Source: Candidatus Lernaella stagnicola (lineage in GTDB: Bacteria > Lernaellota > Lernaellaia > Lernaellales > Lernaellaceae). From it: a stretch of DNA of 64,000 nt. Location of the stretch: contig JAVCCK010000020.1 in the NCBI GenBank assembly GCA_030765525.1, forward strand, positions 177,286 through 241,285, read 5' to 3'. This document shows, piece after piece, positions 1 through 64,000 of the stretch. Position 1 is the first letter of the stretch. Each line of letters opens with the position of its first letter. The notes beneath the pieces are model-generated. The model had not been told where the DNA came from and did not search any database. It was given only the letters and a program-made list of their open reading frames with translations. The position numbers and the translations under genes are program-made.

Positions 1-1413
1 GCCAAAAACAGCGTCGTGCTGATCGCCGCCGAAGTCGTCAAGAAGATCCTCGGCGTGGTGACGAGCATACTCATTGCCCGCGCCCTGGCGGTCGACGATT
101 TCGGGCGGCTGCGCCTGGCGATGGCGCTCGTGGCGATTTTCGAAGTGCTCGCCAACTTCGGCCTCGGTCCCCTGTTGACCCGCGAAGTGGCCGGCACGCC
201 GGAAAAGGGCGGCGAGACCTTCGGCTTGGTGCAGGGCATCAAGATGATTCTCGGGCTGTTGGCGGCTGCGGGGATGATCGGCTTTGCCGTGGTCAGCGGC
301 TACGACGGCGCGACGCTGATCGCGGTGATCGTGGCGGCGGGCATCGTGTGGTTCAGCGCGTTGGAAGCCAGCGCGATCTCGCTGCTGGACGGCTATCAGA
401 GCATGGGATGGTCCTCGGCAATCGGCGTGGTGCGCTCGACCTTGGTGTTGTTGGCGGTAGCCGTGGCGTTAGGCCGACACGGGGCATTGTACGGCGTGGT
501 GGGCGCTTATTTGTTCGCGGCGGTGTTCAGCGCGGGGTTCGGCAATTTGCTGGTGGCGGGACGACTGCGCGGCGTTTCTATTCGCCCGCGGCTGGTTGGG
601 GCGTGGCGGCAGATGCGTCAAGCGCTGCCGTTTTTGCTGATCGGCGTCGTATGGATGCTGCTTTTCCGCATCGACACGATCATGCTCGAGGCGTTGAAGA
701 ACGAGCAAAGCGTCGGCTTATACAGCAGTGGTTACGTGTTTTTCGAACTGTTGCTGGTCGTGCCGATTCTTTCGACGCGCGCGCTTTTTCCGGCCCTCAC
801 CGAGGCTCGTGCGACTTCGCCGGAGCGGTGGCGCGAGTTGATGGGCGCCGCGTTGCGGATCTATTGGATACTGGCACTGCCCATAGCAATCGGCAGTTTT
901 TTCGTGGGCGCGCGCTTCGTGCCGTTGTTGTACGGCGCCAAATATGCGGCGGGCGGATACGTCGTGCCGTTGCTGGGCAGTTACATTTTCTTGTGGTTCG
1001 GTACGATGACCGTGGGCTGGGCGCTTTCGGCGGCGGATCGTTTGGGCCTGGTGCTGCGCGGCAACGTGTTGGCGATGCTCGTGAATATCGCGGCCAATTT
1101 TTTGTTGATCCCACGGTTTGATTTCTTCGGCGCGGCCGTGGCGACGATCATCAGTGAAGCTGTGTTGCTGACGTACTTCCTCATCGTGCTGCGCCGGGAG
1201 GAAGGCGGGCTGCCGCGAGGGATTTTCCCGTGGCGGGCGTTACCGGCGGCAGCGGTGTTGGTGGCGGCGACCGCGGCGCTGCGATCGTTTCATCTGGCGC
1301 TGGTCATCATCGTCGGCGCGGTGTTATACCTGGGAGGCATTTGGGCGCTGGGCGCCCTGCGCGACCAGGAACTGGAAATCATCCGCCGACTCGTGAGGCG
1401 CAAACCGAGGTGA
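1..1413 (+). CDS. Polysaccharide/oligosaccharide flippase, MOP superfamily (Wzx-like); 5' end probably runs off the window
   Basis: ORF 16..1413 stays open in frame back to position 1; multi-pass hydrophobic protein; N-terminal ...ILIARALAVDDFGRLRL... segment typical of Wzx-type polysaccharide transporters. Confidence 0.65.
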   Translation, partial: AKNSVVLIAAEVVKKILGVVTSILIARALAVDDFGRLRLAMALVAIFEVLANFGLGPLLTREVAGTPEKGGETFGLVQGIKMILGLLAAAGMIGFAVVSGYDGATLIAVIVAAGIVWFSALEASAISLLDGYQSMGWSSAIGVVRSTLVLLAVAVALGRHGALYGVVGAYLFAAVFSAGFGNLLVAGRLRGVSIRPRLVGAWRQMRQALPFLLIGVVWMLLFRIDTIMLEALKNEQSVGLYSSGYVFFELLLVVPILSTRALFPALTEARATSPERWRELMGAALRIYWILALPIAIGSFFVGARFVPLLYGAKYAAGGYVVPLLGSYIFLWFGTMTVGWALSAADRLGLVLRGNVLAMLVNIAANFLLIPRFDFFGAAVATIISEAVLLTYFLIVLRREEGGLPRGIFPWRALPAAAVLVAATAALRSFHLALVIIVGAVLYLGGIWALGALRDQELEIIRRLVRRKPR

Positions 1414-1448
1414 TACAACAAGACCCCCTCCGCCGCCTGCAAAAGCGC

Positions 1449-2867
1449 ATGGGCTCATTCGCGCCCGTTCTGCTGCTGATTCTGTTTTGCGCGCTGCTGG
1501 GCATCGTATTGCTCAAGGTGCCTTGGTATTTCGTGATCGCGGGCTTCGTCGTGATCCTCGTGGCGTTGGCCGTGGTCGCCGAGCCTTACTACGGCGTGCT
1601 GCTCTACCTCATTTTGCTGTATGTGCGACCGGGCGATATGTTCCACGCCCTGACGCCGCTTCGCCTGACTTTGTTGGGCGTGTTGCTGCTGACCGGGGCG
1701 TTCGTGTTGCAGGTGCTGGTGTATCGACGGGTCAAGCCGATCATGAGCAAGCCGTTGGTTTTCATGGGTCTGTTTTTCTTGGTGATGCTCTGCTCGCTGC
1801 CGGGCAGTTTCTATCGCAGCGTGACACTTAGCAAAGTGATGGAAGTCGCGCGCATTGTCTACATGACCTATCTGATCGTTCACCTAGTACAGACAGTGTC
1901 GCAGGCACGGCGGTTTATGACGACCATGGTGCTGGTTATGGCGGGGTTGTCGACGACAATTTTCTTGCGCTTCGTGCTGTTTCCGGACACCCACATCGAA
2001 GGCAAGGGCGGTAGCGGCGGGATTGCCGGCGGATTCCTGGGCGACGGGAACGATTTCGCTTTGGCGCAAAACGTGATCCTGCCGTGGGCTATCGCGCTGG
2101 TCGGCACGACGCGCAGCAAGATCGGCAAGTTGTTTTTTATGTATTGCATCGTCATCGGGGCGCTCGCGGTGATCGTGACCTATTCCCGCGGCGGTTTCTT
2201 GGGCCTGATCTCGGTGTTCATTTTCTATTACCTGCTTTGGGTGATCCGCAACCGCGCCTACGCCCGTGGCATGATGCTGGGCTTGATCGCCGTCACGTTG
2301 ACGGTTGTCGCCTTTATCGCCTTTGCCCCCGACGATCTCAAGGATCGCGTGTCGGGCATTCAGGATTACGAGGAGGACGAAAGCGCGTTGGGCCGGCTCG
2401 ATGCGTGGGGCGCCAGCGTTCGTATGTTCGTGGATCATCCGCTTTTCGGCGTCGGGGCCGGCGCGTTTGCCACAGCGTACGGAACGAAATATTTCCCCCC
2501 GGACGCCGTGGCGAGCAACTGGCGAGAGGCGCACAGTGTGTTTTTCCAGGTGCTGGGCGAGTTGGGAATTTCGGGGATTATTATCCTGTATGCGTTGGTC
2601 GGCGCCATTTTCTTCTTGGTGTACGGGCTGCGTTTTACGCGACTGGCTGATCGAGGCGAAGACGAGTGGTTTCACGCGGCCCGCGCCGCGGTGTTGATCA
2701 GCATTTGCGGTTGGCTCGTGTCGAGTATGTTTCTATCCGTGGCCTATTATCCGCATTTGTTCCTGTTGACCATGCTGGCCACGACGCTCAAGCGCATCGC
2801 GGTCGAGACGCCGCCGCTGATTCCGGAGTTCGTGGACGAGATCGAGGAAATCGATGAGATTGTATGA
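1449..2867 (+). CDS. O-antigen ligase/polymerase-like membrane protein (Wzy_C-type)
   Basis: Multi-TM protein with a large periplasmic loop. Start moved from 1230 to ATG 1449 (MGSFAPVLLL...), which removes the overlap with the flippase. Confidence 0.6.
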   Translation: MGSFAPVLLLILFCALLGIVLLKVPWYFVIAGFVVILVALAVVAEPYYGVLLYLILLYVRPGDMFHALTPLRLTLLGVLLLTGAFVLQVLVYRRVKPIMSKPLVFMGLFFLVMLCSLPGSFYRSVTLSKVMEVARIVYMTYLIVHLVQTVSQARRFMTTMVLVMAGLSTTIFLRFVLFPDTHIEGKGGSGGIAGGFLGDGNDFALAQNVILPWAIALVGTTRSKIGKLFFMYCIVIGALAVIVTYSRGGFLGLISVFIFYYLLWVIRNRAYARGMMLGLIAVTLTVVAFIAFAPDDLKDRVSGIQDYEEDESALGRLDAWGASVRMFVDHPLFGVGAGAFATAYGTKYFPPDAVASNWREAHSVFFQVLGELGISGIIILYALVGAIFFLVYGLRFTRLADRGEDEWFHAARAAVLISICGWLVSSMFLSVAYYPHLFLLTMLATTLKRIAVETPPLIPEFVDEIEEIDEIV

Positions 2868-3888
2868 ACTAACCGATGCCAACCGCCACCGCTGGGACGC
2901 CTGGCTGGGGGGGCAACCCACGAGCACGGTGTTTCACTGTACGGCGTGGCGGGACATCATCGCCGAGACCTTGCGGCATCAGCCGGTGTACCTCGTGGCG
3001 CAGGCGGGGGAGGAGATACAGGGCGTCTTGCCGCTGTTTATTTTGCGGACGCGCTTGTTCGGCAACATGGCCGTGAGTATGCCTTTCCTGAACTACGGCG
3101 GTGTTGTCGCGGCGCAGGAAGAAGCGGCGGAGGCGCTGATGCGGCGGGCGCGTGAAGTGGCTGAGCGCTACGGCTGCAACTACGTGGAATACCGCCACCG
3201 GCATCTTCCGCCCGGCACCGAAGATTTGCCGACCAATACGTTCAAGGTGACCAGCATTCTCGACCTGAGCGGCGGTGTTGAGCGCGTGTGGAAAGAAGCG
3301 CTGCACCAAAACGTGCGGAACAAGGTGCGCAAAGCCGCGAAGAACGATGTGGTAGTACGGCGGGGCGTCGAACATCTGGATGCGTTCTACCGCGTGTTTG
3401 CGGTCGGGCAACGAAATCACGGCACGCCGGTCTTGCCGCGCCGGTTTTTCGCGAAGATTGTCGAGCAGTTCGGCGACGCGGCCCATGTGTACGCCGCGTA
3501 CCACGGGGCAGAGGCGATCGGCGGCAAGCTGACGATCGATTTCGGCTCGACGCGGTATTTCATTTGGTCGGCCAGCCGGCGCGAGGCGAACCGAATGGCC
3601 CCCGTGCCGGCGATGAACTGGCGGGCGATTCAAGACGCCGTCGATATCGGCTTGCAGACGGTCGATTTCGGTCGTTCGACACAGGGCACGTCGAGTGAAA
3701 AATTCAAGAAACACTGGGGCGTCGAAACCCAGCAGCTTTATTGGCAGTACCAACTGATTCACACCGAGCAGATGCCGGGCCTGAATACGAGCAACCCGAA
3801 ATTCGAGTTGGCGATTCGTGCTTGGAAGAAACTGCCGGTGTGGCTGACAACCCTTATCGGGCCGCCGCTGGCGCGGCTGTTGCCGTGA
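2854..3888 (+). CDS. FemAB-family/GNAT-like acyltransferase, of the kind found in EPS (PEP-CTERM-type) loci
   Basis: 344 aa; size and N-terminal region resemble FemAB-related acyltransferases; sits between ligase-like and aminotransferase genes. Confidence 0.5.
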   Translation: MRLYELTDANRHRWDAWLGGQPTSTVFHCTAWRDIIAETLRHQPVYLVAQAGEEIQGVLPLFILRTRLFGNMAVSMPFLNYGGVVAAQEEAAEALMRRAREVAERYGCNYVEYRHRHLPPGTEDLPTNTFKVTSILDLSGGVERVWKEALHQNVRNKVRKAAKNDVVVRRGVEHLDAFYRVFAVGQRNHGTPVLPRRFFAKIVEQFGDAAHVYAAYHGAEAIGGKLTIDFGSTRYFIWSASRREANRMAPVPAMNWRAIQDAVDIGLQTVDFGRSTQGTSSEKFKKHWGVETQQLYWQYQLIHTEQMPGLNTSNPKFELAIRAWKKLPVWLTTLIGPPLARLLP

Positions 3889-3894
3889 GTGAAT

Positions 3895-5109
3895 ATGCGT
3901 AAGTTGCCGCCGGTTGGAACGCGTTTGCATTGGCAGGAACTGTGGGCGGCGTTGCGTGAAACGCCGGACGCCGAGGCGATCTTCGCCGAAGCGCTGCGGG
4001 AGCGGATTCCGTGCGAGGAAGTTTTCTTTTTCGGAAGCGGCCGCGCGGCGTTGGCGGCGATTCTTTCGGCGCTGCGTTCCATTCGCGAAGGTGACCGCGT
4101 CATCGTGCCCGCGTATACCTGTTGGTCGGTGCCCGCGGCGATCGTGCGGGCGGGAATGCGCGTGCTGCCGGTCGACATCAAACCGGGTGAGATCGACTAC
4201 GACTTCGAGCGCTTAGGGCAATTGGATTGGCGCGGCGTAACGGCGGTCGTATCGCCGAACCTGTTCGGGCTGCCCGGTGATCTGGATCGACTGGCCGCAT
4301 TGTGCCAAGCCCATGGCGCGACGTTAATTGACGACGCGGCGCAGTCACTGGGCGCGTCGGTCGGGGGCCGCCCGGTGGGATCGTTCGGCGCGGCGGGGAT
4401 CGTCAGCTTCGGGCGGGGCAAGAACATCACGGCCTTGGGTGGCGGCGCGGCGCTCGTGCGTGACGAGCAGTTACGTGCCGCGCTGGCCGAAAGTGCCGAC
4501 GCATTCCGTGACGGCCCGGCGCCGAGCGCCTGGGAAGTGGTCGCGAAGGGCGGCGCCATGAGCGTGGCGCTATCTCCCAATCTGTTTGCGCTGGCCGAGC
4601 AATTGCCGGGCGTGGAAGTCGGGCGCACAGTATTTGACCCGGAATTCGCGACGCCGGCGCTCGGGGCCGCGCGGGCGGCTTTGGGCGCGGCGGTGCTCGA
4701 GCGGCTGCCGGAACTGAATAAACAGCGAGCGAATCTGGTGCGGTGGATCGACCAAATCTTACGAAGCAAGAAAGGCGTCATTCTGCCGATGCCGCGTACC
4801 GGCGCGGCGCCGGCGTGGTTGCGGCGGCCGATTCTAACCCAAGAGATCGGCAAGCGTGACGCGCTGCTCGCGGCGCTGATACAAGCCGGCATTGGCGCAA
4901 CGGCAATGTATCCGGACCCTGTGGCGGCCATCAAGGAACTGGAACCCGATCTGGATTTGCGCGGCGCGCCTTTTCCCGGCGCGAAGCGGTTTGCCCGAAG
5001 CGTGATTGTTCTGCCACTGGTGGAGTCGTTGACGAAGGAAGACCTAAAAGCGTTGTCGCACGCCGTCACCGACGTAATGGGCAAGAAAGTAGGCGAACGA
5101 TGGGCGTGA
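3895..5109 (+). CDS. DegT/DnrJ/EryC1/StrS-family PLP-dependent aminotransferase
   Basis: GDRVIVPAYTCWSVPAAIVRAG and SFGRGKNITALGGG motifs match the DegT family. ATG 3895 preferred over GTG 3889. Confidence 0.55.
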   Translation: MRKLPPVGTRLHWQELWAALRETPDAEAIFAEALRERIPCEEVFFFGSGRAALAAILSALRSIREGDRVIVPAYTCWSVPAAIVRAGMRVLPVDIKPGEIDYDFERLGQLDWRGVTAVVSPNLFGLPGDLDRLAALCQAHGATLIDDAAQSLGASVGGRPVGSFGAAGIVSFGRGKNITALGGGAALVRDEQLRAALAESADAFRDGPAPSAWEVVAKGGAMSVALSPNLFALAEQLPGVEVGRTVFDPEFATPALGAARAALGAAVLERLPELNKQRANLVRWIDQILRSKKGVILPMPRTGAAPAWLRRPILTQEIGKRDALLAALIQAGIGATAMYPDPVAAIKELEPDLDLRGAPFPGAKRFARSVIVLPLVESLTKEDLKALSHAVTDVMGKKVGERWA

Positions 5110-6128
5110 AAGGACAGTTGCGCCGCATAGCGGCAGGCGTGGTCGGCGGCCTGGGAATGGGCCGCAGGATCGCGGGCTGGCTGGACTGTCACGCGGCCAT
5201 TTTGGCTTATCATCGGGTGTTGGATCCGGAGCGGCACGATGTGGAGGCCGTCGAGCCGGGAATGTTCGTGACGCGCGAGACCTTCGCGGCGCACGTCGAG
5301 TTATTGCAGCAGCGCTTTCGCGTGGTGTCGTTGTCGGATTTGGTGCGGAAGCATTTGACCGGCGAGCCGGTCGAGTCGGGTACCGTGGCTGTTACGTTTG
5401 ACGACGCGTGGCTGGACACCTACGAAGTGGCCCACCCCTTGCTGCGAGCGGCGGGCTTGCCTGCTACCGTGTTTGTGCCCACGGCGTTGGTGGACGACGG
5501 GCACCGGTTTTGGTTTTCGCACGCGGCGGCGGCGACGAAGAACCTCTGGGAAATGCGCGATAGCTTAGCGGCCGCGTTTCCAGAGGAGAATGTGCCGGCG
5601 ACGGCCGCCTTTCTTGTAGACCTCCTGGTGAGCAATCCACCGCGCACGGAGTACTTCCAGGCCATCTTGGGTGAGTTGAAGGAACTGTCGGACGCGCAAC
5701 GTACCGAGGTGATCACCTTCATCGAGGCCGTTACGGAAAAGAAGATCGAATTGCCTCCGGAGTTGGCGAGTTGGGAGCAACTGCGGCAAATGCATGCGGA
5801 GGGCTGGGAAATCGGCAGCCACACGGTCGGGCACCACATCCTCACGCAACTGAGCGCGGCGGAAGTGAAACACGAATTGGACGGAAGCAAGCGCGTGATC
5901 GAGCGCGAAATCGGCGAATCGCCGACCAACTTTTGCTACCCAAACGGCAATTACGATGAGCACACGAAGCGGGCCGTGCAGCGGGCCGGTTACGCGTGCG
6001 CGGTGACGACCGAAGCCGGTTTCGCCGACCCGCCAGCGGATTTGTTCGCCTTGCCGCGCCTGGGCGTCCACCAAGGCGTCGCGGCGACGGCCAACGGTCT
6101 GGAATTGTTGCTGTCGGGACTGGGGTAG
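5100..6128 (+). CDS. Polysaccharide deacetylase (CE4 family)
   Basis: VAVTFDDAWLDTYE...ATVFVPT (TFDD motif), GSHTVGHH metal-binding His motif; 10-nt overlap with upstream gene. Confidence 0.7.
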   Translation: MGVKGQLRRIAAGVVGGLGMGRRIAGWLDCHAAILAYHRVLDPERHDVEAVEPGMFVTRETFAAHVELLQQRFRVVSLSDLVRKHLTGEPVESGTVAVTFDDAWLDTYEVAHPLLRAAGLPATVFVPTALVDDGHRFWFSHAAAATKNLWEMRDSLAAAFPEENVPATAAFLVDLLVSNPPRTEYFQAILGELKELSDAQRTEVITFIEAVTEKKIELPPELASWEQLRQMHAEGWEIGSHTVGHHILTQLSAAEVKHELDGSKRVIEREIGESPTNFCYPNGNYDEHTKRAVQRAGYACAVTTEAGFADPPADLFALPRLGVHQGVAATANGLELLLSGLG

Positions 6129-6131
6129 GGG

Positions 6132-7496
6132 CTAACCTACGAGCTTGTTCAGATACACCAAGCTCGTCTTGATTCCCTTCACGAAATTATCGAGATCGAA
6201 ATGCTCGTTGGGCGCGTGGGCCTGTTCCGAGTTGAGCCCGAAGCCCATCAGCACCACCGGCTTGGTCATCATACGCGCCATGTCGGCGATGATCGGGATC
6301 GAACCGCCTTCGCGGGTGAAGACGCACTCGGCTCCGTACACTTCTTCCATTGCCTCGGCGGCCTTCCGCAGGGCCGGTTCAGTAAGCGGGCACAGGAATG
6401 GGAAGCCGCCGTGCATTTCGATGATCTTTACTTTCACCGATGGCGGCGTGTGTTTCTCGACGTGGCGGCGGAACAGTTCGCCGATCTTATGCGGATCCTG
6501 ATTCGGTACCAGGCGCATACTGACCTTGAGGCCGGCTTTGGCGGGCAGGACCGTCTTGGCGCCTTCTCCTTGGAAGCCACCCCAGATGCCGTTGGCGTCC
6601 AAGGTCGGGCGTGCGCCGAGGCGTTCCGCGGTCGTGAAGCCTGCTTCGCCGACTAACGCCGGTGCGGACGTTTCTTCGAGTACCCGTTCGTCACCGTTTG
6701 GCAGTTTGGCGTAGTTCGCTTGTTCTTCTTCGGTCACGTCGATGACATCGTCGTAGAAGCCCTCGATTGTGATGTGATGATCATCGTCTTTCATCGACGT
6801 GAGCAGCTTGGCCAATTCGTTGAGGGGATTGGCCACCGCGCCGCCGTAGCTGCCGGAGTGCAGATCGCCGTCGGCGGCTTCCATTTCCAACTGGAAATAG
6901 GCGAGTCCGCGCAGCCCGTAACTGATGGACGGCTGGCCCTTGGCAATCATGCTCGAATCGGAAACGAGGATGACATCGCAATCAAGCAGGTCTTTGTTAT
7001 CAGGCAACCACTCGGTGAGCGCAGGGCTGCCGACTTCTTCCTCGCCTTCGAAGAGTATTTTGATATTGACGGGCAATTCGCCGCGTAGTTTGAGTAGAGT
7101 TTCGAGTGCTTTGACGTGGGTGAATAGCTGGCCCTTGTCGTCGGTTGTGCCGCGCGCCCAGATGATACCGTCTTTGATGACCGGTTCGAACGGCGGGCTG
7201 TCCCAGAGTTCGAGAGGGTCGACCGGCTGCACGTCGTAATGCCCGTAGATGAGTACAGTCGGGGCGCCGGCGGGTCCTTCGTGGTGTGCGTACACGAGCG
7301 GCTTGCCGGTCGTGGGCAATACCTGCACGTTATTCAGGCCGATGCTTTTGAGGTGGTCGGCCAGCCACTGGGCGGTTTGCCGGCAGGCGTCTTCCTTGTC
7401 GGCGTCGGAGCTGATGCTTTCGAATCGCAAGAGTTCCTGGAGTTCTACTAGATAGGTCTCGAGGTTTTCGTCGACGTGTTTAAACAGGGTTTCCAT
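6132..7496 (-). CDS. M20-family metallopeptidase (dipeptidase/ArgE/DapE-like)
   Basis: YGHYDVQPVD...WARGTTDDKGQ...FEGEEEVGS motifs characteristic of M20 peptidases. Confidence 0.75.
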   Translation of the reverse strand: METLFKHVDENLETYLVELQELLRFESISSDADKEDACRQTAQWLADHLKSIGLNNVQVLPTTGKPLVYAHHEGPAGAPTVLIYGHYDVQPVDPLELWDSPPFEPVIKDGIIWARGTTDDKGQLFTHVKALETLLKLRGELPVNIKILFEGEEEVGSPALTEWLPDNKDLLDCDVILVSDSSMIAKGQPSISYGLRGLAYFQLEMEAADGDLHSGSYGGAVANPLNELAKLLTSMKDDDHHITIEGFYDDVIDVTEEEQANYAKLPNGDERVLEETSAPALVGEAGFTTAERLGARPTLDANGIWGGFQGEGAKTVLPAKAGLKVSMRLVPNQDPHKIGELFRRHVEKHTPPSVKVKIIEMHGGFPFLCPLTEPALRKAAEAMEEVYGAECVFTREGGSIPIIADMARMMTKPVVLMGFGLNSEQAHAPNEHFDLDNFVKGIKTSLVYLNKLVG

Positions 7497-7509
7497 GGCT
7501 CTCTCCAGA

Positions 7510-8739
7510 TCAATTAAGGGTCCACATATATTTCTTGGCGATAGCGACGTACGGCTTGGTCGAAAGCAAGTACAGCACGTAACCTGAGCCGCCGCCCATG
7601 ATAGAGCCGACGATTAAGCTGACGCCCATGGCGCTGAAGGTAATGCCGGGCACGGAGGTTGAGGCGAAATACGCCGTGAAGCCGAAGGCGATGCCAATCG
7701 CCGGCGCGAAGTAGGAATCGGCTCGCAACGGTCGGATCAAGTAGTCAATGAAACCGAAAATGAAGATGAATATCGCGCCGAGCAAGCTGATGATCAGGGG
7801 GAATTGGCGATCGTGGTACACCGCGTATTCGATATTCTCCGTCAAATCACCGCCGATTCGCGCCAACTGCATTTTGTATTCGCCGGGGCTGTCGACCCGC
7901 AGCGAGAAAAGCTTGGTCGTGTGGATCACATCAAGGTAACCGCGGCCGCGCTTACTCACGCGCCGCCGCTGGCGCTCTTGTTCGAATTTGCCCGGGAAGT
8001 TGTCGATTACGTCAAGTGTTTCCGGGGTCAGCAGGCGCATTTCGTACGTGCCGCTGAGTTTGTAGGTGCCGGCGCGTTGGACTTTCTTGGCTTCTTTTCC
8101 GGCCTTTTTCGCTTCCGCGACTTTTTCTTCCTCGTCGGCGAGCTTCTGCTGCTCGCGGTCCATTTCGGCGAAGTGCCCTTTCAAGTAAAGTGTGTACCGC
8201 GTACCGGGCAAATTGATCGTGCCGGTCCCCGCTGTGGCTTTGATCGTGCCTTCGGCGACAGGCTTTCCCCAATCGGCGGCAAAATGAACAGCCGCGCCGC
8301 AAATGAGCAACGAGACGGCGGCTCCGCCGAAGACGATGGCTTTAGCGAAGGGTTTGGTTAGCTGGCTTCGGTTCCGATAGACGGGCACGACGATGAAAAA
8401 CAATATCGTTGCGCCGCCTGCGATGAGCATGAAGACCCCATCGAGTTGAAGGCCGTCGAAGAGGCTGGCATCGTATTTCGTAACGAAATGGGAAACCAAA
8501 TACACGAGGAGCCAGGCTATGAACGGCACGATAACACTCGGCAGTTCGACGGCGGCCGCGATGCCTCGCTTAATTTTCGTGTCTTTGGCCTTTGGCGGCG
8601 TCGGGGTCGGCGGCGGAGGCTCGGGAGTCTGCGGCGGCGGATTCTCGGGAGTTTGCGGCGGCGGCGGTTGCTGAGCGCCGTTGGGTTGTTGTTTCTTCTT
8701 TTGAGAACGCTTGCCTTTTTTATCGCCCTTTTTTGCCAT
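7510..8739 (-). CDS. Hypothetical membrane protein with Lys/Pro-rich N-terminus
   Basis: 409-aa ORF; N-terminus KKGDKKGKRSQKKKQQ followed by a duplicated PPPQTPE motif; several predicted TM segments; no recognisable catalytic motif. Confidence 0.45.
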   Translation of the reverse strand: MAKKGDKKGKRSQKKKQQPNGAQQPPPPQTPENPPPQTPEPPPPTPTPPKAKDTKIKRGIAAAVELPSVIVPFIAWLLVYLVSHFVTKYDASLFDGLQLDGVFMLIAGGATILFFIVVPVYRNRSQLTKPFAKAIVFGGAAVSLLICGAAVHFAADWGKPVAEGTIKATAGTGTINLPGTRYTLYLKGHFAEMDREQQKLADEEEKVAEAKKAGKEAKKVQRAGTYKLSGTYEMRLLTPETLDVIDNFPGKFEQERQRRRVSKRGRGYLDVIHTTKLFSLRVDSPGEYKMQLARIGGDLTENIEYAVYHDRQFPLIISLLGAIFIFIFGFIDYLIRPLRADSYFAPAIGIAFGFTAYFASTSVPGITFSAMGVSLIVGSIMGGGSGYVLYLLSTKPYVAIAKKYMWTLN

Positions 8740-8868
8740 GTCGTGTCCCTATCGAGTAGAGCCGAACAAAACTCGGGTTCGTATGTGATTAGGGTCGGCA
8801 TAGTAGCGAGACCGTGGTAATTAATCCAGACAGTTTGCCAGAGTTTTCTGTTTTCCCGAAGGGAGCGC

Positions 8869-10212
8869 TTGGTGGCGATACATGGCGACCGACAGCCCAG
8901 GGTCTTGCTGGTAAACCCCTGGATTCACGATTTCGCGGCCTTCGATTTTTGGGCGCGACCGCTCGGCTTGCTCGTGCTGGGCGCGGTGTTGGAAAAAGCC
9001 GGCGCGCCGGTCCGCCTGCTGGATCTAACCGACCCGGTGTCGCCGTTCTTGCCCGAGGCGGCAAAACCAAGGCGGTCTCGGCCGGGCGCCGGGAAATTCG
9101 CCGCGCAACGTATCCCGCAGCCTGCGCCCCTTCCGCATATCGAGCGGCATTATCGACGATATGGATTGCCGCCGGAAGCGGCGGACGCGGCAGCGGCGGA
9201 ATTCGAGGTTCCCGACGCCGTATTCGTAACTTCGATGATGACCTATTGGTATCCGGGCGTGGCAGAAACGATTTCCTGGATCAAGCGAACGTGGCCCGGT
9301 GTGCCGGTGGTGTTGGGCGGCGTCTACGCTACGTTGCTACCGGAGCACGCGGCCCGATCGACCGGGGCCGATGTCGTGGCGACCGGCGGGATCGAGCAAT
9401 GTTGGAACCAAGTAACTGATATTACGGGAATCTCTTACGATATTGGGAGCGAGACGCCGCCGGCGGCGCATCACCTCAATCCGACGGCGGATTCGGCGCC
9501 GTTGATTACCTCGCGCGGGTGCCCCTTCGATTGTCCGTATTGCGGCGTGAAGGTAATTTGCCGCGATTTCGTGGCCTACGATCCGCAGCGCGTCGAGGAG
9601 GAAGTGCGCCAAATCGTGTTGGATTTGGGAATCCACGACATCGGTATTGTCGACGACGCCTTCCTATTCAATACGTCGCGAGCGTTGGATATTCTGGATC
9701 GCATTGCCTCGTTGGAGACGCCGGTCCGATTGCACGCGGTGTCCGGGTTGTCGTGCCGTGGGCTCACGCCGGAAGTGGCGCGGGGCATGAAGAAAGCCGG
9801 TTTCGCGACGCTACGTGTCGGTTTGGAGACCAGCGACGCCGCGCGGCAGAGCGATTGGGGCGGGAAAGTAACGACCGATGAGTTCGAGGGCGCGATTGCC
9901 GCGCTACGTGAGGCCGGTTTCGCGGCGAATCAAATCGGTGTGTACGTGTTGGCGGGGGCTCCGGGGCAGACGCGGCAGGAAATCGAAACTTCCGTGGACA
10001 CTGTGTTGGCCAGGGGAGTTCGCCCGCATTTGGCCGAGTATTCGCCGGTACCCGGTAGTCAGTGGTTTGAGGCCGCGCAGCGATCCTCACCCTACGATTT
10101 GGCGGAACCGTTGTTCCATAATCCGACCTTGATGCCTTGCGGGGGAGAGGAAATAACGCAGGCTGTGATGTGGGAAATCAAGAATCGAATCAACCAACAA
10201 GTCGCTAGGTGA
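8869..10212 (+). CDS. B12-binding domain radical SAM protein
   Basis: CxxxCxxC motif (RGCPFDCPYCG) preceded by a Rossmann-like B12-binding N-terminal region; TTG/GTG start at 8869/8872. Confidence 0.75.
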   Translation: MVAIHGDRQPRVLLVNPWIHDFAAFDFWARPLGLLVLGAVLEKAGAPVRLLDLTDPVSPFLPEAAKPRRSRPGAGKFAAQRIPQPAPLPHIERHYRRYGLPPEAADAAAAEFEVPDAVFVTSMMTYWYPGVAETISWIKRTWPGVPVVLGGVYATLLPEHAARSTGADVVATGGIEQCWNQVTDITGISYDIGSETPPAAHHLNPTADSAPLITSRGCPFDCPYCGVKVICRDFVAYDPQRVEEEVRQIVLDLGIHDIGIVDDAFLFNTSRALDILDRIASLETPVRLHAVSGLSCRGLTPEVARGMKKAGFATLRVGLETSDAARQSDWGGKVTTDEFEGAIAALREAGFAANQIGVYVLAGAPGQTRQEIETSVDTVLARGVRPHLAEYSPVPGSQWFEAAQRSSPYDLAEPLFHNPTLMPCGGEEITQAVMWEIKNRINQQVAR

Positions 10213-10585
10213 ACAACTTTTCCAGCAACGCTTTGACCGACGTGAAATTGAACGGCTTGGGCAAGAATCCATCGAGATCCTCAGGGACTACGTTCTCCAT
10301 GGACCCAAGTGGATACCCGCTCGTAAGTACAAGTTTCGCGTTTGGAGCAAGCCGACGGCAACGTTCAATCATTTCGTGGCACAAGCTATCCGGCAGACGG
10401 TAATCCAGGATTATCAAGTCAATTTCCCGGCCTCGCGACTCCAACGCGTCAGTGGCATCGCTGCCGTTCGTTGCTACGGCGGCTGATCGGCCGAGCCGTT
10501 CGATCATGCGATGCAGGAGCGTGGCTAACATGGACTCGTCTTCGATTATCAAGACGCTTGGTTTGTCTCCCATGGCTGTCTCCAT
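10205..10585 (-). CDS. Single-domain response regulator (receiver domain only)
   Basis: VLIIEDE...DLIILDYRLPD...KLVLTSGYP receiver-domain motifs; 126 aa; 8-nt convergent overlap with the radical SAM gene. Confidence 0.7.
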   Translation of the reverse strand: METAMGDKPSVLIIEDESMLATLLHRMIERLGRSAAVATNGSDATDALESRGREIDLIILDYRLPDSLCHEMIERCRRLAPNAKLVLTSGYPLGSMENVVPEDLDGFLPKPFNFTSVKALLEKLFT

Positions 10586-10600
10586 AGGCCCTTCTTTTTT

Positions 10601-10984
10601 TTATTTACCTATGAGTTTTTCGATAACGACCCGAAGGGCATGGGCCTTAAAGGGTTTTACCAGGAATTCGTTGGCGCCGGATTCCATGGCGTTGGCTCGA
10701 TGGTCTTTTTCCTCTTCCGACGCGATCATTAAAAAAGGCAAAAGACGGTAGCGGTCGTCGGCGCGAACCGCACGAAGCAACTCGAGGCCGGAAACCTTCG
10801 GCATGCTCCAATCCGAGATGATCAACTCAATCGGTTCGTTTTTCAGAATTTCCAGCGCAGTGGCCCCGCCGTCCGCCTCAACGACTTGGTGGAGGCCGAT
10901 TTGCCTCAGCAGACTCTTGATGATTCGCCGCATGGTGGAGAAGTCGTCGACGCATAGGATCTTGATATTTGGATCAACGGCCAC
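10601..10984 (-). CDS. CheY-like single-domain response regulator
   Basis: ILCVDDFSTMRRII...LIISDWSMP...FLVKPF closely resembles CheY; GTG start. Confidence 0.75.
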   Translation of the reverse strand: MAVDPNIKILCVDDFSTMRRIIKSLLRQIGLHQVVEADGGATALEILKNEPIELIISDWSMPKVSGLELLRAVRADDRYRLLPFLMIASEEEKDHRANAMESGANEFLVKPFKAHALRVVIEKLIGK

Positions 10985-11124
10985 AGGCTATCCCTTCCGG
11001 TGAGGCTGGTATTGCAGCAATGGAAATCTCAAAAAAAGACATAATATCAAGTATTTCATAGTTTTACTAACTATCGATTGTGTTTTCGCCTATCCATGAG
11101 TGTCGGATTTTTGAGGCTTTAACT

Positions 11125-11171
11125 TGACGGGAAAACAGATCGGAGTGATAATTAGTCTAGGCTAACAAAGG
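11125..11171 (+). promoter_or_regulatory. Candidate sigma70-type promoter (TTGACG-N16/17-GATAAT) with overlapping DtxR-like iron-box-like element upstream of the dtxR/feoA-feoB operon
   Basis: TTGACG at 11125-11130, GATAAT at 11147-11152; TTAGTCTAGGCTAACAAAG at 11153-11171 matches 13/19 positions of the DtxR/IdeR consensus TTAGGTTAGCCTAACCTAA; lies in an AT-rich divergent intergenic region. Confidence 0.35.
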
Positions 11172-11183
11172 TAGGTGGGAGAC

Positions 11184-11927
11184 ATGGCCGTAGACAACAC
11201 TGCCAATTTACAGATGTCGGAATCTTTGGAAGATTATCTGGAAACAATATACCATCTTGTGAAGCAAAAAAAAGTCGCGCGAGTGAAGGATATCGCGGCG
11301 GAGCGCAGCGTCAGCATGGCCTCTGTTTCAACGGCAATGCGTCGTTTGGCCGATTTGGATTTGATTCACTACCGACAACGCGAATACATCGAGTTGACCC
11401 CAAAGGGTGAATCCGTCGTGCGGCGCATCGTGACGCGGCATGAGATAATGCATCGATTTTTCACGGAAATTTTGCAGGTGGATGACAAGATTGCCGACGA
11501 AGACGCGTGTCAGATCGAGCACCATATTTCCGATCAAACGGTGGATCGCCTGGTGCGTCTGCTGGAATTTCTTGAGAACTGTGAAGATGGCCGCAACCTG
11601 TTGCAGCTTTTTCAGTCATGTCACACGATCAATCCCGAACTCGGCGGCTGCGTGGAGACGTGCGAGCGGCGGCGACGGCGGCGCGGTCGAGAGACGTTGT
11701 TGTGCACCTTGGCTGATTTGAAACCGGGATCGCGTGCCTTGGTGGCGCGTATTCAAGCGAAAGGCGCTGTGCGTCAACGTCTGATTGACATGGGCATGCT
11801 GCCGCACACGGAAATCGAAGTGGAGCGCGTTGCACCTTCGGGCGACCCGATTTGGATTCGCATTCGCGGGTTCAACCTTTCCCTGCGCAAGCACGAAGCC
11901 GCCGGTATTATGGTCAACCCGGTATAG
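11184..11927 (+). CDS. DtxR/MntR-family metal-dependent transcriptional regulator with C-terminal FeoA (SH3-like) domain
   Basis: N-terminal SESLEDYLETIYHL HTH region typical of DtxR; C-terminal FeoA-like segment; AGGTGG RBS before ATG 11184. Confidence 0.75.
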   Translation: MAVDNTANLQMSESLEDYLETIYHLVKQKKVARVKDIAAERSVSMASVSTAMRRLADLDLIHYRQREYIELTPKGESVVRRIVTRHEIMHRFFTEILQVDDKIADEDACQIEHHISDQTVDRLVRLLEFLENCEDGRNLLQLFQSCHTINPELGGCVETCERRRRRRGRETLLCTLADLKPGSRALVARIQAKGAVRQRLIDMGMLPHTEIEVERVAPSGDPIWIRIRGFNLSLRKHEAAGIMVNPV

Positions 11928-11969
11928 GGCTTATCTCCGAAACAGAAGGACAGGGGAGCAACGGGCGGT

Positions 11970-14051
11970 ATGAGCGAATCAAATGGGGATCGCCGAGTCT
12001 TGCGGGTGGTTTTGGCTGGGAACCCGAACTCCGGGAAGACCTCCATCTTCAACGCGTTGACCGGCTCCAATCAACGCGTGGGCAATTACCCCGGCATCAC
12101 GATTGAGAAAAAGGAAGGCCACTTTCAGGATGGCGGCTGGGATTTTCGCGTGTTGGATTTACCCGGCACCTATAGCCTGACGGCGTACTCGCCCGAGGAA
12201 CGCATCGCCCGGCGGGAAATTCTGCGCGACGACCTGGACGTGGTGGTCGTCGTGGCTGATTCCACGAACCTGGATCGGAATCTGTACCTGCTTTTGCAGG
12301 TGATGGAACTGGGCGGCAACGCCGTGTTGGTGCTCAACATGACTGATGAAGCCGAGGCCGGCGGTCAACGCCTGGATGTGCCGCAAATGCGGGCCTTGCT
12401 TGGCATACCGGTTGTGCAAACGGTCGGCAATCGCGGACGGGGCGTGGACGAACTCAAGCAGGCCGTTTTCAAGGCCGTGGAGCAACCGACTCGCGGCGAG
12501 CGCTTGGTCTACGGAGAGGATTTCGAGACGCCGCTGGCTCGGCTGGCCGACCGCATCATGCCGCACTTGCCGCGTGAGGCGCCGCCCTCGCGGTGGTTGG
12601 CGATCAAGGTCATCGAATGCGATCCGGAAATCGAGCGGCAACTTCGCGATTGGACTGTCGCTGACGAGGGCCTGCTAGAGGAAATCAAGGCGCAGGCGGC
12701 CGCGTTGGCGGCGGAGCATCAAACCGACGGCCCGTTGTTCGTGGCCGATCGCCGTTATTCCTTCATTGCCGGTTTGTTGCGAGAGGTTCGCGTGGCGGAA
12801 ATGCGGCGCGATTCGCGGCGGGCGTCGGACTCGGTCGATGAAGTGTTGGTCCATCGGGTGTTGGGAATACCGATATTCTTCACGATGATGTACTTGCTGT
12901 TTTGGGCGACGTTTTCGGTTGGCGAAATTCCGATGCATTGGATCGAGGCCGGCTTTGAGATGTTGACGGCGGCGATTAACTCCATGTGGGCGCCGGGTCA
13001 AGAATCGGTGCTGCGGTCGCTGATCGTGGACGGAATCATTGGCGGCGTCGGGGGAGTGCTGGTCTTCCTGCCGAATATTCTGATTTTGTTCTTCGGCCTT
13101 TCCCTGTTGGAAGACACGGGATACATGTCCCGCGCGGCGTTTTTGATGGACCGCTTCATGCACCGGATGGGCCTGCACGGCAAGAGTTTCGTCCCCATGC
13201 TGACCGGCTTTGGGTGCAGCATCCCCGGCATCATGGCGTGTCGCACGCTGGACAACGAACGCGACCGCTTGACGACCATGTTGGTGCTGCCGCTGATGAG
13301 TTGCGGTGCCCGTTTGCCGATCTACCTGCTGATGGTGCCGGCGTTTTTTGCCGCGAAGTGGCAGGCGCCAATGCTGTGGCTGCTGTATTTCATCGGAATC
13401 GGGCTGGCGGTCGTGCTTGCCAAGCTGCTGCGAGTAACGATCTTAGCCGGCGACGACGCGCCTTTCGTGATGGAATTGCCTCCTTATCGCTTGCCGACGC
13501 TAAAGGCCATCACGCTGAAAATGTGGCAGCGAGGTTGGCTGTACGTGCGCAAAGCCGGCACGGTGATTTTGGCGATTTCCATTCTGTTGTGGCTGGCCAC
13601 GGCGTATCCGAAAGTCGGACCACTGGAAAACGCCACTCCGCAACAGCAAGCTCAGGCTGCGTTGGAATACAGCGCGGCGGGCCATGTCGGTCGGTTGCTC
13701 GAACCGGTCACCTCGACAATGGGCGCGGACTTTCGCATTACGACCGCCATGATCGGAGCGTTCGCGGCGAAGGAGATATTCGTGGCGCAGATGGGCATTG
13801 TGTTCTCGCTGGGCGAAAGCGACGAAACAAACGAGTCGCTGCGTGAGGTGTTATCGCGAACCTATACGCCTCTGCAAGCGTTTTGCGTGATGCTGTTTCT
13901 GCTGATTGCCACGCCGTGCATGGCGACGGTGGCGGTGACGCGCCGGGAGTCGGGTTCGTGGAAATGGGCGGCGCTGCAATTCTGGGGTTTGACATTCGTA
14001 GGGTGGCTGTTGGCCACGGTGGTCTATCAAATCGGTCGCATGGTACTATGA
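11970..14051 (+). CDS. feoB: Ferrous iron transporter FeoB
   Basis: N-terminal G-protein domain (GNPNSGKTSIFNALTG, DLPGTYSL) followed by a polytopic membrane domain; 693 aa. Confidence 0.9.
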   Translation: MSESNGDRRVLRVVLAGNPNSGKTSIFNALTGSNQRVGNYPGITIEKKEGHFQDGGWDFRVLDLPGTYSLTAYSPEERIARREILRDDLDVVVVVADSTNLDRNLYLLLQVMELGGNAVLVLNMTDEAEAGGQRLDVPQMRALLGIPVVQTVGNRGRGVDELKQAVFKAVEQPTRGERLVYGEDFETPLARLADRIMPHLPREAPPSRWLAIKVIECDPEIERQLRDWTVADEGLLEEIKAQAAALAAEHQTDGPLFVADRRYSFIAGLLREVRVAEMRRDSRRASDSVDEVLVHRVLGIPIFFTMMYLLFWATFSVGEIPMHWIEAGFEMLTAAINSMWAPGQESVLRSLIVDGIIGGVGGVLVFLPNILILFFGLSLLEDTGYMSRAAFLMDRFMHRMGLHGKSFVPMLTGFGCSIPGIMACRTLDNERDRLTTMLVLPLMSCGARLPIYLLMVPAFFAAKWQAPMLWLLYFIGIGLAVVLAKLLRVTILAGDDAPFVMELPPYRLPTLKAITLKMWQRGWLYVRKAGTVILAISILLWLATAYPKVGPLENATPQQQAQAALEYSAAGHVGRLLEPVTSTMGADFRITTAMIGAFAAKEIFVAQMGIVFSLGESDETNESLREVLSRTYTPLQAFCVMLFLLIATPCMATVAVTRRESGSWKWAALQFWGLTFVGWLLATVVYQIGRMVL

Positions 14052-14052
14052 T

Positions 14053-14265
14053 ATGGTGCATCTCGTAGAATACATTCTCGTTGTTTTATTGGTCGTTGGC
14101 GCGGCCGTGTATTTGATTTGGCATTACGCCGCGAACCGAAAGAAGCGGGCTGCGGGCGTATGCACGGGCGACTGCGCGACATGCCCCTATGCGGATCACG
14201 AATCGCAGTGCGTGCAACCGTCGTTGCGAAACGAGTACCTCGATGACCCCGGTTCCAAAGAATAG
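14053..14265 (+). CDS. FeoB-associated Cys-rich small membrane protein
   Basis: 70 aa, one TM helix then CTGDCATCPYADHESQC; starts 2 nt after the feoB stop. Confidence 0.6.
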   Translation: MVHLVEYILVVLLVVGAAVYLIWHYAANRKKRAAGVCTGDCATCPYADHESQCVQPSLRNEYLDDPGSKE

Positions 14266-14947
14266 ACTTCGTATTTCCTTGATTTTAGCGTGTGTGGTTT
14301 CGGCTTTGCTTGTTGTCGGCTGCCGCACTCACGTGCGTGGCGTGGCGCTCGAGCTGGAAACGACCTCGATCGAAGCGATGAGGCCACTGCTCAAGGCACG
14401 TCTGGACGGATGGCGGGAAGTCGAATCATCCGTGAAGATTGCGGGCTTGTGGGAACACCTGCCCCTGCCGGCCGAGGACGTGGCGGTGATCGGCTATCAA
14501 GCCGCGCCGGGGCCTTGGCGGTATTCCGCAGCGCACGTGGCGGGAAAGATCGAGGGGCGTGGCGGGCAAGCCTTGAGCAAGAGGATGCGGCGGCGGCTGG
14601 AAAAATATTTGGAAGACTCGCGTTTGTCGGCGGATGTTTACATGGCGTCCGAGGAGCTTCGCGAGCGCGTGTTGGCGTTGCACGTAACGCGCGGTTTGGC
14701 GACCAATGCGATCGGCAAGTTCGAAATCCCCGTGGTGTTCGCGCGACTGAATGCGCCGCGGCAGGAAGACAACGTTTATGCGGCGAACGCGGTGAACAAT
14801 ATCGTCTTTTTAGCCAGGCGTAAGGCCGTCGGATTTGTGTGGTTACGGGACGCCAACTCGACGGTCTTGTGGACGAACATACGCGAGCCGGGCGGGCCGT
14901 GGACGCAGGAGCGCATCGTGCAAGCCTTGGCATCGGGAAAGGAATAG
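14243..14947 (+). CDS. Hypothetical lipoprotein
   Basis: Signal peptide with lipobox (LLVVGC) from ATG 14243; no recognisable domain. Confidence 0.5.
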   Translation: MTPVPKNRLRISLILACVVSALLVVGCRTHVRGVALELETTSIEAMRPLLKARLDGWREVESSVKIAGLWEHLPLPAEDVAVIGYQAAPGPWRYSAAHVAGKIEGRGGQALSKRMRRRLEKYLEDSRLSADVYMASEELRERVLALHVTRGLATNAIGKFEIPVVFARLNAPRQEDNVYAANAVNNIVFLARRKAVGFVWLRDANSTVLWTNIREPGGPWTQERIVQALASGKE

Positions 14948-14950
14948 AAC

Positions 14951-15394
14951 GTGCGCGTCGTGATTCAACGCGTGAAACGGGCGTCGGTGACGGTGGACGG
15001 CGAGATCATCGGAGCCATCGGGCCGGGATTGTTGGTGTTGCTCGGCGTCAAGCAGGGCGACGGCGAGAGGGACCTGGAGTTTCTGGTCAACAAGACCATC
15101 GGCCTGCGTATCTTTCCCGACGAAGCCGGCAAGATGAACCGCAGCGTGCTGGATGTCGGCGGTGAGTTGCTTGTCGTGAGCCAATTCACGCTGTACGGCG
15201 ATGCTCGTAAGGGTAAGCGTCCCAGCTTCACCGACGCCGCGCCGCCGGAGCAAGCCGAGCGTCTTTACGAGCTTTTTTGCGCCCGGGCGCGGGAACGCGG
15301 CGTGGCTGTGCAGACGGGTCGCTTCGCGGCCATGATGGACGTGGAACTGGTCAACGACGGGCCGGTGACCATCCTGGTTGACTCTCCGGAATAA
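14951..15394 (+). CDS. dtd: D-aminoacyl-tRNA deacylase
   Basis: MRVVIQRV...LLVLLGV...SQFTLYGD...GKRPSF, full-length match to the Dtd family (147 aa). Confidence 0.9.
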
Positions 15395-15481
15395 CCCGCG
15401 GGCCTTTGCTACAATTTCACTGCATGTTATAAGTCTCGCCTCCAAACGTTTGGACCCGTATCGATTGAGAAGGAGTAGGTC

Positions 15482-17515
15482 ATGTCGCGTCGAATCCTTG
15501 TTACCTGCGCACTCCCATATGCCAACGGCAGTATTCACCTGGGCCATCTGGTGGAATACCTGTTTGCCGACATTTGGGTGCGCTACCTGCGAATGCAGGG
15601 GGAAGACGCGATCTATATCTGCGCCGATGACACGCACGGCACGGCGATTCAGGTGCGGGCGCTCAAGGAAGGAACGACGCCCGAGGATTTGATTGGGCGC
15701 ATGTACGACGAGCACGTGAAGGATTTCGCCGATTTTCAGGTGGCTTTCGACAGCTACCACAGCACGAATTCACCGGAAAACCAAAAGTGGTCGGCCCGGA
15801 TTTACGAAGCCGCCAAAGCCAAGGGCTTGATTGCCCGGCGCGAAGTCGAGCAGCTTTTCTGCCCCAACGACAACATGTTTTTGCCGGACCGCTTCGTCAG
15901 GGGAACGTGCCCGAAATGCGGGGCGGGCGACCAGTACGGCGATGTGTGCGAAGAGTGCGGCACGACCTACAACGCGCGCGAGGTCAAGCAGCCCAAGTGC
16001 TCGGTTTGCGGTACGACACCCGTGGTCAAAAGCAGCGAGCACCTGTTTTTCGAGTTGGGCAAACTGACCGATGAACTGCTTGAATGGACCGGCGAGGACG
16101 AGCACCTGCAATCGGAAGTGCGGAACTACGTCAATAACTGGATGACCGACGGCCTGCGCGACTGGGATATCAGCCGCGACGGTCCGTATTTCGGATTTCC
16201 CATTCCCGGTGAAGAGAATAAGTACTTCTACGTCTGGCTCGACGCGCCGGTCGGCTACATCGCGAGCACCGAGCATTACTGCGAGCGGGTCGGTAAAAAC
16301 GTGAGCGATTACTGGGAGAATCCGGACACGGAGATCTACCACATCATCGGCAAAGACATCATTTACTTCCACGCCCTGTTTTGGCCGGCGATGCTGATGA
16401 CGGCCGATTTGACGTTGCCCAAACAAATCGCCGTGCACGGCTTTTTGCGCGTGGAAGGCGAGAAAATGAGCAAGTCCCGCGGGACTTTCGTCAACGCCCG
16501 CACCTATTTGGACCACTTGGAGCCCGAATATTTGCGCTACTACTACGCGGCGAAGCTCTCGGGGCAGATCGAAGATATCGACCTCGTGTTTGAGGATTTC
16601 ATCAACCGAGTGAACGCAGAGTTAGTGAACAAAATCGCCAACTTGGCCAGCCGGTCGATGAGCTTTGTGAGCAAACGCCTGGGCGGCACGCTCGGCGAGA
16701 TCCCGGACGACGCCCAAGATATGATCGCCAAGGCGGAGGCGGCGGGAGAGGAAATTGCGCAAGCCTACGACCGGCGTGACCTGGCTGCGGCGGTCGAGTC
16801 GATCACGCGGCTGGCAGAGGCCGGAAATCTCTATTTGCAGGAAGCAGCCCCCTGGGACGCCATGAAAAAGGGCGACGAACAGCGCGCCCGGGATGTCTGT
16901 ACCGCGGCGGTGAACCTGACGAAAATCATCACCGTGTACCTCAAACCCGTCTTGCCGGAATACGCGAAGAAGGTCGAGGACATGCTCAACCTCGGCGACC
17001 TACAATGGTCCGACGCGCGGGCCGACCTGACCGGCGGGCACGAGATCAAACCCTTCCAACATCTGGTGGAACGGCTGGAGCGCGAGAAGATCGACGCCAT
17101 CATCGAGGCGAGCGTCATACCGGAAGAAAAAACGGCGCCGTCGAGCGATTTCGTCCCTGAGCCTTTGTCGGCCGAAATCGAATTCGATGATTTCCTTAAG
17201 GTCGACCTACGGGTGGCCCGCATCACGGCGGCTGAGGCGGTGGAAGGGGCGAAGAAATTGCTCCGGCTGACGCTCGATTTGGGGCCGCTGGGCACTCGCA
17301 GTGTGTTTGCCGGCATCGCGCAGCATGTCGAAAATCCGGAAAGCCTCGTCGGCAAGACCATCGCGTGCGTGGCCAACCTGAAACCGCGCCAGATGAAGTG
17401 GGGCGTTTCGGAGGCGATGATCACTGCCGCGACCAGTAAAAACACGGACGGCAAAGGCGAGCACATCGCCCTTGTCGAAGTGCCTGACGGTAAGCCCGGC
17501 GAGCGGATCAGCTAG
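15482..17515 (+). CDS. metG: Methionine--tRNA ligase
   Basis: HIGH-type motif (PYANGSIHLGH), KMSKS motif, zinc knuckle cysteines, C-terminal tRNA-binding domain; AGGAGTAGG RBS. Confidence 0.92.
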   Translation: MSRRILVTCALPYANGSIHLGHLVEYLFADIWVRYLRMQGEDAIYICADDTHGTAIQVRALKEGTTPEDLIGRMYDEHVKDFADFQVAFDSYHSTNSPENQKWSARIYEAAKAKGLIARREVEQLFCPNDNMFLPDRFVRGTCPKCGAGDQYGDVCEECGTTYNAREVKQPKCSVCGTTPVVKSSEHLFFELGKLTDELLEWTGEDEHLQSEVRNYVNNWMTDGLRDWDISRDGPYFGFPIPGEENKYFYVWLDAPVGYIASTEHYCERVGKNVSDYWENPDTEIYHIIGKDIIYFHALFWPAMLMTADLTLPKQIAVHGFLRVEGEKMSKSRGTFVNARTYLDHLEPEYLRYYYAAKLSGQIEDIDLVFEDFINRVNAELVNKIANLASRSMSFVSKRLGGTLGEIPDDAQDMIAKAEAAGEEIAQAYDRRDLAAAVESITRLAEAGNLYLQEAAPWDAMKKGDEQRARDVCTAAVNLTKIITVYLKPVLPEYAKKVEDMLNLGDLQWSDARADLTGGHEIKPFQHLVERLEREKIDAIIEASVIPEEKTAPSSDFVPEPLSAEIEFDDFLKVDLRVARITAAEAVEGAKKLLRLTLDLGPLGTRSVFAGIAQHVENPESLVGKTIACVANLKPRQMKWGVSEAMITAATSKNTDGKGEHIALVEVPDGKPGERIS

Positions 17516-17663
17516 CGAATTATTTTTGTGTAATCACGTTATTTTGTGAGTGACTGCAGGGCGGCGCCGTAGTACACTTACGCCGATTGGGGTCTGGAAC
17601 TTCGGCTTCGAAACCCTGTGGGAGGGGATGCTTTCCGGCCGTGAAACACGGCGGGGAGGTTGC

Positions 17664-20600
17664 ATGTGCAAGCTCCGTTTCGCCCTTGTCGTACTCTGTA
17701 TTCTTTCCTTGTTTGCTATCCAGATTAATTGTGGCGGCTACGATAAAAATGCGGCTACATTGGATTCTCCCACGGGTGACGACGACACGCCTTTAGCCGA
17801 CGATGACGACGACGATGATGACAACAACGACGATGACAACGACGACGATGATGACAACGACGATGACAACGACGATGACGACAACGACGACGACGATGAC
17901 GATGACGACAAGGTTCTAATCAATGCCGGCGGTGAGGGCTACCATTACGACCAGAGAGATTATTTCCCCGACCGCCAATTCGATCCGCAGGCAGGCTACG
18001 GTCACATCATGGCGTCGGCCGTCTATTTCGAAGATGACGATATCGGCTTTGACAGTGGACCGATCCTGGACAACCAGTGTTACTACGCGGCAAATCCCTC
18101 CACGCTGTTCGATGGCGACGATCCTTTTGATTTTGGCGATACGGAATTCACGCGGACGGCCCTAACGCCGGTCGAGGTGACGGCGCCGTTGTTGTACCGC
18201 GTGCGCGTCGAAGAAAGCGGATCGTACCTGCTGCGCCTTTATTTGATGGAAGTGTTCGCCCACGAAGCGGGGCAGGTTGTTTTCGATATCCGGATCAACG
18301 AAACGACGGTTTTGGCCAACGTGGACCTCTATGCCCAGGCTCAACGCTTGCATGTGTTCGTGTTAACTTTCGCGACCGACGTGATCGGGTTGGATATCGA
18401 TGTGAGGATCGAGCCGAAGCCGACCAATCTCTTCCCGGTTCACGTGGCCGCGATTGAGGTGACGCCGACGCCCGAGGGGCTTGGAGAGGGGCCGGAAGCG
18501 CCGGAGGAACTTGTGGCGCGCGCCGGTTACGACCAGGTGGGATTGCAGTGGCTGCGCGACGAATATCCCCTGCTGGCCGGGTACCGTATCTACCGCGACG
18601 GCTCGCCCCTCAACGCAATCGTTCAACCACAACCATACACGGTTGACCCGTGGTTTGTGGATGAGTCACCGGTGGCGGGCGTCGCCTATTCGTATCAAGT
18701 TGCGGCGGTGGATGTGTGGGGCATCGAGAGTGATCTTTCTACGGCTGTCGTAGTAACCCCGCTGGCCGAGACGGCCTCGACGCTGCCGGTACATCACGTG
18801 ACGATCAGCCCGGAGAATCTGTCGACGCTGAATGCGCATCCCTTTGAAGAGATTTGGGTGGATGCGGCGTACGATCGCGCGGGCCTGAATTTCGAAGAGG
18901 CGGGAATTCGTTTTCGCGGGTCGAAGAACCGGTACTTCGCAAAAAATGCGTACCGCATTCGCCCCAAGAACGACGACCGCCGTTTCGTACTTAACACATC
19001 GCCGGTGGACTCCACGTACGTGCGCAACCGGATTTTGTACGACCTGTTCAACGAATATACGGATATTCCGGCGGCAGGGTACGACTTCGTGAATTTGTTT
19101 ATGAACGATCGTTATATGGGAGTGTACGGCGACCTGGAGGTTTACGACCACTATTGGTTAACGGCCGCTGGCTGGAATCCGAACGGTTGCTTGTTCAAAG
19201 CGGTCGACCTGTGGAGCGAAGACCCTTTGGAAGCGTGGGAATTGAAAAACGGCCCCACGAGTTGTTGGTCCGAACTGGTTGATTTTACTACCTCTGTGGA
19301 GCAAGCACCGCCCGAGCAGGCGGCGGAAGTATTTGCACGTTGGGTGGATGTGGACGCGTTCATCGATTGGTATGCGATTATGGTGCTGAGCGGCAACGAA
19401 GATTTCTGGGCGGTCAATCACTACGTGTACCTGGATCCAGAGCATGGTCGTTGGCGTTACATCCCTTATGACCTGGACACAACGCTGCAGGGCTTCCGGC
19501 CGGATTATCAAATCGGCGCCCATTGGGACAAGGGCGAGCCGTACATCAACCCGACCATCGCGCTGTTTCACGAGGTGGATCATTTCCGTTACGCCTACGC
19601 ACGGCGGATGATGGAACTGCGGGCCGAGTCGTTTTCGCCCGCGGGGCCGCTCGCCCAATGGGCAACCGAGTGGCGGGCGGATCTAGAGGACGAGACGTCC
19701 CGCGATTTCCAATGGGCGACAGCGGTGTGTCACGACTTGTTCGATGCCGGTTTTGACGCGATTGCCCAGCATCTGCAAATGCTCGCAGGGCCCGGGATTG
19801 CGGACGAAATCGCGCAGTTTATGCCGTCGCTGGATGTTGTGGAATTCCATGAAATGCAAACGAATAACGGGTCAACCTACGCGGACGAGTACGGCGAATT
19901 CGATGCCTGGGTGGAGATTCACAATGAAGGCCGGGCCACGATGCACCTCCTCGACCTGTCGTTGACCGATGATCCGGATATGCCGCGCAAATGGGTACTG
20001 CCGGAATTGCGCCTGGCGCCGGACGAAGTTTTTGTGATTTGGCTTGACGGCCAATCCGAACAGGGGGAAGGGCACGCGACCTTCTCGGTCGAAAACAGCG
20101 AGGGCACGTTGTATCTGTACGACTGCCCGTTTAACGGCGGCGGCTTAATCGACTCGCTCCGGCACGCAGCTATGCCGGCAGATTTTTCTTGGTCGTGGAA
20201 CGTGGTCGCCGGTCAATGGGAGTTGACCGACGCGCCCACGCCCGGCGTCGCCAATGACGTGACAACGAACCATGACCCAAAGATCATCTGGGTGGATAAA
20301 ACACCGCGCTTCCCGGGGGCCGGGGATACCATTTACATACTGGCCGAGGTTTTCGAGGAAGATGGCGATCCCCTCGCCGTTGCCGTGGAGTACGAGACTA
20401 ATAAGGTGTCACGTACGACCGTCGACATGGCTGACGACGGCGAGCATATGGACGGCGCGCCCGGCGACGGCGTGTTCGGCGGTCAGTTGCCGACGACTCC
20501 GGCGCATCATGATATTGTTCGGTATTACGTTACTGCCGCCGACGGCCGAGGCGGGGTCGCAACCCGTCCGGCGGCGGCTCCCGCAGTGAGGCTGAAGTTT

Positions 20601-21068
20601 CTTGTCGGGCTGCCGGCCGTTTTCATCAACGAAGTGCTCGCCGAGAATGCAACGACGATTGCCGACGAGGCGGGCGAATTCGACGATTGGTTCGAGCTTT
20701 TTTACGCCGGCGAGGAAACCGTGTTGCTCGAAGGATTCAGCTTGACCGACGACGCCGGCGAACCCGATCAATGGCTTGCTTCCGGATCGATGTTCATGTA
20801 TCCGGGCGAGACAACGCTTTTTTGGGCGGACAATGACGAAGACCAGGGCGAAACCCACACGAATTTCAAGCTTAGCAAGAACGGCGAATACCTGGGCCTT
20901 TACTTCGAATACGGCGACGAGTTTTTTGTCGTGGACGAAATCGAGTGGGGCCGGCAAGCGACCGACGTAAGCTTGGGCCGCAACGGCGACGGCGCCGACG
21001 AGTGGGTGTATTTCGAATCGCCCACGCCCGGCGCGCCGAATATTCCCATCGAGCGCCGGAACCATTGA
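17664..21068 (+). CDS. CotH-kinase-family protein with lamin-tail domains; lipoprotein with poly-Asp/Asn linker
   Basis: Signal peptide plus lipobox (IQINCGG) from ATG 17664 (GGGGAGG RBS); ~45-residue D/N tract; CotH-like core (NLFMNDRYMGVYGDLEVYD); lamin-tail-domain segments (FINEVLAENATTIADEAGEFDDWFELF). Confidence 0.6.
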   Translation: MCKLRFALVVLCILSLFAIQINCGGYDKNAATLDSPTGDDDTPLADDDDDDDDNNDDDNDDDDDNDDDNDDDDNDDDDDDDDKVLINAGGEGYHYDQRDYFPDRQFDPQAGYGHIMASAVYFEDDDIGFDSGPILDNQCYYAANPSTLFDGDDPFDFGDTEFTRTALTPVEVTAPLLYRVRVEESGSYLLRLYLMEVFAHEAGQVVFDIRINETTVLANVDLYAQAQRLHVFVLTFATDVIGLDIDVRIEPKPTNLFPVHVAAIEVTPTPEGLGEGPEAPEELVARAGYDQVGLQWLRDEYPLLAGYRIYRDGSPLNAIVQPQPYTVDPWFVDESPVAGVAYSYQVAAVDVWGIESDLSTAVVVTPLAETASTLPVHHVTISPENLSTLNAHPFEEIWVDAAYDRAGLNFEEAGIRFRGSKNRYFAKNAYRIRPKNDDRRFVLNTSPVDSTYVRNRILYDLFNEYTDIPAAGYDFVNLFMNDRYMGVYGDLEVYDHYWLTAAGWNPNGCLFKAVDLWSEDPLEAWELKNGPTSCWSELVDFTTSVEQAPPEQAAEVFARWVDVDAFIDWYAIMVLSGNEDFWAVNHYVYLDPEHGRWRYIPYDLDTTLQGFRPDYQIGAHWDKGEPYINPTIALFHEVDHFRYAYARRMMELRAESFSPAGPLAQWATEWRADLEDETSRDFQWATAVCHDLFDAGFDAIAQHLQMLAGPGIADEIAQFMPSLDVVEFHEMQTNNGSTYADEYGEFDAWVEIHNEGRATMHLLDLSLTDDPDMPRKWVLPELRLAPDEVFVIWLDGQSEQGEGHATFSVENSEGTLYLYDCPFNGGGLIDSLRHAAMPADFSWSWNVVAGQWELTDAPTPGVANDVTTNHDPKIIWVDKTPRFPGAGDTIYILAEVFEEDGDPLAVAVEYETNKVSRTTVDMADDGEHMDGAPGDGVFGGQLPTTPAHHDIVRYYVTAADGRGGVATRPAAAPAVRLKFLVGLPAVFINEVLAENATTIADEAGEFDDWFELFYAGEETVLLEGFSLTDDAGEPDQWLASGSMFMYPGETTLFWADNDEDQGETHTNFKLSKNGEYLGLYFEYGDEFFVVDEIEWGRQATDVSLGRNGDGADEWVYFESPTPGAPNIPIERRNH
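17800..17910 (+). repeat. Imperfect GAY/AAY trinucleotide tract encoding poly-Asp/Asn
   Basis: Runs of gacgat/gacaac codons visible directly in the DNA. Confidence 0.8.
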
Positions 21069-21217
21069 CGAAAGAGGGTGTCGCAAGATAAAGGGTTGCG
21101 ATACCGACCCCGGCGGCGAGCGCAAGCGATCAAGCCGACCATATACGCAATACGAATCATCCATTCATCGAAGAAACCACCAGGGCACCCGTGTGCTCGC
21201 ATCCAAGGGGGACTTCG

Positions 21218-21496
21218 ATGGGTCGGTTGATCGACATGCAGGAGCAGCGGTTGCGGTTGCGCGACCAAGAGAAGCGCGGCGAAGGCTACATCTTGCGGCG
21301 GCGCAACACGAAGCGTACCCAAAGGCGAAAGTTGGCGCGGGAAGCAGCGCAAAGGATGGCGGATCGATTATCGCGGCATCCGGCGCTTTCGCAGCTCGGT
21401 CATCTCCCGGCCGCCGCGTCGAAGTGGGAACCGCCCCGGCTGATTCACCATGCGGTCCGCTTCGAGGTGATCGACGGCGGGCGCCGGTCTTGGTGA
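21218..21496 (+). CDS. Possible small Arg-rich hypothetical protein
   Basis: 92-aa ORF with AAGGGGGA RBS 5 nt upstream of ATG 21218; highly basic (RRRNTKRTQRRKLAR); no homology recognised; could be spurious. Confidence 0.25.
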   Translation: MGRLIDMQEQRLRLRDQEKRGEGYILRRRNTKRTQRRKLAREAAQRMADRLSRHPALSQLGHLPAAASKWEPPRLIHHAVRFEVIDGGRRSW

Positions 21497-21498
21497 TG

Positions 21499-22890
21499 TC
21501 AGGCTAGTTCGGCGAGCGCCTTTTCCAGGCGGGCGATGGCTTCGTCCTTGCCGATCAGGTACAGCGTGGCGTCCAGCGGCGGGCTGGCCGAGGAGCCGGT
21601 TAGGGCAATGCGCAAGGGTTGCGCCGCCTTACCGAGGCCCACTTCCAACTCGGCGGCGAGCGATTGGGCGAAAGGCATCACGTCTTCCTGCCGCAATTCG
21701 TCCAGGGAGCGGAGCCATTCGAGATAGCGCCGGACGATGTCCGGCGAGCCTTCCTTCCACCACTTCTTCAGCGCCTTGGGTGCGTACTCCGTGGGGGCGA
21801 CAAAGAAGATGGCGGCTTGCTCGGCCATATCGAGGAGCGTTTTCGAGCGCTCCTGCAGTTGGGCGATGATCGCGGGCAGGCGCGGGTCTCCCTCGGCGGG
21901 GAAGTTGCGCGTTTTCAAGAAGGGCAGCAGGTCGTCCACGAGGTCTTCGGGCCGCCGCTCCTTGATTTTCATGGAGTTGATCCAGTCGAGCTTGTCATTA
22001 TCGAAGATGCTGTTGCTTTTGCCGACGCCCGACAGATCGAAGGCGGCGATCAGTTCCTCGTCGGTGAACAGTTCCTGGTCGCCGTGCGCCCAGCCGAGGC
22101 GGGCCAGGAAGTTGCGCATGGCTTCGGGCAGGTAGCCCATCTCAAGATACTCGAGCAGGCTTACCGCGCCGTCGCGCTTGGACAGCTTGGAGCGATCCTT
22201 GCCGAGCGTCAGTGGCATGTGGCCGAAGTCGGGCGGCGTGAGGTCGAGCGCGCGGTAGAGCGGGATCTGCTTGTGGGTGTTGACGAGGTGATCCGCGCCG
22301 CGCACCACGAGGGTGACGCCCATATCCGAGTCATCGACAACGACACAGAAATTGTACGTGGGCGTGCCGTCGGTGCGGGCGATGATCCAGTCGTCGAGTT
22401 CGACATACCCCGATTCCACGTCGCCCATGATTTGGTCGTGGAACGCGGAAACTCCTTCCGTCGGCATTTTCAGGCGAACGACGTGGGGTTGCTCGGGGCC
22501 GTAGTTTTTCTCGCGGCCCGCGCCGTCGTAGAGGTACGTGCGCTTTTCGGCGACGGCGGCGGCCCGTTTGGCGTCGAGCTCTTCGGGCGTGCAGCGACAC
22601 CGGTAGGCTTTGCCTTCATCGAGCATGCGGTCGATGGCGGCCTGATAGATTTCGGAACGTTCGCTCTGGAAAAAGGGGCCTTCGTCAAAGTCGAGGCCGA
22701 GATACTTCATGCCCTCAAGGATGACTTGAACGTTTTCCTTGGTGGAGCGTTCGCGGTCGGTGTCTTCGACGCGCAGGATGAATTTACCGTTGCTGTGTCG
22801 GGCCAGCAGCCAATTGTACAGGGCCGTGCGGGCGTTGCCGATGTGCAGCATGCCGGTGGGGCTGGGAGCAAAACGCGTCACGACGGTCAT
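21499..22890 (-). CDS. gltX: Glutamate--tRNA ligase
   Basis: RFAPSPTGMLHIGNARTAL (HIGH-type) and KLSKR (KMSKS-type) motifs; start at ATG 22890 with AGGAGG RBS. Confidence 0.9.
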   Translation of the reverse strand: MTVVTRFAPSPTGMLHIGNARTALYNWLLARHSNGKFILRVEDTDRERSTKENVQVILEGMKYLGLDFDEGPFFQSERSEIYQAAIDRMLDEGKAYRCRCTPEELDAKRAAAVAEKRTYLYDGAGREKNYGPEQPHVVRLKMPTEGVSAFHDQIMGDVESGYVELDDWIIARTDGTPTYNFCVVVDDSDMGVTLVVRGADHLVNTHKQIPLYRALDLTPPDFGHMPLTLGKDRSKLSKRDGAVSLLEYLEMGYLPEAMRNFLARLGWAHGDQELFTDEELIAAFDLSGVGKSNSIFDNDKLDWINSMKIKERRPEDLVDDLLPFLKTRNFPAEGDPRLPAIIAQLQERSKTLLDMAEQAAIFFVAPTEYAPKALKKWWKEGSPDIVRRYLEWLRSLDELRQEDVMPFAQSLAAELEVGLGKAAQPLRIALTGSSASPPLDATLYLIGKDEAIARLEKALAELA

Positions 22891-23702
22891 GCCGATCCTC
22901 CTTGGAAAGCGAACAAGACAAAACGGATACCCACAATGAACAACGCGACGGCAAACAGTGCCTTGAGCCATCGCGGGTCGATAGTATGGGCGATCCAGAC
23001 GCCCAAACGGGCGGTGAGAATACTAAGGGGCGCAACGAATATCAAGGCGAGCCAATGCACGTAGCCCAGGGAGTGGGGCACGTCGGCGGTGACTTGATAT
23101 CCGGTGGCGACATACGTGCCGGCTCCGAATGTGGCGATAATGACAATCATCAGGCTGGAGGTCGCCACGGCGTGGCGCGGATTCAGCCGGCCCAACCAGA
23201 TGAACAGCGGCACGGCGATGATGCCGCCGCCGATACCGAAAAATCCCGAGGCAACGCCGGCACCGAAACCAATGGCCAGTGCGAGGCTCTTGCCCATGTG
23301 CTCGCCGTCGCCCTCGGGCGTTTTCTCGACGAAGAGTTTAATCGCCGCGACAAGCATGAGAACACCGAAGGCGGGACGAAGTATCTCCGCGCTCAATAGT
23401 GATGCCGCGCAGCCGCCCAACACGACACCAGCGATGCCGGCAACGCCCGCCCGCCAAGCAACCGGGAAGATAATCATCCGACGCTTGTGGTGTCCGAACA
23501 CGGCGCTGGACGAGGTCACGACGACGATCGCCAAACTGGTACCCAAGGCCATGTGAAAGGTGACGCTTGGATCGATGCCTTGCCGAAGGAATATCCAATC
23601 GAGCGCCGGCACGTTGATAATGCCGCCGCCCACGCCAAGCAAACCGGCGGCAAAGCCGGCGAAGATGCCGACGAGTAGGAATAGCAGAACGGATAGCATC
23701 AA
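22887..23702 (-). CDS. TauE/SafE-family sulfite/anion exporter
   Basis: Two-fold repeated 4-TM units with GxGGG motifs (GLLGVGGGII, GFFGIGGGII); 4-nt overlap with gltX. Confidence 0.75.
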   Translation of the reverse strand: MMLSVLLFLLVGIFAGFAAGLLGVGGGIINVPALDWIFLRQGIDPSVTFHMALGTSLAIVVVTSSSAVFGHHKRRMIIFPVAWRAGVAGIAGVVLGGCAASLLSAEILRPAFGVLMLVAAIKLFVEKTPEGDGEHMGKSLALAIGFGAGVASGFFGIGGGIIAVPLFIWLGRLNPRHAVATSSLMIVIIATFGAGTYVATGYQVTADVPHSLGYVHWLALIFVAPLSILTARLGVWIAHTIDPRWLKALFAVALFIVGIRFVLFAFQGGSA

Positions 23703-23705
23703 CGA

Positions 23706-24719
23706 TCAGGCGTGAAAGTCGAAAACTTCGACCGACAAATCCGACACGGCCAGGTCCCACTTATCCCGGTTGCCGAACAGGTCACCGCCCAACTGAATCG
23801 GTAGCGGGCGGTCGACTTCGATCGAAACACGCTTGAGCAAGTAGTCCTTGAAATTCGGCGAGTCGAAACGGCCTTGGAAGATGGACCGGGCGTGGGCCAG
23901 AACCTCCCACACACTGGAACTGACCACGCGGAAATTCATGAAGCCCTCTTTCATGCGCGCGAAAGGATAGGCGACCATGTTGTAACCGTAGTAGGGCGTC
24001 GTGCCCGCGCCGAATACGTTGGCCGGCCCCTCGTAAAGCGTATCGCCGATCTTGAGGTCGAGCCGCCGCGGCGGGCGAAAGTGGGCCATCTCGTACACTT
24101 CATCCGATTGGTTGATGACCCGGATTTGCGGCGCCGGCGTCACCAACTGCTGCGGGACCGTGCGCAAGGCAATCGCGGCGATGTAACCCGCGAAGCCGTG
24201 CAAGAAGCGCGCGAAAGGCGTGCCGTCAAATTTCTCTTTGAGGTAATAATAGTCGGCGAGAATATTCGCGTCCCAGCCCATGCCGGCAAAATGACTGCAC
24301 CGGTTTTCGGTTTCCAGCAGATTGAAACGGCTGATGCGCCAGTTCTCCGGACGCGCCATACGCGGCAGGGTCCGCTTACCGGCATCCATGCCCAGAAAAC
24401 GCGACCATGCGTTGCCGGTGCCGAGCTTCAGGAAACCGAGCATCGGCATTTGGCTGTCGGGCCGGCCCATGGCACGCAAGGCGTTGCGCAACTGGTTGAT
24501 CATTTCGACGACCGTTCCGTCGCCGCCGCCGAGCACAACATGGGTGTAGTGTTTATTCAGGATGTCTTGAATGAACGCTTGCCCTTCATCAATCGTTTTG
24601 CTGATGTAAAGTTGCGACTCGGGAACGAATTTTTTAACGCGCGTCACGATGCGTTCGGTCACGCGCTTGGCATTGGCATTGAGCACGACGGCGATTTCGC
24701 TGTCCCATGGTGTTTTCAT
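23706..24719 (-). CDS. Diacylglycerol-kinase-family lipid kinase (YegS/BmrU-like)
   Basis: GGDGT nucleotide-binding motif (VVLGGGDGTVVE) typical of the DAGK catalytic domain. Confidence 0.7.
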   Translation of the reverse strand: MKTPWDSEIAVVLNANAKRVTERIVTRVKKFVPESQLYISKTIDEGQAFIQDILNKHYTHVVLGGGDGTVVEMINQLRNALRAMGRPDSQMPMLGFLKLGTGNAWSRFLGMDAGKRTLPRMARPENWRISRFNLLETENRCSHFAGMGWDANILADYYYLKEKFDGTPFARFLHGFAGYIAAIALRTVPQQLVTPAPQIRVINQSDEVYEMAHFRPPRRLDLKIGDTLYEGPANVFGAGTTPYYGYNMVAYPFARMKEGFMNFRVVSSSVWEVLAHARSIFQGRFDSPNFKDYLLKRVSIEVDRPLPIQLGGDLFGNRDKWDLAVSDLSVEVFDFHA

Positions 24720-24819
24720 AGCCGGTATCCCTTTTCAAAAGGACCTAGAACATAAGAGTTTTTGGTTGCGCGGTCAAACCATGACCAATTTGGTTTTGGC
24801 GACCGAATTTGGGCGGCAG

Positions 24820-26022
24820 TCAGTTCTCGCGCAGAGTTTCGGCAACCCGTTGCGCCGCCCACTCGGCGCCGGCGGCCGTGAAATGCACGCTGTCGGCGAA
24901 TAGTTCACCGACCGGCTCCCCGGCCAGAAAGCGCTCGCGCAGCGCGGCGTCCAGATCGACCAACGGTATGATTTCGGCGGCGTGGCGGATCGCCTCGTTA
25001 GTAAGCGTTGTGGCGCGCAACGGAGCCGAATCAGCATCGCGGGCGCGAACAAACAATTCGTACGCTGCGGCGCGTCGACCGTTCGTGAACGAACGCACAG
25101 CCTCACGATAATCGGCGAGTGGCGGAGAGAGCGCGGCGGCGTCAAGAACGGGCAGCAAATCGGCCAGATGCGCTTCACGGTGTACTGCGGGGTTCGAGTC
25201 ACCGACCGGCGAACCGGCGGGGGGCGTAAACGGGTTGCTGATGACCGTGCAGAACACAACGCGGGCTCCCTCGCTTTCGAATGTGTGGCGGATGTTGCGT
25301 AGGTTGCGCTCAAACCGTTTGGCGACGGCGCGATTTTCAGTCTCGGTGGCGGGAGGGCCGCCGGGAGCGAAGGCGACACGATCCGGCCTGCCGCGAAGCC
25401 GCAAGATCCCTGAGCGCATCAACAAATACAAGCGGCTGTGGGAAAGCAGCGCACGGCCCTGCGTCAAGCGCGGATGGTCGGCGAAAGAGCCGTATAAACG
25501 CGCTCCGGTCCATTCGTTGTGGCCGGAATAGATGACGACAACGTCGGGCTTGGCGGCGCGAAGTTCGTCGGCGACCCACCGCAACTGCGTGGACGTGAAC
25601 CCGTTCGCGCCGAAGTTTAAAACACGCCGGCGCGTGGATGAGGCGGCGGCCAAGAGTTTCTCCAATTGCCGCGGGAAGCTTTGCGAAGCCTCGGCGCCGA
25701 CGCCGCGCACGGTGGACCCGCCCAGGCAGAGAACGCGGCGTTCATCGACGTCTTTTTCGATCGGGACGCTTTCGTCCGCGAAACGCTCCTGCATGAGCGG
25801 GTTGATGCGCCAACGGTCGGGGCGGCCGGCGTCGGGCGTAAGCAAGGGGATATCGCGGGCGTGGCTGTGCACGAGAATCAAATACTGTGACGGCGGCGTC
25901 AGGGGTACGAAGCGCGCGACCCCTTCGAGGGCGACAAGCAAAGCGAGCGTGACACCCAGGGCGAGGGCGGCGCGAAGCGGTGTCGATAGGGGCGAACGAA
26001 GCATGGTGGTCATCGTACTCAA
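24820..26022 (-). CDS. SGNH/GDSL-type hydrolase, signal-anchored
   Basis: N-terminal signal/TM; RVLCLGGSTVRG (GDS-like block I), VVVIYSGHNEW; approximate. Confidence 0.5.
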   Translation of the reverse strand: MSTMTTMLRSPLSTPLRAALALGVTLALLVALEGVARFVPLTPPSQYLILVHSHARDIPLLTPDAGRPDRWRINPLMQERFADESVPIEKDVDERRVLCLGGSTVRGVGAEASQSFPRQLEKLLAAASSTRRRVLNFGANGFTSTQLRWVADELRAAKPDVVVIYSGHNEWTGARLYGSFADHPRLTQGRALLSHSRLYLLMRSGILRLRGRPDRVAFAPGGPPATETENRAVAKRFERNLRNIRHTFESEGARVVFCTVISNPFTPPAGSPVGDSNPAVHREAHLADLLPVLDAAALSPPLADYREAVRSFTNGRRAAAYELFVRARDADSAPLRATTLTNEAIRHAAEIIPLVDLDAALRERFLAGEPVGELFADSVHFTAAGAEWAAQRVAETLREN

Positions 26023-26101
26023 ATATCGCCGGGTGGGCTAGTCGAAACGCCCTTGACAGGGGCGGCATTGTGCCTGACTTTACACGCCCAAACCCTAACG
26101 C

Positions 26102-26788
26102 ATGAGGCCGGGCATGGCGATTCTCGAGAAAGCGATTCAGGAAAAAGCGGAGTTTTTGTCGGAGTGGGAAGCCAAACAGTTGCTTTCCGAATACGGCATT
26201 CCGGTTACCGCCGATCGCCTCGTGAAGACGGCCGACGAAGCCGCAGCAGCGGCGGAAGAGATCGGTTTTCCCGTCGTGCTGAAGGGGTGCGGCCGGTCGC
26301 TGCTGCACAAAACCGAGCTGGATGCCGTCAAATTGAATCTGAAGAATGCCGACCAAGTGCGTGAAGCGGCCGAAGATGTGCTGTCCCGCCTGCCCGAGGA
26401 TGCCGACGGCTTGCTCGTGGGGCCGATGGTGGACGCCCGGCGGGAGTTCCTCGCGGGCGTGACGCAGGACCAGCAGTTCGGGCCGGTGGTCGCTTTCGGC
26501 TTGGGCGGAATTTTCACCGAGACCATCAAAGACGTCGCCTTCCGCGTGGCCCCGTTTGAACCGGCGGAGGGATTGGCGTTGATAAGTGACGTGGCCGCGT
26601 CGCGGTTGATGAACGCCGTGCGCGGACTGCCGGCGATCGACCGAAACCTATTCGCTACCCTGCTTTCGAACCTCTCGAAACTCGCGGCGCAAAACAGCGC
26701 CATCGATGAAATCGACTGCAATCCGGTATTGGCCGACGGCGAAAAGCCGGTGGTTGTCGATGCGTTGGTGAAATTGAAATACGAGTAA
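26102..26788 (+). CDS. ATP-grasp domain protein (acetate--CoA ligase, ADP-forming, beta-domain-like)
   Basis: EAKQLLSEYGIPV...GFPVVLKG...VDALVKL pattern of the ATP-grasp CoA-ligase domain; only 228 aa so a stand-alone domain. Confidence 0.5.
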   Translation: MRPGMAILEKAIQEKAEFLSEWEAKQLLSEYGIPVTADRLVKTADEAAAAAEEIGFPVVLKGCGRSLLHKTELDAVKLNLKNADQVREAAEDVLSRLPEDADGLLVGPMVDARREFLAGVTQDQQFGPVVAFGLGGIFTETIKDVAFRVAPFEPAEGLALISDVAASRLMNAVRGLPAIDRNLFATLLSNLSKLAAQNSAIDEIDCNPVLADGEKPVVVDALVKLKYE

Positions 26789-26873
26789 GACGTTCGCGGC
26801 TCGCTTCTCAAGCGACCTGGCCACGGTAGTCGATCCGCTTACCCATTCCAGCCGAAATTTCGCCTTGCCGCGT

Positions 26874-28370
26874 TCAGGCTCGGCGTGCGTCTGGGTCCAT
26901 ATCGGCGGTAAGGCGCGGGTGGCGGGCGGCGGTGACTTCGTCCACCTTTTTGCACGTCGTGTTGTGCGGCGCGCTCTTAACGAGTTCCGGATGGCTTCCG
27001 GCTTCGGCGTGGATGTTCCGCATCGCCGTGATGAAACCGTCGAGCGATTCAGGCTCGAAGCTTTCGGTCGGCTCCACCATGATCGCGCCCTTGACCACCA
27101 GCGGGAAATAGACCGTCGGCGGATGAAAGCCGTAGTCGATCAAACGCTTGGCGACGTCCATCGTCGATACGTCGTTCGGCAGGCCCTTTTCGGCGAATAC
27201 GACTTCGTGCATGCACGGCGCCTCGTAGGCCACCGTGTACAAATCCTGCAGCCGCGCCCGTATGTAGTTGGCATTGAGCACCGCCATTTCGCTGGACGCC
27301 TTGAGCCCCGGCGCGCCGAGTTCGCGGATATAGGCATAGGCCCGCACGAGCACACCAACATTGCCCCACCAGGAACGAACACGCCCGATTGTCTGCGGGC
27401 GATCGTGATCCAGAGCGAAACCGCCATCGCGCTTAACGATGACCGGCGCAGGCAAAAACGGCGCCATATGCTTTTTAACCCCCACCGGCCCGGCGCCCGG
27501 ACCGCCGCCGCCGTGAGGTGTGCTGAAGGTTTTGTGCAAGTTGAAATGTAGCACGTCGATGCCGAAATCGCCCGGCCGCGTGATGCCCATGATGGCGTTC
27601 AGGTTTGCGCCGTCCATGTACACCAGGCCGCCTTGGTCGTGGACGATCTGGGCGATTTGCGCGATGTTCGATTCGAACAGTCCCAGCGTGTTGGGGTTGG
27701 TAATCATGATCGCCGCGACTTGGTCGTCCATGATTTCGGCGACCGCTTCGGGCGTCAGGATACCGGCCGCGCCCGATTTCAGTGGCACGACGTCGTAATT
27801 GCATATCGTGGCCGACGCCGGATTCGTCCCGTGCGCCGTGTCCGGAATGATGACCTTGGTTCGTTTTTGCCCCCGGGCTTCATGGTAGGCGCGGATGAGC
27901 ATCATGCCCGTCAATTCACCATGCGCGCCCGCTGCCGGCTGGCACGTGACCGCGTCCATGCCGGAAATCTCCGCCAGATGCTGTTCGAGGTTGAAGATCA
28001 ACTCCCAAAGGCCTTGGTGCTCGGCGGCCGGATGCGCGTCGGCGAAACCGGGCAGGCGGGCGAGGTCTTCGTTGATTTTCGGGTTGTACTTCATCGTGCA
28101 CGAGCCCAGCGGGTAGAGACCGCTGTCCAGACCGTAGTTGTACTGCGAGAGGCGCACGAAGTGACGAAACACTTCCACTTCGCTGACCTCCGGCCACGCG
28201 GCGGGCGTCAGGCGTTGCAGGTTCTCGGGTAGGGTCGCCGCTTCGGGTACATCGAGCGACGGCAGACTAAAGCCCTGACGGCCGGGCGTCGAGCGTTCGA
28301 AGAGCGTCGGCTCACACAGGGCCAGGCCCGTGCTGCCGGGCGTATCACAAGGACCGTACGATTTCGACAT
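26874..28370 (-). CDS. gcvPB: Glycine dehydrogenase (decarboxylating) subunit 2
   Basis: C-terminal half of P-protein, PLP fold. Start set at ATG 28370 (MSKSYGP...), which overlaps the gcvPA 3' end by 26 nt; no in-frame ATG/GTG/TTG lies closer to the conserved EPTLFERS N-terminus. Confidence 0.85.
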   Translation of the reverse strand: MSKSYGPCDTPGSTGLALCEPTLFERSTPGRQGFSLPSLDVPEAATLPENLQRLTPAAWPEVSEVEVFRHFVRLSQYNYGLDSGLYPLGSCTMKYNPKINEDLARLPGFADAHPAAEHQGLWELIFNLEQHLAEISGMDAVTCQPAAGAHGELTGMMLIRAYHEARGQKRTKVIIPDTAHGTNPASATICNYDVVPLKSGAAGILTPEAVAEIMDDQVAAIMITNPNTLGLFESNIAQIAQIVHDQGGLVYMDGANLNAIMGITRPGDFGIDVLHFNLHKTFSTPHGGGGPGAGPVGVKKHMAPFLPAPVIVKRDGGFALDHDRPQTIGRVRSWWGNVGVLVRAYAYIRELGAPGLKASSEMAVLNANYIRARLQDLYTVAYEAPCMHEVVFAEKGLPNDVSTMDVAKRLIDYGFHPPTVYFPLVVKGAIMVEPTESFEPESLDGFITAMRNIHAEAGSHPELVKSAPHNTTCKKVDEVTAARHPRLTADMDPDARRA

Positions 28371-29676
28371 AGCGGTCGATCTCCTCGCGGCTGTTGGCTT
28401 CGGTGACGCAGGTGAGGATGCCGTTTTCCAGCCCGGCGGCGAACCCGTCCAGGCCGATGCCGCCCAGAACGCCCGCTTCGCCCAGCGCGGCCAACACTTG
28501 ACCCGCGGGTTGTTTGGGCACCCAGACGAACTCATTGAAGGTCGGCGCGCTCAAAGGCACGTCGCCGATTTGCGCCAATTGGGCTTTCAGATATTCGGCC
28601 TTCGCGTGGTTTTGGTTCGCCACTTCCAGCAAGCCGGCGCGGCCTGTCAACGACATGTACACGGTGGCCGCCAGGGCCATCAGGCCGTGATTTGTGCAGA
28701 TGTTGCTGGTGGCTTTTTCGCGGCGGATGTGCTGCTCGCGAGTCGAGAGCGTCAGGCAGAAAGCGCGCTTGCCCTCGGCATCGACGGTCTGCCCGCAAAC
28801 CCGGCCCGGCATAGCCCGCACGTCACTTTTGTTGACCGCGAACAAGCCCAGGCCCGGCCCGCCGTAGGACATGGGAATTCCCAGCGACTGCCCCTCGCCG
28901 CAGGCGATGTCAGCGCCGGTTTGCCCGGGCGGCGCGATCAGCCCGAAGGCCAAAGGCTCGGTGAACGCGTGCACGAACTTCGCCTTCTTGCGGCCGTCGA
29001 GCAGCTTTTTGAACGCGGCGGCGTCTTCGATCGCGCCCAGGTAATTCGGCGACTGCAGTACGAGGCAGGCCACATCGTCGTCGATCAATGCCCGGGCGGC
29101 TTCCAAGTCGGTCGTGCCCGACGCGGCCAGGGGTGCGGCCACCAATTCCAGCGACGTCCATTTCGTATAGGTGCGCAGCGTCTCTAAGTATTGCGGGTGC
29201 AGCCCCGCCGAGACGACGACCTTCGTCTTGCGGCTTTGGCGTCCGGCCATGAGCACGGCTTCGGCCACGCCGGTCGCGCCGTCGTACATGCTGGCGTTGG
29301 AGATTTCCATGCCCAGCAGGCGCGCGATCATCGTCTGAAACTCGAACACCGCCTGCAACGTGCCTTGGCTGATTTCCGGCTGGTACGGCGTGTAGGCCGT
29401 GTAGAATTCGCTGCGTAGCAGCAAGTGGTTTATCGCCGCGGGTATCAAATGCCGATACGCGCCGCCGCCCGCGAAGCAGGGGCCGTGCGGACCTTTGTTG
29501 TTCAAGCCGCCCAGGTGATTGATCAGGGCGTTTTCGGGCAGCGGATCGGGCAGGCATAGTTCCCGGTCTAGGCGCAATTCCGGCGGAATCGAGCGAAACA
29601 GATCGGCCACGCTTTCTACGCCGATCGCCTCCAACAAGCGCTCGATATCGCCCGCGGTATGAGGGATGTAACGCAT
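28345..29676 (-). CDS. gcvPA: Glycine dehydrogenase (decarboxylating) subunit 1
   Basis: MRYIPHT...FYTAYTPYQPEISQG...SNASMYDGATG, N-terminal half of P-protein. Confidence 0.88.
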   Translation of the reverse strand: MRYIPHTAGDIERLLEAIGVESVADLFRSIPPELRLDRELCLPDPLPENALINHLGGLNNKGPHGPCFAGGGAYRHLIPAAINHLLLRSEFYTAYTPYQPEISQGTLQAVFEFQTMIARLLGMEISNASMYDGATGVAEAVLMAGRQSRKTKVVVSAGLHPQYLETLRTYTKWTSLELVAAPLAASGTTDLEAARALIDDDVACLVLQSPNYLGAIEDAAAFKKLLDGRKKAKFVHAFTEPLAFGLIAPPGQTGADIACGEGQSLGIPMSYGGPGLGLFAVNKSDVRAMPGRVCGQTVDAEGKRAFCLTLSTREQHIRREKATSNICTNHGLMALAATVYMSLTGRAGLLEVANQNHAKAEYLKAQLAQIGDVPLSAPTFNEFVWVPKQPAGQVLAALGEAGVLGGIGLDGFAAGLENGILTCVTEANSREEIDRYVEIVRSL

Positions 29677-29706
29677 GGGATGGTCGTCTCCTGGTGAGAG
29701 TCGGAC

Positions 29707-30099
29707 TTACTTCTCTTCTTGTTCACCGCAGTATTTTTCGTAAGCGGCGGCATCCATCAGCGCATCTATTTCGCTCGGGTCGTCGAGCTTAATTTTGAGC
29801 AGCCAGCCCGCGCCGTAGGGCTCGGCATTAAGAATTTCCGGCATGTCGATTAAATCTTCATGGGACTCGACAACTTCCCCGCTCACCGGCGTGTAAATAT
29901 CGCTCGCGGCCTTGACTGATTCCACGACGCCGATCGTATCACCGGCGACGAATGGCTGACCAACTTCGGGCAATTCCAGGAAAACGATGTCACCTAAGGC
30001 ATGCTGGGCATAGTCGGTGACGCCCAGGGTCGCCACATCACCGGCCACTTTGACCCATTCGTGATCCGTGCTGTAACGCAGATCGCTGGGAATGTTCAT
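29707..30099 (-). CDS. gcvH: Glycine cleavage system H protein
   Basis: YSTDHEWV...ESVKAASDIYTPVSG (lipoyl-lysine motif); start at ATG 30099 with AAGGAG RBS. Confidence 0.9.
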   Translation of the reverse strand: MNIPSDLRYSTDHEWVKVAGDVATLGVTDYAQHALGDIVFLELPEVGQPFVAGDTIGVVESVKAASDIYTPVSGEVVESHEDLIDMPEILNAEPYGAGWLLKIKLDDPSEIDALMDAAAYEKYCGEQEEK

Positions 30100-30316
30100 T
30101 CGTTCACTCCTTTGGGAAAAGACATAAGCCGCTTGCCACCATTCTTGACTAGTTTTTCGCCGGGGAGACTCGCCGCCGAGCGTCGCAATGTGCCGCGCTA
30201 CGACACCCTGGGAGTAGCCCATGAAACGAAGGCGAGTCTAGGCCCGAGCCGTGCTTTTGTAAAGACCCGAAGAGGCCGAAACTGGCTAAAAAAAGGGCAT
30301 CGATGTGTCGGGATTC

Positions 30317-30646
30317 TTAATTCGTGGTGGTGTCTTTTGCCGGGGTTTTACTCTCGGAAGTCGTGGTCGTGCTCTTGGGCTTCTCGTCGGATTTCTCGGC
30401 CTTCGCAGTCGCGCCGTCGCCGTTCGTGCCGTTGCCGTTGGCCCCCGCGGCACCCGGCTTCTTGGCCTTGTAATCGGTTACGTACCAGCCCGAACCCTTC
30501 AGTAGAAAAGTGGATTGGCTGACCATTTTCCGCAGCGAACCGGCGGCGCCGCAATGCGGGCAGTCGGTCAAAGGCGGGTCGGTAATGCGCTGAATTTTCT
30601 CGACATGCGCATGGCAGACGGAACAGGTGTATTCGTAAATCGGCAT
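30317..30646 (-). CDS. FmdB-family zinc-ribbon protein with low-complexity C-terminal tail
   Basis: MPIYEYTCSVCHA...CPHCG two CxxC pairs; tail rich in G/N/T/K. Confidence 0.7.
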   Translation of the reverse strand: MPIYEYTCSVCHAHVEKIQRITDPPLTDCPHCGAAGSLRKMVSQSTFLLKGSGWYVTDYKAKKPGAAGANGNGTNGDGATAKAEKSDEKPKSTTTTSESKTPAKDTTTN

Positions 30647-30795
30647 CGCTTCCACACCTCGAAGAGGGCAAGCCCTCGAAAACCGCGGAAACTATAAGAA
30701 TTCCACAACTTTTGTCAAGCGTGTCCTCACCGCTTGCAAAGCGCGGGCAAAAAAACGATCATCCAAATCGAGTTTGCATGCCAGGGGAGGGACGC

Positions 30796-30987
30796 ATGAT
30801 TTTCGGCATCAACTGGATCTGGATTGCCGTTGTGTTGGCGGTTGTGGTCGTGATTTTGGCGATCGTGACCAAGCGCTCGGACATCATCATTATGCTGGTT
30901 GTCGTCGGCCTGGGGCTGTGGGTGCTCTCCCACGTTCACGTGTGCGGCGTGCCGGCCGGAATCCCCTTCGCAGGCTTCCTACTGTGA
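30796..30987 (+). CDS. Small hydrophobic membrane protein
   Basis: 63 aa, two TM helices; GGGGAGG RBS before ATG 30796; the upstream in-frame extension was rejected. Confidence 0.35.
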   Translation: MIFGINWIWIAVVLAVVVVILAIVTKRSDIIIMLVVVGLGLWVLSHVHVCGVPAGIPFAGFLL

Positions 30988-31706
30988 CAGGAAAGTGGGC
31001 GTTCATCGCGGTGCTCGCGGCCTTTTTGGTGGCGACGGCGCTATGGTTGAACCGACCCTCCGCGAACGCCGAGGAAAGCCTCGTCGATTGTGCGCGGCAG
31101 GAAAGCCTTCGTAATTTCAGCACCTTCAAAGACTACACTTGCCGCATCCAGAGCCATCGCAAGGTCTGGAAGACCGACGGCGTCCTGCATAAGCGCAACT
31201 ATCTCCTGAAAAAGTTGCTGGTGCTGCAACCGGACAAGCGGCGCGAAGTTTTCGTGGAAGGCACCTTGAACGGCGAAAAGGCCGAGGAGAAGGATTTCAT
31301 CTTCGAGCGCCTGGGTTTCGACAAAGGGCTCGACATTTCCGACATCGAGTGCTTTCGCCCCGACGCCGCGGGCAGGTTCGCCTTCGAAGAGCGGCCGGAT
31401 CGAGTCATCGCGTTTCGGTCACTGGCGCCCGGCAAGACCAAGCTGCAAACCGGCAAAATTAACCTCGCGTCCGACTCCTGCCGCGTCGTGCGTATAAGCG
31501 GGCGCTTCGTCCACCGCAAAATCGTCAATAACGAGGTCGATTTCGTCACGACCTTCCGGCCGGTCGCCAAAAGCGTCTGGCTACCCAGCGACATGTCCGT
31601 TTCAGGAACGGTGAATCTGGGGATCATCAAGCGGCGCATCGAAGCGAAAAAAGAGTTTCTCGACTACCGCCTGAACGTGGGCCTGACCGCCGCCGATTTC
31701 GACTGA
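30984..31706 (+). CDS. Hypothetical exported protein (possible LolA-like fold)
   Basis: GTG start overlapping the upstream stop (GTGA); N-terminal signal peptide; no catalytic motif. Confidence 0.45.
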   Translation: MTGKWAFIAVLAAFLVATALWLNRPSANAEESLVDCARQESLRNFSTFKDYTCRIQSHRKVWKTDGVLHKRNYLLKKLLVLQPDKRREVFVEGTLNGEKAEEKDFIFERLGFDKGLDISDIECFRPDAAGRFAFEERPDRVIAFRSLAPGKTKLQTGKINLASDSCRVVRISGRFVHRKIVNNEVDFVTTFRPVAKSVWLPSDMSVSGTVNLGIIKRRIEAKKEFLDYRLNVGLTAADFD

Positions 31707-31732
31707 TTTTCTAAACAAATTGCGTGATGACC

Positions 31733-32104
31733 CTACCGCGTCGCCGGAGAAACGGTGACCGTGTGCTGCGGTGAGTCCGGGTCGCAAGTGACGGTCAGAA
31801 TTTGCATGACGCGCGGGAAACCGATGCCGTCCAGGATGATCTCGCGGCCCTGGTCATCGTGGATTGACGGGGCGAAATCGGTGTCATCGTCGTTATTATT
31901 GTCATTATCGGTGTCGTCAGCGTCATTATTCTCGTCATCGACCGCGTCGTCGTCGTCATCGATTGTGTCGTCGTCATCATCGAAGACACCGCTGTTGTCG
32001 ACGAAATCCTCGTCATCCGAGGACTCCTTATCGCGAGCGAGGCCGGATACGAGGCATGCGATCAAAACGAAAAGCAGCAGGAAGCGGGATTATTGGACTT
32101 TCAT
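31733..32104 (-). pseudogene. Poly-Asp/Asn lipoprotein gene interrupted by an in-frame TAA at codon 5
   Basis: ATG 32104 with GGGAGG RBS, then AAA GTC CAA TAA, then in-frame SRFLLLFVLIACLVSG (signal peptide and lipobox) and a D/N tract; the only ORF-track start is TTG 32065, which would delete the signal peptide. Confidence 0.45.
31880..32030 (-). repeat. Imperfect trinucleotide tract encoding poly-Asp/Asn
   Basis: gtcatc/gttatt codon runs on the plus strand. Confidence 0.75.
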
Positions 32105-32135
32105 GAGGCGCCTCCCGCGGCGCGTAAACGCGATA

Positions 32136-32738
32136 CTACTTTACCGCCACGACGTTCATGTTCAACGCGACGGTTTCGTCTTTGTAGGCCGCATGAGCGA
32201 CTTCGATTTTCTCGAAGCCGACCTCTTGCAGCAGGGCGAGAATCGAATCGCGGGTGAACAGGTCCTTGTGCAATTGCTGCGGCGAATTGTGCGGTTGGGG
32301 ATCGCCATGGGAAAAACGGTAGACCTCGAAAAGATCGAACGTGGAGCCGACGATGCCCGGCTTTTTATCGCGGTAGGCTTCGATGAGTACGTCGAAGTCC
32401 GGCAGCCAATTGATGACGAGCCGCCCGCCGGGCTGCAAGGCGCGATGCACATGCGCCAAGAAGTCTTTTTGCTGCCAGCGGTATAAGTGCTCGAAAACGG
32501 CGTCGAGCCTGATTTCTTCGAAGTGGTCGGATTCAAGCCAGTACGGATCGCCGATATCGGCCACGAAATCCGTGGCGACGGTCGGCACGATGTCCACGTT
32601 GAAGTAGCCCTCGAAACGGGCACCGCCGCAGCCGAGATTCAATTTGCGCACGCCGTGAAAACGGCGCCGTATCCGCCGGTAGCGTAGGCCGGTCCAAGCT
32701 CTTTTCAGCGCCGCGAGCGCTCGCCGAACGATTCGCAT
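32136..32738 (-). CDS. Class I SAM-dependent methyltransferase
   Basis: LNLGCGG motif I and acidic motif II (VINWLPDFD). Confidence 0.7.
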   Translation of the reverse strand: MRIVRRALAALKRAWTGLRYRRIRRRFHGVRKLNLGCGGARFEGYFNVDIVPTVATDFVADIGDPYWLESDHFEEIRLDAVFEHLYRWQQKDFLAHVHRALQPGGRLVINWLPDFDVLIEAYRDKKPGIVGSTFDLFEVYRFSHGDPQPHNSPQQLHKDLFTRDSILALLQEVGFEKIEVAHAAYKDETVALNMNVVAVK

Positions 32739-32757
32739 TCCGAGCCGCCTCCGGTTG

Positions 32758-33900
32758 TTAGTCCGCGAGCAGGTCGCGGGCGATGACGATGCGCTGCACT
32801 TCGCTCGTGCCTTCGTAGATCGTCACCACGCGGGCGTCGCGCATCAGGCGTTCGACAAGGTACTCTTTCGTGTAGCCGTAGCCGCCGTGAATCTGGACCG
32901 CCTCGCGCACGATGTCCTGCAGATTTTCGGCGGCGAACAATTTGGCCATCGATGCCTCGCGCGAAAACTTCAAGCCGGATTGCTTGCGCCAGGCAGCCTG
33001 CAAGGTCAGCAAACGCGCCGCCTCGAGGTTCGTAGCCATGTCGGCCAGCTTCCACTGAATGGCCTGCATCTTGGCCAACGGTTTGCCGAATTGTTCGCGC
33101 ACCTTGGCGTAACTAGCCGCTTCGGCGATCGCCGCCGCGCCGATGCCGATGCACTGGCTGGAAATGCCGATGCGCCCGCCGTCCAGCGCCATCATGGCGA
33201 TCTTGAAGCCGCCGCCCAACTCGCCCAGCAGGTTGTCTTTGGGGATACGGCAATCTTCGAAAGCCAGCGCGACGGTGTTGCTGCCGCGCAGCCCGAGTTT
33301 GTGCTCTTCCTTGCCGACGATCAGTCCCGGCGTGTCCTTTTCCACGAGAAACGCGCTGATGCCCTTCGGGCCGGGGTCGTCGCTGGTGCGCGCCCAGACA
33401 ACCATCACCGAGCAAAACGCGCCGTGGCTAATGAAAATCTTGCTGCCGTTAAGCACCCAGTGGTCGCCGTCCAGCACCGCCTTGGTGCGCAGCGCCGCGG
33501 CGTCGCTGCCCGCGCCGGGTTCCGAGAGCGAGAACGAGCCCATCGGGAACTCGCCGGAGACAACCTTCGGGATGAACGTCCGTTTTTGCTCCTCGGTGCC
33601 GAAGGCGTTGATCGCTTCGGCCACCATGTTGGTGACGCTCATCGTCACGGCGGTCGAGGCGCAGGCTTTGGCCACTTCGGTAATCGCCAGCGAGAGGGCT
33701 ACCGCGCCCATGGGGCTGCCGCCGTATTCTTCTGGCACGTTGATGCCCATCAAGCCCAGTTCTGACATTTTGCGGATGGATTCGAGCGGAAAGCGCTCGG
33801 TTTGGTCTATTTCGGCGGCCTGAGCTTTGAGTTCGTTGTCGGCGAAGTCACGGACCATGTCCACGAGCATGCGTTGGTCGTCGTTAATCTCAAAATGCAT
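32758..33900 (-). CDS. Acyl-CoA dehydrogenase
   Basis: Full-length ACAD pattern (EYGGSPMG, FISHG, YAKVREQFGKPLAKMQAIQWK, GGYGYTKEYLVERLMRDAR); start at ATG 33900. Confidence 0.85.
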   Translation of the reverse strand: MHFEINDDQRMLVDMVRDFADNELKAQAAEIDQTERFPLESIRKMSELGLMGINVPEEYGGSPMGAVALSLAITEVAKACASTAVTMSVTNMVAEAINAFGTEEQKRTFIPKVVSGEFPMGSFSLSEPGAGSDAAALRTKAVLDGDHWVLNGSKIFISHGAFCSVMVVWARTSDDPGPKGISAFLVEKDTPGLIVGKEEHKLGLRGSNTVALAFEDCRIPKDNLLGELGGGFKIAMMALDGGRIGISSQCIGIGAAAIAEAASYAKVREQFGKPLAKMQAIQWKLADMATNLEAARLLTLQAAWRKQSGLKFSREASMAKLFAAENLQDIVREAVQIHGGYGYTKEYLVERLMRDARVVTIYEGTSEVQRIVIARDLLAD

Positions 33901-34063
33901 GTATTTCCCCTGCGATTGCGAGCGAATGAAGCGTTCAGTCACGGCAAATGGTATCGGCTTTCCGGAAAATTGCAAACTGGCGGATTCATGGGGGCGGGAG
34001 TGTCGCACACCCGAATAAAATGATACAAAAAGCGTTCCGACGGTTTCCAGACAAAGGAGTCAG

Positions 34064-34522
34064 GTGATGAAGCAGCGGTGGATTATTCCGGCTTTTGTCT
34101 TGATTGCGGCGGTGGCTTGTCTACCATTTGCCTGCGGTGACGACGATGATGACGATGGCGGCGGACCGGCGGCCGGCTCCGACGTGTGCAGCGATTTGGG
34201 CGACTTGCCGGTTAGCTCAGGGACGATGACCGGCGGATTCACGTTCGACGGCGCCTCGGGTAGCTTCCCGTTGTCGATCACACTCGACGGCGATAACCGT
34301 CAATTGACCGGCACGTTGAGCTTCTCGGATTCCGGCAGTTCCTATTCCGGCAATTGCGCGGGGTATTGGGATTTGGACGGTTACCTGTTCGGCTCATGCG
34401 GCGCGACGAACGGGTCGGATTTTATCGATATCGATATTTTTGGAGACATCGGCGAGAACGGTTCGTGCGGCGCTTGGAATAACGACTTCGGCCAGTCCGG
34501 AGACTACTGGGTCGCACGTTAG
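34064..34522 (+). CDS. Small lipoprotein with poly-Asp linker
   Basis: Signal peptide with lipobox (LPFACG) followed by DDDDDDGGG; 152 aa. Confidence 0.55.
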   Translation: MMKQRWIIPAFVLIAAVACLPFACGDDDDDDGGGPAAGSDVCSDLGDLPVSSGTMTGGFTFDGASGSFPLSITLDGDNRQLTGTLSFSDSGSSYSGNCAGYWDLDGYLFGSCGATNGSDFIDIDIFGDIGENGSCGAWNNDFGQSGDYWVAR

Positions 34523-34677
34523 CTGAAAGCGGAAATTTGATCGAAAAGGCTCACGTTATCGTGGGCCTTTTTTGTCCCGTCATTTGCGCTTTGCGACAAA
34601 GAGAGTACATTCTTCCAACGAAAAACAATGGCCGGCGCGCCGCCACAGACGGCGTCCGGGACCGCAGCGAGGCACAC

Positions 34678-35820
34678 ATGGATTGGCAGCTTAGCGACGA
34701 CCACCGCATGGTTGTGGATATGGTAAAAGATTTCGCGGCGAACGAACTCGCGCCGCAAGCGGCCGAGCTGGATCAAACCGGCCGTTTCCCCATGGAATCC
34801 TTCGTACATATGGCCGAGCTGGGCCTGATGGGCATGAACGCGCCGGAAGAATACGGCGGCAGCCCCATGGGCACGGTGGCGCTGTCGCTGGCGATCACCG
34901 AGGTGGCCAAAGCCTGCGCCTCGACCGCCGTCACGATGGCCGTGACCAACATGGTCGCCGAGCAGATCGACCTCTGGGGCACCGAGGCCCAAAAGAAGGC
35001 GTTTATTCCGCAAGTCGTCGGCGGTGGTCAGCCGATCGGCGCGTTTTGTCTTACCGAACCCGACGCGGGCAGCGACGCGGGAGCCGTGGCCACGACCGCC
35101 GTGCTCGACGGCAACCAGTGGGTGCTCAACGGCACGAAGACATTCATCAGCCACGGCGAATATGCCTCAGTCTATATTGTCTGGGCGAGGACCGGCGACC
35201 TGCCGCGCGCGTCCGGCTTGACGGCGTTTCTAATCGAGGGCGGCACGCCGGGCATAAAGGTGACGCGGCAGATCAAGAAAATGGGGCAGCATGGCTCCAA
35301 TACCGTCGAAATGGCGTTCGAGGACTGCCGCATTCCGAAAGACAACGTGTTGGGCGAAGTCAACGGCGGCTTTCGTATCGCGATGACCGGCCTGGACGGT
35401 GGGCGCATCAACGTGGCCAGCCAGGCGCTCGGCATCGGTTTGGCGGCGCTGGAGGCGAGCGTCGAATACGCGAAAGTGCGCGAACAGTTCGGCAAGCCGC
35501 TGGCCAAGATGCAGGCCATTCAATGGAAGATCGCTGACATGGCGACTTTGCTCGAGGCGGGGCGTCAATTGATTCTGCAAGCCGCGTGGCTCAAGGAGCA
35601 GGGCAAGCGCCACACCCGCCAGGCCGCGATGGCCAAGTACTTCGTCACCGATCGCCTGCAACAGATTGTGCGCGAGGCGGTGCAGATTCACGGCGGCTAC
35701 GGCTACACCAAGGAATACGTGGTCGAACGCCTCATGCGTGACGCGCGAATCACCACGATCTACGAGGGTACGAACGAGATTCAGCGCATCGTCATCGCTC
35801 GCGAGTTGCTTGCGGATTAA
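34678..35820 (+). CDS. Acyl-CoA dehydrogenase (paralog of 32758..33900)
   Basis: Roughly 70% identical by eye to the divergently oriented ACAD; same motifs; start at ATG 34678. Confidence 0.85.
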   Translation: MDWQLSDDHRMVVDMVKDFAANELAPQAAELDQTGRFPMESFVHMAELGLMGMNAPEEYGGSPMGTVALSLAITEVAKACASTAVTMAVTNMVAEQIDLWGTEAQKKAFIPQVVGGGQPIGAFCLTEPDAGSDAGAVATTAVLDGNQWVLNGTKTFISHGEYASVYIVWARTGDLPRASGLTAFLIEGGTPGIKVTRQIKKMGQHGSNTVEMAFEDCRIPKDNVLGEVNGGFRIAMTGLDGGRINVASQALGIGLAALEASVEYAKVREQFGKPLAKMQAIQWKIADMATLLEAGRQLILQAAWLKEQGKRHTRQAAMAKYFVTDRLQQIVREAVQIHGGYGYTKEYVVERLMRDARITTIYEGTNEIQRIVIARELLAD

Positions 35821-36143
35821 TTGGCCGGCGCGTTTTCCGATTCCAGTTCGTCCAGGAATGCCGCGTGCAGACCGCTCATGACGATATCCGTGAATGCCTC
35901 CAAAGACAGCATGGGGTGTGCGGCATAGAGGCCGACCTGAATTTCGGGGGCGATGTGCAGGAAGCAATCCTGGTCGCGACCCTCGGTGCAGGGGCAGTGA
36001 TCGGCCATCAAGATGCGGTGCATGGTATCGCGCCAGGCACGATACGTGATGAGGTCGGCCACGTCGCCGGTGGTGTTGAAGGCGATGCCTTGGGCTGCCA
36101 TTAAGGCGCCGTCCCGCAGAAGTTGAGTTTCTTCCTGTCGCAT
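35817..36143 (-). CDS. Small hypothetical protein, paralog A (conserved CxC...C/His)
   Basis: 108 aa; shares NTTG..ADLI..WR..HR.L...C.C..G....CFL...AF.D.VM.GL with the adjacent paralog. Confidence 0.5.
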   Translation of the reverse strand: MRQEETQLLRDGALMAAQGIAFNTTGDVADLITYRAWRDTMHRILMADHCPCTEGRDQDCFLHIAPEIQVGLYAAHPMLSLEAFTDIVMSGLHAAFLDELESENAPAN

Positions 36144-36262
36144 GATTCGCTCTCCTTTTCTTTTCCCCCTTCCATGGGGTTATTGCGACTACCCGTCCCT
36201 GAGCGGCGTCTTCTTGCACCATAAGGACCAAATTGCGAATGACCAGCGACAGCGTGAATTTA

Positions 36263-36583
36263 TTAATGATCGGCGGGAACGAACATTTCGAAGAGGCCCT
36301 CCATCACCATGTCATGAAAGGCTTGGAGCGCGAACAGGTCGTGATCGGCCAGGGCTTTTTGCTGCTCGGCCTCGGGCCAGCGGAGGAAACAATGCTCGGC
36401 GTCGCCCCGGACGCATGCGCAACCGTTGAGCTGAAGCACGCGGTGAATCGCCTCGCGCCACACGTCCAGCACGATCAGATCGGCCCGCGCGCCGGTGGTG
36501 TTGTGCACGATACGCCGTGCCGCTTCCAGCAAGGCATCGCGGAGAATCACGCTTTCTTCTTCGGTGATCGTCAGTGGGTTCAT
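36263..36583 (-). CDS. Small hypothetical protein, paralog B (conserved CxC...C/His)
   Basis: 106 aa; tandem paralog of 35817..36143. Confidence 0.5.
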   Translation of the reverse strand: MNPLTITEEESVILRDALLEAARRIVHNTTGARADLIVLDVWREAIHRVLQLNGCACVRGDAEHCFLRWPEAEQQKALADHDLFALQAFHDMVMEGLFEMFVPADH

Positions 36584-36632
36584 CGCGCGCGATATCCCCT
36601 GGACAAGCGAAGGGATCTTGAAGGTCGTTCGT

Positions 36633-37418
36633 CTATTCGAGCGTTTCGTCGGTCAAGAAGCGTTCGGTAAAGTAGGCGTCGTCAATCTTCACATCCACTT
36701 CGTATTCTTCGAGCCTGAGTATGGTGGAGGCGCCCTTTAGCAGGTCGCTCATTTTCGTGTCTTTGGCGACCCAAGTGCCGTCGGAGCGCTTCTCCACGCC
36801 CGAGACTTCGAGCCGTTTCCAGAGCTTGCCCTTCTTATCGTAGAACTCGCCTTTGATGGGCAGGAAGTTGTCCTTGCGCACCCAGTAAACCAGTTTCGAG
36901 TAAATTTCGTCGTCGAGATTCTGCGGGACGGTCTCCACGACGTAGCAATCCTGGCCGTCGAGAACAGCATCGGCGAGGCGCTGATGGGCTCCTTGGTCCG
37001 GATCGTGGGTTTGCAGGTCGGCGTAGGCAAAGGTCGAGCCCATGAAATTGCCCGACTTATTCGATGACGTGATCCGCTTGACCTTCTTGAGCGCCGGCAG
37101 GAAGAGACGCTGATCGTCGTCGGCGTTTTTCTGCTCCACGATCAGGAACTTAGTGCCGCGCACATCCGGCGGGGCGAGGAAGGTCGTGACGGTGTGGCGC
37201 AAGCCGTTCTTTTCCTTGGTGCGCATTTTGATCTCGCGCACGCGCTCGCGGCCGTTTTTGTCGATGAGTATCATCTTGGCCGTCGTTTCGGCCGATTGGC
37301 TCTCGTTCTGTTTGGCCATCTTTTCCACGATCGCCTTGCCGTCGAGATCCGCCGCCGACACTACGGCCACCGCGATCACTAACGCCAATCCCACGCCGAG
37401 CAGTAAACGCAAACGCAT
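36633..37418 (-). CDS. Outer-membrane lipoprotein-sorting-protein-like (LolA-like) secreted protein
   Basis: Signal peptide from ATG 37418 (GGGAGGA RBS); composition and length fit the LolA-like family; assignment by resemblance only. Confidence 0.5.
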   Translation of the reverse strand: MRLRLLLGVGLALVIAVAVVSAADLDGKAIVEKMAKQNESQSAETTAKMILIDKNGRERVREIKMRTKEKNGLRHTVTTFLAPPDVRGTKFLIVEQKNADDDQRLFLPALKKVKRITSSNKSGNFMGSTFAYADLQTHDPDQGAHQRLADAVLDGQDCYVVETVPQNLDDEIYSKLVYWVRKDNFLPIKGEFYDKKGKLWKRLEVSGVEKRSDGTWVAKDTKMSDLLKGASTILRLEEYEVDVKIDDAYFTERFLTDETLE

Positions 37419-37539
37419 CAAGCTTCCTCCCGGTTTCATTATCGGCTGCATCTTGGCACGTCGGCCGCGTCGGCATCAACCCGCGTGCGCGAACCGGGCG
37501 GTCTTGCCTACCGGCTTCGGGCTGCTATCCTACTGCCCG

Positions 37540-38961
37540 ATGTGCAACCGTAGGTTTCTATTTATTCGCGTGGCGGCGGTGTTGCTTTTGGTGACGCTGG
37601 CGGTAGTGGTGTGTCTCGCGGCCTGCGACAAACGCGCCCGACTGCCGGACCGTAACGTCATTCTCGTCAGCATCGATTCCCTGCGTTTCGATCATGTGGG
37701 TTGTTACGGTTACCCCAAGCCGACCAGCCCGCGACTGGATGCGTGGGCGCGAAATGCGATGCGTTTTGAGTTCGCCTATGCCACGTCGCCCTGGACCCTG
37801 CCGAGCCACGCTTCGATGTTTACCGGCCTGTATACCGACGCCCACGGCGTGCGTTCCGCCAGGTCTAAGCTGAACGACGAATCCATGACGCTGGCGCGCG
37901 CTCTCTCGGACGCGGGCTATCGCACCGGCGGCGTGGTGTGTGCGCCGCTGCTCAAGAAAAAGTACGGTATGCACCAGGGCTTCGATTTCTACGACACCGA
38001 GTTGGTCGGCCGTAACGCCTTGGAGGCTCGCGTGGTGAAGGCGGGGCCTCGGGTGACCAACAAAGCGTTGGCGTGGCTGGACCGCAGCGGCGACAAGCCC
38101 TTCTTCCTCTTTTTGCACTATTGGGACGTTCACTACGATTACAATCCGCCCGCCAAGTACGCGGAGTTGTTCAACCCCGGGTACGAAGGCCCGGAGAACG
38201 GCGCGAGCATTCACGACCGCAAGGACATCACGCCGAAGATGGACAAGGCCGACTTTCGTCACCTCGTGGCGCTTTACGACGGCGAAATCCGCTTTACCGA
38301 CGACGCGCTCGGCGCGCTTTTCGACGGCCTGCGGGAACGCGGCCTGGACCGCAACACGGCGATCCTCATCGTCTCGGATCACGGCGAGGAATTCCTCGAC
38401 CACGGTTGGAAGGGCCATACGCGCACCTGCTACGAAGAAGTAGTGCGCATTCCTTTCCTGATCGAGGTCCCCTGGTTGGAAAAAGCGCGCGGCGTCAGTC
38501 AGGAGGCCGTGAGTCTCGTCGATATCTTTCCCACCGTGTTGGGATTGCTCGGCCGCCCGAAAGAAGGGCTGACGCTTCAGGGCGTCGATCTGAACCGGCT
38601 GCTCACCCACGGTACGCCGCCCGCGCCGCGCTCGTTGATGGCCGGTACGCAGCGGGGGCAGCCGGTACCCGAGGGCAAGGCGTACGAGTGGTCGACGCTG
38701 ATTGCGCGGGACCGGCAAAAGCTGCACGCCTTGAGCGGTCGCCGTTTCGACGAACAGTGGGTGTTCGATCTGCGAAACGACCCCGGTGAGAAAACGGACA
38801 TATCGGGTGGGAAGCCCGCCCTGACCGCAAAACTAGTGCAGGAGAATTCGCGGCGGCAAAGGTTGCACAAGCGATTACAGAAGGCGCTTAAAACCAGCGG
38901 CGAGTTTGAACTCGATGCCGAGTTGGCCGAAACGTTGAAGGGATTGGGGTATCTCAATTGA
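37540..38961 (+). CDS. Sulfatase-like hydrolase/transferase (alkaline phosphatase superfamily), lipoprotein
   Basis: VILVSIDSLRFDHVG...SPWTLPSHASMFTGLY...SDHGEEF; lipobox signal peptide from ATG 37540. Confidence 0.7.
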   Translation: MCNRRFLFIRVAAVLLLVTLAVVVCLAACDKRARLPDRNVILVSIDSLRFDHVGCYGYPKPTSPRLDAWARNAMRFEFAYATSPWTLPSHASMFTGLYTDAHGVRSARSKLNDESMTLARALSDAGYRTGGVVCAPLLKKKYGMHQGFDFYDTELVGRNALEARVVKAGPRVTNKALAWLDRSGDKPFFLFLHYWDVHYDYNPPAKYAELFNPGYEGPENGASIHDRKDITPKMDKADFRHLVALYDGEIRFTDDALGALFDGLRERGLDRNTAILIVSDHGEEFLDHGWKGHTRTCYEEVVRIPFLIEVPWLEKARGVSQEAVSLVDIFPTVLGLLGRPKEGLTLQGVDLNRLLTHGTPPAPRSLMAGTQRGQPVPEGKAYEWSTLIARDRQKLHALSGRRFDEQWVFDLRNDPGEKTDISGGKPALTAKLVQENSRRQRLHKRLQKALKTSGEFELDAELAETLKGLGYLN

Positions 38962-40391
38962 CCCGTTTCGGCCGGCTGGTATTGGTCGCGCTCGTCTTGA
39001 CCGTGGTGGCGTGTCAAAAATCGCCGCCGGTGAAGCAGACCGGCCAGAACATTCTGCTGATCAGCATCGATTCGCTGCGCGCCGACCACGTAGGTGCCTA
39101 TGGCTACGGCCCGCCGACGACCCCGGCTCTTGACGCCTTTGCGCAAACCGGCGCTGTGTTTACGCGATCCTACGCCAACAGCCCGTGGACGCTGCCCAGC
39201 CATGTGTCGATGCTGACCGGCTTGTATCCGGACACCCACCTGGCGGTGAGAAACGACAGCTACCTAAGCGACCGCGTCACCACTGCGGCCGAAGCGTTGG
39301 CGTCGGCCGGCTATGACACGCACGCAGTGGTTTGCGCGCCGTTTTTACGCAGCACCTACAACCTGGCCCAGGGTTTCAAAACCTACGACGAGGAAATTGC
39401 GCATACCAAGCGGCCCAACATTCGGCGAATCAAAACCAGCGAAACCGTGACCGACAAAGCCGTCGCCTATTTGAAAAAACGAGCGGGCAGCCCGGAGCCG
39501 TTCTTTCTTTTCGTTCACTACTGGGACGTTCACTACGATTACAATCCGCCGAAGAAATACGTCGAGATATTCGATCCGGACTACCAAGGCGATCTCGACG
39601 GTTTGAACATCAGCAAGCGCGACGATCTGAAGCGCGGGATGAACGAGCGCGACCGCCGGCACCTGCTGGCGCTTTACGACGGCGAAATCCGCCTCACCGA
39701 CGACCACCTGCGCCGCTTGCTCGCCTACCTGGACGAGACCGGGATGGCCGCCAACACGGCGATCCTCATCACCGCCGATCACGGCGAGGAATTCTTGGAG
39801 CACGGGACGGTCGGCCATACCTTCACGTGTTTCGAGGAACTGATTCGTGTGCCGTTGATCGCGCGGATACCGGGCGTGACGCGGCCCGGGCAGCGTATCG
39901 ACACGCCGGTGGAGAACGTCGATCTTTTCCCCACAATGCTGGCGGTCGCCGGCGCGAGCGTGGAAAAGAAAACACAGGGCCACAACCTATTACCCGTGAT
40001 TCGTGACGGCATCGAACTCGCCCGCGACCGAATCTTCTGCGAAACGCGCATGGGTCGGCGGTGGGGGTGGCGCAAGCCCAACGGCGTCTGGCGCAGCCTG
40101 TTGTTCGACGACGGCAAGAAGGTCCACAGCTTCAAAGAAAGCGGCAAGAAGACAGAATTCAACTTGTACGATATCGACGCGGATCCCGGCGAGACCGACG
40201 ACCTAGCGGCAGCGGAAAACGGTGGCGAATTGCTTTTGCCGCGGCGTCGCGAGCTATCGCAGACGCATCGCGCACACACGGGGTTGGCCGAGCGGCGCAA
40301 TATCAAGCCCGATAGCTGGCGCTATCGCCGGAAAACGAAAAACAACGAAGACCTCGATGAACAGCTTCGGGGTCTTGGATACGTGAATTGA
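38958..40391 (+). CDS. Sulfatase-like hydrolase/transferase, tandem paralog
   Basis: ILLISIDSLRADHVG...SPWTLPSHVSMLTGLY...ADHGEEF; TTG start overlapping the upstream stop (TTGA); shares identical ~29-nt stretches with the upstream paralog. Confidence 0.7.
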   Translation: MTRFGRLVLVALVLTVVACQKSPPVKQTGQNILLISIDSLRADHVGAYGYGPPTTPALDAFAQTGAVFTRSYANSPWTLPSHVSMLTGLYPDTHLAVRNDSYLSDRVTTAAEALASAGYDTHAVVCAPFLRSTYNLAQGFKTYDEEIAHTKRPNIRRIKTSETVTDKAVAYLKKRAGSPEPFFLFVHYWDVHYDYNPPKKYVEIFDPDYQGDLDGLNISKRDDLKRGMNERDRRHLLALYDGEIRLTDDHLRRLLAYLDETGMAANTAILITADHGEEFLEHGTVGHTFTCFEELIRVPLIARIPGVTRPGQRIDTPVENVDLFPTMLAVAGASVEKKTQGHNLLPVIRDGIELARDRIFCETRMGRRWGWRKPNGVWRSLLFDDGKKVHSFKESGKKTEFNLYDIDADPGETDDLAAAENGGELLLPRRRELSQTHRAHTGLAERRNIKPDSWRYRRKTKNNEDLDEQLRGLGYVN

Positions 40392-40407
40392 ACGTGGGGG
40401 ACCGGCG

Positions 40408-41700
40408 ATGAAAATCTCGCCTCGTTTTCGGGTTCTCCTGCGACGCTATGTACTCTTCCCCTTATTGCCGGTGGCGGCATTGGTGATCGTGCTCACGCTG
40501 GTGCTCGGCGGGCTGGAAAAAGCGGACGTAATCGACACCGAGCGGCCCGACGATCTCGTCGCTTACAAACCCATCAACTTCGCGCCGGTGAAGGAAGAAA
40601 ACGGGCGGAAGCTCGTGCGCATCGACGAACCCACGATGGTGCCGGAAACCTTCAGCCTCAAGCCCGAACCGGGTGTCATGCGCATTGTGGTAACCGGCGG
40701 CTCGTTCGCCATGGGTTGGCCCTATGCGGTGCAGGGGAGGGAGCGGCGCGGCGGCGACTTGCCCAGTTGGCTGGAAGTGCTGTTGAAGGCCGGTTGGCCG
40801 CAGCGCAAATTCGAGGTGATCAACGCCGCGGCGGGCGCGCAGAATTCCTTCCGCGTCAAGCACGTCGTGCATGCGGCACTGCAATGGTCGCCGGACGTGC
40901 TGGTGGTCATGGTCGGAAACAACGAGGGCTACGTACCGCCAACCTCGTGGAACGAGATTCTGCACGAGTGGACGTTCTATCGGGCCATGAAAAAGGCGCT
41001 CTTGCCCGACGTCGCGCCGGAGAAACGACCCATGTATCCGGCCATCGGCGTCGGCATGAAAACCATCCGCGCGCAGTTTCAACGGAACATGCGCGACATC
41101 GTGACGATGAGTCGCGACGCCCAAGTACCTATCGTAGTCGCCACGGTGCCGATCAACCTTCGCTACTTTCCGACCGCCGAGGAATATTTGCCGCCCGACA
41201 AACCGTGGTACGCCGAAGGCCGCCGTCTGCAAGAAAGCGGTCGGTACGAGGAGGCGATCCGGAAATACATCGGCGGAGACCTCCGGGGCTACGGCCTGCG
41301 GTTATCCGGACAATGTTACGAGGCGCTCGAACAATGGAATCGCGCTCGCGCGGCCTATCGAGCGGGCGTGGAGTATCTGCCGTTTTCCCAAACCAGGCCG
41401 TCGTTCAACGAGTTCGTGCGTGAGTTGGCGGACGATCTCGACCTTCCGTTGGTCGATTTGGAGCGCGACTTCGAAAAGCAATCGCCTCATGGCATCACCG
41501 GCGACCGCTGGTTCATCGACGGTTGCCACTTGGATTGGCGAGGGTACTACTTCACCGCCCGCCGCGTGCTGGCGGCTCTCGAAGTCGCCGATTTGGTGAC
41601 CGGTCGGCGCACCGGCGAACTGCCCGAGGCCGAAGACTACGCCGTCTCGCACGATTTGATCGACTACATGGAGACGACCCAGCCGGCGCGCCTGCCATAA
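40408..41700 (+). CDS. SGNH/GDSL-like hydrolase, membrane-anchored
   Basis: N-terminal TM; RIVVTGGSFAMG (block I-like), VVMVGNNE; approximate. Confidence 0.45.
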   Translation: MKISPRFRVLLRRYVLFPLLPVAALVIVLTLVLGGLEKADVIDTERPDDLVAYKPINFAPVKEENGRKLVRIDEPTMVPETFSLKPEPGVMRIVVTGGSFAMGWPYAVQGRERRGGDLPSWLEVLLKAGWPQRKFEVINAAAGAQNSFRVKHVVHAALQWSPDVLVVMVGNNEGYVPPTSWNEILHEWTFYRAMKKALLPDVAPEKRPMYPAIGVGMKTIRAQFQRNMRDIVTMSRDAQVPIVVATVPINLRYFPTAEEYLPPDKPWYAEGRRLQESGRYEEAIRKYIGGDLRGYGLRLSGQCYEALEQWNRARAAYRAGVEYLPFSQTRPSFNEFVRELADDLDLPLVDLERDFEKQSPHGITGDRWFIDGCHLDWRGYYFTARRVLAALEVADLVTGRRTGELPEAEDYAVSHDLIDYMETTQPARLP

Positions 41701-41703
41701 AAA

Positions 41704-41730
41704 AACCGGGCGGCGCCCGGCTTTCGTATT
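41704..41730. terminator. Bidirectional rho-independent terminator between convergent genes
   Basis: A6-CCGGGC-ggc-GCCCGG-CTTTCGTATT: 6-bp GC stem with 3-nt loop, U-tract on the minus transcript (after the fusion gene) and a U-rich stretch on the plus transcript. Confidence 0.5.
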
Positions 41731-41746
41731 AGTGAAATCTCGCTCG

Positions 41747-44700
41747 TTATTTCTTTTTACGCAGGAAGCGGCCGAGGATCGTGATTTCGACCGGCATCGT
41801 GAGCCGCTGGCCGATTTTGACTTCGTCGGCTGCGATCGGCGGCCGGCCCTTCGGCGCCGGAATCACCTGCAAGGTCTTGCTTTTGGCATAACGCGCCTGC
41901 ACGAATGCCTGGCCGATCAACTTGCCTTCGCCGTCGGTGGCGCAACTGGTCACGTAGCCGATGCACGCGCCTTTGTCGTTGACGATCGGGTCGTCCGTTT
42001 TCAGCGGCCGGGTTCCCTTGGCGGAGACGCCGAAACGCACGACGGCGATTCCGCGCTTTTCCTTTTTCGCTAGGTAGGCCTTTTTGCCCACGAAAAACGG
42101 CTTGTGCAGTTTGACGAAACCGCCGAATCCGGCTTCGTTGGGCACGAGGTTGTGCGGGCCGGCCAGTTCGTGTCCGTACAGCGGCAAACCGGCTTCCATG
42201 CGCAGGCTGTCCCGCGCGCCGAGGCCGATCGGCATCACGCCGTGCTCCTTTCCGGCTTCCATGATCGCTTCCCAAAGCTGCGGCGCCTTGTCGGGATGCA
42301 CGAAAATCTCGAAGCAAGTCGGCTCGCCGGTATAACCCGTGCCGGAGATGATCGCGTCGAGGCCGTCCAACGTGGCGTACATGGTGCAGTTGTGCCCCAA
42401 GGCTTTCAGCGCCGGTTTGTCCGCTTCGGCCGCGAGTGCCAGCAAGATGTCGCGCGAACGCGGGCCTTGCAGCGCCAGGTCGACACGACGCTCGTCGCCC
42501 CATTGCGGGTCTTTCAGATTGCGCAGCACGCAAGGCTCGGGGAAGCAGCGTTGCGGCACCTGCGGATCGAGCAGCACCCGCCCTTCGTTGACCGCAACCA
42601 GCCACGCCCAATCCTTGTCTTCGTTGGCGGCGTTGACGACCAGCAGAATGCGGTCGGCCTGAACGTGGTAGACGAGCAGATCATCGAGCAAATCGCCGTC
42701 GTGATCGAACAGGTGCGAGTACTGCGCCTCGCCGACCTCCAAACCGCCGGCGTGATTGGCGCAAACCAGATCGACGAACTCCATCGCCCGCGGGCCGCTG
42801 GCCTCGAACACGCCCATGTGGCTGACGTCGAACAGCCCCGCCGCTTGCCGCACGGCGTTGTGTTCCTCGATGGTCGAGGTGTAACGCACCGGCATTTCGT
42901 ATCCGCCGAAGGGCACCATCACGCCGCCGAGTTTCTGGTGAATCTCAAACAGCGTGGTGCGCTTGTCTTCGCCTTCCGGCGCATTCCAGGAGAAGCGCGG
43001 CAAGTCCGGCTGGGGCAGGCGGTCGGCCAGCGCGCTTTGGCCCACAAAGAAAGGCCGCGCGACGTCCACATTCAACTCGGCGGCGTCTTTCCCGGCGAGG
43101 CTTTTATCGGTTTTCGGCAACAGGCTCAGCCAATCCTGAGCGAAGGTGCAATCCAACGGCATTTCGTCGATCACCACCGCGCCGGTGACTTTCGCCGAAG
43201 CATCCTGCGGATCGATCATCGTGAAGCCGTCGGCAAGACCGCGCAACCAGGCCAACAGGGGATCGGCGTTGTCCGGGTTTACTTTCACCACGAAACCGTT
43301 GCGGCGCGGATCATCGCTGAGCGGCAGCCGGGCCAGCGCGATTTCGTCCAGCACGTTGCCTTGATCGTCGAGCGCCAGGCTCGTCACCTTTTCGCCGTCG
43401 GCCAGGTGCGAAGGATCGGTGACCAGCGCCTCGCGCAGGAATTCGTCGGCTTCGGCGCCCGTCAACTTGACGATCACGGCCTCTTCGGAGTGGTCCAAAT
43501 ACGGATGGTGCGGATAGCCCGAAAGCGCCGGCGCATCCACACGCCAGGTGCGGGTTAACGCGTCAACTTCCTCGGACACTTCGCGCAGCACCTTCAAGTC
43601 GATCTTGCCGCGCGGCAGCACGCGGGTCATGCCGTCGTAATGCACGGGATGAATCGCGGTGATCACCCGGTGGATCAAGCGCGCGATGTGCTTGACGTCT
43701 TCCGCGTCGGCCCCGCGCTGCGTCACCCACGGCGTGCCGAGGCGCAGGCCCGTGGCCAGCGGCGTGGCGGTGTCGCCGGGGATGGTGTTTTTGTTGAGGA
43801 TGATGCCCGCCAGTTCCAGAATGTGCGCGGCCGGCTCGCCGTAAAGCAGCGGCGTTCCCCGGGGGGTGAGCGGTTTGAGGTCGATCAGCAGCTTGTGCGT
43901 ATCGGTGCCGCCGTAGGCGAGGCGAACGCCCAGCCGCTGGAATTCTTCGGCCATCACTTTCGCGTGGCCGGCGATGCGGTGCATGAGCTGCCGGAACGAG
44001 TCGGTCTGCGCCAGCTTGAACGCCACGGCCAGCGCGGCAATCGTGTTCATATGCGGGCCGCCTTGCTCGCCCGGGAAGACGCTGTTGTGGATCTTCGCCG
44101 CCAGCTTGCCGCTGCTGGTGAGGATCACCGCACCGCGCGGACCCATCAAGGTCTTGTGGGTCGTGAACGTCACTACATGGGCATGGTCGATCGGGTTCGG
44201 GTAATCCCCGGCCACGGTCAGACCCGCCGGGTGGGCGATGTCGGCCATCAGGTATGCGCCCACTTCGTCGGCAATGGCGCGGAACTTGGCGAAATCCGGC
44301 GCCCAGGGGTAGGACGTGTACCCGGCGATGATCATCTTCGGCCGATGTTCCTTGGCCAGCCTCATCACTTCGTCGTAATCGATCAGTTCGGTTTGCGGGT
44401 CCACGCCGTAGGGCACGATGTGGTAGTGCTTGCCGGTCATGTGGAAGGGGCTGCCGTGCGAGAGGTGCCCGCCCGCCATGAGGTCCAGGGCCATGACGGT
44501 GCCGCCGCGGGGCACCAGGGCTTCGTACACGGCGATGTTGGCCGGGGCGCCCGAGAGGGGCTGCACGTTGGCGTGGATTTTCGACGCCGGTGTCTTTTCG
44601 GTGGCGAAGCACTCGGCGGCGCGGGTGCGGCAGATCGATTCCACGAGGTTCACGTACGCGTTGCCCTTGTAAAAGCGGCGGTCGGCGTAGCGGCGGTAGC

Positions 44701-44962
44701 GCACGAGCCGGGTGGCGATGTCGGACAGGTTTTCCATCGGCATCAGCGTGTTTTCGCGCGCCGGGTAGCCTTCCGCGTAGAGGTTCGTGAAACACGTGTC
44801 GAGCATCCGGCGCACCGGCCAGGCGCAAATACTTTCCGAGGGAATCAGCACGATGTGCCGCGCCTGCCGCTCTTCCTCCCAGTGGAGCAGTTCGTTCATC
44901 AGGGAGTCGGCGTTCTGGATGTTTTCGTCGAAAAGGAAATCGATGATCGCTTCGTCGGACAT
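41747..44962 (-). CDS. Fusion protein: serine hydroxymethyltransferase (GlyA-like) N-terminal domain + glycine cleavage T-protein (aminomethyltransferase) C-terminal domain
   Basis: Single 1071-codon ORF. N-terminal AEGYP...ANVQPLSGAPAN...GGHLSHG...VVTFTTHKTLMGPRG (SHMT PLP-lysine motif). C-terminal FGGYEMPVRY...GLFDVSHMG...TGYTGE...GLGARDSLRMEAGLPLYG (GcvT). GAGGT RBS before ATG 44962. Confidence 0.8.
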   Translation of the reverse strand: MSDEAIIDFLFDENIQNADSLMNELLHWEEERQARHIVLIPSESICAWPVRRMLDTCFTNLYAEGYPARENTLMPMENLSDIATRLVRYRRYADRRFYKGNAYVNLVESICRTRAAECFATEKTPASKIHANVQPLSGAPANIAVYEALVPRGGTVMALDLMAGGHLSHGSPFHMTGKHYHIVPYGVDPQTELIDYDEVMRLAKEHRPKMIIAGYTSYPWAPDFAKFRAIADEVGAYLMADIAHPAGLTVAGDYPNPIDHAHVVTFTTHKTLMGPRGAVILTSSGKLAAKIHNSVFPGEQGGPHMNTIAALAVAFKLAQTDSFRQLMHRIAGHAKVMAEEFQRLGVRLAYGGTDTHKLLIDLKPLTPRGTPLLYGEPAAHILELAGIILNKNTIPGDTATPLATGLRLGTPWVTQRGADAEDVKHIARLIHRVITAIHPVHYDGMTRVLPRGKIDLKVLREVSEEVDALTRTWRVDAPALSGYPHHPYLDHSEEAVIVKLTGAEADEFLREALVTDPSHLADGEKVTSLALDDQGNVLDEIALARLPLSDDPRRNGFVVKVNPDNADPLLAWLRGLADGFTMIDPQDASAKVTGAVVIDEMPLDCTFAQDWLSLLPKTDKSLAGKDAAELNVDVARPFFVGQSALADRLPQPDLPRFSWNAPEGEDKRTTLFEIHQKLGGVMVPFGGYEMPVRYTSTIEEHNAVRQAAGLFDVSHMGVFEASGPRAMEFVDLVCANHAGGLEVGEAQYSHLFDHDGDLLDDLLVYHVQADRILLVVNAANEDKDWAWLVAVNEGRVLLDPQVPQRCFPEPCVLRNLKDPQWGDERRVDLALQGPRSRDILLALAAEADKPALKALGHNCTMYATLDGLDAIISGTGYTGEPTCFEIFVHPDKAPQLWEAIMEAGKEHGVMPIGLGARDSLRMEAGLPLYGHELAGPHNLVPNEAGFGGFVKLHKPFFVGKKAYLAKKEKRGIAVVRFGVSAKGTRPLKTDDPIVNDKGACIGYVTSCATDGEGKLIGQAFVQARYAKSKTLQVIPAPKGRPPIAADEVKIGQRLTMPVEITILGRFLRKKK

Positions 44963-45302
44963 GTCGTTACCTCAAGCGAGTTTCGAAACAGTTGAAGTCA
45001 CCGTTTCTTAACACCGCGCTAAATGAAAGTAAACGCCGCCCGCGCGTCGCGACCGGCAAACGCTGGTGAAAAGCGAATTCGCACCCCGTAATCGCCGACC
45101 GCGTCCCCTTCTACGGCCGCCGCGGCATTCAGGTCCCGGCCCTAGTGCCGCAAAACAACTGAAAAGGCGGGACGGGCGCCGAGACCGGTTATTTGTAGGG
45201 GAAAAGAGTTAACACCGAGGACTAATGCTTTTAGCAGCCTAAGACCATCTTTCCACATCGCAAACCGGTTCCAGAAAGGTCGCTGCTACTATGCGCTACT
45301 CA

Positions 45303-46421
45303 CTACGTGACAGATTTGGCGGAAGACCACTCATAATAAACTTTTAGATTATTCATAAAGCTCCAATCAAGCCAGCCTTCTTTCTGCATTCGACCGACAA
45401 CGATCCCCGGCGCGATACCAATTCCCGTTGCGAAACTGCGCACATCGTCTTTCGATCGGAATTGTCTTGCGGCCAACCCGTGTAGACGGTTTGCATCGGC
45501 AGGTTTTATCAGGATATTACTTGCGTAAACGTCTGCTTGTCTTTCAGATTCGTTATCCAGGCCACCCAAGCCCTCGATAAATAATAGTTTTTTGCCGTGT
45601 AGCAGCAGGTGGGCGGCTTCGTGGAAAAAGGTGAACCAAACGTGATCGTTCGAGTTGTAGCGCAAACTGAGCAAGAGCATGGCTTTTGCAGGCGCCAACC
45701 ATCGTGTTGCCCCGCTTGCCGGGCATCCCGGGGGCGTTTCCAAGAACACAACCGCCACGCCGCATGCTGCGCATACCTCGGTCATTCGAACAATGAAAAC
45801 GTCGGGATCTGACTCGTTTGTCAGGGCGCGTAGTTCACGCAGGGCATCCCTAAACGCTTGTTTATTGAACGGTTCGCAGGGGATATTGTTTGCCCTGCGT
45901 TCACCTTCCCGAAGCCAAGCCGCCACTGCGCCCACGTTCTTTTGAAATTTATCAGACGCCCGAAATGCGGCAACGGGTGTTTGATATTGTTCACGCCAAG
46001 CGTCTACGGACGCGACACAAAAAAATCTCAGAGAATCCAGCACCTGTTCGCCTTTTTCGCGGATATTGCGGATCAGTCCCAACTTTCGCATCCACGGCAG
46101 CGGCAATTCCTTTAGCCACCCGGCGTCTTTTCTTGCAGCCTCAATCGCATCTTTTCGCGCCAGCCCAGCTTGGTATTGAGCGTCGCGAACCAACCAAAAA
46201 TTGGGAGTTGATCCCAGAACCCTCGAAAGACGTTCGGCAATCTGGGTCGAAATCGGCACGCGGCCTTTCACTAGATCGTTCACAAAAGGGGCGGTAACGT
46301 CCATTCGCTTTGCAAGATCAGTTTGCCTCCACCCTAGCTCTTCGAGCAACTCATCAATCGTATCTCCGGGTGGAGAAATCCAATCGGGATTGAATTGTTC
46401 ATGGTTAGTCATGGTAGTCAC
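45303..46421 (-). CDS. higA: HigA-like antitoxin: XRE-type HTH N-terminus fused to ImmA/IrrE-like HExxH metallopeptidase domain
   Basis: N-terminus PPGDTIDELLEELGWRQTDLAKRM...STPNFWL matches HigA HTH; C-terminal FFHEAAHLLLH motif; region has lower GC. Confidence 0.65.
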   Translation of the reverse strand: MTTMTNHEQFNPDWISPPGDTIDELLEELGWRQTDLAKRMDVTAPFVNDLVKGRVPISTQIAERLSRVLGSTPNFWLVRDAQYQAGLARKDAIEAARKDAGWLKELPLPWMRKLGLIRNIREKGEQVLDSLRFFCVASVDAWREQYQTPVAAFRASDKFQKNVGAVAAWLREGERRANNIPCEPFNKQAFRDALRELRALTNESDPDVFIVRMTEVCAACGVAVVFLETPPGCPASGATRWLAPAKAMLLLSLRYNSNDHVWFTFFHEAAHLLLHGKKLLFIEGLGGLDNESERQADVYASNILIKPADANRLHGLAARQFRSKDDVRSFATGIGIAPGIVVGRMQKEGWLDWSFMNNLKVYYEWSSAKSVT

Positions 46422-46734
46422 CTATAAAAATGATACAAACTGCCGTGACGCGATTCCAGTCGATGCCGCCGTCGTCTTTTTCTGGGATCGGTTCATGAGC
46501 CGGTTCGAATACGAGCCGATGCCCTCCGTGAAGATTCATCGAAAACTGGCCCACTCTATCGCCTTTTAAGGCGTGTGGCCGACCGGCGATCAATTCTGTA
46601 ACATTATGGGCTGCTCTAATATCTGCCAAACGGGCGCGCAACTTCTTGAAACCGGGACCGCCGAGCTTCTTTTTGGCGCCTCTCTTATCAGCGCAGATTT
46701 TCTCCACGTCCCGTGTGCTGTAAAGAATATCCAT
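46405..46734 (-). CDS. higB: HigB-like RelE/ParE-superfamily toxin
   Basis: ALKGDRVGQFSMNL...RLVF...IGDYHD matches the HigB signature (LKGDR.G..S....R..F....DYH); toxin-first order; 17-nt overlap with the antitoxin gene. Confidence 0.65.
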   Translation of the reverse strand: MDILYSTRDVEKICADKRGAKKKLGGPGFKKLRARLADIRAAHNVTELIAGRPHALKGDRVGQFSMNLHGGHRLVFEPAHEPIPEKDDGGIDWNRVTAVCIIFIGDYHD

Positions 46735-47260
46735 CTAGCCCTCATTTGTCAAGAACTATTCATCTAAATGGCTAATCATTTTTATGTTTCGTCGTCCAGA
46801 GTTTCGACCGAAGCGTCCATCTCCAACCAGAACTCCCGGGCGGATTACTCCCACTCGGCCCAAAGCGCACATAAAAAACTTCGTCGAAAGAGACTTTAAT
46901 TCTGGATTCCCGGCTGCGCGGAAACGACGATGATAGGCAAAACATACGTGGTGTCTCGTCGAACGATAAGGATTATGCTGTCCTTGCCTTATCGACGCAA
47001 GTCAGCGTCATGGCCGATTGAAAAAATACGTATACGCCTTTCATTTCGAGGGCGTGACGACCGCAACGACCGTAGCCGAAAATCTTCGCGTCGCTCGAGC
47101 ATTTCATATAGAGTAAAAAAACGATCGAGCGCGCCACCACATTCCTCGAACGTGTCCGATATTGGTCGCAAGACAAAGGCCGAATGTGGTAGAACCGCTC
47201 AAGAAGGCGGCCCGCTTGGCCGAAAGCTTCATTGAATTCACTTTTTAGAAGAGGGAAGAG

Positions 47261-47578
47261 ATGGGTATGTGGAAGTACACCTTGCTGCTTTGTGTTTCGC
47301 TCGTTTTGGCCCTGAGCATGTTCGCCGCGTGCGGCGATGACGATGACGACGACGACGGCGGCGGTGGCGGCTATACGTGCGCCGATGCGTGCAGCGTAAT
47401 TTATGACGACTGCGGCGCGGTTCTGGCCGTTGACGGCTACACGTTGTCCGAAGCGGAATGTGTCGAGGGCTGCAACGACGAGGGCGGCATCGGCAGTTGT
47501 GAAACGGCTTGTCTGGACACCTATGCCGAAGACGAAGACTGCGACGCGTTCGCCGATTGCGCGTACAACTGCTTCTAG
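47261..47578 (+). CDS. Small acidic Cys-rich secreted lipoprotein
   Basis: Signal peptide with lipobox (MFAACG), DDDDDDDGGGGG linker, then ~80 aa with 10 Cys and high Asp/Glu. Confidence 0.55.
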   Translation: MGMWKYTLLLCVSLVLALSMFAACGDDDDDDDGGGGGYTCADACSVIYDDCGAVLAVDGYTLSEAECVEGCNDEGGIGSCETACLDTYAEDEDCDAFADCAYNCF

Positions 47579-47657
47579 CGCGGCACGAGCCGATGGGATC
47601 GCTCGGCAGGCAAGACCGGCCGGGCGACGAAGACGATTATGCCGGGCGGTGGTCGCC

Positions 47658-47685
47658 TTGACTGCCGCCCTTCTTGCCATACAAT
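47658..47685 (+). promoter_or_regulatory. Candidate sigma70-type promoter upstream of panB
   Basis: TTGACT-N16-TACAAT at 47658-47685; about 135 nt upstream of the panB start. Confidence 0.3.
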
Positions 47686-47819
47686 ACGGCGCACTCTGCG
47701 GCCGTGTTTTCTTCCAGCGGACCGGACGTACCCGCCAGTCGGGACGGCACGGTCAAATCGCCGGGGAAAACGCCGTGACAACATTCATCCGATAACCTTT
47801 TCGACGTGAAGGAGTCGAG

Positions 47820-48662
47820 ATGTCACGCAAGAAATTCGATTTGTTTACACTGAAGAAATGCTATCAAGACGGCGAGAAAATCACCATGATCACCGCCTAC
47901 GACTTCCCGACCGCGAAACTCGTGGACGAAGGGGGCGTCGAAACCGTGCTCGTGGGCGATAGCGCCGCCAACGTTGTACTGGGCTACGACAGCACGGTGC
48001 CGGTGACGATGGACGAACTGCTCGTCCTGGTCAAAGCCGTGCGGCGCGGCCTTAAGCACGCCATGCTCATCGGCGATATGCCTTTTGGCAGCTACAACGA
48101 ATCCGACGAACAGGCCATTCGCAACGGCACGCGCTTTCTCAAAGAGGGCGGCTGCGACGCGGTCAAGCTCGAAGGCGGCGGCGTGATGGTCCCGCGCATC
48201 CGCAAAATGGTGCAGGCCGGGGTGCCCGTCGTCGGACACCTGGGTTTGACGCCGCAAACGGCGGGCATGATCGGCGGCTACCGCGTCCAGGGACGCACGG
48301 CGGAGCAGGCGGAAATCATCCTCAACGACGCCAAGGCCATCGCCGAAGCGGGCGCGTGGATGCTCGTGCTGGAACTCGTGCCCGACCGGCTCGCCAAGCT
48401 GATTACCGAGTCCATCGACATCCCGACCATCGGTATCGGCGCGGGCCCCGATTGCAGCGGGCAGGTGCTGGTGCTGCATGATATGCTTGGTATCAACGAG
48501 GGCTTCACGCCCAAATTCCTGAAGCACTACGCACAGCTTGCGCCGACGATTCGCGACGCGGTCTCGACCTACGTGCAAGAGGTCAAAAAAGGCGAGTTTC
48601 CCACGGCGGAGCACTCGTTTACGATCAAAAACGAAGAGTTGCAGAAACTATACGGCGGCTGA
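47820..48662 (+). CDS. panB: 3-methyl-2-oxobutanoate hydroxymethyltransferase
   Basis: ITMITAYDFPTAKL...VLVGDSAANVVLGYDST...IGDMPFGSY, full-length PanB pattern; GGAG RBS. Confidence 0.9.
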   Translation: MSRKKFDLFTLKKCYQDGEKITMITAYDFPTAKLVDEGGVETVLVGDSAANVVLGYDSTVPVTMDELLVLVKAVRRGLKHAMLIGDMPFGSYNESDEQAIRNGTRFLKEGGCDAVKLEGGGVMVPRIRKMVQAGVPVVGHLGLTPQTAGMIGGYRVQGRTAEQAEIILNDAKAIAEAGAWMLVLELVPDRLAKLITESIDIPTIGIGAGPDCSGQVLVLHDMLGINEGFTPKFLKHYAQLAPTIRDAVSTYVQEVKKGEFPTAEHSFTIKNEELQKLYGG

Positions 48663-48680
48663 GCCGCGGGGGAGGCGACG

Positions 48681-49370
48681 GTGGCGGTCAATTTCGTAAC
48701 GGACGTGGACGACCTGGTGGCAATCAAGCGCGTGCTGGTGAGCGTGTCGGACAAATCCGGCCTCGGTATGCTGGTGTCCCGGATGATGGAAACCTGTCCG
48801 GATATCCATTTCTACTCCACCGGCGGCACGTACGCGCGGCTGGCCGAGATTCTCGGCGACCTGGCCGCGACGCACTTGACTCAGGTGTCGGACTATACCG
48901 GTCAGCCCGAAACCCAGGGCGGTTTGGTCAAGACGCTGGATTTCAAAATCTACCTCGGCTTACTTACCGAAACCTACAACGAATACCACCGCGCTGACCG
49001 CGAGCGGACCAGCGCCGTGCCGATCGACATGGTGATCGTCAACCTCTACCCCTTCAGCCGGACCGTGGCTCGCGACGACGCGACGATCGAGATGGCGCGG
49101 GCCAACATCGATATCGGCGGCCCCTGCATGGTGCGCGCCTCCGCCAAGAATTTCCTGCGCGTCACTTCGGTCGTGAACCCCGGCGACTATGGAGTTTTGT
49201 TGGAGCAGTTGCGCACGCAGGAAGGCAAGCTCAATCTGCAACAACGTTATGACTACGCCCGCCGGGCCTTTGCCCACACCGCGGCCTACGATACGGCGAT
49301 TTCCGAATACCTGGCGGCCCACGACCCGTCGGTTGTCCCGGCCGTCTACACGCTCCACGAGCAAGACTGA
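48681..49370 (+). CDS. purH: IMP cyclohydrolase domain protein (PurH N-terminal domain as a separate ORF)
   Basis: RVLVSVSDKSGL...YSTGGTYARL...QVSDYTGQPE...MVIVNLYPF...IDIGGPCMVRASAKN matches the PurH IMPCH domain; ends with TGA 12 nt before the next ORF. Confidence 0.8.
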   Translation: MAVNFVTDVDDLVAIKRVLVSVSDKSGLGMLVSRMMETCPDIHFYSTGGTYARLAEILGDLAATHLTQVSDYTGQPETQGGLVKTLDFKIYLGLLTETYNEYHRADRERTSAVPIDMVIVNLYPFSRTVARDDATIEMARANIDIGGPCMVRASAKNFLRVTSVVNPGDYGVLLEQLRTQEGKLNLQQRYDYARRAFAHTAAYDTAISEYLAAHDPSVVPAVYTLHEQD

Positions 49371-49382
49371 GAGGAACGCGAC

Positions 49383-50636
49383 ATGGCCGACTTGAAGAAG
49401 ATGTATCGCACCATCGTCGGCGATCACTTCGCGCCGCGCATGGAAATTTCGTTTATCGATGCCGGCGGCGAGCGCACGACACTCAGTTATGAAAAGGTGA
49501 CGTGGACCATCGATGAGGAAGAAAAGGGCCTGCGTTACGGCGAGAATCCGGGACAGGAAGCCGCGCTCTACAAGCTGGTGGGCGGTAATCTTGCCATCGG
49601 CGAGGTCGAATTGATTCGGCCCGGCGCGGGCTTGGTGACCGGGGCGGACATGGTCAAATTCGGTAAGCACCCCGGCAAGATCAACCTCACCGATGCCGAC
49701 AATGCGCTGAATATCTTGCGCTTCCTCACCGAAAAGCCCGCCGCGGCGATCATGAAGCACAACAATCCGTCGGGCGTGGCTCAGGCGGAGTCCCTTGTCG
49801 AGGCGTACCTCAAAGCCGATCTGGCCGACCATGTTGCCGCCTTCGGCGGTTGCATCGCACTCAACCGCCCCGTCGACATCGACACTGCCACCGCGATTTC
49901 CGAGCGCTACGCCGAAGTCGTGATCGCGCCGGAATTCGAAGAAGGCGCCGTCGATATTCTGGCCGGGCGCAAGAACCTGCGCATCATGAAAATTGCCAAC
50001 ATCGAACGCCTGCAGAGTTACGCCGCCGAGCGCTTCCTCGACCTAAAATCCCTCGTCGACGGCGGCATCATCGCCCAGCTTTCCTACCTGCCGGTGCTTG
50101 GCCGGGACGCGCTGCAAATCGCCGAGACGACCTACAAGGGCGAGACGCATCGTGTCGAGCGTGAGCCGACCGAGGCCGAAATCAAAGACATGCTTTTCGG
50201 CTGGATCGTCGAGGCGGGCGTGACGTCCAACTCGGTGATTTACGTCAAGGACGGCGTCACCGTCGGCATCGGCACCGGCGAGCAAGACCGTGTCGGCGTG
50301 GCGCGTATCGCCCGCGACAAGGCTTACCGCAAGCTGAGCGAACGGTACGCTTTTGAACGCCACGAGCAGTCGCTTGATCTGCTGGCGGAAAAGGATCCCG
50401 ACGCCGCGGCGGCCATCGAGGCGGAAGTCACGCAGCAGCGCGGCGGCCTGCCGGGCAGCGTCATGGTTTCCGACGCCTTCTTCCCCTTCCGCGACGGCAT
50501 CGACGTCGGCCTGGGGGAGGGCGTGAAGGCGGTCATTCAGCCGGGCGGCTCGATCAAGGACTACCAATCGATTCAAGCCTGCAACGAAAACGGCGCAACG
50601 ATGGTCTTTACCGGCCAGCGCTCGTTCAGGCACTAG
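49383..50636 (+). CDS. purH: AICAR transformylase domain protein (PurH C-terminal domain as a separate ORF)
   Basis: LRYGENPGQEAALY...KHNNPSGVA...AFGGCIALN...VIAPEF...DAFFPFRDGIDV...VIQPGGSIKD...MVFTGQRSFRH matches the PurH AICARFT domain. Confidence 0.8.
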   Translation: MADLKKMYRTIVGDHFAPRMEISFIDAGGERTTLSYEKVTWTIDEEEKGLRYGENPGQEAALYKLVGGNLAIGEVELIRPGAGLVTGADMVKFGKHPGKINLTDADNALNILRFLTEKPAAAIMKHNNPSGVAQAESLVEAYLKADLADHVAAFGGCIALNRPVDIDTATAISERYAEVVIAPEFEEGAVDILAGRKNLRIMKIANIERLQSYAAERFLDLKSLVDGGIIAQLSYLPVLGRDALQIAETTYKGETHRVEREPTEAEIKDMLFGWIVEAGVTSNSVIYVKDGVTVGIGTGEQDRVGVARIARDKAYRKLSERYAFERHEQSLDLLAEKDPDAAAAIEAEVTQQRGGLPGSVMVSDAFFPFRDGIDVGLGEGVKAVIQPGGSIKDYQSIQACNENGATMVFTGQRSFRH

Positions 50637-50745
50637 CCGAAACCAAAACGCCACCAATTTGTAACGTTTGCGCGATGTGATATTGTGCAGGTCACGCCAT
50701 TGATGTGTCTTCCGCAGAGAAAAACTCGACTTAAGGAGAAGAGAT

Positions 50746-52722
50746 GTGAATGCACGTGGCTGGTTGTTCCTGATATTGGCGTCGCTGGTGTTTCTCGTCG
50801 CCTGCGGCTGCGAGGGTGATTCGTCCGGTGACGATGGAAATCGCCCGGTCGACGATGATGATGACAATAACGACAACGATGACAACAACGACAACGACGA
50901 TTCCACACCGCCATGTCCCTGTCTAATCGAAGGGAATTGTTACGGGGAGGGTGAACCCAATCCATACGAATCTTGCTTGATTTGCGATTCGACAACGAGT
51001 CCCGACGCTTGGACCCCGGCCGACGGCGCGCCGTGCGACGACGGCAACTTTTGTAACGGCGCCGACCTCTGCGCGAGCGGAACGTGCGGTGATCATGCGG
51101 GCAACCCCTGTTCCGACGACGGCCTGTGGTGCAATGGCGCCGAGTTATGCGACGAGAGCAATCACGCATGCCTGCAAGTGAGCGTGCCAAGCTGCCCCGA
51201 CGACGGCGTTTTCTGCAACGGGGCCGAGTTCTGCAACGACGACTTCGACGTTTGCGACCGCGGCGGCGACCCCTGCGCGGCCGCCGCCGAATGGTGCGAT
51301 GAGGAAAACGAGGCGTGTCTGGCGGTTTTCTGCCGCGCCACCGCTTTTGAATCAATCGAGACCTGCGGTCGAACGCTGGTGGATCTCGAAGGCCGGCCGC
51401 AAAACGTCGAAGAATTGACCACCTGGTGCGAAATTTCCGAAGCGATATTCGCCGCTAAGAACGAGCACGCTTCACCTTTCTGGAGTTGCTGGAGCGATTG
51501 CATTTTCGAAATGAATTGCAGCGCCGATTGTTTCGAGGCGTGCCTACATCCGGTCGATCCGGGCGGCGGCTGCGGCCACATCGCCCACGAGTTGTATGCC
51601 TGCGACGTTCGCTTCGAGTACCAGTTTTTGCAGCCTCAATACGTGCCGGAATTGGACGTGATCGAGACCTGTGATTGGCTCCAGGATGATCGTTATGCGT
51701 GTTTCGATGATTGCCTTTGGTCGTATCCGTGTGCCGGCGGCGGCGGACAATACAACTGGGAGCCCTATGACCTAACTTCCTGTGTGGATTGGTGTGAGCC
51801 CAAGCCGGCGGTTGTCTTTGACGGGCAAACCGGCGCTGCGGAAATTCCCCAAGGTTCCGTGGTCCAAGTGGATGACTTCCTCGTTTCTCTTTATTTCCGG
51901 TTCGACGGCGGTCTGCCGGAAAACGGCGACTCAACGGGGATCGCCGGCTGTTTGAATCTCGGAACCGACGCCGCGGACTCGCCGGCCGGCTGGGAGTACC
52001 GCGTCGTGCGCGACGATCAGTGGTGGGGCGAAACCTACTACCTGGTGTTCGCCATGGCGGATGCGAATTCGGGCGAAATCGTGGAATTGACGTCGGAGTG
52101 GGAAATCGAAGTCGGCGAATGGCACGCGGCGATGGCCGGTGAATTATGGGGCGATGATACGACGATCATGCGCGTGGACGGCGTGTTGGAAGCAACCGAA
52201 GACCGAGACACCCGGTTGACGATGGATGACACGCCGCTCTGGCTCGGTCGGTCGTCGGACGGCCAGGGCATTCCTTTCCACGGCGCGGTCGACGAAGTGC
52301 ACTTGGGCCACGGAATTGGTGTTATGTGGTCGGACCGCACCATTGCCTGGTGGCGGCTGGATGAAGGATTCGGCGGCCTAGTCCACGATCTGGGGGAGCA
52401 CGATTTCACGGGCCAACTTGTCGGTGGCTACGAATGGATAGAACGTCCGGCGCGACATACCCTGATTAGTTCCGCCCAGGGAAATCCGAGCGCGGAGTCG
52501 GTCGGTCGAAACGCACGAATCGCGGAAGAACTGCATTACGAAAACACCGGCGGCGCCAACGGTGGGTACTACACGGACGACTTGGACGATTTGCTCGCAT
52601 TTGACCGCAATCTCACCGACGACCCAAACGTGACTTTCTTGTTCGGCGAAGCGAATTGTTCGGGTTACACGTTCAATACGTCACACGTGAATGGAAACAT
52701 TACCTTCCATATGACCGACTGA
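50746..52722 (+). CDS. Lipoprotein with Myxococcus-type cysteine-rich repeats and a C-terminal LamG/concanavalin-like domain
   Basis: GTG start with AAGGAG RBS; lipobox (LVACGC); D/N linker; four or more repeats of C..DG.FCNGAE.C; C-terminal LamG-like region. Confidence 0.6.
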   Translation: MNARGWLFLILASLVFLVACGCEGDSSGDDGNRPVDDDDDNNDNDDNNDNDDSTPPCPCLIEGNCYGEGEPNPYESCLICDSTTSPDAWTPADGAPCDDGNFCNGADLCASGTCGDHAGNPCSDDGLWCNGAELCDESNHACLQVSVPSCPDDGVFCNGAEFCNDDFDVCDRGGDPCAAAAEWCDEENEACLAVFCRATAFESIETCGRTLVDLEGRPQNVEELTTWCEISEAIFAAKNEHASPFWSCWSDCIFEMNCSADCFEACLHPVDPGGGCGHIAHELYACDVRFEYQFLQPQYVPELDVIETCDWLQDDRYACFDDCLWSYPCAGGGGQYNWEPYDLTSCVDWCEPKPAVVFDGQTGAAEIPQGSVVQVDDFLVSLYFRFDGGLPENGDSTGIAGCLNLGTDAADSPAGWEYRVVRDDQWWGETYYLVFAMADANSGEIVELTSEWEIEVGEWHAAMAGELWGDDTTIMRVDGVLEATEDRDTRLTMDDTPLWLGRSSDGQGIPFHGAVDEVHLGHGIGVMWSDRTIAWWRLDEGFGGLVHDLGEHDFTGQLVGGYEWIERPARHTLISSAQGNPSAESVGRNARIAEELHYENTGGANGGYYTDDLDDLLAFDRNLTDDPNVTFLFGEANCSGYTFNTSHVNGNITFHMTD

Positions 52723-52828
52723 CTCGCCGCAAACGGCCGCATCGACATGCGACTCGCTTTGAATTTGTTTTCCGGAGGCGACGTGCTATCGTCATCCTAG
52801 CTTTTTCCCATTTTGAAAGGAGTTGCTA

Positions 52829-54376
52829 ATGCGCACTCGTTTTCTAGCGGCCGTGATTTTGGCCCTATTTCTGATTATTCCAGCGTGCGCCGACAGCGAC
52901 AACAATGATGATGCCAGCCCGAATGCCGGTGACGACGACATGGACGACGACACATCCGATGACGACACCTTCCTTCCCGATGACGACACTACCAACGACG
53001 ACGATGACGACGACAATGACGATAACGATAACAATGACAACAACGACACTTCACCCCCCTTGCCTGAGGGCATTTACGTAAGTACCGAGGGCGACGACGC
53101 CAATCCCGGCACGCCCGATCTACCAATGCGGACGATCGAGGCGGCCCTGTCGGTCGCCGAGGCAGCCGATGTGCCCGTGCGCGTCGCCGCAGGCGAGTAC
53201 CAGGCAAGCCTCGAAACCACCGTATCGATGTACGGCGGCTACAACCCCCACAACTGGAGGCGAAATATTGCCGCCAACGAAACGACAATCGTCGGGTTGT
53301 TCGGCGTCAGTCTGTATGTGTGGGGAGGTATCGAGACGGAAACGGTCGTGGATGGCTTCTCGATTTCGGCGACCGGTCCCGCCTCCGGAGCCGCGCAGAC
53401 CGTGTTCCTTGATGGCGGCAAAATCACCTTCTCGCACAACACCGTGACCGGCCACGACGCCGCGGTCGATGGTTACGCCAACGGCGTGTCCATAAATGGG
53501 GAAGGAGATTTCCACATTCTGCGCAACCGTATCAAGGGCGGCAATTCCAGCGGCGAGTTTGCCAAGTCGTTCGGTTTGTCCATCGCCAGCCACAACGGAC
53601 AGGTCAACGTCGAAGGCAATTCGATTTACGGCGGGCGGGCCGTCGATACAAGCGAAAGCGGGCTTTCGTGCGGCATCGGCGTCGAGGCCGTGAACAGCGA
53701 AGTGTTGATTCAACGCAACGTTATCGGCGCCGGTTACGCCCAGGGCCTCTACGCGGCGTTTACCGACGGCGTGGACATCGTCGACGGTGAGGTGACGCTG
53801 GTCAATAACATCATCACATCCGGCGCCGCGGGCGGTAGCCCCGTGACGATCGCTGCCGGCATCCACACGTACGCCACAGCGCCGCCGCCGCTCATGCTGC
53901 ACAACACGATTCATCCCGGCCTCGCCCTGTATGCTTTCGCGGTACAACTCGAAGGCGACGCGACGATGATCGGCAACGCCTTGCATATTGCGCCGGGGAT
54001 TTTCGCCTCGGTGTTCGCCACCCAAGCGTCGAGCGCCGGGCGGATCGTCATCATCGGCAACAACCTGCAATGCCTCGGCTGGACATGCGTGCTCGGCTCG
54101 GTCGGCACCGATATCCCGTTGATTACCGTGCGCGGCGTCAATGCCTGCGATTGGCCGGGTTGCCTGGAAGCCCACGACAACATTTCGGAAGCGTCCGCGT
54201 TTGCCGGGATGCTCGACTTCCATTTGACGGCCACCAGCGCCCTCATCGATGCGGGCGTCGATCCGACCGCATGGTACGACGGCGACCCGTTGTACGTTGA
54301 TATCGACGGCGAGGCGCGGCCCGTCGGCGAGGGTTGGGATATCGGCGCCGACGAAGCGCCCGTCGCGGTGTGGTGA
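52829..54376 (+). CDS. Lipoprotein with poly-Asp/Asn linker and right-handed parallel beta-helix domain
   Basis: ATG 52829 with AAAGGAG RBS; lipobox (IIPACA); ~50-residue D/N tract; IYVSTEGDDANPGTPDLPMRTIEAAL start typical of beta-helix (DUF1565/pectate-lyase-like) proteins. Confidence 0.55.
   Translation: MRTRFLAAVILALFLIIPACADSDNNDDASPNAGDDDMDDDTSDDDTFLPDDDTTNDDDDDDNDDNDNNDNNDTSPPLPEGIYVSTEGDDANPGTPDLPMRTIEAALSVAEAADVPVRVAAGEYQASLETTVSMYGGYNPHNWRRNIAANETTIVGLFGVSLYVWGGIETETVVDGFSISATGPASGAAQTVFLDGGKITFSHNTVTGHDAAVDGYANGVSINGEGDFHILRNRIKGGNSSGEFAKSFGLSIASHNGQVNVEGNSIYGGRAVDTSESGLSCGIGVEAVNSEVLIQRNVIGAGYAQGLYAAFTDGVDIVDGEVTLVNNIITSGAAGGSPVTIAAGIHTYATAPPPLMLHNTIHPGLALYAFAVQLEGDATMIGNALHIAPGIFASVFATQASSAGRIVIIGNNLQCLGWTCVLGSVGTDIPLITVRGVNACDWPGCLEAHDNISEASAFAGMLDFHLTATSALIDAGVDPTAWYDGDPLYVDIDGEARPVGEGWDIGADEAPVAVW
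52891..53050 (+). repeat. Imperfect trinucleotide tract encoding poly-Asp/Asn
   Basis: gacgac/gataac/aatgac codon runs. Confidence 0.75.
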
Positions 54377-54530
54377 CGGGAGAAAAACCAGCGGCTGTTT
54401 ACGGACGATCCGGCAAGTGGTACCCCTTTGGCAGCATGAGGGAAGGGGAGTCCATGCCGTTTCAGAACCAAATCGTCGAGCCAACGGAATCGCCCGCCGT
54501 GACCCGCGGAATCGTCGGGGGTTTACACTG

Positions 54531-55337
54531 ATGCCCGGCGCCGACTACCACGTGCACTCCTCTTTATGCGGCCACGCCCGCGGGAAAATCGATGCCTACG
54601 TCGAGCACGCGATTCGCGTGGGTCTGGACGAAATCGGTTTTTCCGAGCACCTCCCCATGGACGTGTGGGGCGAGCGCGATCCCTCGTTGACCATGGGCCT
54701 GGGCGACATGGACACGTACCTGGCGGAAGTGGCCCGCGTGCGCGACAAATACGCGGACCGTATCATCGTGCGGCTTGGCATCGAGGCGGATTTCCCTCCC
54801 GATCGACAAGATGCCGTTGCCGGGTTTTTGAGCCGCCATAAATTCGATTACGTCATCGGTTCGGTGCATTTCCTCGGCGACTGGGGCATCGACGACCCAC
54901 GCGAGTTGCACAAATGGGACGGCAGGGATGTCGACGAAGTGTATGAATCCTACTTCGAAGCCGTGCGGCGCGCCGTGCAGTCCGGCCTGTTCGACATACT
55001 GGGCCATGCCGATCTGGTCAAAAAGTTCGGCCACCGGCCGCGGGGCGATATTTCCCCGTGGTACGAGCGAATCGCCGAAGCGCTGGCGGCGCGGGAGATG
55101 GCCGTTGAATTGAACACCGCCGGTTTGCGGAAACCGGTCGGCGAGATGTATCCGCATCCGGATTTGCTCCGCGCGTGCCGCGTCCGGGACGTGCCGCTGG
55201 TCATCAGCAGCGACGCCCACGCGCCGGAGGAAGTCGGTCTGCAACGCGCCGATGCCGAGCACTTGGCAAGAGAAATCGGCTTTACGCATACCGTGGGTTA
55301 TGCAGCCCGTCGCGTCGTCACGAGCTTCGCGCTGTAG
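54531..55337 (+). CDS. Histidinol-phosphatase HisJ-family protein (PHP domain)
   Basis: DYHVHSSLCGHA...GFSEHLP...GSVHFL...ILGHADL...ISSDAH PHP-domain metal-binding motifs; start moved to ATG 54531. Confidence 0.75.
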   Translation: MPGADYHVHSSLCGHARGKIDAYVEHAIRVGLDEIGFSEHLPMDVWGERDPSLTMGLGDMDTYLAEVARVRDKYADRIIVRLGIEADFPPDRQDAVAGFLSRHKFDYVIGSVHFLGDWGIDDPRELHKWDGRDVDEVYESYFEAVRRAVQSGLFDILGHADLVKKFGHRPRGDISPWYERIAEALAAREMAVELNTAGLRKPVGEMYPHPDLLRACRVRDVPLVISSDAHAPEEVGLQRADAEHLAREIGFTHTVGYAARRVVTSFAL

Positions 55338-55406
55338 CGGCAACCGAGAAGGCTTTATCCTTGGTCGCATCGCTGGCATAATCGACGCGACCCACACCGT
55401 CGAACA

Positions 55407-56102
55407 ATGAGGTACGGCATGCCGCAGGCTGTCCAGCGAAGTGAGCCCCGCATCAACTTCCGTTTGTCCGTTTTTTTTGGGGAAAGCGAACCGGATTTGA
55501 TCGGTCACGTCAAAAACATTTCGCTCTACGGCGCGGCGATTTCCTGCGCGAATCTCGTGACACCCAAAACGCGGTTGAACATGCGACTCGAGACCGATCG
55601 CGGCCCCATGAAGATGGTCGGCGAAGTTCGTTGGAGCCGGCGTTTCTCGCTGCAATTTTCCTTCGTCGATGACTGCGAGATGGGCGTGCACTTCGTCGAA
55701 TCGGACCCACGCTATCCGAACTATTTTTCCGATCTGTCCGAGCAGCACGTCGAACTGCGCGCCGAGCCGCGTTTCGACAAGGTGTTCATCGTCACCATCG
55801 ACAACGGAACCGAATTGCAGACGCTCAATATCAGCCGCAGCGGCATGTACGTGATGACCGCCAACTCACCGGCCTGCGGCTCGATTGTCCAAGTGCGGCT
55901 CGTGCTCCCCAACCTCAATATCACCGTCGGCATCGAAGGCGAAGTACAACACACCGTCGATGTCAGCGAGGCGTACGACCGGGGCTTGAAACCCGGTTTC
56001 GGACTCAAGTTCCTTCGCTTTCTCACCGAAACCGAAGCGCAGTTTCATGAATACGTCGATTGGTTGGCGGGGGCTCCGATTCGCGATGAAACGCCGTCGT
56101 AA
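55407..56102 (+). CDS. Tandem PilZ-domain protein
   Basis: RINFRL...GHVKNISLYGAAI and FDKVFIVTIDNG...LNISRSGMYV resemble two PilZ c-di-GMP-binding domains. Confidence 0.55.
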   Translation: MRYGMPQAVQRSEPRINFRLSVFFGESEPDLIGHVKNISLYGAAISCANLVTPKTRLNMRLETDRGPMKMVGEVRWSRRFSLQFSFVDDCEMGVHFVESDPRYPNYFSDLSEQHVELRAEPRFDKVFIVTIDNGTELQTLNISRSGMYVMTANSPACGSIVQVRLVLPNLNITVGIEGEVQHTVDVSEAYDRGLKPGFGLKFLRFLTETEAQFHEYVDWLAGAPIRDETPS

Positions 56103-56121
56103 ACGCAACTAGCCGCGGGCG

Positions 56122-57276
56122 ATGATTACTTTCAAACCGATGCGAAGCCGTTGTCGACCCCTCCGTGTGTTCTGGTGGCTCGCAGTGTGGGCCATTCCCA
56201 TTCTATGCACTTGCGCCTGCTCTCCGGAAAGGGAGGAATCCATCGTGCGAGATCGCTTGACCGTCGTGACGTACAACATGTGGCACGGACTCAACCCGAC
56301 CGGACTCATCATGTTCGAGGAGCAGGAAACGACTGCCGATCGCGATCGCCGCATGCGGGGTTTCTACCACCACGTACGCGCGTTGAATCCCGACATCATC
56401 TTTCTGCAGGAAGTGAACCCGGCGCCGGGCCTGAGCCGCCGACTTGCCGCCGATCTCGGGTATGACCACACCTTCATCGTCGATAACGCGGGCGTAAAAA
56501 TCGGCGCGTTCGGGCCACCGTTCAATTTCCGCAGCGGCCAGGCCATCCTCGCCAAGCCCGATCTCCATTTGCAGGCGCTGGGCGGGACGAAGCTGTCGGG
56601 AAAATTCGGTTGGGCGGCGTGGCACAGCTCGCTGCAGTTCAGCGAGTTCCGCGACGCGGTCGCCGCGGCGGTAACCGTCAACCAGCGCCGCGTCTTGCTC
56701 ATGGGGCTGCACGCGCACCACGGCCCCGAGGCAGACCGGGAGATCCAGGAAGGGCTCGACGAGTTGGAAGCCGCGGGCGTTATCGATAGTGCTCGCCGGC
56801 AGGAAATTCTCTCCAAGTTTGCGCAAGCCTCAGTGCGACGGCGCGGGGAGTTGGAGAAAGCGCTTGCCTTTGCCTCGCGCATCGGCATGGATCGCGGCCC
56901 TGTTTTGTTCGCCGGCGACTTCAACGCGTCGCCCGACAGCCCGGAGTTGATGTGGCTCAAAAACGAGCAGCAATTTGCCTCCGTCACCGCTGATGAAGAT
57001 CCCGCTTCGCTGTTGATCACCTGGGATCACCGCCGCAATCTCAACACGCACTACTTCCATGATTTCGTCCCGGTTCACATCTTCGAGCCGGACGTCATGC
57101 GCGTGCTCAATCCACTGGTGGTGACGGGCAGTAAGCGAATCGATTACGTGTTCCATCGCGGTTTCGGCGAGTCATACCGGGTAGTCGAGGCCGGCCTATT
57201 CGGCGAAGAACTTTTCGAGGGACACTACGCATCCGACCACTTCGGCGTGTACGCGGTTTTCCATATCGAGGATTAA
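56122..57276 (+). CDS. Endonuclease/exonuclease/phosphatase (EEP) family protein, secreted
   Basis: LTVVTYNMWHG...IIFLQEV...FAGDFNASP...SDHFGVYAVF; signal peptide from M7 (ATG 56140 is an alternative start). Confidence 0.7.
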   Translation: MITFKPMRSRCRPLRVFWWLAVWAIPILCTCACSPEREESIVRDRLTVVTYNMWHGLNPTGLIMFEEQETTADRDRRMRGFYHHVRALNPDIIFLQEVNPAPGLSRRLAADLGYDHTFIVDNAGVKIGAFGPPFNFRSGQAILAKPDLHLQALGGTKLSGKFGWAAWHSSLQFSEFRDAVAAAVTVNQRRVLLMGLHAHHGPEADREIQEGLDELEAAGVIDSARRQEILSKFAQASVRRRGELEKALAFASRIGMDRGPVLFAGDFNASPDSPELMWLKNEQQFASVTADEDPASLLITWDHRRNLNTHYFHDFVPVHIFEPDVMRVLNPLVVTGSKRIDYVFHRGFGESYRVVEAGLFGEELFEGHYASDHFGVYAVFHIED

Positions 57277-58154
57277 CGGCAGGCGGGTTCGTATCCGCCG
57301 CGGCAGGCCCGTTCGTAGAGTTGACGCGCCTCGTTCGGCCGATCGAATGCGATCGTATCGGCCAACAATAAGCACCCGCGCATATCACCCTGTTCACACG
57401 AGCGATAGAAGAAATTGGCTGCGACCTGTGGGAGTGCGTCGCGCAGCCGCAACCCGAGACGATTGCAGCCGCGGGTGTAGCCGGCCTCACAAGCCCGCTG
57501 ATACAGAACGTTGATCTTGCGATCGTCAGTGAGCGGACCGGCACCGGATTCATGAAGCATCGCCAGATTCGCGCAGGCGATCGGCTCGCCCCCTTCGCAC
57601 GCCTCCAGGTACAGACAAGCAGCGCGGTCGGGGTTTTTCGGAACGCCGTTGCCCAGAGCCAGGATCACGCCCGCGTTGCTGCAGGCGATCAGCAGGCCCA
57701 GGTGGCAGGCGCGTTCGTATAGAGGCAGCGCAATCTCCGGTTCGTTTCGGTGGTGGCTGAATTCCCGCGCCTCGGCGAAGAGACACGCGGCCGAGGCATG
57801 ACGTTTGTAGTAAGCGGACGCCTCTTCCCATTGACCTAAGATCTGCAGCGCATAAGCCTGGAGTCCGCAACAATCTTCGCAACCCTGTTCGCAATAACCT
57901 GCCAGCAACGGCGACCACCGCCGGGCCGCTTTTTCTTTTTTGTAAATCAGCTCGTGCACGGTTTCGTCGATCCATTGCGCGAGGCGTTTGGGGTCGGTCG
58001 GGTAGCCCACGTCGGCGGCGGCAAGAGTGGGTCCGGGAGGCGTTGGCTTGGCGCTCGCGCGGGGCGTGTGGTTGCCCGATACGTACCACCAGCCGAATGC
58101 GCCGGCGGCCACCACCACCAGCGCTAATAGAAGCAACCGTTTCATTGGTCGCAT
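57273..58154 (-). CDS. Sel1-like repeat protein of the cysteine-pair (Hcp) type, secreted
   Basis: Repeats of the form LY.RAC..G...AC.NLG with paired Cys; signal peptide from ATG 58154. Confidence 0.55.
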   Translation of the reverse strand: MRPMKRLLLLALVVVAAGAFGWWYVSGNHTPRASAKPTPPGPTLAAADVGYPTDPKRLAQWIDETVHELIYKKEKAARRWSPLLAGYCEQGCEDCCGLQAYALQILGQWEEASAYYKRHASAACLFAEAREFSHHRNEPEIALPLYERACHLGLLIACSNAGVILALGNGVPKNPDRAACLYLEACEGGEPIACANLAMLHESGAGPLTDDRKINVLYQRACEAGYTRGCNRLGLRLRDALPQVAANFFYRSCEQGDMRGCLLLADTIAFDRPNEARQLYERACRGGYEPACR

Positions 58155-58261
58155 CGTAGCAGCACAACTCCCTTCCCACAATTCGCTGCGGCATGCCGAT
58201 GTCTTTTGTGTTAGAAACGCAACAAATCCAGCGAACGAAACGCAGAAGGTTTCACAAAAGC

Positions 58262-59059
58262 ATGACCACGGAAAACACCGCCCTCGACGCAGCAAAAACG
58301 TGCGGCAAAGGCCCCTTCGGCCCGTGGGCGTCGGTGGGCCTGACCCTCGGCGCGATTTTCATCATGTTCAGCGTACAATCGCTGTTAGCGATCCCGGCCA
58401 TCATGGCGGGAGTCGGCGACACAGCTAGCGGCGAAAGCCTCTCGGCGGTCGATTTCACGACGGAGATGCTTAACTCGCCCCTCGGTTTGCTGACGACGGT
58501 CGTGGCGATGTTCTTTTCCATGGTGATACTCTTCGGCATTGTCGTGGCGCTGGTGCAATTGCGCGGTGGGCCGACGCTGCGGGATTACTTGGGCGCGGTG
58601 CGCGTGCGCGTTGGTGTGTACGCCCGGTGGCTCTTGATCCTGTTCGCTTACGGCTTGCTGATGCAGGTCGTTTGGACGGTCTTCGATTTGCCCTCGGAAG
58701 ACTTCGTCATGGATATTGTGCGCCACACCTGGGTTCTTCCCCTAATTATTCCGGTTGTCGTCATTGCGTCGCCGATCGCCGAGGAGTCATTGTTTCGCGG
58801 TTTCCTGTACGCCGCCTTTGATCGCACGCCCGCGCAGCGTTTGGCGGTGATCGTGGTGAGCGCGGCGGTGTGGTCCGGCCTGCACGCATTCCAATACCAG
58901 TGGTACACGGTGTTGGGCATGTTCGGGATGGGTGTTGTCTTCGGTTTCGCCCGTTGGCTGAGCGGTTCGCTTTACGTGGCGATCGCGCTGCACGCCTTCT
59001 GGAACCTGGCTTCGACGATCATTGCATTGCTTATCGTGGCCGGTCTCTTGGATATGTGA
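58262..59059 (+). CDS. CPBP-family (CAAX protease/Abi) intramembrane metalloprotease
   Basis: IAEESLFRGFLYAAF and HAFWNL motifs; multi-TM. Confidence 0.7.
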   Translation: MTTENTALDAAKTCGKGPFGPWASVGLTLGAIFIMFSVQSLLAIPAIMAGVGDTASGESLSAVDFTTEMLNSPLGLLTTVVAMFFSMVILFGIVVALVQLRGGPTLRDYLGAVRVRVGVYARWLLILFAYGLLMQVVWTVFDLPSEDFVMDIVRHTWVLPLIIPVVVIASPIAEESLFRGFLYAAFDRTPAQRLAVIVVSAAVWSGLHAFQYQWYTVLGMFGMGVVFGFARWLSGSLYVAIALHAFWNLASTIIALLIVAGLLDM

Positions 59060-59073
59060 AAGGGAAGGGTGCC

Positions 59074-59790
59074 ATGTCGGACACCTCGCCGCCGGTCGAA
59101 AAGAGAGGAACCGGGCGACTTTTTCTGCGCGCCGCGTTGTGGTCCGGTTTCGCCTTCGGCGCTTGGTTCCTGGGACTCGTTGCCGTACCTGGGCTCGCGG
59201 ATATTTCCGCAGCGACCGACTTCACCGACGTCATCACCTGGGAAGCCTCTCCTTTATTGGCCTTCGTTTTGGGCATGCTTGCCGTTTGCTGGGCGGCGCG
59301 GCGATGGCGGCGGGGCGGCGTCGTCGAAGTGTTGGGCGTCGTGGCCGTCAAGTGGAAGGTGGTTGTCGGCCTTTGCATCGTGACCGTGGTTGCCGTTCTA
59401 TTGCACGACGTGCTGCGCTACGCCCTCGGTTTGCCGTTGCTGCCTCCGGAATACACGCGTCTTATTCAAGCCTCGAACCACCCCATCGTGTTGTCGCTGG
59501 GTTTCCTGATCGCGGCGCCGATCTTCGAGGAAGTGTACTTTCGCGGCTTTTTCATCACGGCCTTCGGCGGCACCTGCCTGCGTCCGTGGGGCGCGGCGGT
59601 TGTCGCGGCCGCAATCTGGGCGTTTGCCCACACCCAGTACGACTTGACCTACATGCCGATCATTTTCTTAGCCGGCCTTGCCTTCGCGGGAGTGCGTTTG
59701 CTCACCGGCAGCATCGTGCCGGCTGTCGTGGCCCATGCCCTCATCAACCTGATGTCATACGTACACGTGATGTTTTTTCTGGAGCGGTGA
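59074..59790 (+). CDS. CPBP-family intramembrane metalloprotease, tandem paralog
   Basis: IFEEVYFRGFFITAF and HALINL motifs; AAGGGAAGGG RBS before ATG 59074. Confidence 0.7.
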   Translation: MSDTSPPVEKRGTGRLFLRAALWSGFAFGAWFLGLVAVPGLADISAATDFTDVITWEASPLLAFVLGMLAVCWAARRWRRGGVVEVLGVVAVKWKVVVGLCIVTVVAVLLHDVLRYALGLPLLPPEYTRLIQASNHPIVLSLGFLIAAPIFEEVYFRGFFITAFGGTCLRPWGAAVVAAAIWAFAHTQYDLTYMPIIFLAGLAFAGVRLLTGSIVPAVVAHALINLMSYVHVMFFLER

Positions 59791-59795
59791 AGCGC

Positions 59796-60488
59796 CTAGA
59801 ATCTCAACAGGCGATTCAGGTTCTTGTGCAGCCATGTTTGGCAACGCTCGAAGCCGGGATGCGCCGCCTCCGCGTCTTTGAACGCCTTGCTGTGGATGAT
59901 GCGCCGATTCCCGCCGTCGCGGGGCCGAAACAGCCAGTGCAGCATTTCGTGATACACCAGATGTTCGATCACGTATTGGGGGACCCAAGGAGCATCCAGC
60001 GTTCGGTGAACGCGGATGATATTGGTTTGGGGATCATACGATCCAAGCTGAATACCGCGGCGATTGCGGCGGCGCGGCGCCTGTCGCCCCCACGTGATTT
60101 TCGCGTCACATTGGCGCTTGAAGTGCTTCTCGTTGACCCGCGTGAAAACCGCCAACAGGTCATGATGCTCGCCCTCGGTATCGAAATGCATGACTCGCGT
60201 GTGATAGGCCTCGGGCTCGTCCACGATCTCTTGATTGGCGCGGATAAACTTATCGAGCGTGGCGCGATTGCTTTTGGCCGGCCGTTTGCAAAACGAGGCG
60301 ACCGTGCGCCAGATGCGCCGCCCGCCGTCGAGAAACATGACGTGCAGGCGCAAGGCCAGCCGGCCGTTGTCCCAGCGATAGCTGATCATCGTTCGACGAT
60401 TCGTCGTGACGGTGATGTCGACCGGAACGCCCAGTTCCCGAACCAGGTGTTCGCGCAACGCTTCGATACTCGCGGTCCGTTTCGGCAT
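59796..60488 (-). CDS. YgjP-like (DUF45) metal-dependent hydrolase / M48-family-like metallopeptidase
   Basis: C-terminal HExxH (VYHEMLHWL) in a ~230-aa protein; start at ATG 60488. Confidence 0.6.
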   Translation of the reverse strand: MPKRTASIEALREHLVRELGVPVDITVTTNRRTMISYRWDNGRLALRLHVMFLDGGRRIWRTVASFCKRPAKSNRATLDKFIRANQEIVDEPEAYHTRVMHFDTEGEHHDLLAVFTRVNEKHFKRQCDAKITWGRQAPRRRNRRGIQLGSYDPQTNIIRVHRTLDAPWVPQYVIEHLVYHEMLHWLFRPRDGGNRRIIHSKAFKDAEAAHPGFERCQTWLHKNLNRLLRF

Positions 60489-60618
60489 GGGCGTTAGGCT
60501 GCCAGAAGCCAACGCGCCGGACAAGCGGCCGGGTGACGCGATTGCGCCCGGTCGGAACACGGGATTACGTTATGGAAAAGCCACGTTGAGAGGGTTTCGG
60601 TAAATCGCGCGATGAGTT

Positions 60619-61515
60619 TTATTCGGTACCCTTCAGAGCCAGGCGCTGATTAACCCGCTTCGTGTAGAAGCCTTCCTCGTTGGGTTCGCCCAGTGCCATC
60701 GCCACGACGCCCAGGGCATCCTCGAACTCTTCGGAAGGTTTGAACTTCACCGTTAGGTTGGCGCGGCTGGAGGTCGGCTGGCTCTGATTAATGCGAAGAC
60801 TACCATCCAGCAAAAGTTCGATATGGTTGCCCTTGAGGTTGAATTCATTGACTTGAAGAGTCTGGTTTTTCAACGTCAGGCTCGCCCGGCTGGGTTCGAA
60901 GGTGAGGTCGGGGAACTTCTTGCCGACCAAATCAATATTCATGACGCGCAAGCGGTCGAAATTCAAACTTACCGTGCCGCTGTTATTGCGGCGTTGCTTC
61001 GGATGAAGACTCGCCGCCACGGCGCCGCCGATCACGCCGGCTAGGTCGAAACTGCCGAATTTGCGGGCTACTTCTTTCGTGCCGTACTTGCTCAAATTCA
61101 GGTCGACAAAATCCATCGCAACGTCGTGTATACCGCGATGGAAGCAATACGAACCGGCCACGCCGCCGTCATAGGCATATATGTCGAAATCGACCCACAG
61201 ACGTCCAAGCAGCAATTGCGTTGGGCGCAACCGCACCCGGATTTCATCCATCGTGAGAAAAACCTTGCGGCGATCTTCAGCGTCGCGCACTTGCAGACCT
61301 TTGATCGACACGCCCGTGAGCCGGAAGGGGCTCATTTCCTCGATCTCAACCCGAAAATTCCCTTGGCTCTCGATTTTTTGTACTGCGTAGGAGGTAATCG
61401 CGTCGAAGGGAAAGGTTAGATACAGGAAGATCATGAACAGGGCGATAAATAGCCCCGCGAAGCCCCAGAAGGTCTTGGACTTTAGTGCTGCAAGCCAAGC
61501 GAAATGTTTGCGCAT
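60619..61515 (-). CDS. Hypothetical membrane-anchored protein (possibly GspN/AsmA-like)
   Basis: Single N-terminal TM (FWGFAGLFIALFMIFLYL) then a beta-rich soluble region; function not recognised. Confidence 0.4.
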   Translation of the reverse strand: MRKHFAWLAALKSKTFWGFAGLFIALFMIFLYLTFPFDAITSYAVQKIESQGNFRVEIEEMSPFRLTGVSIKGLQVRDAEDRRKVFLTMDEIRVRLRPTQLLLGRLWVDFDIYAYDGGVAGSYCFHRGIHDVAMDFVDLNLSKYGTKEVARKFGSFDLAGVIGGAVAASLHPKQRRNNSGTVSLNFDRLRVMNIDLVGKKFPDLTFEPSRASLTLKNQTLQVNEFNLKGNHIELLLDGSLRINQSQPTSSRANLTVKFKPSEEFEDALGVVAMALGEPNEEGFYTKRVNQRLALKGTE

Positions 61516-61629
61516 TGCCTCTCCCACGAGTTCGGCGCATTCTATCATGTTCAGCAAGAGGCCGCAAGTTGAACGAACGCAACCACCTTTGAAATCGGAC
61601 ACCCAATGAGGCTGATAAGTTAACTACGC

Positions 61630-63975
61630 TTAAGGGCCGGTGCCCAAGGTCTCGGGGAACGAACTGTAGGTTACCGCGTAATCGTTGGGAAAGATCACGT
61701 GCATCATCCCGCTTGCATCCCGCACGATGTCGACCGAGCCGCCGTCTTCAAAATAATACCAGTGCGTCACGTTGGCCGCGGTCCACGCTCCGGTAAGGTT
61801 GGTGGCAAAAACCGGGTCGTACATCGATTCCTCGAAACCGAGGCTACCGAACAAGAAAAGGCGGCCCGCGGCATTGGAGGTCATCGCCAGCCGCGTTCCG
61901 GGCGTAATCTCGTCTTCCCAGATCTTATTGCGGACCCACGAACCCGTGACGTTGGTCTCATACACAAAGCAATGGCAGTTTTCGGTGTAGACGACGTGAC
62001 CCGCGCCGGCGGCGTCGACGGCAACGTAGACCCGGCCCGAAGCATATGACGCAGTTCCGAAAAGCTCCACTGCCCATGATGCTTCGCCTCGCTCGGCGCA
62101 GTGAAAGGCGGATTCAACATCGGCTTCTGCGATGAAAGCGATGTACACCTTCTCCGGTTGCCGCACATCGATAACTAGGTCGTAAATGTTCCAGTCGGTT
62201 TCGTAGGCCGTTTCGAAGGTCCATTCGCCGTCGATTCTAGTTCCATGAACAATTTGGTCGTTGTCGTCGGCGCAGACGAACGCAAGGTGGGGATCACCGT
62301 TGTCGTCCAACTTCATATGCGGGCGACCCCGCGTGGCCTCGCAAGGCTGCGGAACCGTTTCGCTTACCCACCCGGAGCCGGTGTCCACGGCGTAGCGTAA
62401 TTCACCGCCCAAGGCATATTCTAGATAAAGCAGATGCAGGTTGCCGCTCGGGTCGTACTCGATGGCGTAAGGTCGGGCTTCCTCCCCCAGATACTCCCGG
62501 CTCCACGCGCCGCCGTCGCGATAGGCGATGTATCCGCCCACGTCGAACTGGGCGCTATTCATCGCCACGGCGATCTCGCCGGCGGGCGAAACGGCCAAAT
62601 AGGACAACGCGATCCGCGGCCGGCGCTTTAGCATCAGTTGTTGCCATTGATCGCCGTCTTTTTCCATCACTTCCAAATACCGCGGTTCACCGCGCAGCGA
62701 ACTGAAATCGAAAACCCCGGCCACTTGGATTTTCCCGTCCGCCGTCAACTCGATATCGCTGCCGTAACCGTCGTCGATGCCCTCATGCAAATGCACACGC
62801 TGCCACCCATTGGAACGGGTGGCATAGGCTAAGTTTCCGAAATAACTGTAGTAAAACACGATGTGCGGAACGCCGCCGGCGTCCACGACGATGCTTAGCC
62901 GGTTTGTCGTGTAGAGAGAGTCATGGATGAGTTCGTGCTCCCACGTGCCCGAGGCGTTGGTCGAGTAGTAGCCGTTGCCGAATTTTCCGTAGGAGTGGAA
63001 ATGCGCCAGGTGGACCGATCCATCCGGTCCCAGCGCCAACGCGCAGTTGGCATCTTCATATTCGCCGGTATCCCAAACAACGTCGACCGACCACGTGCCC
63101 GACATCCGCGTCGCCAGACGGACCTCGCAATCGCGGTTTTGGGCGGCCACGTAGGACACGTGCACGGTATCGTCCGAGGCAATGGCGATACGGTGGCTGG
63201 CGATGTATTGCAGCGCGAAATCCAGTTGCTCGCTTACCCAAGACCCGGTCTCGTTGCTTAAGTGAAATAACCTGTCCGGATTGGTCAGCGAATATGCGAT
63301 ATGAGCGTGGCCCGCGCTGTCGACGGCCAACTGCGACAGGTCGTAGTGGTTCGTCATGGCCGACAGGGTTTCGAAACTCCAGTCACCGCCGTTCTTGGTG
63401 CCATACCGGTACACCTGATTTTGGTAGTCGAAGAGCAACAGGTGCAAAACGCCGGCGCCGTCCCGCGCCAGTTGAGGCCAGCGGGCCTGGCGATAGACGA
63501 TCTCCTCGGTGACGGTATCGCCGGAAATCGTGTGGAGGAAAACATCTTCGCCGTAGGTCACGGCGACCAATGAATCGCCCGAGGGCAGGGGAATCAGCGT
63601 GAGCGCCTCGGCGTGGTCGAATTCGCCACCCCAAACACGCTCCTCCAGCGTCTCAACGGTGTCGTTGTCGTCGTTATTGTCGTCATTGTCGTCATTATCG
63701 TCATTGTTGTCGTCATTGTTATTGTCGTCATCGTCATTGTTATCGTCGTTGTCGTCATTGTTATCGTCGTCATTGTCATTGTTATCGTCATCATCATCGT
63801 CATCATCATCGTCATCGTCATCGTCGGTAGGCGCCGGGCTCCCGTCGTCGTCGGTGCTCGTATCGTCGTCGTCCGCGGGCGACACGTCGTTGTCGTCATC
63901 GTCGTCGTCGGGCGGGCAGGCCGTCACGGCGACAAGTACGAAGCATAGAAAAAGAACTAAAAACAACGAGCGCAT
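61630..63975 (-). CDS. Large lipoprotein with long poly-Asp/Asn linker and about 11 beta-propeller-like repeats
   Basis: ATG 63975 with GGGAGA RBS; lipobox (VAVTACPP); ~85-residue D/N tract; repeated ~55-aa units G[ST]W..E.[LIV] ... [LIV]A[LIV]D..G..H[LIV].[YF]. Confidence 0.6.
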   Translation of the reverse strand: MRSLFLVLFLCFVLVAVTACPPDDDDDDNDVSPADDDDTSTDDDGSPAPTDDDDDDDDDDDDDDNNDNDDDNNDDNDDNNDDDDNNNDDNNDDNDDNDDNNDDNDTVETLEERVWGGEFDHAEALTLIPLPSGDSLVAVTYGEDVFLHTISGDTVTEEIVYRQARWPQLARDGAGVLHLLLFDYQNQVYRYGTKNGGDWSFETLSAMTNHYDLSQLAVDSAGHAHIAYSLTNPDRLFHLSNETGSWVSEQLDFALQYIASHRIAIASDDTVHVSYVAAQNRDCEVRLATRMSGTWSVDVVWDTGEYEDANCALALGPDGSVHLAHFHSYGKFGNGYYSTNASGTWEHELIHDSLYTTNRLSIVVDAGGVPHIVFYYSYFGNLAYATRSNGWQRVHLHEGIDDGYGSDIELTADGKIQVAGVFDFSSLRGEPRYLEVMEKDGDQWQQLMLKRRPRIALSYLAVSPAGEIAVAMNSAQFDVGGYIAYRDGGAWSREYLGEEARPYAIEYDPSGNLHLLYLEYALGGELRYAVDTGSGWVSETVPQPCEATRGRPHMKLDDNGDPHLAFVCADDNDQIVHGTRIDGEWTFETAYETDWNIYDLVIDVRQPEKVYIAFIAEADVESAFHCAERGEASWAVELFGTASYASGRVYVAVDAAGAGHVVYTENCHCFVYETNVTGSWVRNKIWEDEITPGTRLAMTSNAAGRLFLFGSLGFEESMYDPVFATNLTGAWTAANVTHWYYFEDGGSVDIVRDASGMMHVIFPNDYAVTYSSFPETLGTGP
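63658..63915 (-). repeat. Long imperfect trinucleotide tract (~260 nt) encoding poly-Asp/Asn
   Basis: gtcgtc/gttgtc/attgtc runs on the plus strand; longest such tract in the window. Confidence 0.8.
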
Positions 63976-64000
63976 TTTAGTTTCTCCCACAGTTGGGCGG

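Follow-up and report, generated by a model that had tools for sequence, protein, structure and literature searches.

Six intact genes within the window, the 64,000-nucleotide stretch of Candidatus Lernaella stagnicola DNA that was analysed, were shown by translation to encode a signal peptide that ends in Cys, with 1-8 small residues and then a tract of Asp (D) and Asn (N) behind it. The linkers of these six proteins measured 7-88 aa and carried net charges of -6 to -52. The host is an uncultured organism from an Antarctic lake and belongs to the diderm candidate phylum Lernaellota, which is grouped beside Desulfobacterota and away from Bacteroidota. Our preferred explanation, held with slightly more belief than doubt, is that the tract is a disordered polyanionic tether, selected for its composition, that defines a distinct and probably outward-facing class of lipoproteins. 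The sequence-only reading had counted seven such genes; six were intact, and the seventh (31733..32104) was found to be broken by a TAA codon.

17664..21068, plus strand: protein with Malectin, CotH and two lamin-tail domains (LTD) (Pfam, translation)
34067..34522, plus strand: small secreted lipoprotein MDP8223608.1, 151 aa (translation)
47261..47578, plus strand: small Cys-rich lipoprotein MDP8223619.1, 105 aa (translation)
50746..52722, plus strand: lipoprotein with Cys-rich repeats and Laminin_G_3 (Pfam, translation)
52829..54376, plus strand: right-handed beta-helix (DUF1565) lipoprotein MDP8223622.1 (Pfam, translation)
61630..63975, minus strand: propeller-like (BNR_4-related) lipoprotein (translation)
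31733..32104, minus strand: remnant gene, ATG at 32104, in-frame TAA at 32092-32090 (translation)

The domains assigned earlier from the letters were recovered by Pfam as Malectin, CotH and two LTD domains, Laminin_G_3 and the DUF1565 beta-helix, and the propeller-like repeats found faint support in BNR_4 matches of homologues. In the CotH protein, ...FAIQINC was followed by GGYDKNAATLDSPTGDDDTPLA and then by 37 D/N (Cys codon 17730-17732; D/N-rich linker ~17733-17909, ~59 aa), with a TRF repeat array at 17798-17911 inside the gene. The two small proteins read PFAC, then GDDDDDD (MDP8223608.1; Cys codon 34133-34135, tract 34136-34156, a G-rich stretch next) and FAAC, then GDDDDDDD GGGGG (MDP8223619.1; Cys codon 47330-47332, tract 47333-47356). 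LVAC in the Laminin_G_3 protein preceded GCEGDSSGDDGNRPV and then 17 D/N, written in short as GCEGDSSGDDGNRPVD5N2DND2N2DND2 (Cys codon 50803-50805; linker 50806-50901, 32 aa). MDP8223622.1 read IPAC, then ADSDNNDD... (Cys codon 52886-52888; linker 52889-53047, 53 aa with 27 D and 10 N), and the propeller-like protein read VTAC, then PPDDDDDD... (Cys codon 63918-63916), its linker at 63652-63915 being the longest in the window (88 aa, 51 D, 19 N, net charge -52).

The lipobox claimed for every member was canonical or near-canonical in five of the intact proteins; the exception was the CotH protein, whose Q-I-N-C, with N at -1, fails PROSITE PS51257. This one tract protein with a non-canonical lipobox is a point against the preferred reading. 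The residue at +2 was G, A or P in all six, as had been reported, and L in the remnant; Asp stood at +2 in none, which upheld the earlier statement that the E. coli Asp+2 signal is not involved here, although several relatives do have D at +2. The stop codon of the remnant falls after codon 4 (MKVQ, stop, SRF...), inside the signal peptide, and leaves a TTG-start ORF of 110 aa that lacks a signal peptide. A lipobox-like LIAC (Cys codon 32056-32054) and an acidic tract (~31877-32053) persist, the TAA is the same in four independent assemblies, and this gene is probably a decayed member of the tract class. Independent assemblies also hold identical tract-bearing proteins for the genes at 47261, 34064 and 52829 and for the N-terminus of that at 50746 (MDP8223619.1 was identical across five metagenome contigs), indicating that the tracts are not assembly artefacts.

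The pattern lay far beyond chance. With a tract defined as a run of at least five D/N, 0.07 runs were expected from 20,000 residues of the same composition, and runs were seen in seven window ORFs, in all of which the run was N-terminal, behind the signal peptide and Cys; six-frame ORFs of the window yielded no further ORF with such a run. Tracts were absent from the ~44 other window proteins, and their association with lipoprotein-type N-termini was strong (Fisher p 5e-6, or 1e-4 with conservative classification). A control set of 80 loci from other phyla (1.29 Mb) contained no lipobox followed by a tract, as against 16 cases in ~157 kb of Lernaella-type DNA, the scope of the tract census. 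A tract-bearing protein had led to two of the five related loci; 58.6 kb of relative loci had been picked solely by a GspN homologue, carried no bias as to the tract and contained six of the 16 cases. On contigs of uncultured relatives, which stem from several unrelated metagenome samples, tracts recurred about once per 10 kb on unrelated lipoproteins. The D/N tracts are thus specific to lipoprotein-type N-termini, and general compositional bias, which had been named as a condition that would overturn the original observation, does not account for them.

About two thirds of the lipoprotein candidates carried a tract (~15-17 with, ~8 without); the split into two classes draws on few tract-less examples, a point against it. 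Those of the window included the following.

14243..14947, plus strand: lipoprotein without tract (VVGC, then RTHVRGVALE)
37540..38961, plus strand: sulfatase lipoprotein without tract (LAAC, then DKRARLPDRN, the domain beginning at once)
38958..40391, plus strand: sulfatase lipoprotein without tract (VVAC, then QKSPPVKQTGQN)
56122..57276, plus strand: lipoprotein candidate of the endonuclease/exonuclease/phosphatase family (CAC, then SPEREESIVRD)

The last of these had only a short mixed-charge start. Tract-less lipoproteins, including the two sulfatases and LemA, were neutral or basic after the Cys (RTHVRG, QKSPPVKQ, DKRARLPDR, QAPPGK, HREKPAEK), with the domain following directly and no linker. 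We infer that the membrane-proximal end of the tract proteins (C-G-D-D..., C-P-P-D-D..., C-A-D-S-D...) may set their sorting class apart from the tract-less one, and that proteins with a tract most likely face outward or are exposed on the surface. The opposite outcome, in which the acidic start avoids Lol and holds the lipoproteins on the outer face of the cytoplasmic membrane while the tether lets their domains reach through periplasm and peptidoglycan, appears improbable. Asp beside the Cys does retain E. coli lipoproteins (10.1101/2021.01.05.425367, PMC12802150), and GDD or GGG directly after the Cys is reported to do so in Pseudomonas (PMC12802150). C-G-D-D begins two of the window proteins and could by that precedent signal retention, not export, and an extended 88-aa chain could cross a periplasm. 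Against this, the avoidance signals summarised in PMC12802150 (E. coli Asp+2, P. aeruginosa GDD/GGG) span 2-3 residues and their inner-membrane outcome clashes with the Lernaella domain types, as CotH/LTD/malectin, LamG, beta-helix and BNR-like domains are typically extracellular or surface-located. The sulfatases, enzymes expected to be periplasmic, are the tract-less ones, and long disordered linkers in E. coli mark outer-membrane lipoproteins, with only one of eight inner-membrane lipoproteins having one (10.1101/2021.01.05.425367).

According to the preferred tether reading, the proteins would be Sec/signal-peptidase-II lipoproteins in which a low-complexity Asp/Asn string (1-8 residues of G/S/A/P, then 6 to ~90 residues, mostly D/N, with K/R essentially absent) has, lineage-wide, taken the place of the segment that joins the lipid-modified Cys to the folded domain. 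Such a string would be intrinsically disordered and repelled by the anionic membrane, and would therefore act as an extended tether keeping the CotH/LTD/malectin, LamG, beta-helix and propeller domains far from the bilayer. E. coli offers a parallel, as correct sorting of outer-membrane lipoproteins there needs disordered N-terminal linkers of >22 aa, independent of sequence (10.1101/2021.01.05.425367). In RcsF, Pal and NlpD, too, an unstructured segment separates the globular domain from the lipidated Cys (El Rayes et al. 2021, 10.1101/2021.01.05.425367), linkers of >22 aa are common there, and four of the six Lernaella linkers measured 32-88 aa. However, E. coli linkers are compositionally ordinary, whereas those of Lernaella are near-homopolymeric Asp/Asn with charges to -52 and occur on about two thirds of lipoproteins throughout the lineage; a long D/N tether of this prevalence behind the Cys would be a design without earlier description. 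Two of the six proteins have a tract of only 6-7 D, too short for much spacing, which argues against the tether.

Homologues of the propeller protein at 22-26% identity retained acidic linkers of 50-107 aa that differed in "dialect", homopolymeric D/N in some and periodic DDDxx in others, and more distant homologues with signal-peptidase-I signals had no acidic linker. As in E. coli, where length and disorder count and sequence does not, only composition was kept among homologues, and this conservation pattern indicates that the tracts are selected for composition, not for sequence or length. Asp codons within the tracts were mixed (GAT 34%, against a 37% background) and so do not form single-codon slippage runs. 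In relatives, at L086 (5676-7205) and P0021, a tract of this kind also separated the folded domain from a C-terminal Cys-x-Cys end, each time next to a putative anchor, in keeping with a spacer logic. A position so strictly tied to the anchor speaks for topology over ligand binding, and we regard as very improbable a cation-binding layer in which poly-Asp chelates Ca2+, Mg2+ or another metal or meets mineral surfaces, as an anionic brush akin to teichoic acids or a poly-glutamate capsule. The lake of origin is saline, Ca2+ and minerals are classically bound by Asp-rich low-complexity proteins in eukaryotes, and tracts on ~10% of genes would make the surface strongly anionic. Yet charge-removing D to N swaps are freely tolerated (N reaches 27% of a tract), lengths of 6 to 88 residues are unrelated to any binding unit, and the trait extends to the relatives from unrelated samples.

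The acidic stretch had been likened to the lipoprotein export signal (LES) of Bacteroidota, in which an acidic post-Cys motif specifies surface exposure (PMC5080379), and an acidic +3 to +6 read by an outer-membrane flipping machinery is improbable here. An LES must carry net negative charge a few residues from the +1 Cys, its B. fragilis consensus being S-D-D-D-D (PMC5080379); D/E begins at +3 or +4 in four of the six window proteins, to which extent the resemblance stood. The lipoproteins that the LES marks are exposed on the surface and have glycan-binding or enzymatic domains (PMC5080379), and the window domains are of surface-protein types by Pfam. The likeness weakened beyond this, as the phylum differs and lies beside Desulfobacterota, the polar or basic K/Q/S element is absent, the tracts (to ~90 aa against 4-5 residues) are 10-20 times the LES length, and the position of the first acidic residue varies within the lineage between +2 and +9, a register at odds with position-dependent LES function. 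Two possible LolA-like genes had been noted among the tract genes.

36633..37451, minus strand: secreted LolA_like (PF17131/DUF1329) protein (Pfam E 1.6e-58; signal-peptidase-I type signal)
30984..31706, plus strand: secreted protein with a LolA-superfamily fold (fold level)

The first was LolA-like at the level of Pfam and the second only in fold, with no sequence-level LolA signal and a small, lineage-restricted family (12 homologues among 1.8 billion representatives). Both fall in the LolA_like/DUF1329 branch and neither adjoins LolCDE, and canonical LolA was rejected for both. As neighbours they add nothing to an LES, since the F. johnsoniae LES route is independent of LolA/LolB homologues (PMC11885536).

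A type II secretion (T2SS) route, in which the post-Cys G/D/N stretch is a Lol-avoiding sorting motif, the remaining tract is a spacer, and an AsmA-like GspN passes lipoproteins to the T2SS or another outer-membrane exit for surface display, is unlikely but deserves some weight. Lipoproteins of such systems (A. baumannii InvL, PulA/PulN) are G/S- or N/D-rich right behind the lipobox Cys (PMC12802150). A. baumannii substrates have GGG or ND(N/D) at P2'-P4', the surrounding G/S- or N/D-rich stretch being >4 residues long, Burkholderia and Shewanella motifs are glycine/aspartate hybrids, and surface exposure via GspN requires the motif, which does not suffice by itself (PMC12802150). All six window proteins match (CGDDDDDD, CGGYD, CGCEGD, CADSDNNDD, CPPDDDDDD), and a GspN-family gene lies directly downstream of the gene with the longest tract.

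60619..61512, minus strand: GspN-like/AsmA-like protein MDP8223630.1 (GspN equivalog TIGR04411, E 2e-38)
59796..60488, minus strand: 230-aa HExxH protein MDP8223629.1, downstream partner of the GspN-like gene

The GspN-like gene is on the same strand as the 61630 lipoprotein gene and 27 bp downstream of it (61603-61629), or 117 bp if counted to the annotated ATG at 61512, and its product was modelled as an N-terminal TM helix with a long curved beta-sheet. By this comparison, the T2SS/GspN motif is a closer precedent than the LES. Nevertheless, known motifs span ~4-8 residues whereas Lernaella tracts reach 90, and a substrate set of ~10% of all genes would be well above known T2SS lipoprotein sets. 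The GspN genes described so far belong to gsp operons, and the Lernaella type was an orphan in all loci seen: GspD/E/F/G were found neither in the window nor, in three relatives, at a distance of up to 10 kb from the GspN homologue. Its adjacency to a tract lipoprotein was not conserved either, with loose proximity in L098 only. What was kept in those relatives was the pairing with the 230-aa HExxH gene, whose window product had no Pfam or NCBIfam match. Besides the GspN/AsmA-like and the two LolA-superfamily genes, the envelope genes of the window included Wzx/Wzy_C.

The seven intervals that the sequence-only reading had described as encoding a lipobox Cys followed by a tract of Asp and Asn (D/N) were translated. 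Six of them were intact, each encoding a signal peptide ending in Cys and then a D/N tract.

Intact tract-bearing genes (linker, the segment from Cys to the folded domain)
34067..34522, plus strand: small lipoprotein; Cys followed by GDDDDDD; linker 7 aa
47261..47578, plus strand: small Cys-rich lipoprotein; Cys followed by GDDDDDDD; linker 8 aa
50746..52722, plus strand: LamG lipoprotein; Cys followed by GCEGDSSGDDGNRPV and 17 D/N; linker 32 aa
52829..54376, plus strand: beta-helix lipoprotein; Cys followed by ADSDNNDD...; linker 53 aa
17664..21068, plus strand: CotH protein; Cys followed by GGYDKNAATLDSPTGDDDTPLA and 37 D/N; linker about 59 aa
61630..63975, minus strand: propeller-like lipoprotein; Cys followed by PPDDDDDD...; linker 88 aa

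The six linkers carried net charges between -6 and -52, and none contained more than one K/R. The domain calls made earlier (CotH/lamin-tail, LamG, and beta-helix) agreed with Pfam, which returned Malectin, CotH, and two LTD domains for 17664, Laminin_G_3 for 50746, and a DUF1565 beta-helix for 52829; there was no significant Pfam match for the two small proteins (34067 and 47261) or the propeller protein (61630). Under a strict PROSITE PS51257-type lipobox rule (basic n-region, hydrophobic h-region, [LVI..][ASTVI..][GAS]-C, with the Cys at ~15-35), a lipobox was present in 47261, 50746, and 61630, and a relaxed rule was needed for 34064 (VAC and FAC, the small lipoprotein first in the list) and 52829 (IPAC). 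The signal peptide of the CotH protein ended in Q-I-N-C, failing the standard rule, and this protein may be counted as a lipoprotein by analogy only. The window encodes neither lgt nor lspA. The seventh gene, 31733..32104 on the minus strand, read MKVQ-TAA-SRFLLLFVLIAC..., and failed the lipobox rule because of the in-frame stop inside its signal peptide. Sequencing error was ruled out, as the TAA was identical in four independent assemblies; it is a true nonsense codon, and decay of a former class member is the best account of this gene. The claim of seven genes therefore stood for the six intact ones, with the QINC of 17664 as a qualification.

Pure compositional bias, which had been named as a possible refutation, was checked and rejected. 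At the background D+N content of 8.2% (44 other window proteins), 0.07 runs of at least five D/N would be expected per 20,000 residues. Such runs were observed in seven ORFs, each N-terminal behind a signal peptide and Cys, and in none of the six-frame ORFs elsewhere in the window. The association between tract and lipoprotein-type N-terminus was significant by Fisher test (p = 5e-6, or 1e-4 with the CotH protein treated as a non-lipoprotein). Single-codon slippage was ruled out by the mixed D and N codons: GAT accounted for 34% of D codons in the tracts vs 37% elsewhere, GAC/GAT and AAC/AAT were intermixed, and TRF reported only imperfect periodicities of 3-42 nt in the tracts. Identical copies of the 47261, 34064, and 52829 proteins and of the 50746 N-terminus occurred in independent ENA/JGI/Logan assemblies, ruling out an assembly artefact. 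The tract enrichment, mixed codons, and identical independent assemblies together led us to reject bias and artefact. At the longest tract, three independent short-read contigs covering window positions of about 59.7-62.4 kb (L092, L093, and L094) all stopped within the 61630 gene, 894, 597, and 598 bp upstream of the start of the adjoining GspN-like gene, respectively, before reaching the D/N tract. The exact 781-aa product of 61630 had no database record, leaving its tract without independent assembly support.

Comparison with related genomes, proposed earlier as a check, found the trait again. Uncultured relatives, on contigs of about 60% G+C, showed the design repeatedly in unrelated proteins, with two cases on L086, three on L087, two on L096, three on L098, and one on L100. 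The first two loci were located through homologues of the propeller protein; the counts for L096, L098, and L100 are unbiased, as these loci were chosen solely by a GspN homologue. The total came to 16 tract cases in 157 kb of Lernaella-type DNA, approximately one per 10 kb or 10% of genes, and a relaxed lipoprotein scan gave about 15-17 candidates with a tract vs about 8 without. No lipobox with an acidic tract was found in 1.29 Mb of control sequence, consisting of 80 MetRS loci of other phyla (Planctomycetota, Gammaproteobacteria, Thermodesulfobacteriota, Bdellovibrionota, and others). A MetRS scan of genome contigs returned no conspecific genome, and its best matches were tract-free “Deltaproteobacteria bacterium” MAGs at 57% identity. 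The lipobox-bearing propeller homologues P0001, P0002, P0004, P0022, and P0029 carried acidic linkers of 50-107 aa, either homopolymeric D/N or periodic DDDxx, while their globular identity was just 22-26%; remoter homologues with signal-peptidase-I signals were tract-free. Retention of the linker despite this divergence indicated selection on its presence and composition, not on its sequence or length. A search for CotH-protein homologues, covering lipobox and taxonomic spread, found only distant signal-peptidase-I-type relatives. We conclude that the trait is real and specific and that it extends across the lineage. Nothing bacterial on poly-Asp or Asp-rich lipoprotein linkers was found in the searchable literature, and the Lernaellota papers did not mention the trait.

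Lipoproteins lacking a tract were of a different kind, with neutral or basic residues after the Cys and the folded domain directly thereafter.

Tract-less lipoproteins of the window
14243..14947, plus strand: lipoprotein; Cys followed by RTHVRG
37540, plus strand: sulfatase; Cys followed by DKRARLPDRN
38958, plus strand: sulfatase; Cys followed by QKSPPVKQ

Tract-less lipoproteins of the relatives began with QAPPGK or HREKPAEK after the Cys and included one LemA protein. The domains on tract-bearing proteins (CotH, lamin-tail, malectin, LamG, beta-helix, and BNR-like propeller) are typical of surface or extracellular proteins. The split between the two groups, drawn from few cases, suggests a sorting code.

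Linkers longer than 22 aa occur in about half of E. coli's outer-membrane lipoproteins and in one of eight lipoproteins of the inner membrane, and these disordered linkers are required for efficient Lol-dependent sorting, with length and disorder counting and sequence not (10.1101/2021.01.05.425367). The measure of El Rayes et al. is an unstructured segment of more than 22 residues that separates the Cys from the globular domain's first secondary-structure element; by composition, four of the six window linkers exceeded it (32, 53, about 59, and 88 aa), and the remaining two had just 7-8 D plus a G-run. The linkers are predicted to be disordered from their poly-D/N composition. What is new relative to the E. 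coli linkers is the homopolymeric acidic composition and the high prevalence.

An export signal like the lipoprotein export signal (LES) of Bacteroidota had been proposed for the acidic stretch, and an LES-like route could export these proteins. The LES reads C-X-K-(D/E)2-X or Q-A-(D/E)2 in C. canimorsus and S-D-D-D-D in B. fragilis; it is position-dependent and always occupies +2 to +6 (PMC5080379). The Lernaella tract was like it only in its negative charge near the Cys; it differed in phylum and length and missed the polar or basic element. Of the six window proteins, four had their first acidic residue at +3/+4 and one at +5, with a range of +2 to +9 across relatives; K/Q were absent, and S at +2 occurred in some relatives only. 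Lernaellota (FEN-1099) is placed beside Desulfobacterota groups E/F (PMC13248872), and not in the Bacteroidota.

LES-dependent surface exposure requires no LolA/LolB homologue (PMC11885536). The two genes called LolA-like in the sequence-only reading held that name at the level of fold, by a Pfam LolA_like/DUF1329 match for 36633..37451 (minus strand) and by fold comparison for 30984..31706, and not as canonical LolA, whose Pfam and NCBIfam profiles matched neither. At sequence level, 30984..31706 was negative against LolA by BLASTP, Pfam, NCBIfam, hhalign, and PDB profile, with an hhalign probability of 0.9% against the PF17131 protein, and it matched no Pfam or NCBIfam family of any kind, so that only the fold comparison was informative; its family is tiny (12 representatives). 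Both genes belong to the LolA superfamily (defined by a LolA/LolB-type unclosed beta-barrel fold or a LolA-family profile match) and are of a non-canonical branch. Their neighbours were sulfatases and glycine-cleavage genes, with no LolCDE adjacent. Non-canonical LolA paralogues are often carriers of other hydrophobic cargo (PMC11885536). Two small paralogous Cys/His-containing proteins of ~107 aa (35817-36143 and 36263-36583, both minus strand), with no family match, adjoined the LolA_like gene.

A T2SS/GspN-like route could also export the tract-bearing lipoproteins. Surface lipoproteins dependent on T2SS/GspN carry a G/S- or N/D-rich motif of more than four residues directly behind the Cys, glycine/aspartate hybrids occur in Burkholderia and Shewanella, and the motif is proposed both to avoid Lol and to be recognised by the AsmA-like GspN (PMC12802150). 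All six intact N-termini fit this description: CGDDDDDD (two), CGGYDKN, CGCEGDSSGDD, CADSDNNDD, and CPPDDDDDDND. In addition, the gene at 60619..61512 (minus strand), which lies downstream of the longest-tract gene 61630 at a distance of 27 bp, is a robust GspN equivalog by its profile match (NCBIfam TIGR04411, E 2.2e-38, 132 bits vs a cut-off of 50; PGAP name GspN); its Pfam AsmA/T2SSN match was weak. Against this route, the window contained no T2SS core gene (GspD secretin, GspE ATPase, GspF, or pseudopilins), nor did any lie closer than 10 kb to the GspN homologues in L096, L098, and L100, and those three homologues were orphans, each paired with a ~230-aa HExxH protein. Adjacency to tract lipoproteins was inconsistent, and no conserved synteny of GspN with them or with T2SS genes was found in the relatives' loci. 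The order GspN-like/AsmA-like gene then HExxH protein was conserved in the window (59796-61512, minus strand), L098, L100, and L101, never within a T2SS operon in the loci examined; the partner, whose HExxH motif reads YHEMLHW, matched no family in Pfam or NCBIfam. Approximately 1 kb from the GspN-like gene were two adjoining, slightly overlapping genes for CPBP/Rce1-like (PF02517) intramembrane proteases (58193-59059 and 58870-59790, both plus strand).

Retention in the inner membrane, with the tract serving as a long periplasm-spanning tether, is a live rival to either export route, because “GDD” and “GGG” are also cited as Lol-avoidance (retention) signals in Pseudomonas (PMC12802150).

The same tract type occurred at the C-terminal end of two proteins of relatives, L086 5676-7205 (minus strand) and P0021. 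Each starts with a signal-peptidase-I signal, continues through a folded domain into ~60 D/N residues, and ends in a Cys-bearing terminus (DDAGCGC or DDGGCCGC directly before the stop), with no TM helix beyond. This terminus may be a Cys-based anchoring or sorting tag behind the same spacer. Both designs put the tract between the folded domain and the Cys terminus, as expected of an anchor-adjacent tether.

We consider it reasonably probable, though by no means assured, that the tracts form a disordered polyanionic tether, selected for its composition, and also mark a separate, probably outward-facing class of lipoproteins, for which the route could be GspN/T2SS-like, LES-like, or inner-membrane retention. 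The tract is a variation on two known kinds of element, the disordered linkers of lipoproteins and the acidic sorting motifs behind the Cys, and is not a new category. It is unlikely that the polyanionic tract is a general surface-export code for most Lernaellota lipoproteins, read by neither the LES route nor a classical T2SS and instead by other machinery, for which the orphan AsmA-like “GspN” with its conserved HExxH partner or the LolA-fold proteins specific to the lineage would be candidates; in that case, a brush of poly-Asp-tethered enzymes would cover the cell, with the C-terminal mirror (D/N tract and Cys-x-Cys) anchoring other secreted proteins.

To our knowledge, only in a few phyla is it understood how lipoproteins are distributed between the inner membrane, the outer membrane's periplasmic face, and the cell surface, and little of the machinery for surface exposure has been described. 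The value of the tract is that it is an extreme, easily scored signal, with about two-thirds of lipoproteins carrying a poly-Asp/Asn tether and the others basic and linker-less, and that it enables reporter experiments. It offers a natural two-class data set for localisation prediction in “dark matter” phyla, and ready sequences with which reporters could probe charge-based sorting, a part played by GspN/AsmA-like proteins, and the effect of linker length. The tracts also break short-read assemblies, mislead gene callers, and, in these organisms, skew how secreted polymer-degrading enzymes are annotated.

Window proteins, among them MetRS, FeoB, PanB, and GcvT, had exact matches in Candidatus Lernaella stagnicola. 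This organism, of the phylum Candidatus Lernaellota (= FEN-1099), was described from Ace Lake, Antarctica, and drawn with an outer membrane; that description does not mention lipoproteins, secretion systems, or acidic tracts (PMC9324843). The flagged genes were dispersed, without forming an island, among housekeeping genes of the ~60% G+C window: MetRS (MDP8223591.1), GltX, the glycine cleavage system, acyl-CoA dehydrogenases, PanB, PurH, and Feo (FeoB). A Wzx-like polysaccharide flippase and a Wzy_C (O-antigen-ligase-like) membrane protein at 16-2867 (plus strand) weakly support a surface polysaccharide/LPS-type envelope. One 1071-aa ORF at 41747-44962 (minus strand; PGAP name GcvT) fused serine hydroxymethyltransferase (SHMT) with the glycine-cleavage T protein (GcvT). 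At 45303-46734 (minus strand), where the G+C is lower (0.56), an HTH_3 and Peptidase_M78 (ImmA/IrrE-like) regulator has a small partner upstream; this may be what is left of a mobile element or a toxin-antitoxin-like unit. PurH was split over two adjoining ORFs, MGS-like/IMP cyclohydrolase at 48681-49370 and AICARFT at 49383-50636 (both plus strand), and the same split was called in independent metagenome contigs (L001).

What the first reader, a model, noticed from the sequence alone, without database searches (positions are those of the whole stretch)
35817..36583. Tandem pair of small paralogous proteins with a conserved CxC...C/His signature
Two ~107-aa proteins share the pattern LRD.AL...NTTG..ADLI....WR..HR.L....C.C..G....CFL........AF.D.VM.GL. 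I do not recognise the family. The conserved Cys/His cluster suggests metal or redox chemistry. They lie between an ACAD and a LolA-like gene.
Basis: seen in the sequence. Interest (0 to 1): 0.45.

Follow-up and report, generated by a model that had tools for sequence, protein, structure and literature searches.

The report
Duplicated small Cys3-His metal-binding helical protein
Two neighbouring genes in an uncultured Antarctic-lake bacterium encode copies of a rare, unnamed 100-residue helical protein with an almost invariant three-cysteine-plus-histidine site that probably holds a metal ion; in other bacteria the same gene usually sits directly behind a DksA/TraR-type regulator gene, so it is a modestly interesting unknown.

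Summary
Two minus-strand genes (35817-36143, 108 aa; 36263-36583, 106 aa) are paralogues: 42% identity over 95 residues, E 2e-25. They are hypothetical proteins P9L99_09640 and P9L99_09645 of the MAG Candidatus Lernaella stagnicola.

No Pfam, NCBIfam, PHROG, PADLOC or PDB sequence match exists. An exhaustive HMMER search of 1.84 billion representatives found only 41 other clusters, all metagenomic single-domain proteins of 65-128 aa.

The shared core is W-x4-H-x6-9-C-x-C-x5-9-C-F-[LM]. The three Cys and the His are essentially invariant, and one member has His in place of the first Cys. Most members have no other Cys, and some have no other His. NTTG..ADLI is specific to the Lernaella pair.

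Across 14 distinct loci, including the window, there is no link to LolA-like genes, and an acyl-CoA dehydrogenase (ACAD) is adjacent in one further locus only. In five loci the gene overlaps the end of a ~100-aa DksA/TraR zinc-finger gene. In seven it faces a conserved ~240-aa unknown protein.

Best reading: a cytoplasmic Cys3His (probably zinc) protein acting as a protein-binding partner in regulation. The function is inferred, not shown.

The parts
36263..36583 (-). Upstream paralogue (sp2), 106 aa, P9L99_09645; member of the unnamed Cys3His helical family
   Evidence: ORF; identical to P0001; HMM match 2e-26 to the family profile; AlphaFold pLDDT 94.5, helices 8-26, 34-52, 56-59, 71-77, 86-101
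35817..36143 (-). Downstream paralogue (sp1), 108 aa, P9L99_09640; same family
   Evidence: ORF; identical to P0002; 42% identical to sp2, E 2e-25; AlphaFold pLDDT 96.3 with the same helix order
36383..36445 (-). Predicted metal-site segment of sp2: H47, C55, C57, C65-F66-L67
   Evidence: Codon positions read; column conservation 42/43, 42/43 (+1 His), 43/43, 43/43, 43/43
35958..36020 (-). Predicted metal-site segment of sp1: H42, C50, C52, C60-F61-L62
   Evidence: Codon positions read; invariant columns in alignment A4
36152..36157 (-). Shine-Dalgarno-like AAGGAG, 8 nt before the sp1 start codon
   Evidence: Read directly from the sequence
36595..36600 (-). Shine-Dalgarno-like AGGGGA, 11 nt before the sp2 start codon
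   Evidence: Read directly from the sequence
36633..37451 (-). Context only: LolA_like periplasmic protein gene, 49 nt upstream on the same strand (possible co-transcription, not shown; no association in other loci)
   Evidence: PF17131 E 1.6e-58; no minus-strand terminator-like site between the genes; tblastn finds it in no other family locus
34537..35820 (+). Context only: acyl-CoA dehydrogenase, convergent, 3' end overlapping the sp1 stop codon
   Evidence: Acyl-CoA_dh_N/M/1 domains; an ACAD also lies 580 nt upstream of the closest homologue P0003, but on the same strand there

Best explanation
The two genes are tandem duplicates of a rare, so far unnamed bacterial protein family. Members are about 100 aa, cytoplasmic (I see no signal peptide in the N-termini) and fold as a compact bundle of three long and two short helices. 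A histidine near the end of helix 2 and three cysteines in the following loop and short helices (H-x6-9-C-x-C-x5-9-C-F) most likely form one tetrahedral Cys3His site, with zinc the default candidate. That site would pin the short helices to the long ones. I infer that the protein is not an enzyme but a protein-binding module. In many lineages its gene is translationally coupled to a short DksA/TraR-type zinc-finger protein, a family whose characterised members bind RNA polymerase, and it faces a conserved ~240-aa unknown protein. It therefore probably works in a regulatory complex, and the thiolate-rich site could act as a metal or redox sensor. In Ca. Lernaella the gene has been duplicated. 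It has no DksA/TraR or ~240-aa partner within the 64 kb window, so the two copies may pair with each other or with partners encoded elsewhere. Shown here: paralogy, the existence of the family, ligand conservation, the confident helical fold and the recurrent gene neighbourhood. Inferred: metal binding, the identity of the metal, complex formation and any role in transcription.
For: Paralogy is E 2e-25. The family comprises 43 clusters of 65-128 aa among 1.84 billion representatives, with the closest relative P0003 at E 9.7e-24. Invariant or near-invariant residues are W42, H47, C55, C57, C65, F66 and F89. 26 of 43 members have exactly three Cys, and several have one His only, the conserved one. 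P0038 has His in place of the first Cys, a swap between two metal ligands that a disulfide could not tolerate. The Cys-Cys spacing varies by a few residues while the ligands stay. AlphaFold gives pLDDT 94.5 and 96.3 and pTM 0.86 for both copies, with H47 in helix 2 and the Cys residues in the adjacent loop and short helices. A DksA/TraR zinc-finger gene (PF01258, E 2e-8 to 5e-15) overlaps the family gene's start by 8-35 nt in L043, L044/45, L052 and L053, and tblastn finds a homologue immediately upstream in L028. A homologous ~240-aa protein lies convergently downstream in seven loci. Redox or metal genes flank two further members: a P-type heavy-metal ATPase cluster in L001, and AhpC/DsbD/cytochrome bd in L051.
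Against: No metal was measured. Model coordinates are not returned, so the site geometry could not be checked. The window proteins and their four closest relatives (P0003-P0006) lack the DksA/TraR and ~240-aa neighbours, so the partnership may not apply to this clade. The isoelectric point varies from 4.5 to 9.3 across the family, so no uniform charge-based interaction is evident. The DksA-like partners score below every curated NCBIfam cut-off and match only the zinc-finger part, so RNA polymerase binding by them is itself unproven.
Confidence: 0.45

Rival explanations
1. The Cys3His site binds an iron-sulfur cluster (2Fe-2S or 4Fe-4S) rather than zinc, and the protein is a redox, iron or NO sensor. 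This would be analogous in ligand set to IscR or mitoNEET.
For: Three Cys plus one His is a recognised Fe-S ligand set (established knowledge for IscR and CDGSH proteins). The host is a facultative anaerobe from an anoxic lake zone (PMC9324843). Thioredoxin/AhpC/DsbD and cytochrome bd genes flank P0022.
Against: No match to any Fe-S domain model. The ligand order and the all-helical fold differ from CDGSH and from Rrf2 regulators. Sequence alone cannot distinguish zinc from Fe-S.
Confidence: 0.2
2. It is a soft-metal (Cu(I), Zn, Cd) chaperone or buffer that belongs to metal homeostasis rather than to regulation.
For: P0035 lies directly after an HMA/E1-E2 P-type ATPase, in a cluster with a CsoR-like repressor, HMA-DsbD, HMA-thioredoxin and cupredoxin genes. 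CxC is a common thiolate metal motif.
Against: This context is seen in only 1 of 14 loci. There is no HMA or other metallochaperone domain and no relation to CsoR (hhalign probability 0.2%). A single buried-looking site in a rigid helical bundle suits a structural or sensing site better than metal trafficking.
Confidence: 0.1
3. The pair serves its neighbours in the window, for example as an accessory factor of the acyl-CoA dehydrogenase or beta-oxidation genes, or of the LolA-like protein with which it may be co-transcribed.
For: The pair lies 49 nt downstream of the LolA_like gene with no predicted terminator between them. The closest homologue, P0003, lies 580 nt after an ACAD in a thiolase/enoyl-CoA hydratase/ACAD cluster.
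Against: LolA_like is absent from all 13 other loci, and an ACAD is present in only one, in a different orientation. The LolA-like protein begins with a signal-peptide-like hydrophobic stretch, whereas I see none in the small proteins. The L037 ACAD is only about 50% identical to the window ACADs, no closer than a Flavihumibacter ACAD picked up by chance.
Confidence: 0.07
4. It is a metal-free thiol/disulfide redox switch that uses the CxC pair.
For: Conserved vicinal-type Cys residues, and redox genes near two members.
Against: The invariant His, and the Cys-to-His replacement of the first Cys in P0038, fit metal ligation and not a disulfide. Three Cys rather than two are conserved.
Confidence: 0.05
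5. They are spurious ORFs in GC-rich DNA.
For: Long antisense ORFs overlap the region, as is usual at 60% GC.
Against: There are homologues in contigs of 35-66% GC with conserved motifs, very confident fold predictions, and ribosome-binding sites.
Confidence: 0.01

Closest known systems
DksA/TraR-family C4 zinc-finger proteins (PF01258) and their partners
   Same: These are small cytoplasmic zinc-dependent proteins. In at least five loci a DksA/TraR-type gene is translationally coupled to a member of this family.
   Different: The window proteins have no CxxC-x17-CxxC finger and no Pfam match to PF01258. No dedicated partner of this kind turned up in the literature search or is known to me. 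The window itself has no DksA/TraR gene.
Zinc-binding anti-sigma factors (ZAS, H-x3-C-x2-C)
   Same: Small helical regulators in which a His/Cys zinc site can act as a redox switch and which work by binding another protein.
   Different: The motif here is H-x6-9-C-x-C-x5-9-C, not H-x3-C-x2-C. There is no Pfam match and no sigma factor gene among the called neighbours.
3Cys-1His Fe-S proteins (IscR, CDGSH/mitoNEET)
   Same: The same ligand set: three Cys and one His.
   Different: Different ligand order and spacing. The fold is all-helical, with no winged helix or beta-cap, and there are no domain matches.
CsoR/RcnR metal sensors (PF02583)
   Same: About 100 aa, all-helical, Cys/His metal site. 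One family member shares a locus with a CsoR-like gene.
   Different: No Pfam match, and hhalign probability 0.2% against the CsoR-like protein of L001.
Uncharacterised N-terminal alpha-helical domain fused to DksA/TraR fingers in TYPP family 2 proteins (Burroughs and Aravind 2014, PMC4275035)
   Same: An unnamed helical module linked with a DksA/TraR zinc finger and a third unknown domain.
   Different: All 41 homologues found are free-standing proteins of 65-128 aa; none is a domain of a longer protein. The ~240-aa neighbour shows no GGxP motif or conserved Gln, the TYPP hallmarks, and does not hit YwqG in the PDB profile search. Homology could not be tested directly.

Membership tests
Unnamed family defined here (W-x4-H-x6-9-C-x-C-x5-9-C-F-[LM], ~100 aa, helical) | Significant match to the family profile over the whole length | tested here: met
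   sp1 and sp2 score 1e-26 and 2e-26 against the 43-sequence profile. Independent members were found with the two-sequence profile down to E 9.7e-24.
Unnamed family defined here | His plus three Cys at the conserved positions | tested here: met
   sp2 has H47, C55, C57 and C65; sp1 has H42, C50, C52 and C60.
Unnamed family defined here | The four ligands lie close enough together to hold one metal ion | not testable with these tools
   The models are confident, but coordinates are not returned, so inter-atomic distances could not be measured.
DksA/TraR C4 zinc finger (PF01258) | CxxC-x17-CxxC finger matching PF01258 | tested here: not met
   No Pfam or NCBIfam match for sp1 or sp2. Each has only three Cys.
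CsoR/RcnR (PF02583) | Match to Trns_repr_metal and its Cys-His-Cys fingerprint | tested here: not met
   No Pfam hit. hhalign probability 0.2%.
ZAS anti-sigma factors | H-x3-C-x2-C motif | tested here: not met
   The motif is absent; the spacing is H-x7-C-x-C in both proteins.
CDGSH iron-sulfur domain | C-x-C-x2-(S/T)-x3-P-x-C-D-G-(S/A/T)-H (motif from my own knowledge) and a beta-cap fold | tested here: not met
   The His precedes the Cys residues, there is no CDGSH sequence, the model is all-helical, and no Pfam family matches significantly.
WhiB-like and BFD-like Fe-S proteins | Four Cys in C-xn-C-x2-C-x5-C or C-x-C-xn-C-x2-C (motifs from my own knowledge) | tested here: not met
   Only three Cys are conserved, and there are no Pfam matches.
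Phage protein families or known anti-phage defence systems | Match to PHROGs or PADLOC models, or presence on viral contigs | tested here: not met
   No hits. The single viral-contig pattern match is not a family member.
N-terminal helical domain of TYPP family 2 | Sequence or profile similarity to that domain | not tested
This is only a literature lead.

The most novel reading that the evidence does not exclude
The family is the sensor subunit of an undescribed three-gene regulatory module found in scattered uncultured bacteria. The module consists of a short DksA/TraR-type zinc-finger protein, this Cys3His helical protein and a ~240-aa unknown protein. In this reading the Cys3His site reads metal or redox state and gates the access of the DksA-like factor to RNA polymerase. 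The Lernaella pair would be a derived, partner-free or self-pairing version.
Probability: 0.15. Interest if true: 0.65.

Novelty: new variant of a known kind. Interest (0 to 1): 0.4.

Why it matters
If the inference holds, this is a compact and very confidently modelled helical metalloprotein fold with no relative among the solved or viral structures searched. It would also be the first candidate dedicated partner of a DksA/TraR-type factor that I am aware of. That would give a concrete handle on how secondary-channel-type regulators might be coupled to metal or redox signals in uncultured phyla. The family is small: 43 clusters among 1.84 billion representatives. It is experimentally tractable at about 100 aa with a single site. 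For the window itself the practical result is narrower: two hypothetical genes can be annotated as a tandem pair of putative Cys3His metal-binding proteins, unrelated to the flanking ACAD and LolA-like genes.

Tried and rejected
Domain and family libraries gave nothing for the two proteins or for all 43 family members: Pfam, NCBIfam, PHROGs and PADLOC.

PDB sequence profiles gave only chance-level hits. These were a polyketide synthase segment at E 8e-4 made of two roughly 10-bit pieces, and a NifU-like protein at E 0.78 with no Cys aligned.

The word-indexed protein search found only the query itself, twice, and five family proteins with the profile.

I replaced it with a degenerate DNA pattern for the motif. 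Most pattern hits were chance matches, which I removed by hmmsearch.

CsoR homology was rejected by hhalign.

Rfam around the locus gave only sub-threshold terminator-like hits at 34470-34579. The promoter and terminator scan was uninformative.

The ~240-aa neighbour has no Pfam, NCBIfam, PADLOC or PDB match.

A link to LolA-like or ACAD genes was examined and rejected as a family property (and the context calls).

Full report
**1. What is in the window**

The finding's coordinates hold two minus-strand ORFs: 36263..36583 (106 aa, called sp2 here) and 35817..36143 (108 aa, sp1). BLASTP aligns them without gaps over 95 residues at 42% identity, E 2e-25, so they are true paralogues.

Each ORF is preceded by a Shine-Dalgarno-like sequence: AAGGAG 8 nt before sp1 and AGGGGA 11 nt before sp2. 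I see no signal peptide in either N-terminus.

The exact sequences are on record as hypothetical proteins P9L99_09645 and P9L99_09640 of the MAG Candidatus Lernaella stagnicola. This organism belongs to the phylum Ca. Lernaellota, formerly FEN-1099. It is described as a facultative anaerobe from Ace Lake, Antarctica (PMC9324843).

- A LolA_like gene (PF17131, E 1.6e-58) ends 49 nt upstream on the same strand.
- An acyl-CoA dehydrogenase converges on sp1, and their 3' ends overlap.
- Further out lie a second ACAD, two sulfatases, a GDSL lipase and glycine-cleavage genes.

**2. Is it a known family?**

No. Several independent searches were negative.
- Pfam, NCBIfam, PHROGs and PADLOC give nothing for the two proteins.
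- Pfam and NCBIfam, scanned with all 43 family members, also give nothing consistent.
- PDB sequence profiles give only chance-level hits.
- The word-indexed search of 5.8 billion proteins found only the queries themselves.
- The exhaustive HMMER search of 1.84 billion cluster representatives, seeded with the two-sequence profile, found 41 further clusters at E of 1e-3 or better.

The best of these hits is P0003, at E 9.7e-24. All are free-standing proteins of 65-128 aa, and none is a domain of a longer protein. Every member I looked up is a metagenomic protein that is unnamed or called only "hypothetical protein". The contigs range from 35% to 66% GC. The family is therefore widespread but very rare.

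**3. What defines the family**

In the 43-sequence alignment the key positions, in sp2 numbering, are as follows.

| Residue | Conservation | Note |
|---|---|---|
| C57, C65, F66 | 43/43 | invariant |
| C55 | 42/43 | the exception, P0038, has His |
| W42, H47 | 42/43 | the exception is the N-terminally truncated fragment P0028 |
| F89 | 40/43 | |

- The motif is W-x4-H-x6-9-C-x-C-x5-9-C-F-[LM], usually written G-C-P-C. It is followed by a conserved Gln and an L-S-F-x2-F segment.
- Of the 43 members, 26 have exactly three Cys, and several have a single His, the conserved one. These four residues are thus the whole Cys/His complement the family needs.
- A Cys-to-His swap at a ligand position, and loops of variable length with fixed ligands, are what a metal site predicts and what a disulfide does not.
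- The NTTG..ADLI motif is shared only by the two Lernaella copies. P0003 has NTAF..IEEIL at that point, and most members have a deletion there. This supports a lineage-specific duplication.
- Only the window, and its JGI metagenome copy L021, carries two copies. All other loci carry one.

**4. Structure**

AlphaFold2 with the family alignment gives very confident all-helical models for both copies, each with pTM 0.86: sp2 has pLDDT 94.5 and sp1 has pLDDT 96.3.

The order of elements is the same in both. In sp2 the helices span residues 8-26, 34-52, 56-59, 71-77 and 86-101. H47 lies near the end of helix 2. C55 and C57 sit at the start of the first short helix, and C65 follows a few residues later.

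No structural relative emerged:
- Foldseek against the PDB finds nothing below E 1.7.
- Foldseek against BFVD finds nothing below E 0.68.
- The AlphaFold-database library was unavailable.
- Coordinates are not returned, so I could not measure the site geometry.

**5. Genomic context elsewhere**

I recovered 13 further distinct loci, by exact-protein look-ups and by a degenerate DNA pattern for the motif. Chance pattern matches were filtered out with the family HMM.

| Neighbour | Loci |
|---|---|
| LolA_like | none |
| ACAD | L037 only (closest relative P0003); 580 nt upstream, same strand, about 50% identical to the window ACADs |
| ~100-aa DksA/TraR zinc-finger gene immediately upstream | L028, L043, L044/45, L052, L053 |
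| Homologous ~240-aa protein, convergent downstream | the five above plus L001 and L050 |

- In L043, L044/45, L052 and L053 the DksA/TraR gene (PF01258, E 2e-8 to 5e-15 in my own scans) overlaps the family gene's start by 8-35 nt. This indicates translational coupling. In L028 a homologue lies immediately upstream by tblastn.
- DksA/TraR genes are few per genome, so five immediate adjacencies in 14 loci cannot plausibly be chance.
- These partners match only the finger part of the DksA, TraR and YteA models, below every curated cut-off. L053 also carries a longer, more DksA-like copy of 131 aa that matches the models over most of its length, though still below the cut-offs. The partners are therefore a distinct paralogous subfamily.
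- The ~240-aa protein has no Pfam, NCBIfam, PADLOC or PDB match.
- Two other members sit in metal or redox settings. L001 follows a heavy-metal P-type ATPase in a CsoR/HMA-DsbD/thioredoxin/cupredoxin cluster. L051 lies next to AhpC-type and DsbD genes, close to cytochrome bd and thioredoxin genes.
- The window proteins and their closest relatives (P0003-P0006) have none of these partners nearby. tblastn finds no DksA/TraR-like or ~240-aa homologue anywhere in the 64 kb window.

**6. Most likely mechanism**

This is a small cytoplasmic helical protein held together by one Cys3His metal site. Zinc is the default candidate, and an Fe-S cluster cannot be excluded. I see no candidate catalytic residues beyond the ligands. 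The conserved positions are mainly hydrophobic core residues plus one Gln.

Taken with the translational coupling to a DksA/TraR-type protein, the best-supported role is a protein-binding subunit of a regulatory complex. The thiolate site may serve as a metal or redox sensor.

For the Lernaella pair I infer the same biochemistry. The two diverged copies may pair with each other or with partners encoded elsewhere in the genome. The metal, the complex and the regulatory role are all inferences. Confidence that this is a metal-binding family is about 0.7. Confidence in the DksA-linked regulatory role for this particular pair is about 0.3.

**7. Rivals**

- Fe-S sensor (0.2).
- Metal chaperone or buffer (0.1).
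- Accessory to the ACAD or LolA-like neighbours (0.07).
- Metal-free thiol switch (0.05).
- Spurious ORFs (about 0.01).

The evidence for and against each is given in the rival entries.

**8. Comparison with known systems**

The family resembles small zinc- or Fe-S-dependent helical regulators such as ZAS anti-sigma factors, CsoR and IscR-type ligand sets. It fails each membership test that could be run: motif spacing, Pfam models, hhalign and fold.

One literature lead remains untested. [quoted passage not shown] The ~240-aa neighbour shows neither the GGxP motif nor the conserved Gln of TYPP domains. No long fusion proteins were hit by the family profile.

**9. Verdict**

- The suggested link to the neighbouring genes is not supported.
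- The family appears undescribed, and its function is unknown.
- The DksA/TraR linkage is the one feature that raises it above an ordinary hypothetical protein. Interest is 0.4.

Noticed in passing
L028, L043, L044/L045, L052, L053 (also L001, L050): A conserved module in uncultured bacteria: a ~100-aa DksA/TraR zinc-finger gene overlapping the start of the Cys3His gene, then a convergent ~240-aa protein with no Pfam, NCBIfam or PDB match. Its conserved motifs are VRRExP, YxNC, EGxxxLGG..T..GF and FRGF.
   Followed up: partly
window 41747..44962 (-): A single 1071-aa ORF combines a serine hydroxymethyltransferase domain (residues 92-430) with a glycine-cleavage T-protein aminomethyltransferase domain (672-938). 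GcvP (28345..29676) and GcvH (29707..30222) lie about 12 kb away. This is an unusual fusion of two one-carbon enzymes.
   Followed up: no
window 32758..35820: Two acyl-CoA dehydrogenase paralogues on opposite strands flank a 152-aa lipoprotein-like ORF (34064..34522, +) with a run of six Asp and no family match.
   Followed up: no
window ~37560..41700 (+): Two tandem sulfatase genes, then a GDSL-lipase/TPR protein, divergent from the LolA-like gene. This fits the reported sulfatase richness of this MAG.
   Followed up: no
window 34470..34579 (+): Sub-threshold Rfam hits to enterobacterial sRNA models (best 26.7 bits against a gathering score of 45), located between the lipoprotein-like ORF and the ACAD. 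Most likely a terminator-like hairpin and not a real sRNA.
   Followed up: no
L039 1..5540 (-): The contig carrying homologue P0004 has a called gene of more than 1960 aa, with a NUDIX domain hit as well as RNA polymerase beta and beta-prime domains. Next to it is a row of five small unknown genes and a cREC_REC protein.
   Followed up: no
L046 2428..2781 (-), L016, L020: In the P0006 clade a Cys-rich DUF3795 protein is encoded divergently upstream of the family gene. It is 77% identical between two related contigs.
   Followed up: no
window 45303..46421 (-): A 372-aa protein with an HTH_3 domain and a sub-threshold Peptidase_M78 (ImmA/IrrE-like) match (20.1 bits against a cut-off of 22). This is the architecture of a stress or prophage-type regulator.
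   Followed up: no

Follow-up and report, generated by a model that had tools for sequence, protein, structure and literature searches.

Two same-strand genes of Candidatus Lernaella stagnicola, recognized by identity to NCBI and JGI entries as MDP8223613.1 (gene 1) and MDP8223614.1 (gene 2), are both labelled 'sulfatase', but each encodes a threonine where sulfatases have the residue that is converted to formylglycine (fGly). This raises the question of which reaction the two products catalyze. The genes lie in a window of 64,000 nucleotides, the whole stretch of DNA that was analyzed. Gene 1 (37540-38961, + strand) was called from an ATG and encodes 473 aa. Its start is ambiguous: ATG 37540 was chosen in the original prediction, TTG 37453 by NCBI (502 aa) and GTG 37570 by JGI (463 aa). 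Gene 2 (38958-40391, + strand; 477 aa) is a paralog of gene 1. Its predicted TTG start, overlapping the gene 1 stop in the sequence TTGA (38958-38961, + strand), was borne out by the relatives. Four related genomes have TTGA, ATGA, ATGA and GTGA at this junction, which points to translational coupling. An SD-like GGGATTGGGG is found 9-18 nt upstream of the gene 2 start, within the codons for a conserved C-terminal KGLGY.

Both products match PF00884 (Sulfatase) with E values of 5e-52 for gene 1 and 9e-51 for gene 2. Weaker Pfam matches of gene 1 were to SGSH_C and to PF01663 (NPP), the latter a secondary match with an E value of about 4e-15. The pair has the two-domain alpha/beta fold of S1 sulfatases with the metal-binding Asp...Asp-(Asn/His) arrangement, and an AlphaFold2 model of gene 1 had a pLDDT of 94. 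The nucleophile motif is SPWTLPSHASMFTG in gene 1 (37786-37827, + strand), and its counterpart in gene 2 lies at 39180-39221 (+ strand). HMMER alignments to solved sulfatases (4upi, 7stt) confirmed that both proteins carry SPWTLPSH(A/V)SM(F/L)TG with Thr and His replacing fGly and Arg. Thr86 (37795-37797) and Thr78 (39189-39191) stand at the fGly position, His90 and His82 at the Arg position. A Cys/Ser-x-P-x-R motif elsewhere in the proteins would speak against this replacement; [CS]-x-[PA]-x-R was absent from both whole proteins.

The pair was compared with S1 sulfatases and phosphonate monoester hydrolases (PMHs), namely SpAS1 (4upi), SpAS2 (4upl), a Pedobacter sulfatase (7stt) and RlPMH (2vqr). 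In these enzymes fGly derives from Cys or Ser, in contrast to the Thr of the gene pair, and oxidation of Thr results in a ketone, not formylglycine (PMC5066984). The profile alignment to 7stt further revealed that Arg55 is replaced by His, that G-K-W-H has become C-A-P-L/F with loss of Lys113 and His115 (PAS numbering), and that the insert bearing Lys375 is deleted. Thus the sulfate-binding Arg, two Lys and one His are all missing, and His198 is the sole conserved sulfatase His that is retained. Beyond the S1/PMH set, His193, Asp196, His288 and His293 are additional invariant residues, and unlike in S1 sulfatases and PMHs a C-terminal LxxLGY is conserved in the clade of the gene pair.

Could the proteins nevertheless be true sulfatases, as annotated, with an unconventional use of the Thr or of some other residue? 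By Pfam, NCBIfam, PDB and fold comparison they match sulfatases best, a true sulfatase is the nearest solved structure (24-28% identity), and His198 and the D...DH metal ligands are common to sulfatases and PMHs. However, the scores stay far under the curated NCBIfam cut-offs (139-145 bits versus 481 for arylsulfatase, 87-115 versus 433 for choline sulfatase and 111-136 versus 900 for PehA). Together with the missing sulfate-binding residues, the ketone expected from Thr and the near absence of Cys or Ser at the fGly position among relatives (a single Ser in 164 domains), this makes true sulfatase activity extremely improbable. Judged from the sequences, genes 1 and 2 almost certainly do not encode formylglycine sulfatases. 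EfAS, a Mn-dependent arylsulfatase among the NCBIfam matches, was also considered as a model and was rejected, as EfAS uses Cys61/fGly.

The remaining active-site residues were compared with phosphoethanolamine transferases. In an hhalign alignment of gene 1 with E. coli EptA (79% probability), Thr86 was aligned with the catalytic Thr, D46 with the E of GETSR, H193 and H198 with LHxxGxH, D280 and H281 with the DH of DHGE, and H293 with the His of LHG. In the AlphaFold2 model the helix 86-95 begins at Thr86, so that the Thr sits at the same helix N-terminus as the nucleophile of the Thr-type PF00884 enzymes EptA, LptA, MCR-1 and EptC. The H-x4-H element H193-Y-W-D196-V-H198 (38116-38133, + strand; HYWDVH of gene 2 at 39516-39533, + strand) corresponds to the MCR-1 His395 region. 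The putative metal ligands D280 and H281 are contained in DHGEEFLDHGWKGH of gene 1 (38377-38418, + strand) and in the corresponding DHGEEFLEHGTVGH of gene 2 (39777-39818, + strand). In MCR-1, ligands are Glu246, Thr285, Asp465 and His466, plus His395 and His478 (PMC5175174). When the MCR-1 numbering was mapped through the E. coli EptA alignment and motif spacing, H293 was found 13 residues past D280, as His478 is past Asp465. The gene pair and EptA/MCR-1 therefore have in common an acidic residue after beta-1, H-x4-H and DHGE-x9-H, and the second-site histidines H198 and H293 are present at the same spacing.

Overall similarity is far greater to fGly sulfatases and PMHs than to EptA or LtaS (139 bits for NCBIfam arylsulfatase versus at most 36 for EptA/CptA). 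Since the similarity lies mostly with sulfatases and PMHs, the EptA-like site was read from this single hhalign alignment of 79% probability and from motif spacing. LtaS/LtaP, OpgB, GacH and BcsG gave weak sequence matches only, with 23-27 bits against a cut-off of 970 for the LtaS NCBIfam. NPP (PF01663), the secondary Pfam match, includes secreted or periplasmic bacterial forms, and the Thr-x-Pro-x-His motif of the pair resembles the T-F-P-N-H of NPP phosphodiesterases.

Conservation of the putative site was then quantified. All invariant residues of copy 1 are present in copy 2, and the putative catalytic residues are invariant across 52 sequences with 37-67% identity; His90, His193, Asp196 and His288 belong to the invariant residues as well. 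In a wider set of 164 domains, taken from the 150 best clusters at 50% identity, the nucleophile position holds Thr in 163 domains, Ser in the remaining one and Cys in none. At the metal site D46 was counted in 160 of these domains, D280 in 162, H281 in all 164 and H293 in 160, and in the H-x4-H element H193 in 158, D196 in 156 and H198 in 164. These counts indicate that purifying selection acts on exactly the residues of the putative EptA-type active site. They also bear on the idea that the proteins are non-catalytic binding or regulatory modules which keep the fold for ligand binding, like the periplasmic domain of YejM/PbgA/LapC. Near-invariance of nine putative catalytic residues, which extends over hundreds of divergent sequences and to both paralogs, would be unexpected for a pseudo-enzyme, and we regard this idea as very improbable.

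Based on the active-site inventory, we consider it likely that the pair are lipoprotein, periplasmic metalloenzymes of the alkaline phosphatase superfamily, with the S1 fold and Thr-nucleophile phosphoryl transfer, which act together on envelope phosphodiesters. The original prediction of phosphoryl or alkyl transfer instead of sulfatase activity holds in its phosphoryl part; nothing in the inventory favours alkyl transfer. In the proposed mechanism Thr86 or Thr78, which is not convertible to formylglycine, would take the place of fGly as nucleophile. Asp46, Thr86, Asp280 and His281 would be the ligands of metal 1, and His198 and His293 would form a second metal site. We infer the metal identity, the phospho-Thr chemistry and the substrate class. 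The metal-activated Thr may attack a phosphate ester, most likely a phosphodiester with an alcohol head group, to give a putative covalent phospho-Thr intermediate. Water would resolve this intermediate in a phosphodiesterase, an acceptor hydroxyl or amine in a head-group transferase.

Location signals place both proteins at the membrane. Each has a signal peptide ending in a lipobox of the form [LVI][ASTVI][GAS]C, identified by motif: LAAC in gene 1 (37615-37626, + strand), with Cys29 as the lipid-attachment residue and Asp at +2, and VVAC in gene 2 (39003-39014, + strand), with Cys19. Cys29 is kept in at least 90% of 52 aligned homologs, and a lipobox-like motif was found in 70 of 110 short-form homologs. 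Like the EptA-type enzymes, the pair is thus expected to be extracytoplasmic and membrane-tethered. The N-terminal multi-TM lipid-donor domain of EptA/MCR-1 is absent from the window proteins, which have the signal peptide and lipobox only. In other clade members about five N-terminal TM helices replace the lipobox, which is the architecture of LtaS and EptA, and between about one quarter and one third of related clusters have 4-6 TM helices. The site of action would be the membrane surface, with envelope lipids or phosphodiester-decorated glycans as candidate substrates.

Head-group transfer has to be weighed at this point. Like EptA, LtaS, OpgB, BcsG or GacH, the enzymes would use a membrane phospholipid as donor of phosphoethanolamine, phosphoglycerol or phosphocholine, with an envelope lipid or glycan as acceptor. 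The EptA-type metal and His motifs with their spacing and the clade members with a 5-TM domain argue for such a role. So does the gene context of two relatives: at locus L086 a 5-TM member stands among GT2, GT4, PMT_2 and UDP-glucose dehydrogenase (UGDH) genes and other Phosphodiest-type proteins, and at L004 the divergent neighbour is a GT-C-like, Agl23-like membrane protein. The window proteins, in contrast, have a lipid anchor only and lack a TM domain that could withdraw the lipid donor from the membrane, and their extra C-terminal sulfatase-type subdomain is without counterpart in known transferases. Moreover, the window pair is surrounded by housekeeping genes and lies outside any glycan cluster, and the glycan-synthesis context of the LtaS, OpgB, GacH and BcsG type is absent from this window. 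A transferase role for the window pair is therefore doubtful, although it carries some weight.

Downstream of the pair, the third gene of the apparent operon (40408-41700, + strand; MDP8223615.1, 'hypothetical protein') encodes a 430-aa protein that combines an SGNH/GDSL hydrolase domain and a TPR (PF13472, E 9e-11; TPR_2) with a TM helix at the N-terminus. Its GGS, GAQNS and DGCH motifs are at residues 97, 143 and 371. This membrane-anchored SGNH partner resembles the DltD-type partners of teichoic-acid modification, which we count in favour of head-group transfer. It is followed by a terminator-like GC-rich hairpin with a T-rich tail (41706-41730, + strand); this is a consensus match, and such sites are no more numerous in the region than expected from shuffled sequence. 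On the other side of the pair a divergent gene (36633-37451, - strand) encodes a 272-aa periplasmic protein that carries a signal peptide and is LolA-like and TP_0789-like (PF17131, E 1.6e-58; DUF1329). A promoter scan of the 88-bp divergent intergenic region for sigma-70-like sites found none, a result that is uninformative for this phylum. NCBIfam gave no names for the neighbour genes.

The LolA-like gene is likewise divergent to the pair at L001, L003, L090 and L091, and it is present at five of five informative loci. At four of these five a gene for a predicted outer-membrane protein comes next; this protein has a signal peptide and ends in ...RYGF in both sequences read (L001 and L003). 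The outer-membrane partner is absent from the window. An SGNH gene occurs in two of six related loci, and an SGNH homolog stands at the same position in L001 only. The LolA-like, SGNH and outer-membrane-protein homologs are restricted to the closest relatives. Taken with the 5-TM relatives in glycan clusters, the LolA-like gene and the SGNH hydrolase point to envelope lipid or glycan phosphodiesters as the substrate class. The SGNH protein, as an acyl-hydrolase, and the LolA-like carrier would likely participate.

The wider neighbourhood was surveyed by ORF clustering across 80 distant loci, where crude calls in high-GC DNA gave antisense shadow ORFs, and no conserved neighbour was found. The lack of a neighbour conserved family-wide is more in keeping with scavenging hydrolases than with a dedicated envelope pathway, nutrient-acquisition sulfatases and phosphatases showing the same pattern.

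Scavenging is in fact a sub-case of the envelope phosphodiester enzymes proposed above, with the second step fixed as hydrolysis. The pair would then be periplasmic phosphodiesterases or phosphomonoesterases with neither a transferase role nor a specific link to the LolA-like and SGNH proteins. They would act on organophosphates in the environment, such as glycerophosphodiesters, phospholipids, teichoic-acid-like polymers and nucleic acids, and set phosphate or head groups free. Planctomycetota, Acidobacteriota, Myxococcota and similar phyla have an expanded family, often in several copies, and at 35 of 85 loci two or more copies lie within about 8 kb. The short forms of the family do not have the lipid-donor-binding TM domain of EptA and LtaS, and T-L-P-S-H is akin to the NPP motif. 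The LolA-like/outer-membrane module kept beside the pair in the closest relatives and the 5-TM forms within a glycan biosynthesis cluster are harder to reconcile with scavenging, which we hold to be a serious but tentative possibility. Hydrolysis and head-group transfer are both candidates for the second step within the preferred phosphoryl-transfer assignment.

Joint action of the two paralogs is suggested by how they have been kept together. Copy 1/copy 2 pairs with a 4-nt overlap were found in four other genomes, and L091 has adjacent, non-overlapping copies. About 13 of 150 cluster representatives join two domains of this kind in one polypeptide. The paralogs thus appear to be an old, translationally coupled pair, which would probably act jointly, by forming a heteromer or by catalyzing successive steps.

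The original prediction had instead taken the duplication to be recent, or the copies to be homogenized by gene conversion, based on an identical stretch of about 29 nt. The 29-nt stretch is real (38122-38150 and 39522-39550, + strand) and encodes W-D-V-H-Y-D-Y-N-P-(P), that is, the family-invariant WDVHYDYNPP. It does not, however, indicate a recent event. The two proteins are 44% identical and the genes share 53-54% nt identity, the pair is kept in at least five other genomes, and orthologs from other genomes are nearer to each copy (59-66% nt) than the neighbouring copy is. The duplication is, by these comparisons, older than the divergence of at least six genomes.

In simulations by codon usage, a run of at least 29 nt had P = 0.03, and four or more identical runs of at least 18 nt occurred in 0 of 2000. 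As a control in which conversion is impossible, copy 1 was compared with copy 2 of another genome. Six of 30 such comparisons gave runs of 26-32 nt, and three of the 30 reached 29 nt or more. Identical runs of at least 15 nt total 92 nt in the window pair, and 3 of 30 controls exceeded this value. The window copies have in common rare synonymous codons that their orthologs lack (GTT, GAT and AAT; CTT and GAA in ALYDGEIR), and site-pattern counts gave no clear local excess of paralog-shared sites. Because the cross-genome control gave equally long runs, gene conversion is neither needed for the 29-nt run nor excluded, and we do not claim it.

The Thr/His motif had been viewed as a peculiarity of this locus. 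It proved to be the signature of a very large clade: clustering at 50% identity gives at least 150 clusters, and GTDB species representatives contain at least 587 loci. The clade is found mainly in Planctomycetota, Acidobacteriota, Myxococcota and candidate phyla. Literature searches for a W-T-L-P-[SA]-H clade returned nothing, and the clade, large and widespread, is without a characterized member or solved structure. NCBI and JGI annotate its genes as "sulfatase" or "arylsulfatase A-like enzyme". In the description of Ca. L. stagnicola, 14 sulfatases were reported and use of sulfated polysaccharides was inferred from them (PMC9324843). At least five of these 14 carry the Thr motif, namely genes 1 and 2, P0023, P0025 and P0040. 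Since the Thr-type clade is large and annotated as sulfatase, sulfatase counts that serve as a proxy for the degradation of sulfated glycans may be inflated in precisely these "sulfatase-rich" phyla.

The clade is a natural case of a sulfatase/PMH scaffold with a Thr and a His-rich site of the transferase or NPP type, and offers a bridge for studying changes in nucleophile and metal content within the alkaline phosphatase superfamily. Its paired, sometimes fused architecture and the lipid-carrier-like neighbour make it tractable for function discovery. A more far-reaching reading, which we put forward as speculation and consider unlikely, is that the W-T-L-P-[SA]-H proteins form a distinct and very widespread family, derived from the sulfatase scaffold by the fGly-to-Thr swap and the rebuilding of an EptA-like two-metal site. 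The pair would then be a heteromeric phospho-head-group hydrolase or transferase and, together with the LolA-like carrier and a partner in the outer membrane, would take up and break down envelope phospholipids or remodel them. If true, uncultured diderm phyla would possess a periplasmic module for lipid processing that has not been described before.

The two adjacent sulfatase-like genes are both annotated as "sulfatase" by NCBI. Gene 1 (37540-38961, +; MDP8223613.1) starts with ATG and is an ORF of 473 aa; gene 2 (38958-40391, +; MDP8223614.1) starts with TTG and is an ORF of 477 aa. The genes overlap in the tetranucleotide TTGA. This TTG start over the stop of gene 1 had been read from the sequence, and at the same junction we found TTGA in L092, ATGA in L090 and L001 and GTGA in L003, all related loci in other genomes. 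A G-rich SD-like stretch for gene 2 lies inside the upstream KGLGY codons of gene 1. Because the start/stop overlap is kept in these four loci and the SD-like stretch is present, the predicted TTG start and translational coupling of the pair are well supported. Public start codons of gene 1 differ over 37453-37570, namely TTG at 37453 (NCBI, 502 aa), ATG at 37540 and GTG at 37570 (JGI, 463 aa). No SD-like sequence was found upstream of any of the three, and the N-termini of homologs favour 37540.

Both proteins are extracytoplasmic lipoproteins with a sulfatase fold. They matched Pfam Sulfatase PF00884 (E 5e-52 for gene 1 and 9e-51 for gene 2) and, more weakly, Phosphodiest PF01663 (E about 4e-15) and the sulfatase C-terminal subdomain SGSH_C. 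Each has a signal peptide ending in a lipobox (LAAC, Cys29 in gene 1; VVAC, Cys19 in gene 2), whose Cys is kept in at least 90% of the aligned homologs. An AlphaFold2 model built with the family alignment was confident, with a mean pLDDT of 94 and a pTM of 0.91.

The SPWTLPSH(A/V)SM(F/L)TG motifs of the original prediction were located at 37786-37827 in gene 1 and 39180-39221 in gene 2. Solved sulfatases were aligned by HMMER, using the window protein and the 52-sequence family profile as queries. W-T-L-P-S-H aligned with x-fGly-x-P-S/T-R (4upi, 4upl, 7stt), confirming Thr at the formylglycine (fGly) position; Thr is unable to give formylglycine (SulfAtlas, PMC5066984). No displaced [CS]-x-[PA]-x-R motif, which the original prediction itself had set against its reading, occurs along the entire length of either protein. 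In profile alignments to solved sulfatases, G-K-W-H of the S1 sulfatases is replaced by C-A-P-L/F in the family and the insert with the second sulfate-binding Lys is deleted. Retained are His198, equivalent to PAS His211, and the metal ligands Asp46 and Asp280-His281 (gene 1 numbering). Every NCBIfam sulfatase model scored far under its cut-off, for example 139 bits against 481. That the proteins are true sulfatases, with which they share these retained residues, is very improbable, with Thr at the nucleophile position and the sulfate-binding residues lost.

In an alignment of 52 sequences (37-67% identity), D46, T86, H90, H193, D196, H198, D280, H281, E284, H288 and H293 were invariant or nearly so. 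All 11 are present in both window copies. The EptA-like His/Asp set is under strong purifying selection, and a non-catalytic module is very improbable. Against E. coli EptA, profile-sequence comparison (79% probability, 264 columns) placed D46 on the E of GETSR, T86 on the catalytic Thr, H193 and H198 on LHxxGxH, D280 and H281 on the DH of DHGE and H293 on the His of LHG. Spacings are the same as in the transferases (H-x4-H, and 13 residues from Asp to His). MCR-1 numbering was carried to E. coli EptA by motif identity. The counterparts of these residues in MCR-1 bind Zn1 (Glu246, Thr285, Asp465 and His466) and Zn2 (His395 and His478) (PMC5175174). Overall, the site resembles the Thr-nucleophile, His-rich metal site of phospho-transferases, here set in a sulfatase scaffold.

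In the AlphaFold2 model, helix 86-95 begins at Thr86, with the metal ligands at core-strand ends; we infer the metal-site geometry from alignment alone. Fold comparison gave 31-42 for S1 sulfatases and PMH (phosphonate monoester hydrolase), 35 for the uncharacterised VP1736, 33.5 for YejM, 30-33 for LtaP and LtaS, 26-29 for EptC, EptA and MCR-1, and about 25 for PafA and NPP. No solved structure belongs to the Thr clade, the widespread PF00884 proteins with a W-T-L-P-[SA]-H motif that include genes 1 and 2.

The Thr motif is a signature of this clade and no local oddity. W-T-L/S-P-x-H or Q was found in all 120 best matches from a 5.8-billion-protein index. In an exhaustive phmmer search of 1.84 billion 50%-identity representatives, the best 150 clusters were all at E <= 1e-75. 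Their 164 alignable domains have Thr at position 86 in 163 cases, Ser in one and Cys in none, and D46, H198, D280, H281, H288 and H293 are each kept in 160-164. When GTDB species representatives were scanned for the pattern, at least 587 loci matched; among the matches listed, most were MAGs of Planctomycetota, Acidobacteriota, Myxococcota, Eisenbacteria, Binatia, Aminicenantes and others. Members may be short (about 450-500 aa, lipoprotein or secreted) or long (about 650 aa, arranged like LtaS/EptA with 4-6 TM helices at the N-terminus). Two catalytic domains are fused in about 13 of the 150 cluster representatives. Natural fusions of two Thr-type catalytic domains, some apparently of more, span 900-1550 aa in the cluster representatives P0124-P0136, P0142, P0157, P0179, P0206 and P0226, and most retain both catalytic sets. 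Such fusions hint, in the Rosetta-stone manner, at cooperation between paired domains. At the very C-terminus, both window proteins (38935-38958 in gene 1, 40365-40388 in gene 2) and 85 of 120 homologs share the conserved motif L-[KR]-x-L-G-Y-[ILV]-x; its codons in gene 1 (AAGGGATTGGGGTAT) double as the SD-like stretch for gene 2.

The proposal of a recent duplication was contradicted. Genes 1 and 2 share 44% protein and 53-54% gene identity, each copy is nearer to its counterpart in other genomes (59-65% nt for copy 1) than to its neighbour, and at least 8 other contigs carry such a pair. Therefore the duplication is old, and with it the coupled pair. The proposal had rested on a 29-nt identical string, which we located at 38122 and 39522 and which codes for the invariant WDVHYDYNPP. 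In a codon-usage simulation, a run as long as 29 nt had P = 0.03, and 0 of 2000 simulations produced four runs of 18 nt or more. Rare codons common to the window copies (GTT, GAT, AAT; CTT and GAA in ALYDGEIR) are mostly missing in the L001, L003 and L092 orthologs. Copy 2 of L092 also has GAT...AAT, which would fit a tract from copy 2 to copy 1. As a control, copy 1 of one genome was compared with copy 2 of another. Exact runs there reached 32 nt; they were 29 nt or longer in 3 of 30 pairs and 26 nt or longer in 6 of 30, and the summed run length of the window, 92 nt, was surpassed by 3 of 30. Site-pattern counts showed no local excess of paralog-shared sites. Thus the identity stood, and these controls match its length; a short conversion tract is possible rather than demonstrated, and the conserved peptide with strong GC3 codon bias suffices to account for the 29-mer.

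A 430-aa SGNH/GDSL protein (MDP8223615.1, "hypothetical protein") starts 16 nt 3' of gene 2, with an N-terminal TM helix, an SGNH/GDSL domain with catalytic-block motifs and TPR. Its gene, common only to the window and L001, is followed by a terminator-like hairpin and a convergent gene. Upstream and divergent lies a gene for a LolA-like/TP_0789-like periplasmic protein (PF17131, 1.6e-58), likewise divergent from the pair in L001, L003, L090 and L091. There it is followed by a gene for a 494-563-aa protein (L001 5408-7003; L003 4891-6381; L090 4614-6098; L091 2925-4616; all -) with no Pfam match. A signal peptide and a C-terminal ...RYGF in the L001 and L003 copies make an outer-membrane beta-barrel probable, by analogy perhaps DUF1302-like. 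This partner gene is missing from the window. In its place sit two small tandem paralogs of 108 and 106 aa (35817-36143, - and 36263-36583, -), 42% identical, with coding-like GC1/GC2/GC3 and a common motif with Cys and His, C-x-C ... D-x-x-[HD]-C-F. Neither Pfam nor NCBIfam matched them, and the loci retrieved contained no homolog. In the 80 more distant loci, conserved neighbours were absent, but paralogs were often clustered. In locus L086, a 5-TM member lies among GT2, GT4, PMT_2 and UDP-glucose dehydrogenase genes and further Phosphodiest-type proteins, a glycan-biosynthesis-like cluster. The order (1-15956) is Phosphodiest (701 aa), sulfatase-like (622 aa), Phosphodiest (551 aa), GT4, GT2, the 5-TM Thr-type enzyme (651 aa), PMT_2, UDP-glucose dehydrogenase, GT4, GT2, GT2 and epimerase.

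Elsewhere the window carries housekeeping genes (FeoB, MetRS, GltX, glycine cleavage, acyl-CoA dehydrogenases). A 1071-aa ORF (41747-44962, -) joins serine hydroxymethyltransferase (PF00464, residues 92-430) to glycine-cleavage T-protein (PF01571, residues 672-938), and is conserved in L001 (70% identity); the glycine-cleavage P subunits are encoded at 26874-29676 (-). Another membrane-anchored GDSL/SGNH paralog, of 400 aa (24820-26022, -; a weak 24% identity to the one 3' of gene 2) adjoins a diacylglycerol-kinase-like gene (23706-24719). purH (AICARFT/IMPCHase) is apparently split into 48681-49370 (+), with the MGS domain and the first 67 profile positions, and 49383-50636 (+), with the remainder; either a true gene split or a frameshift in the assembly may be the cause. 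A 1172-aa protein with malectin, CotH-kinase and lamin-tail domains is encoded at 17550-21068 (+).

Taken as enzymes, genes 1 and 2 probably encode Thr-nucleophile phosphoryl-transfer enzymes and not sulfatases. The metal-activated Thr would attack a phosphate ester, for which a phosphodiester with an alcohol head group is the most plausible candidate. The phospho-Thr intermediate would then be resolved by water, as in a hydrolase, or by an acceptor, as in a head-group transferase, two tentative readings of nearly equal weight. That the proteins are lipid-anchored, have a LolA-like neighbour and an SGNH partner and count 5-TM proteins among their relatives points circumstantially to a substrate among membrane lipids or envelope glycans. 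PF00884 includes Thr-type non-sulfatases (LtaS, EptA, OpgB and others), which leads to misannotation (SulfAtlas, PMC5066984). Since our literature search found no description of the Thr clade, and since it carries a transferase-type site although it is globally nearest to the fGly sulfatases and PMHs, whose C-terminal subdomain it retains, we regard it as an uncharacterised subfamily, not as categorically new. For the organism this means that the 14 sulfatases counted for Candidatus Lernaella stagnicola, from which a use of sulfated polysaccharides was concluded (PMC9324843), include at least five of the Thr type.
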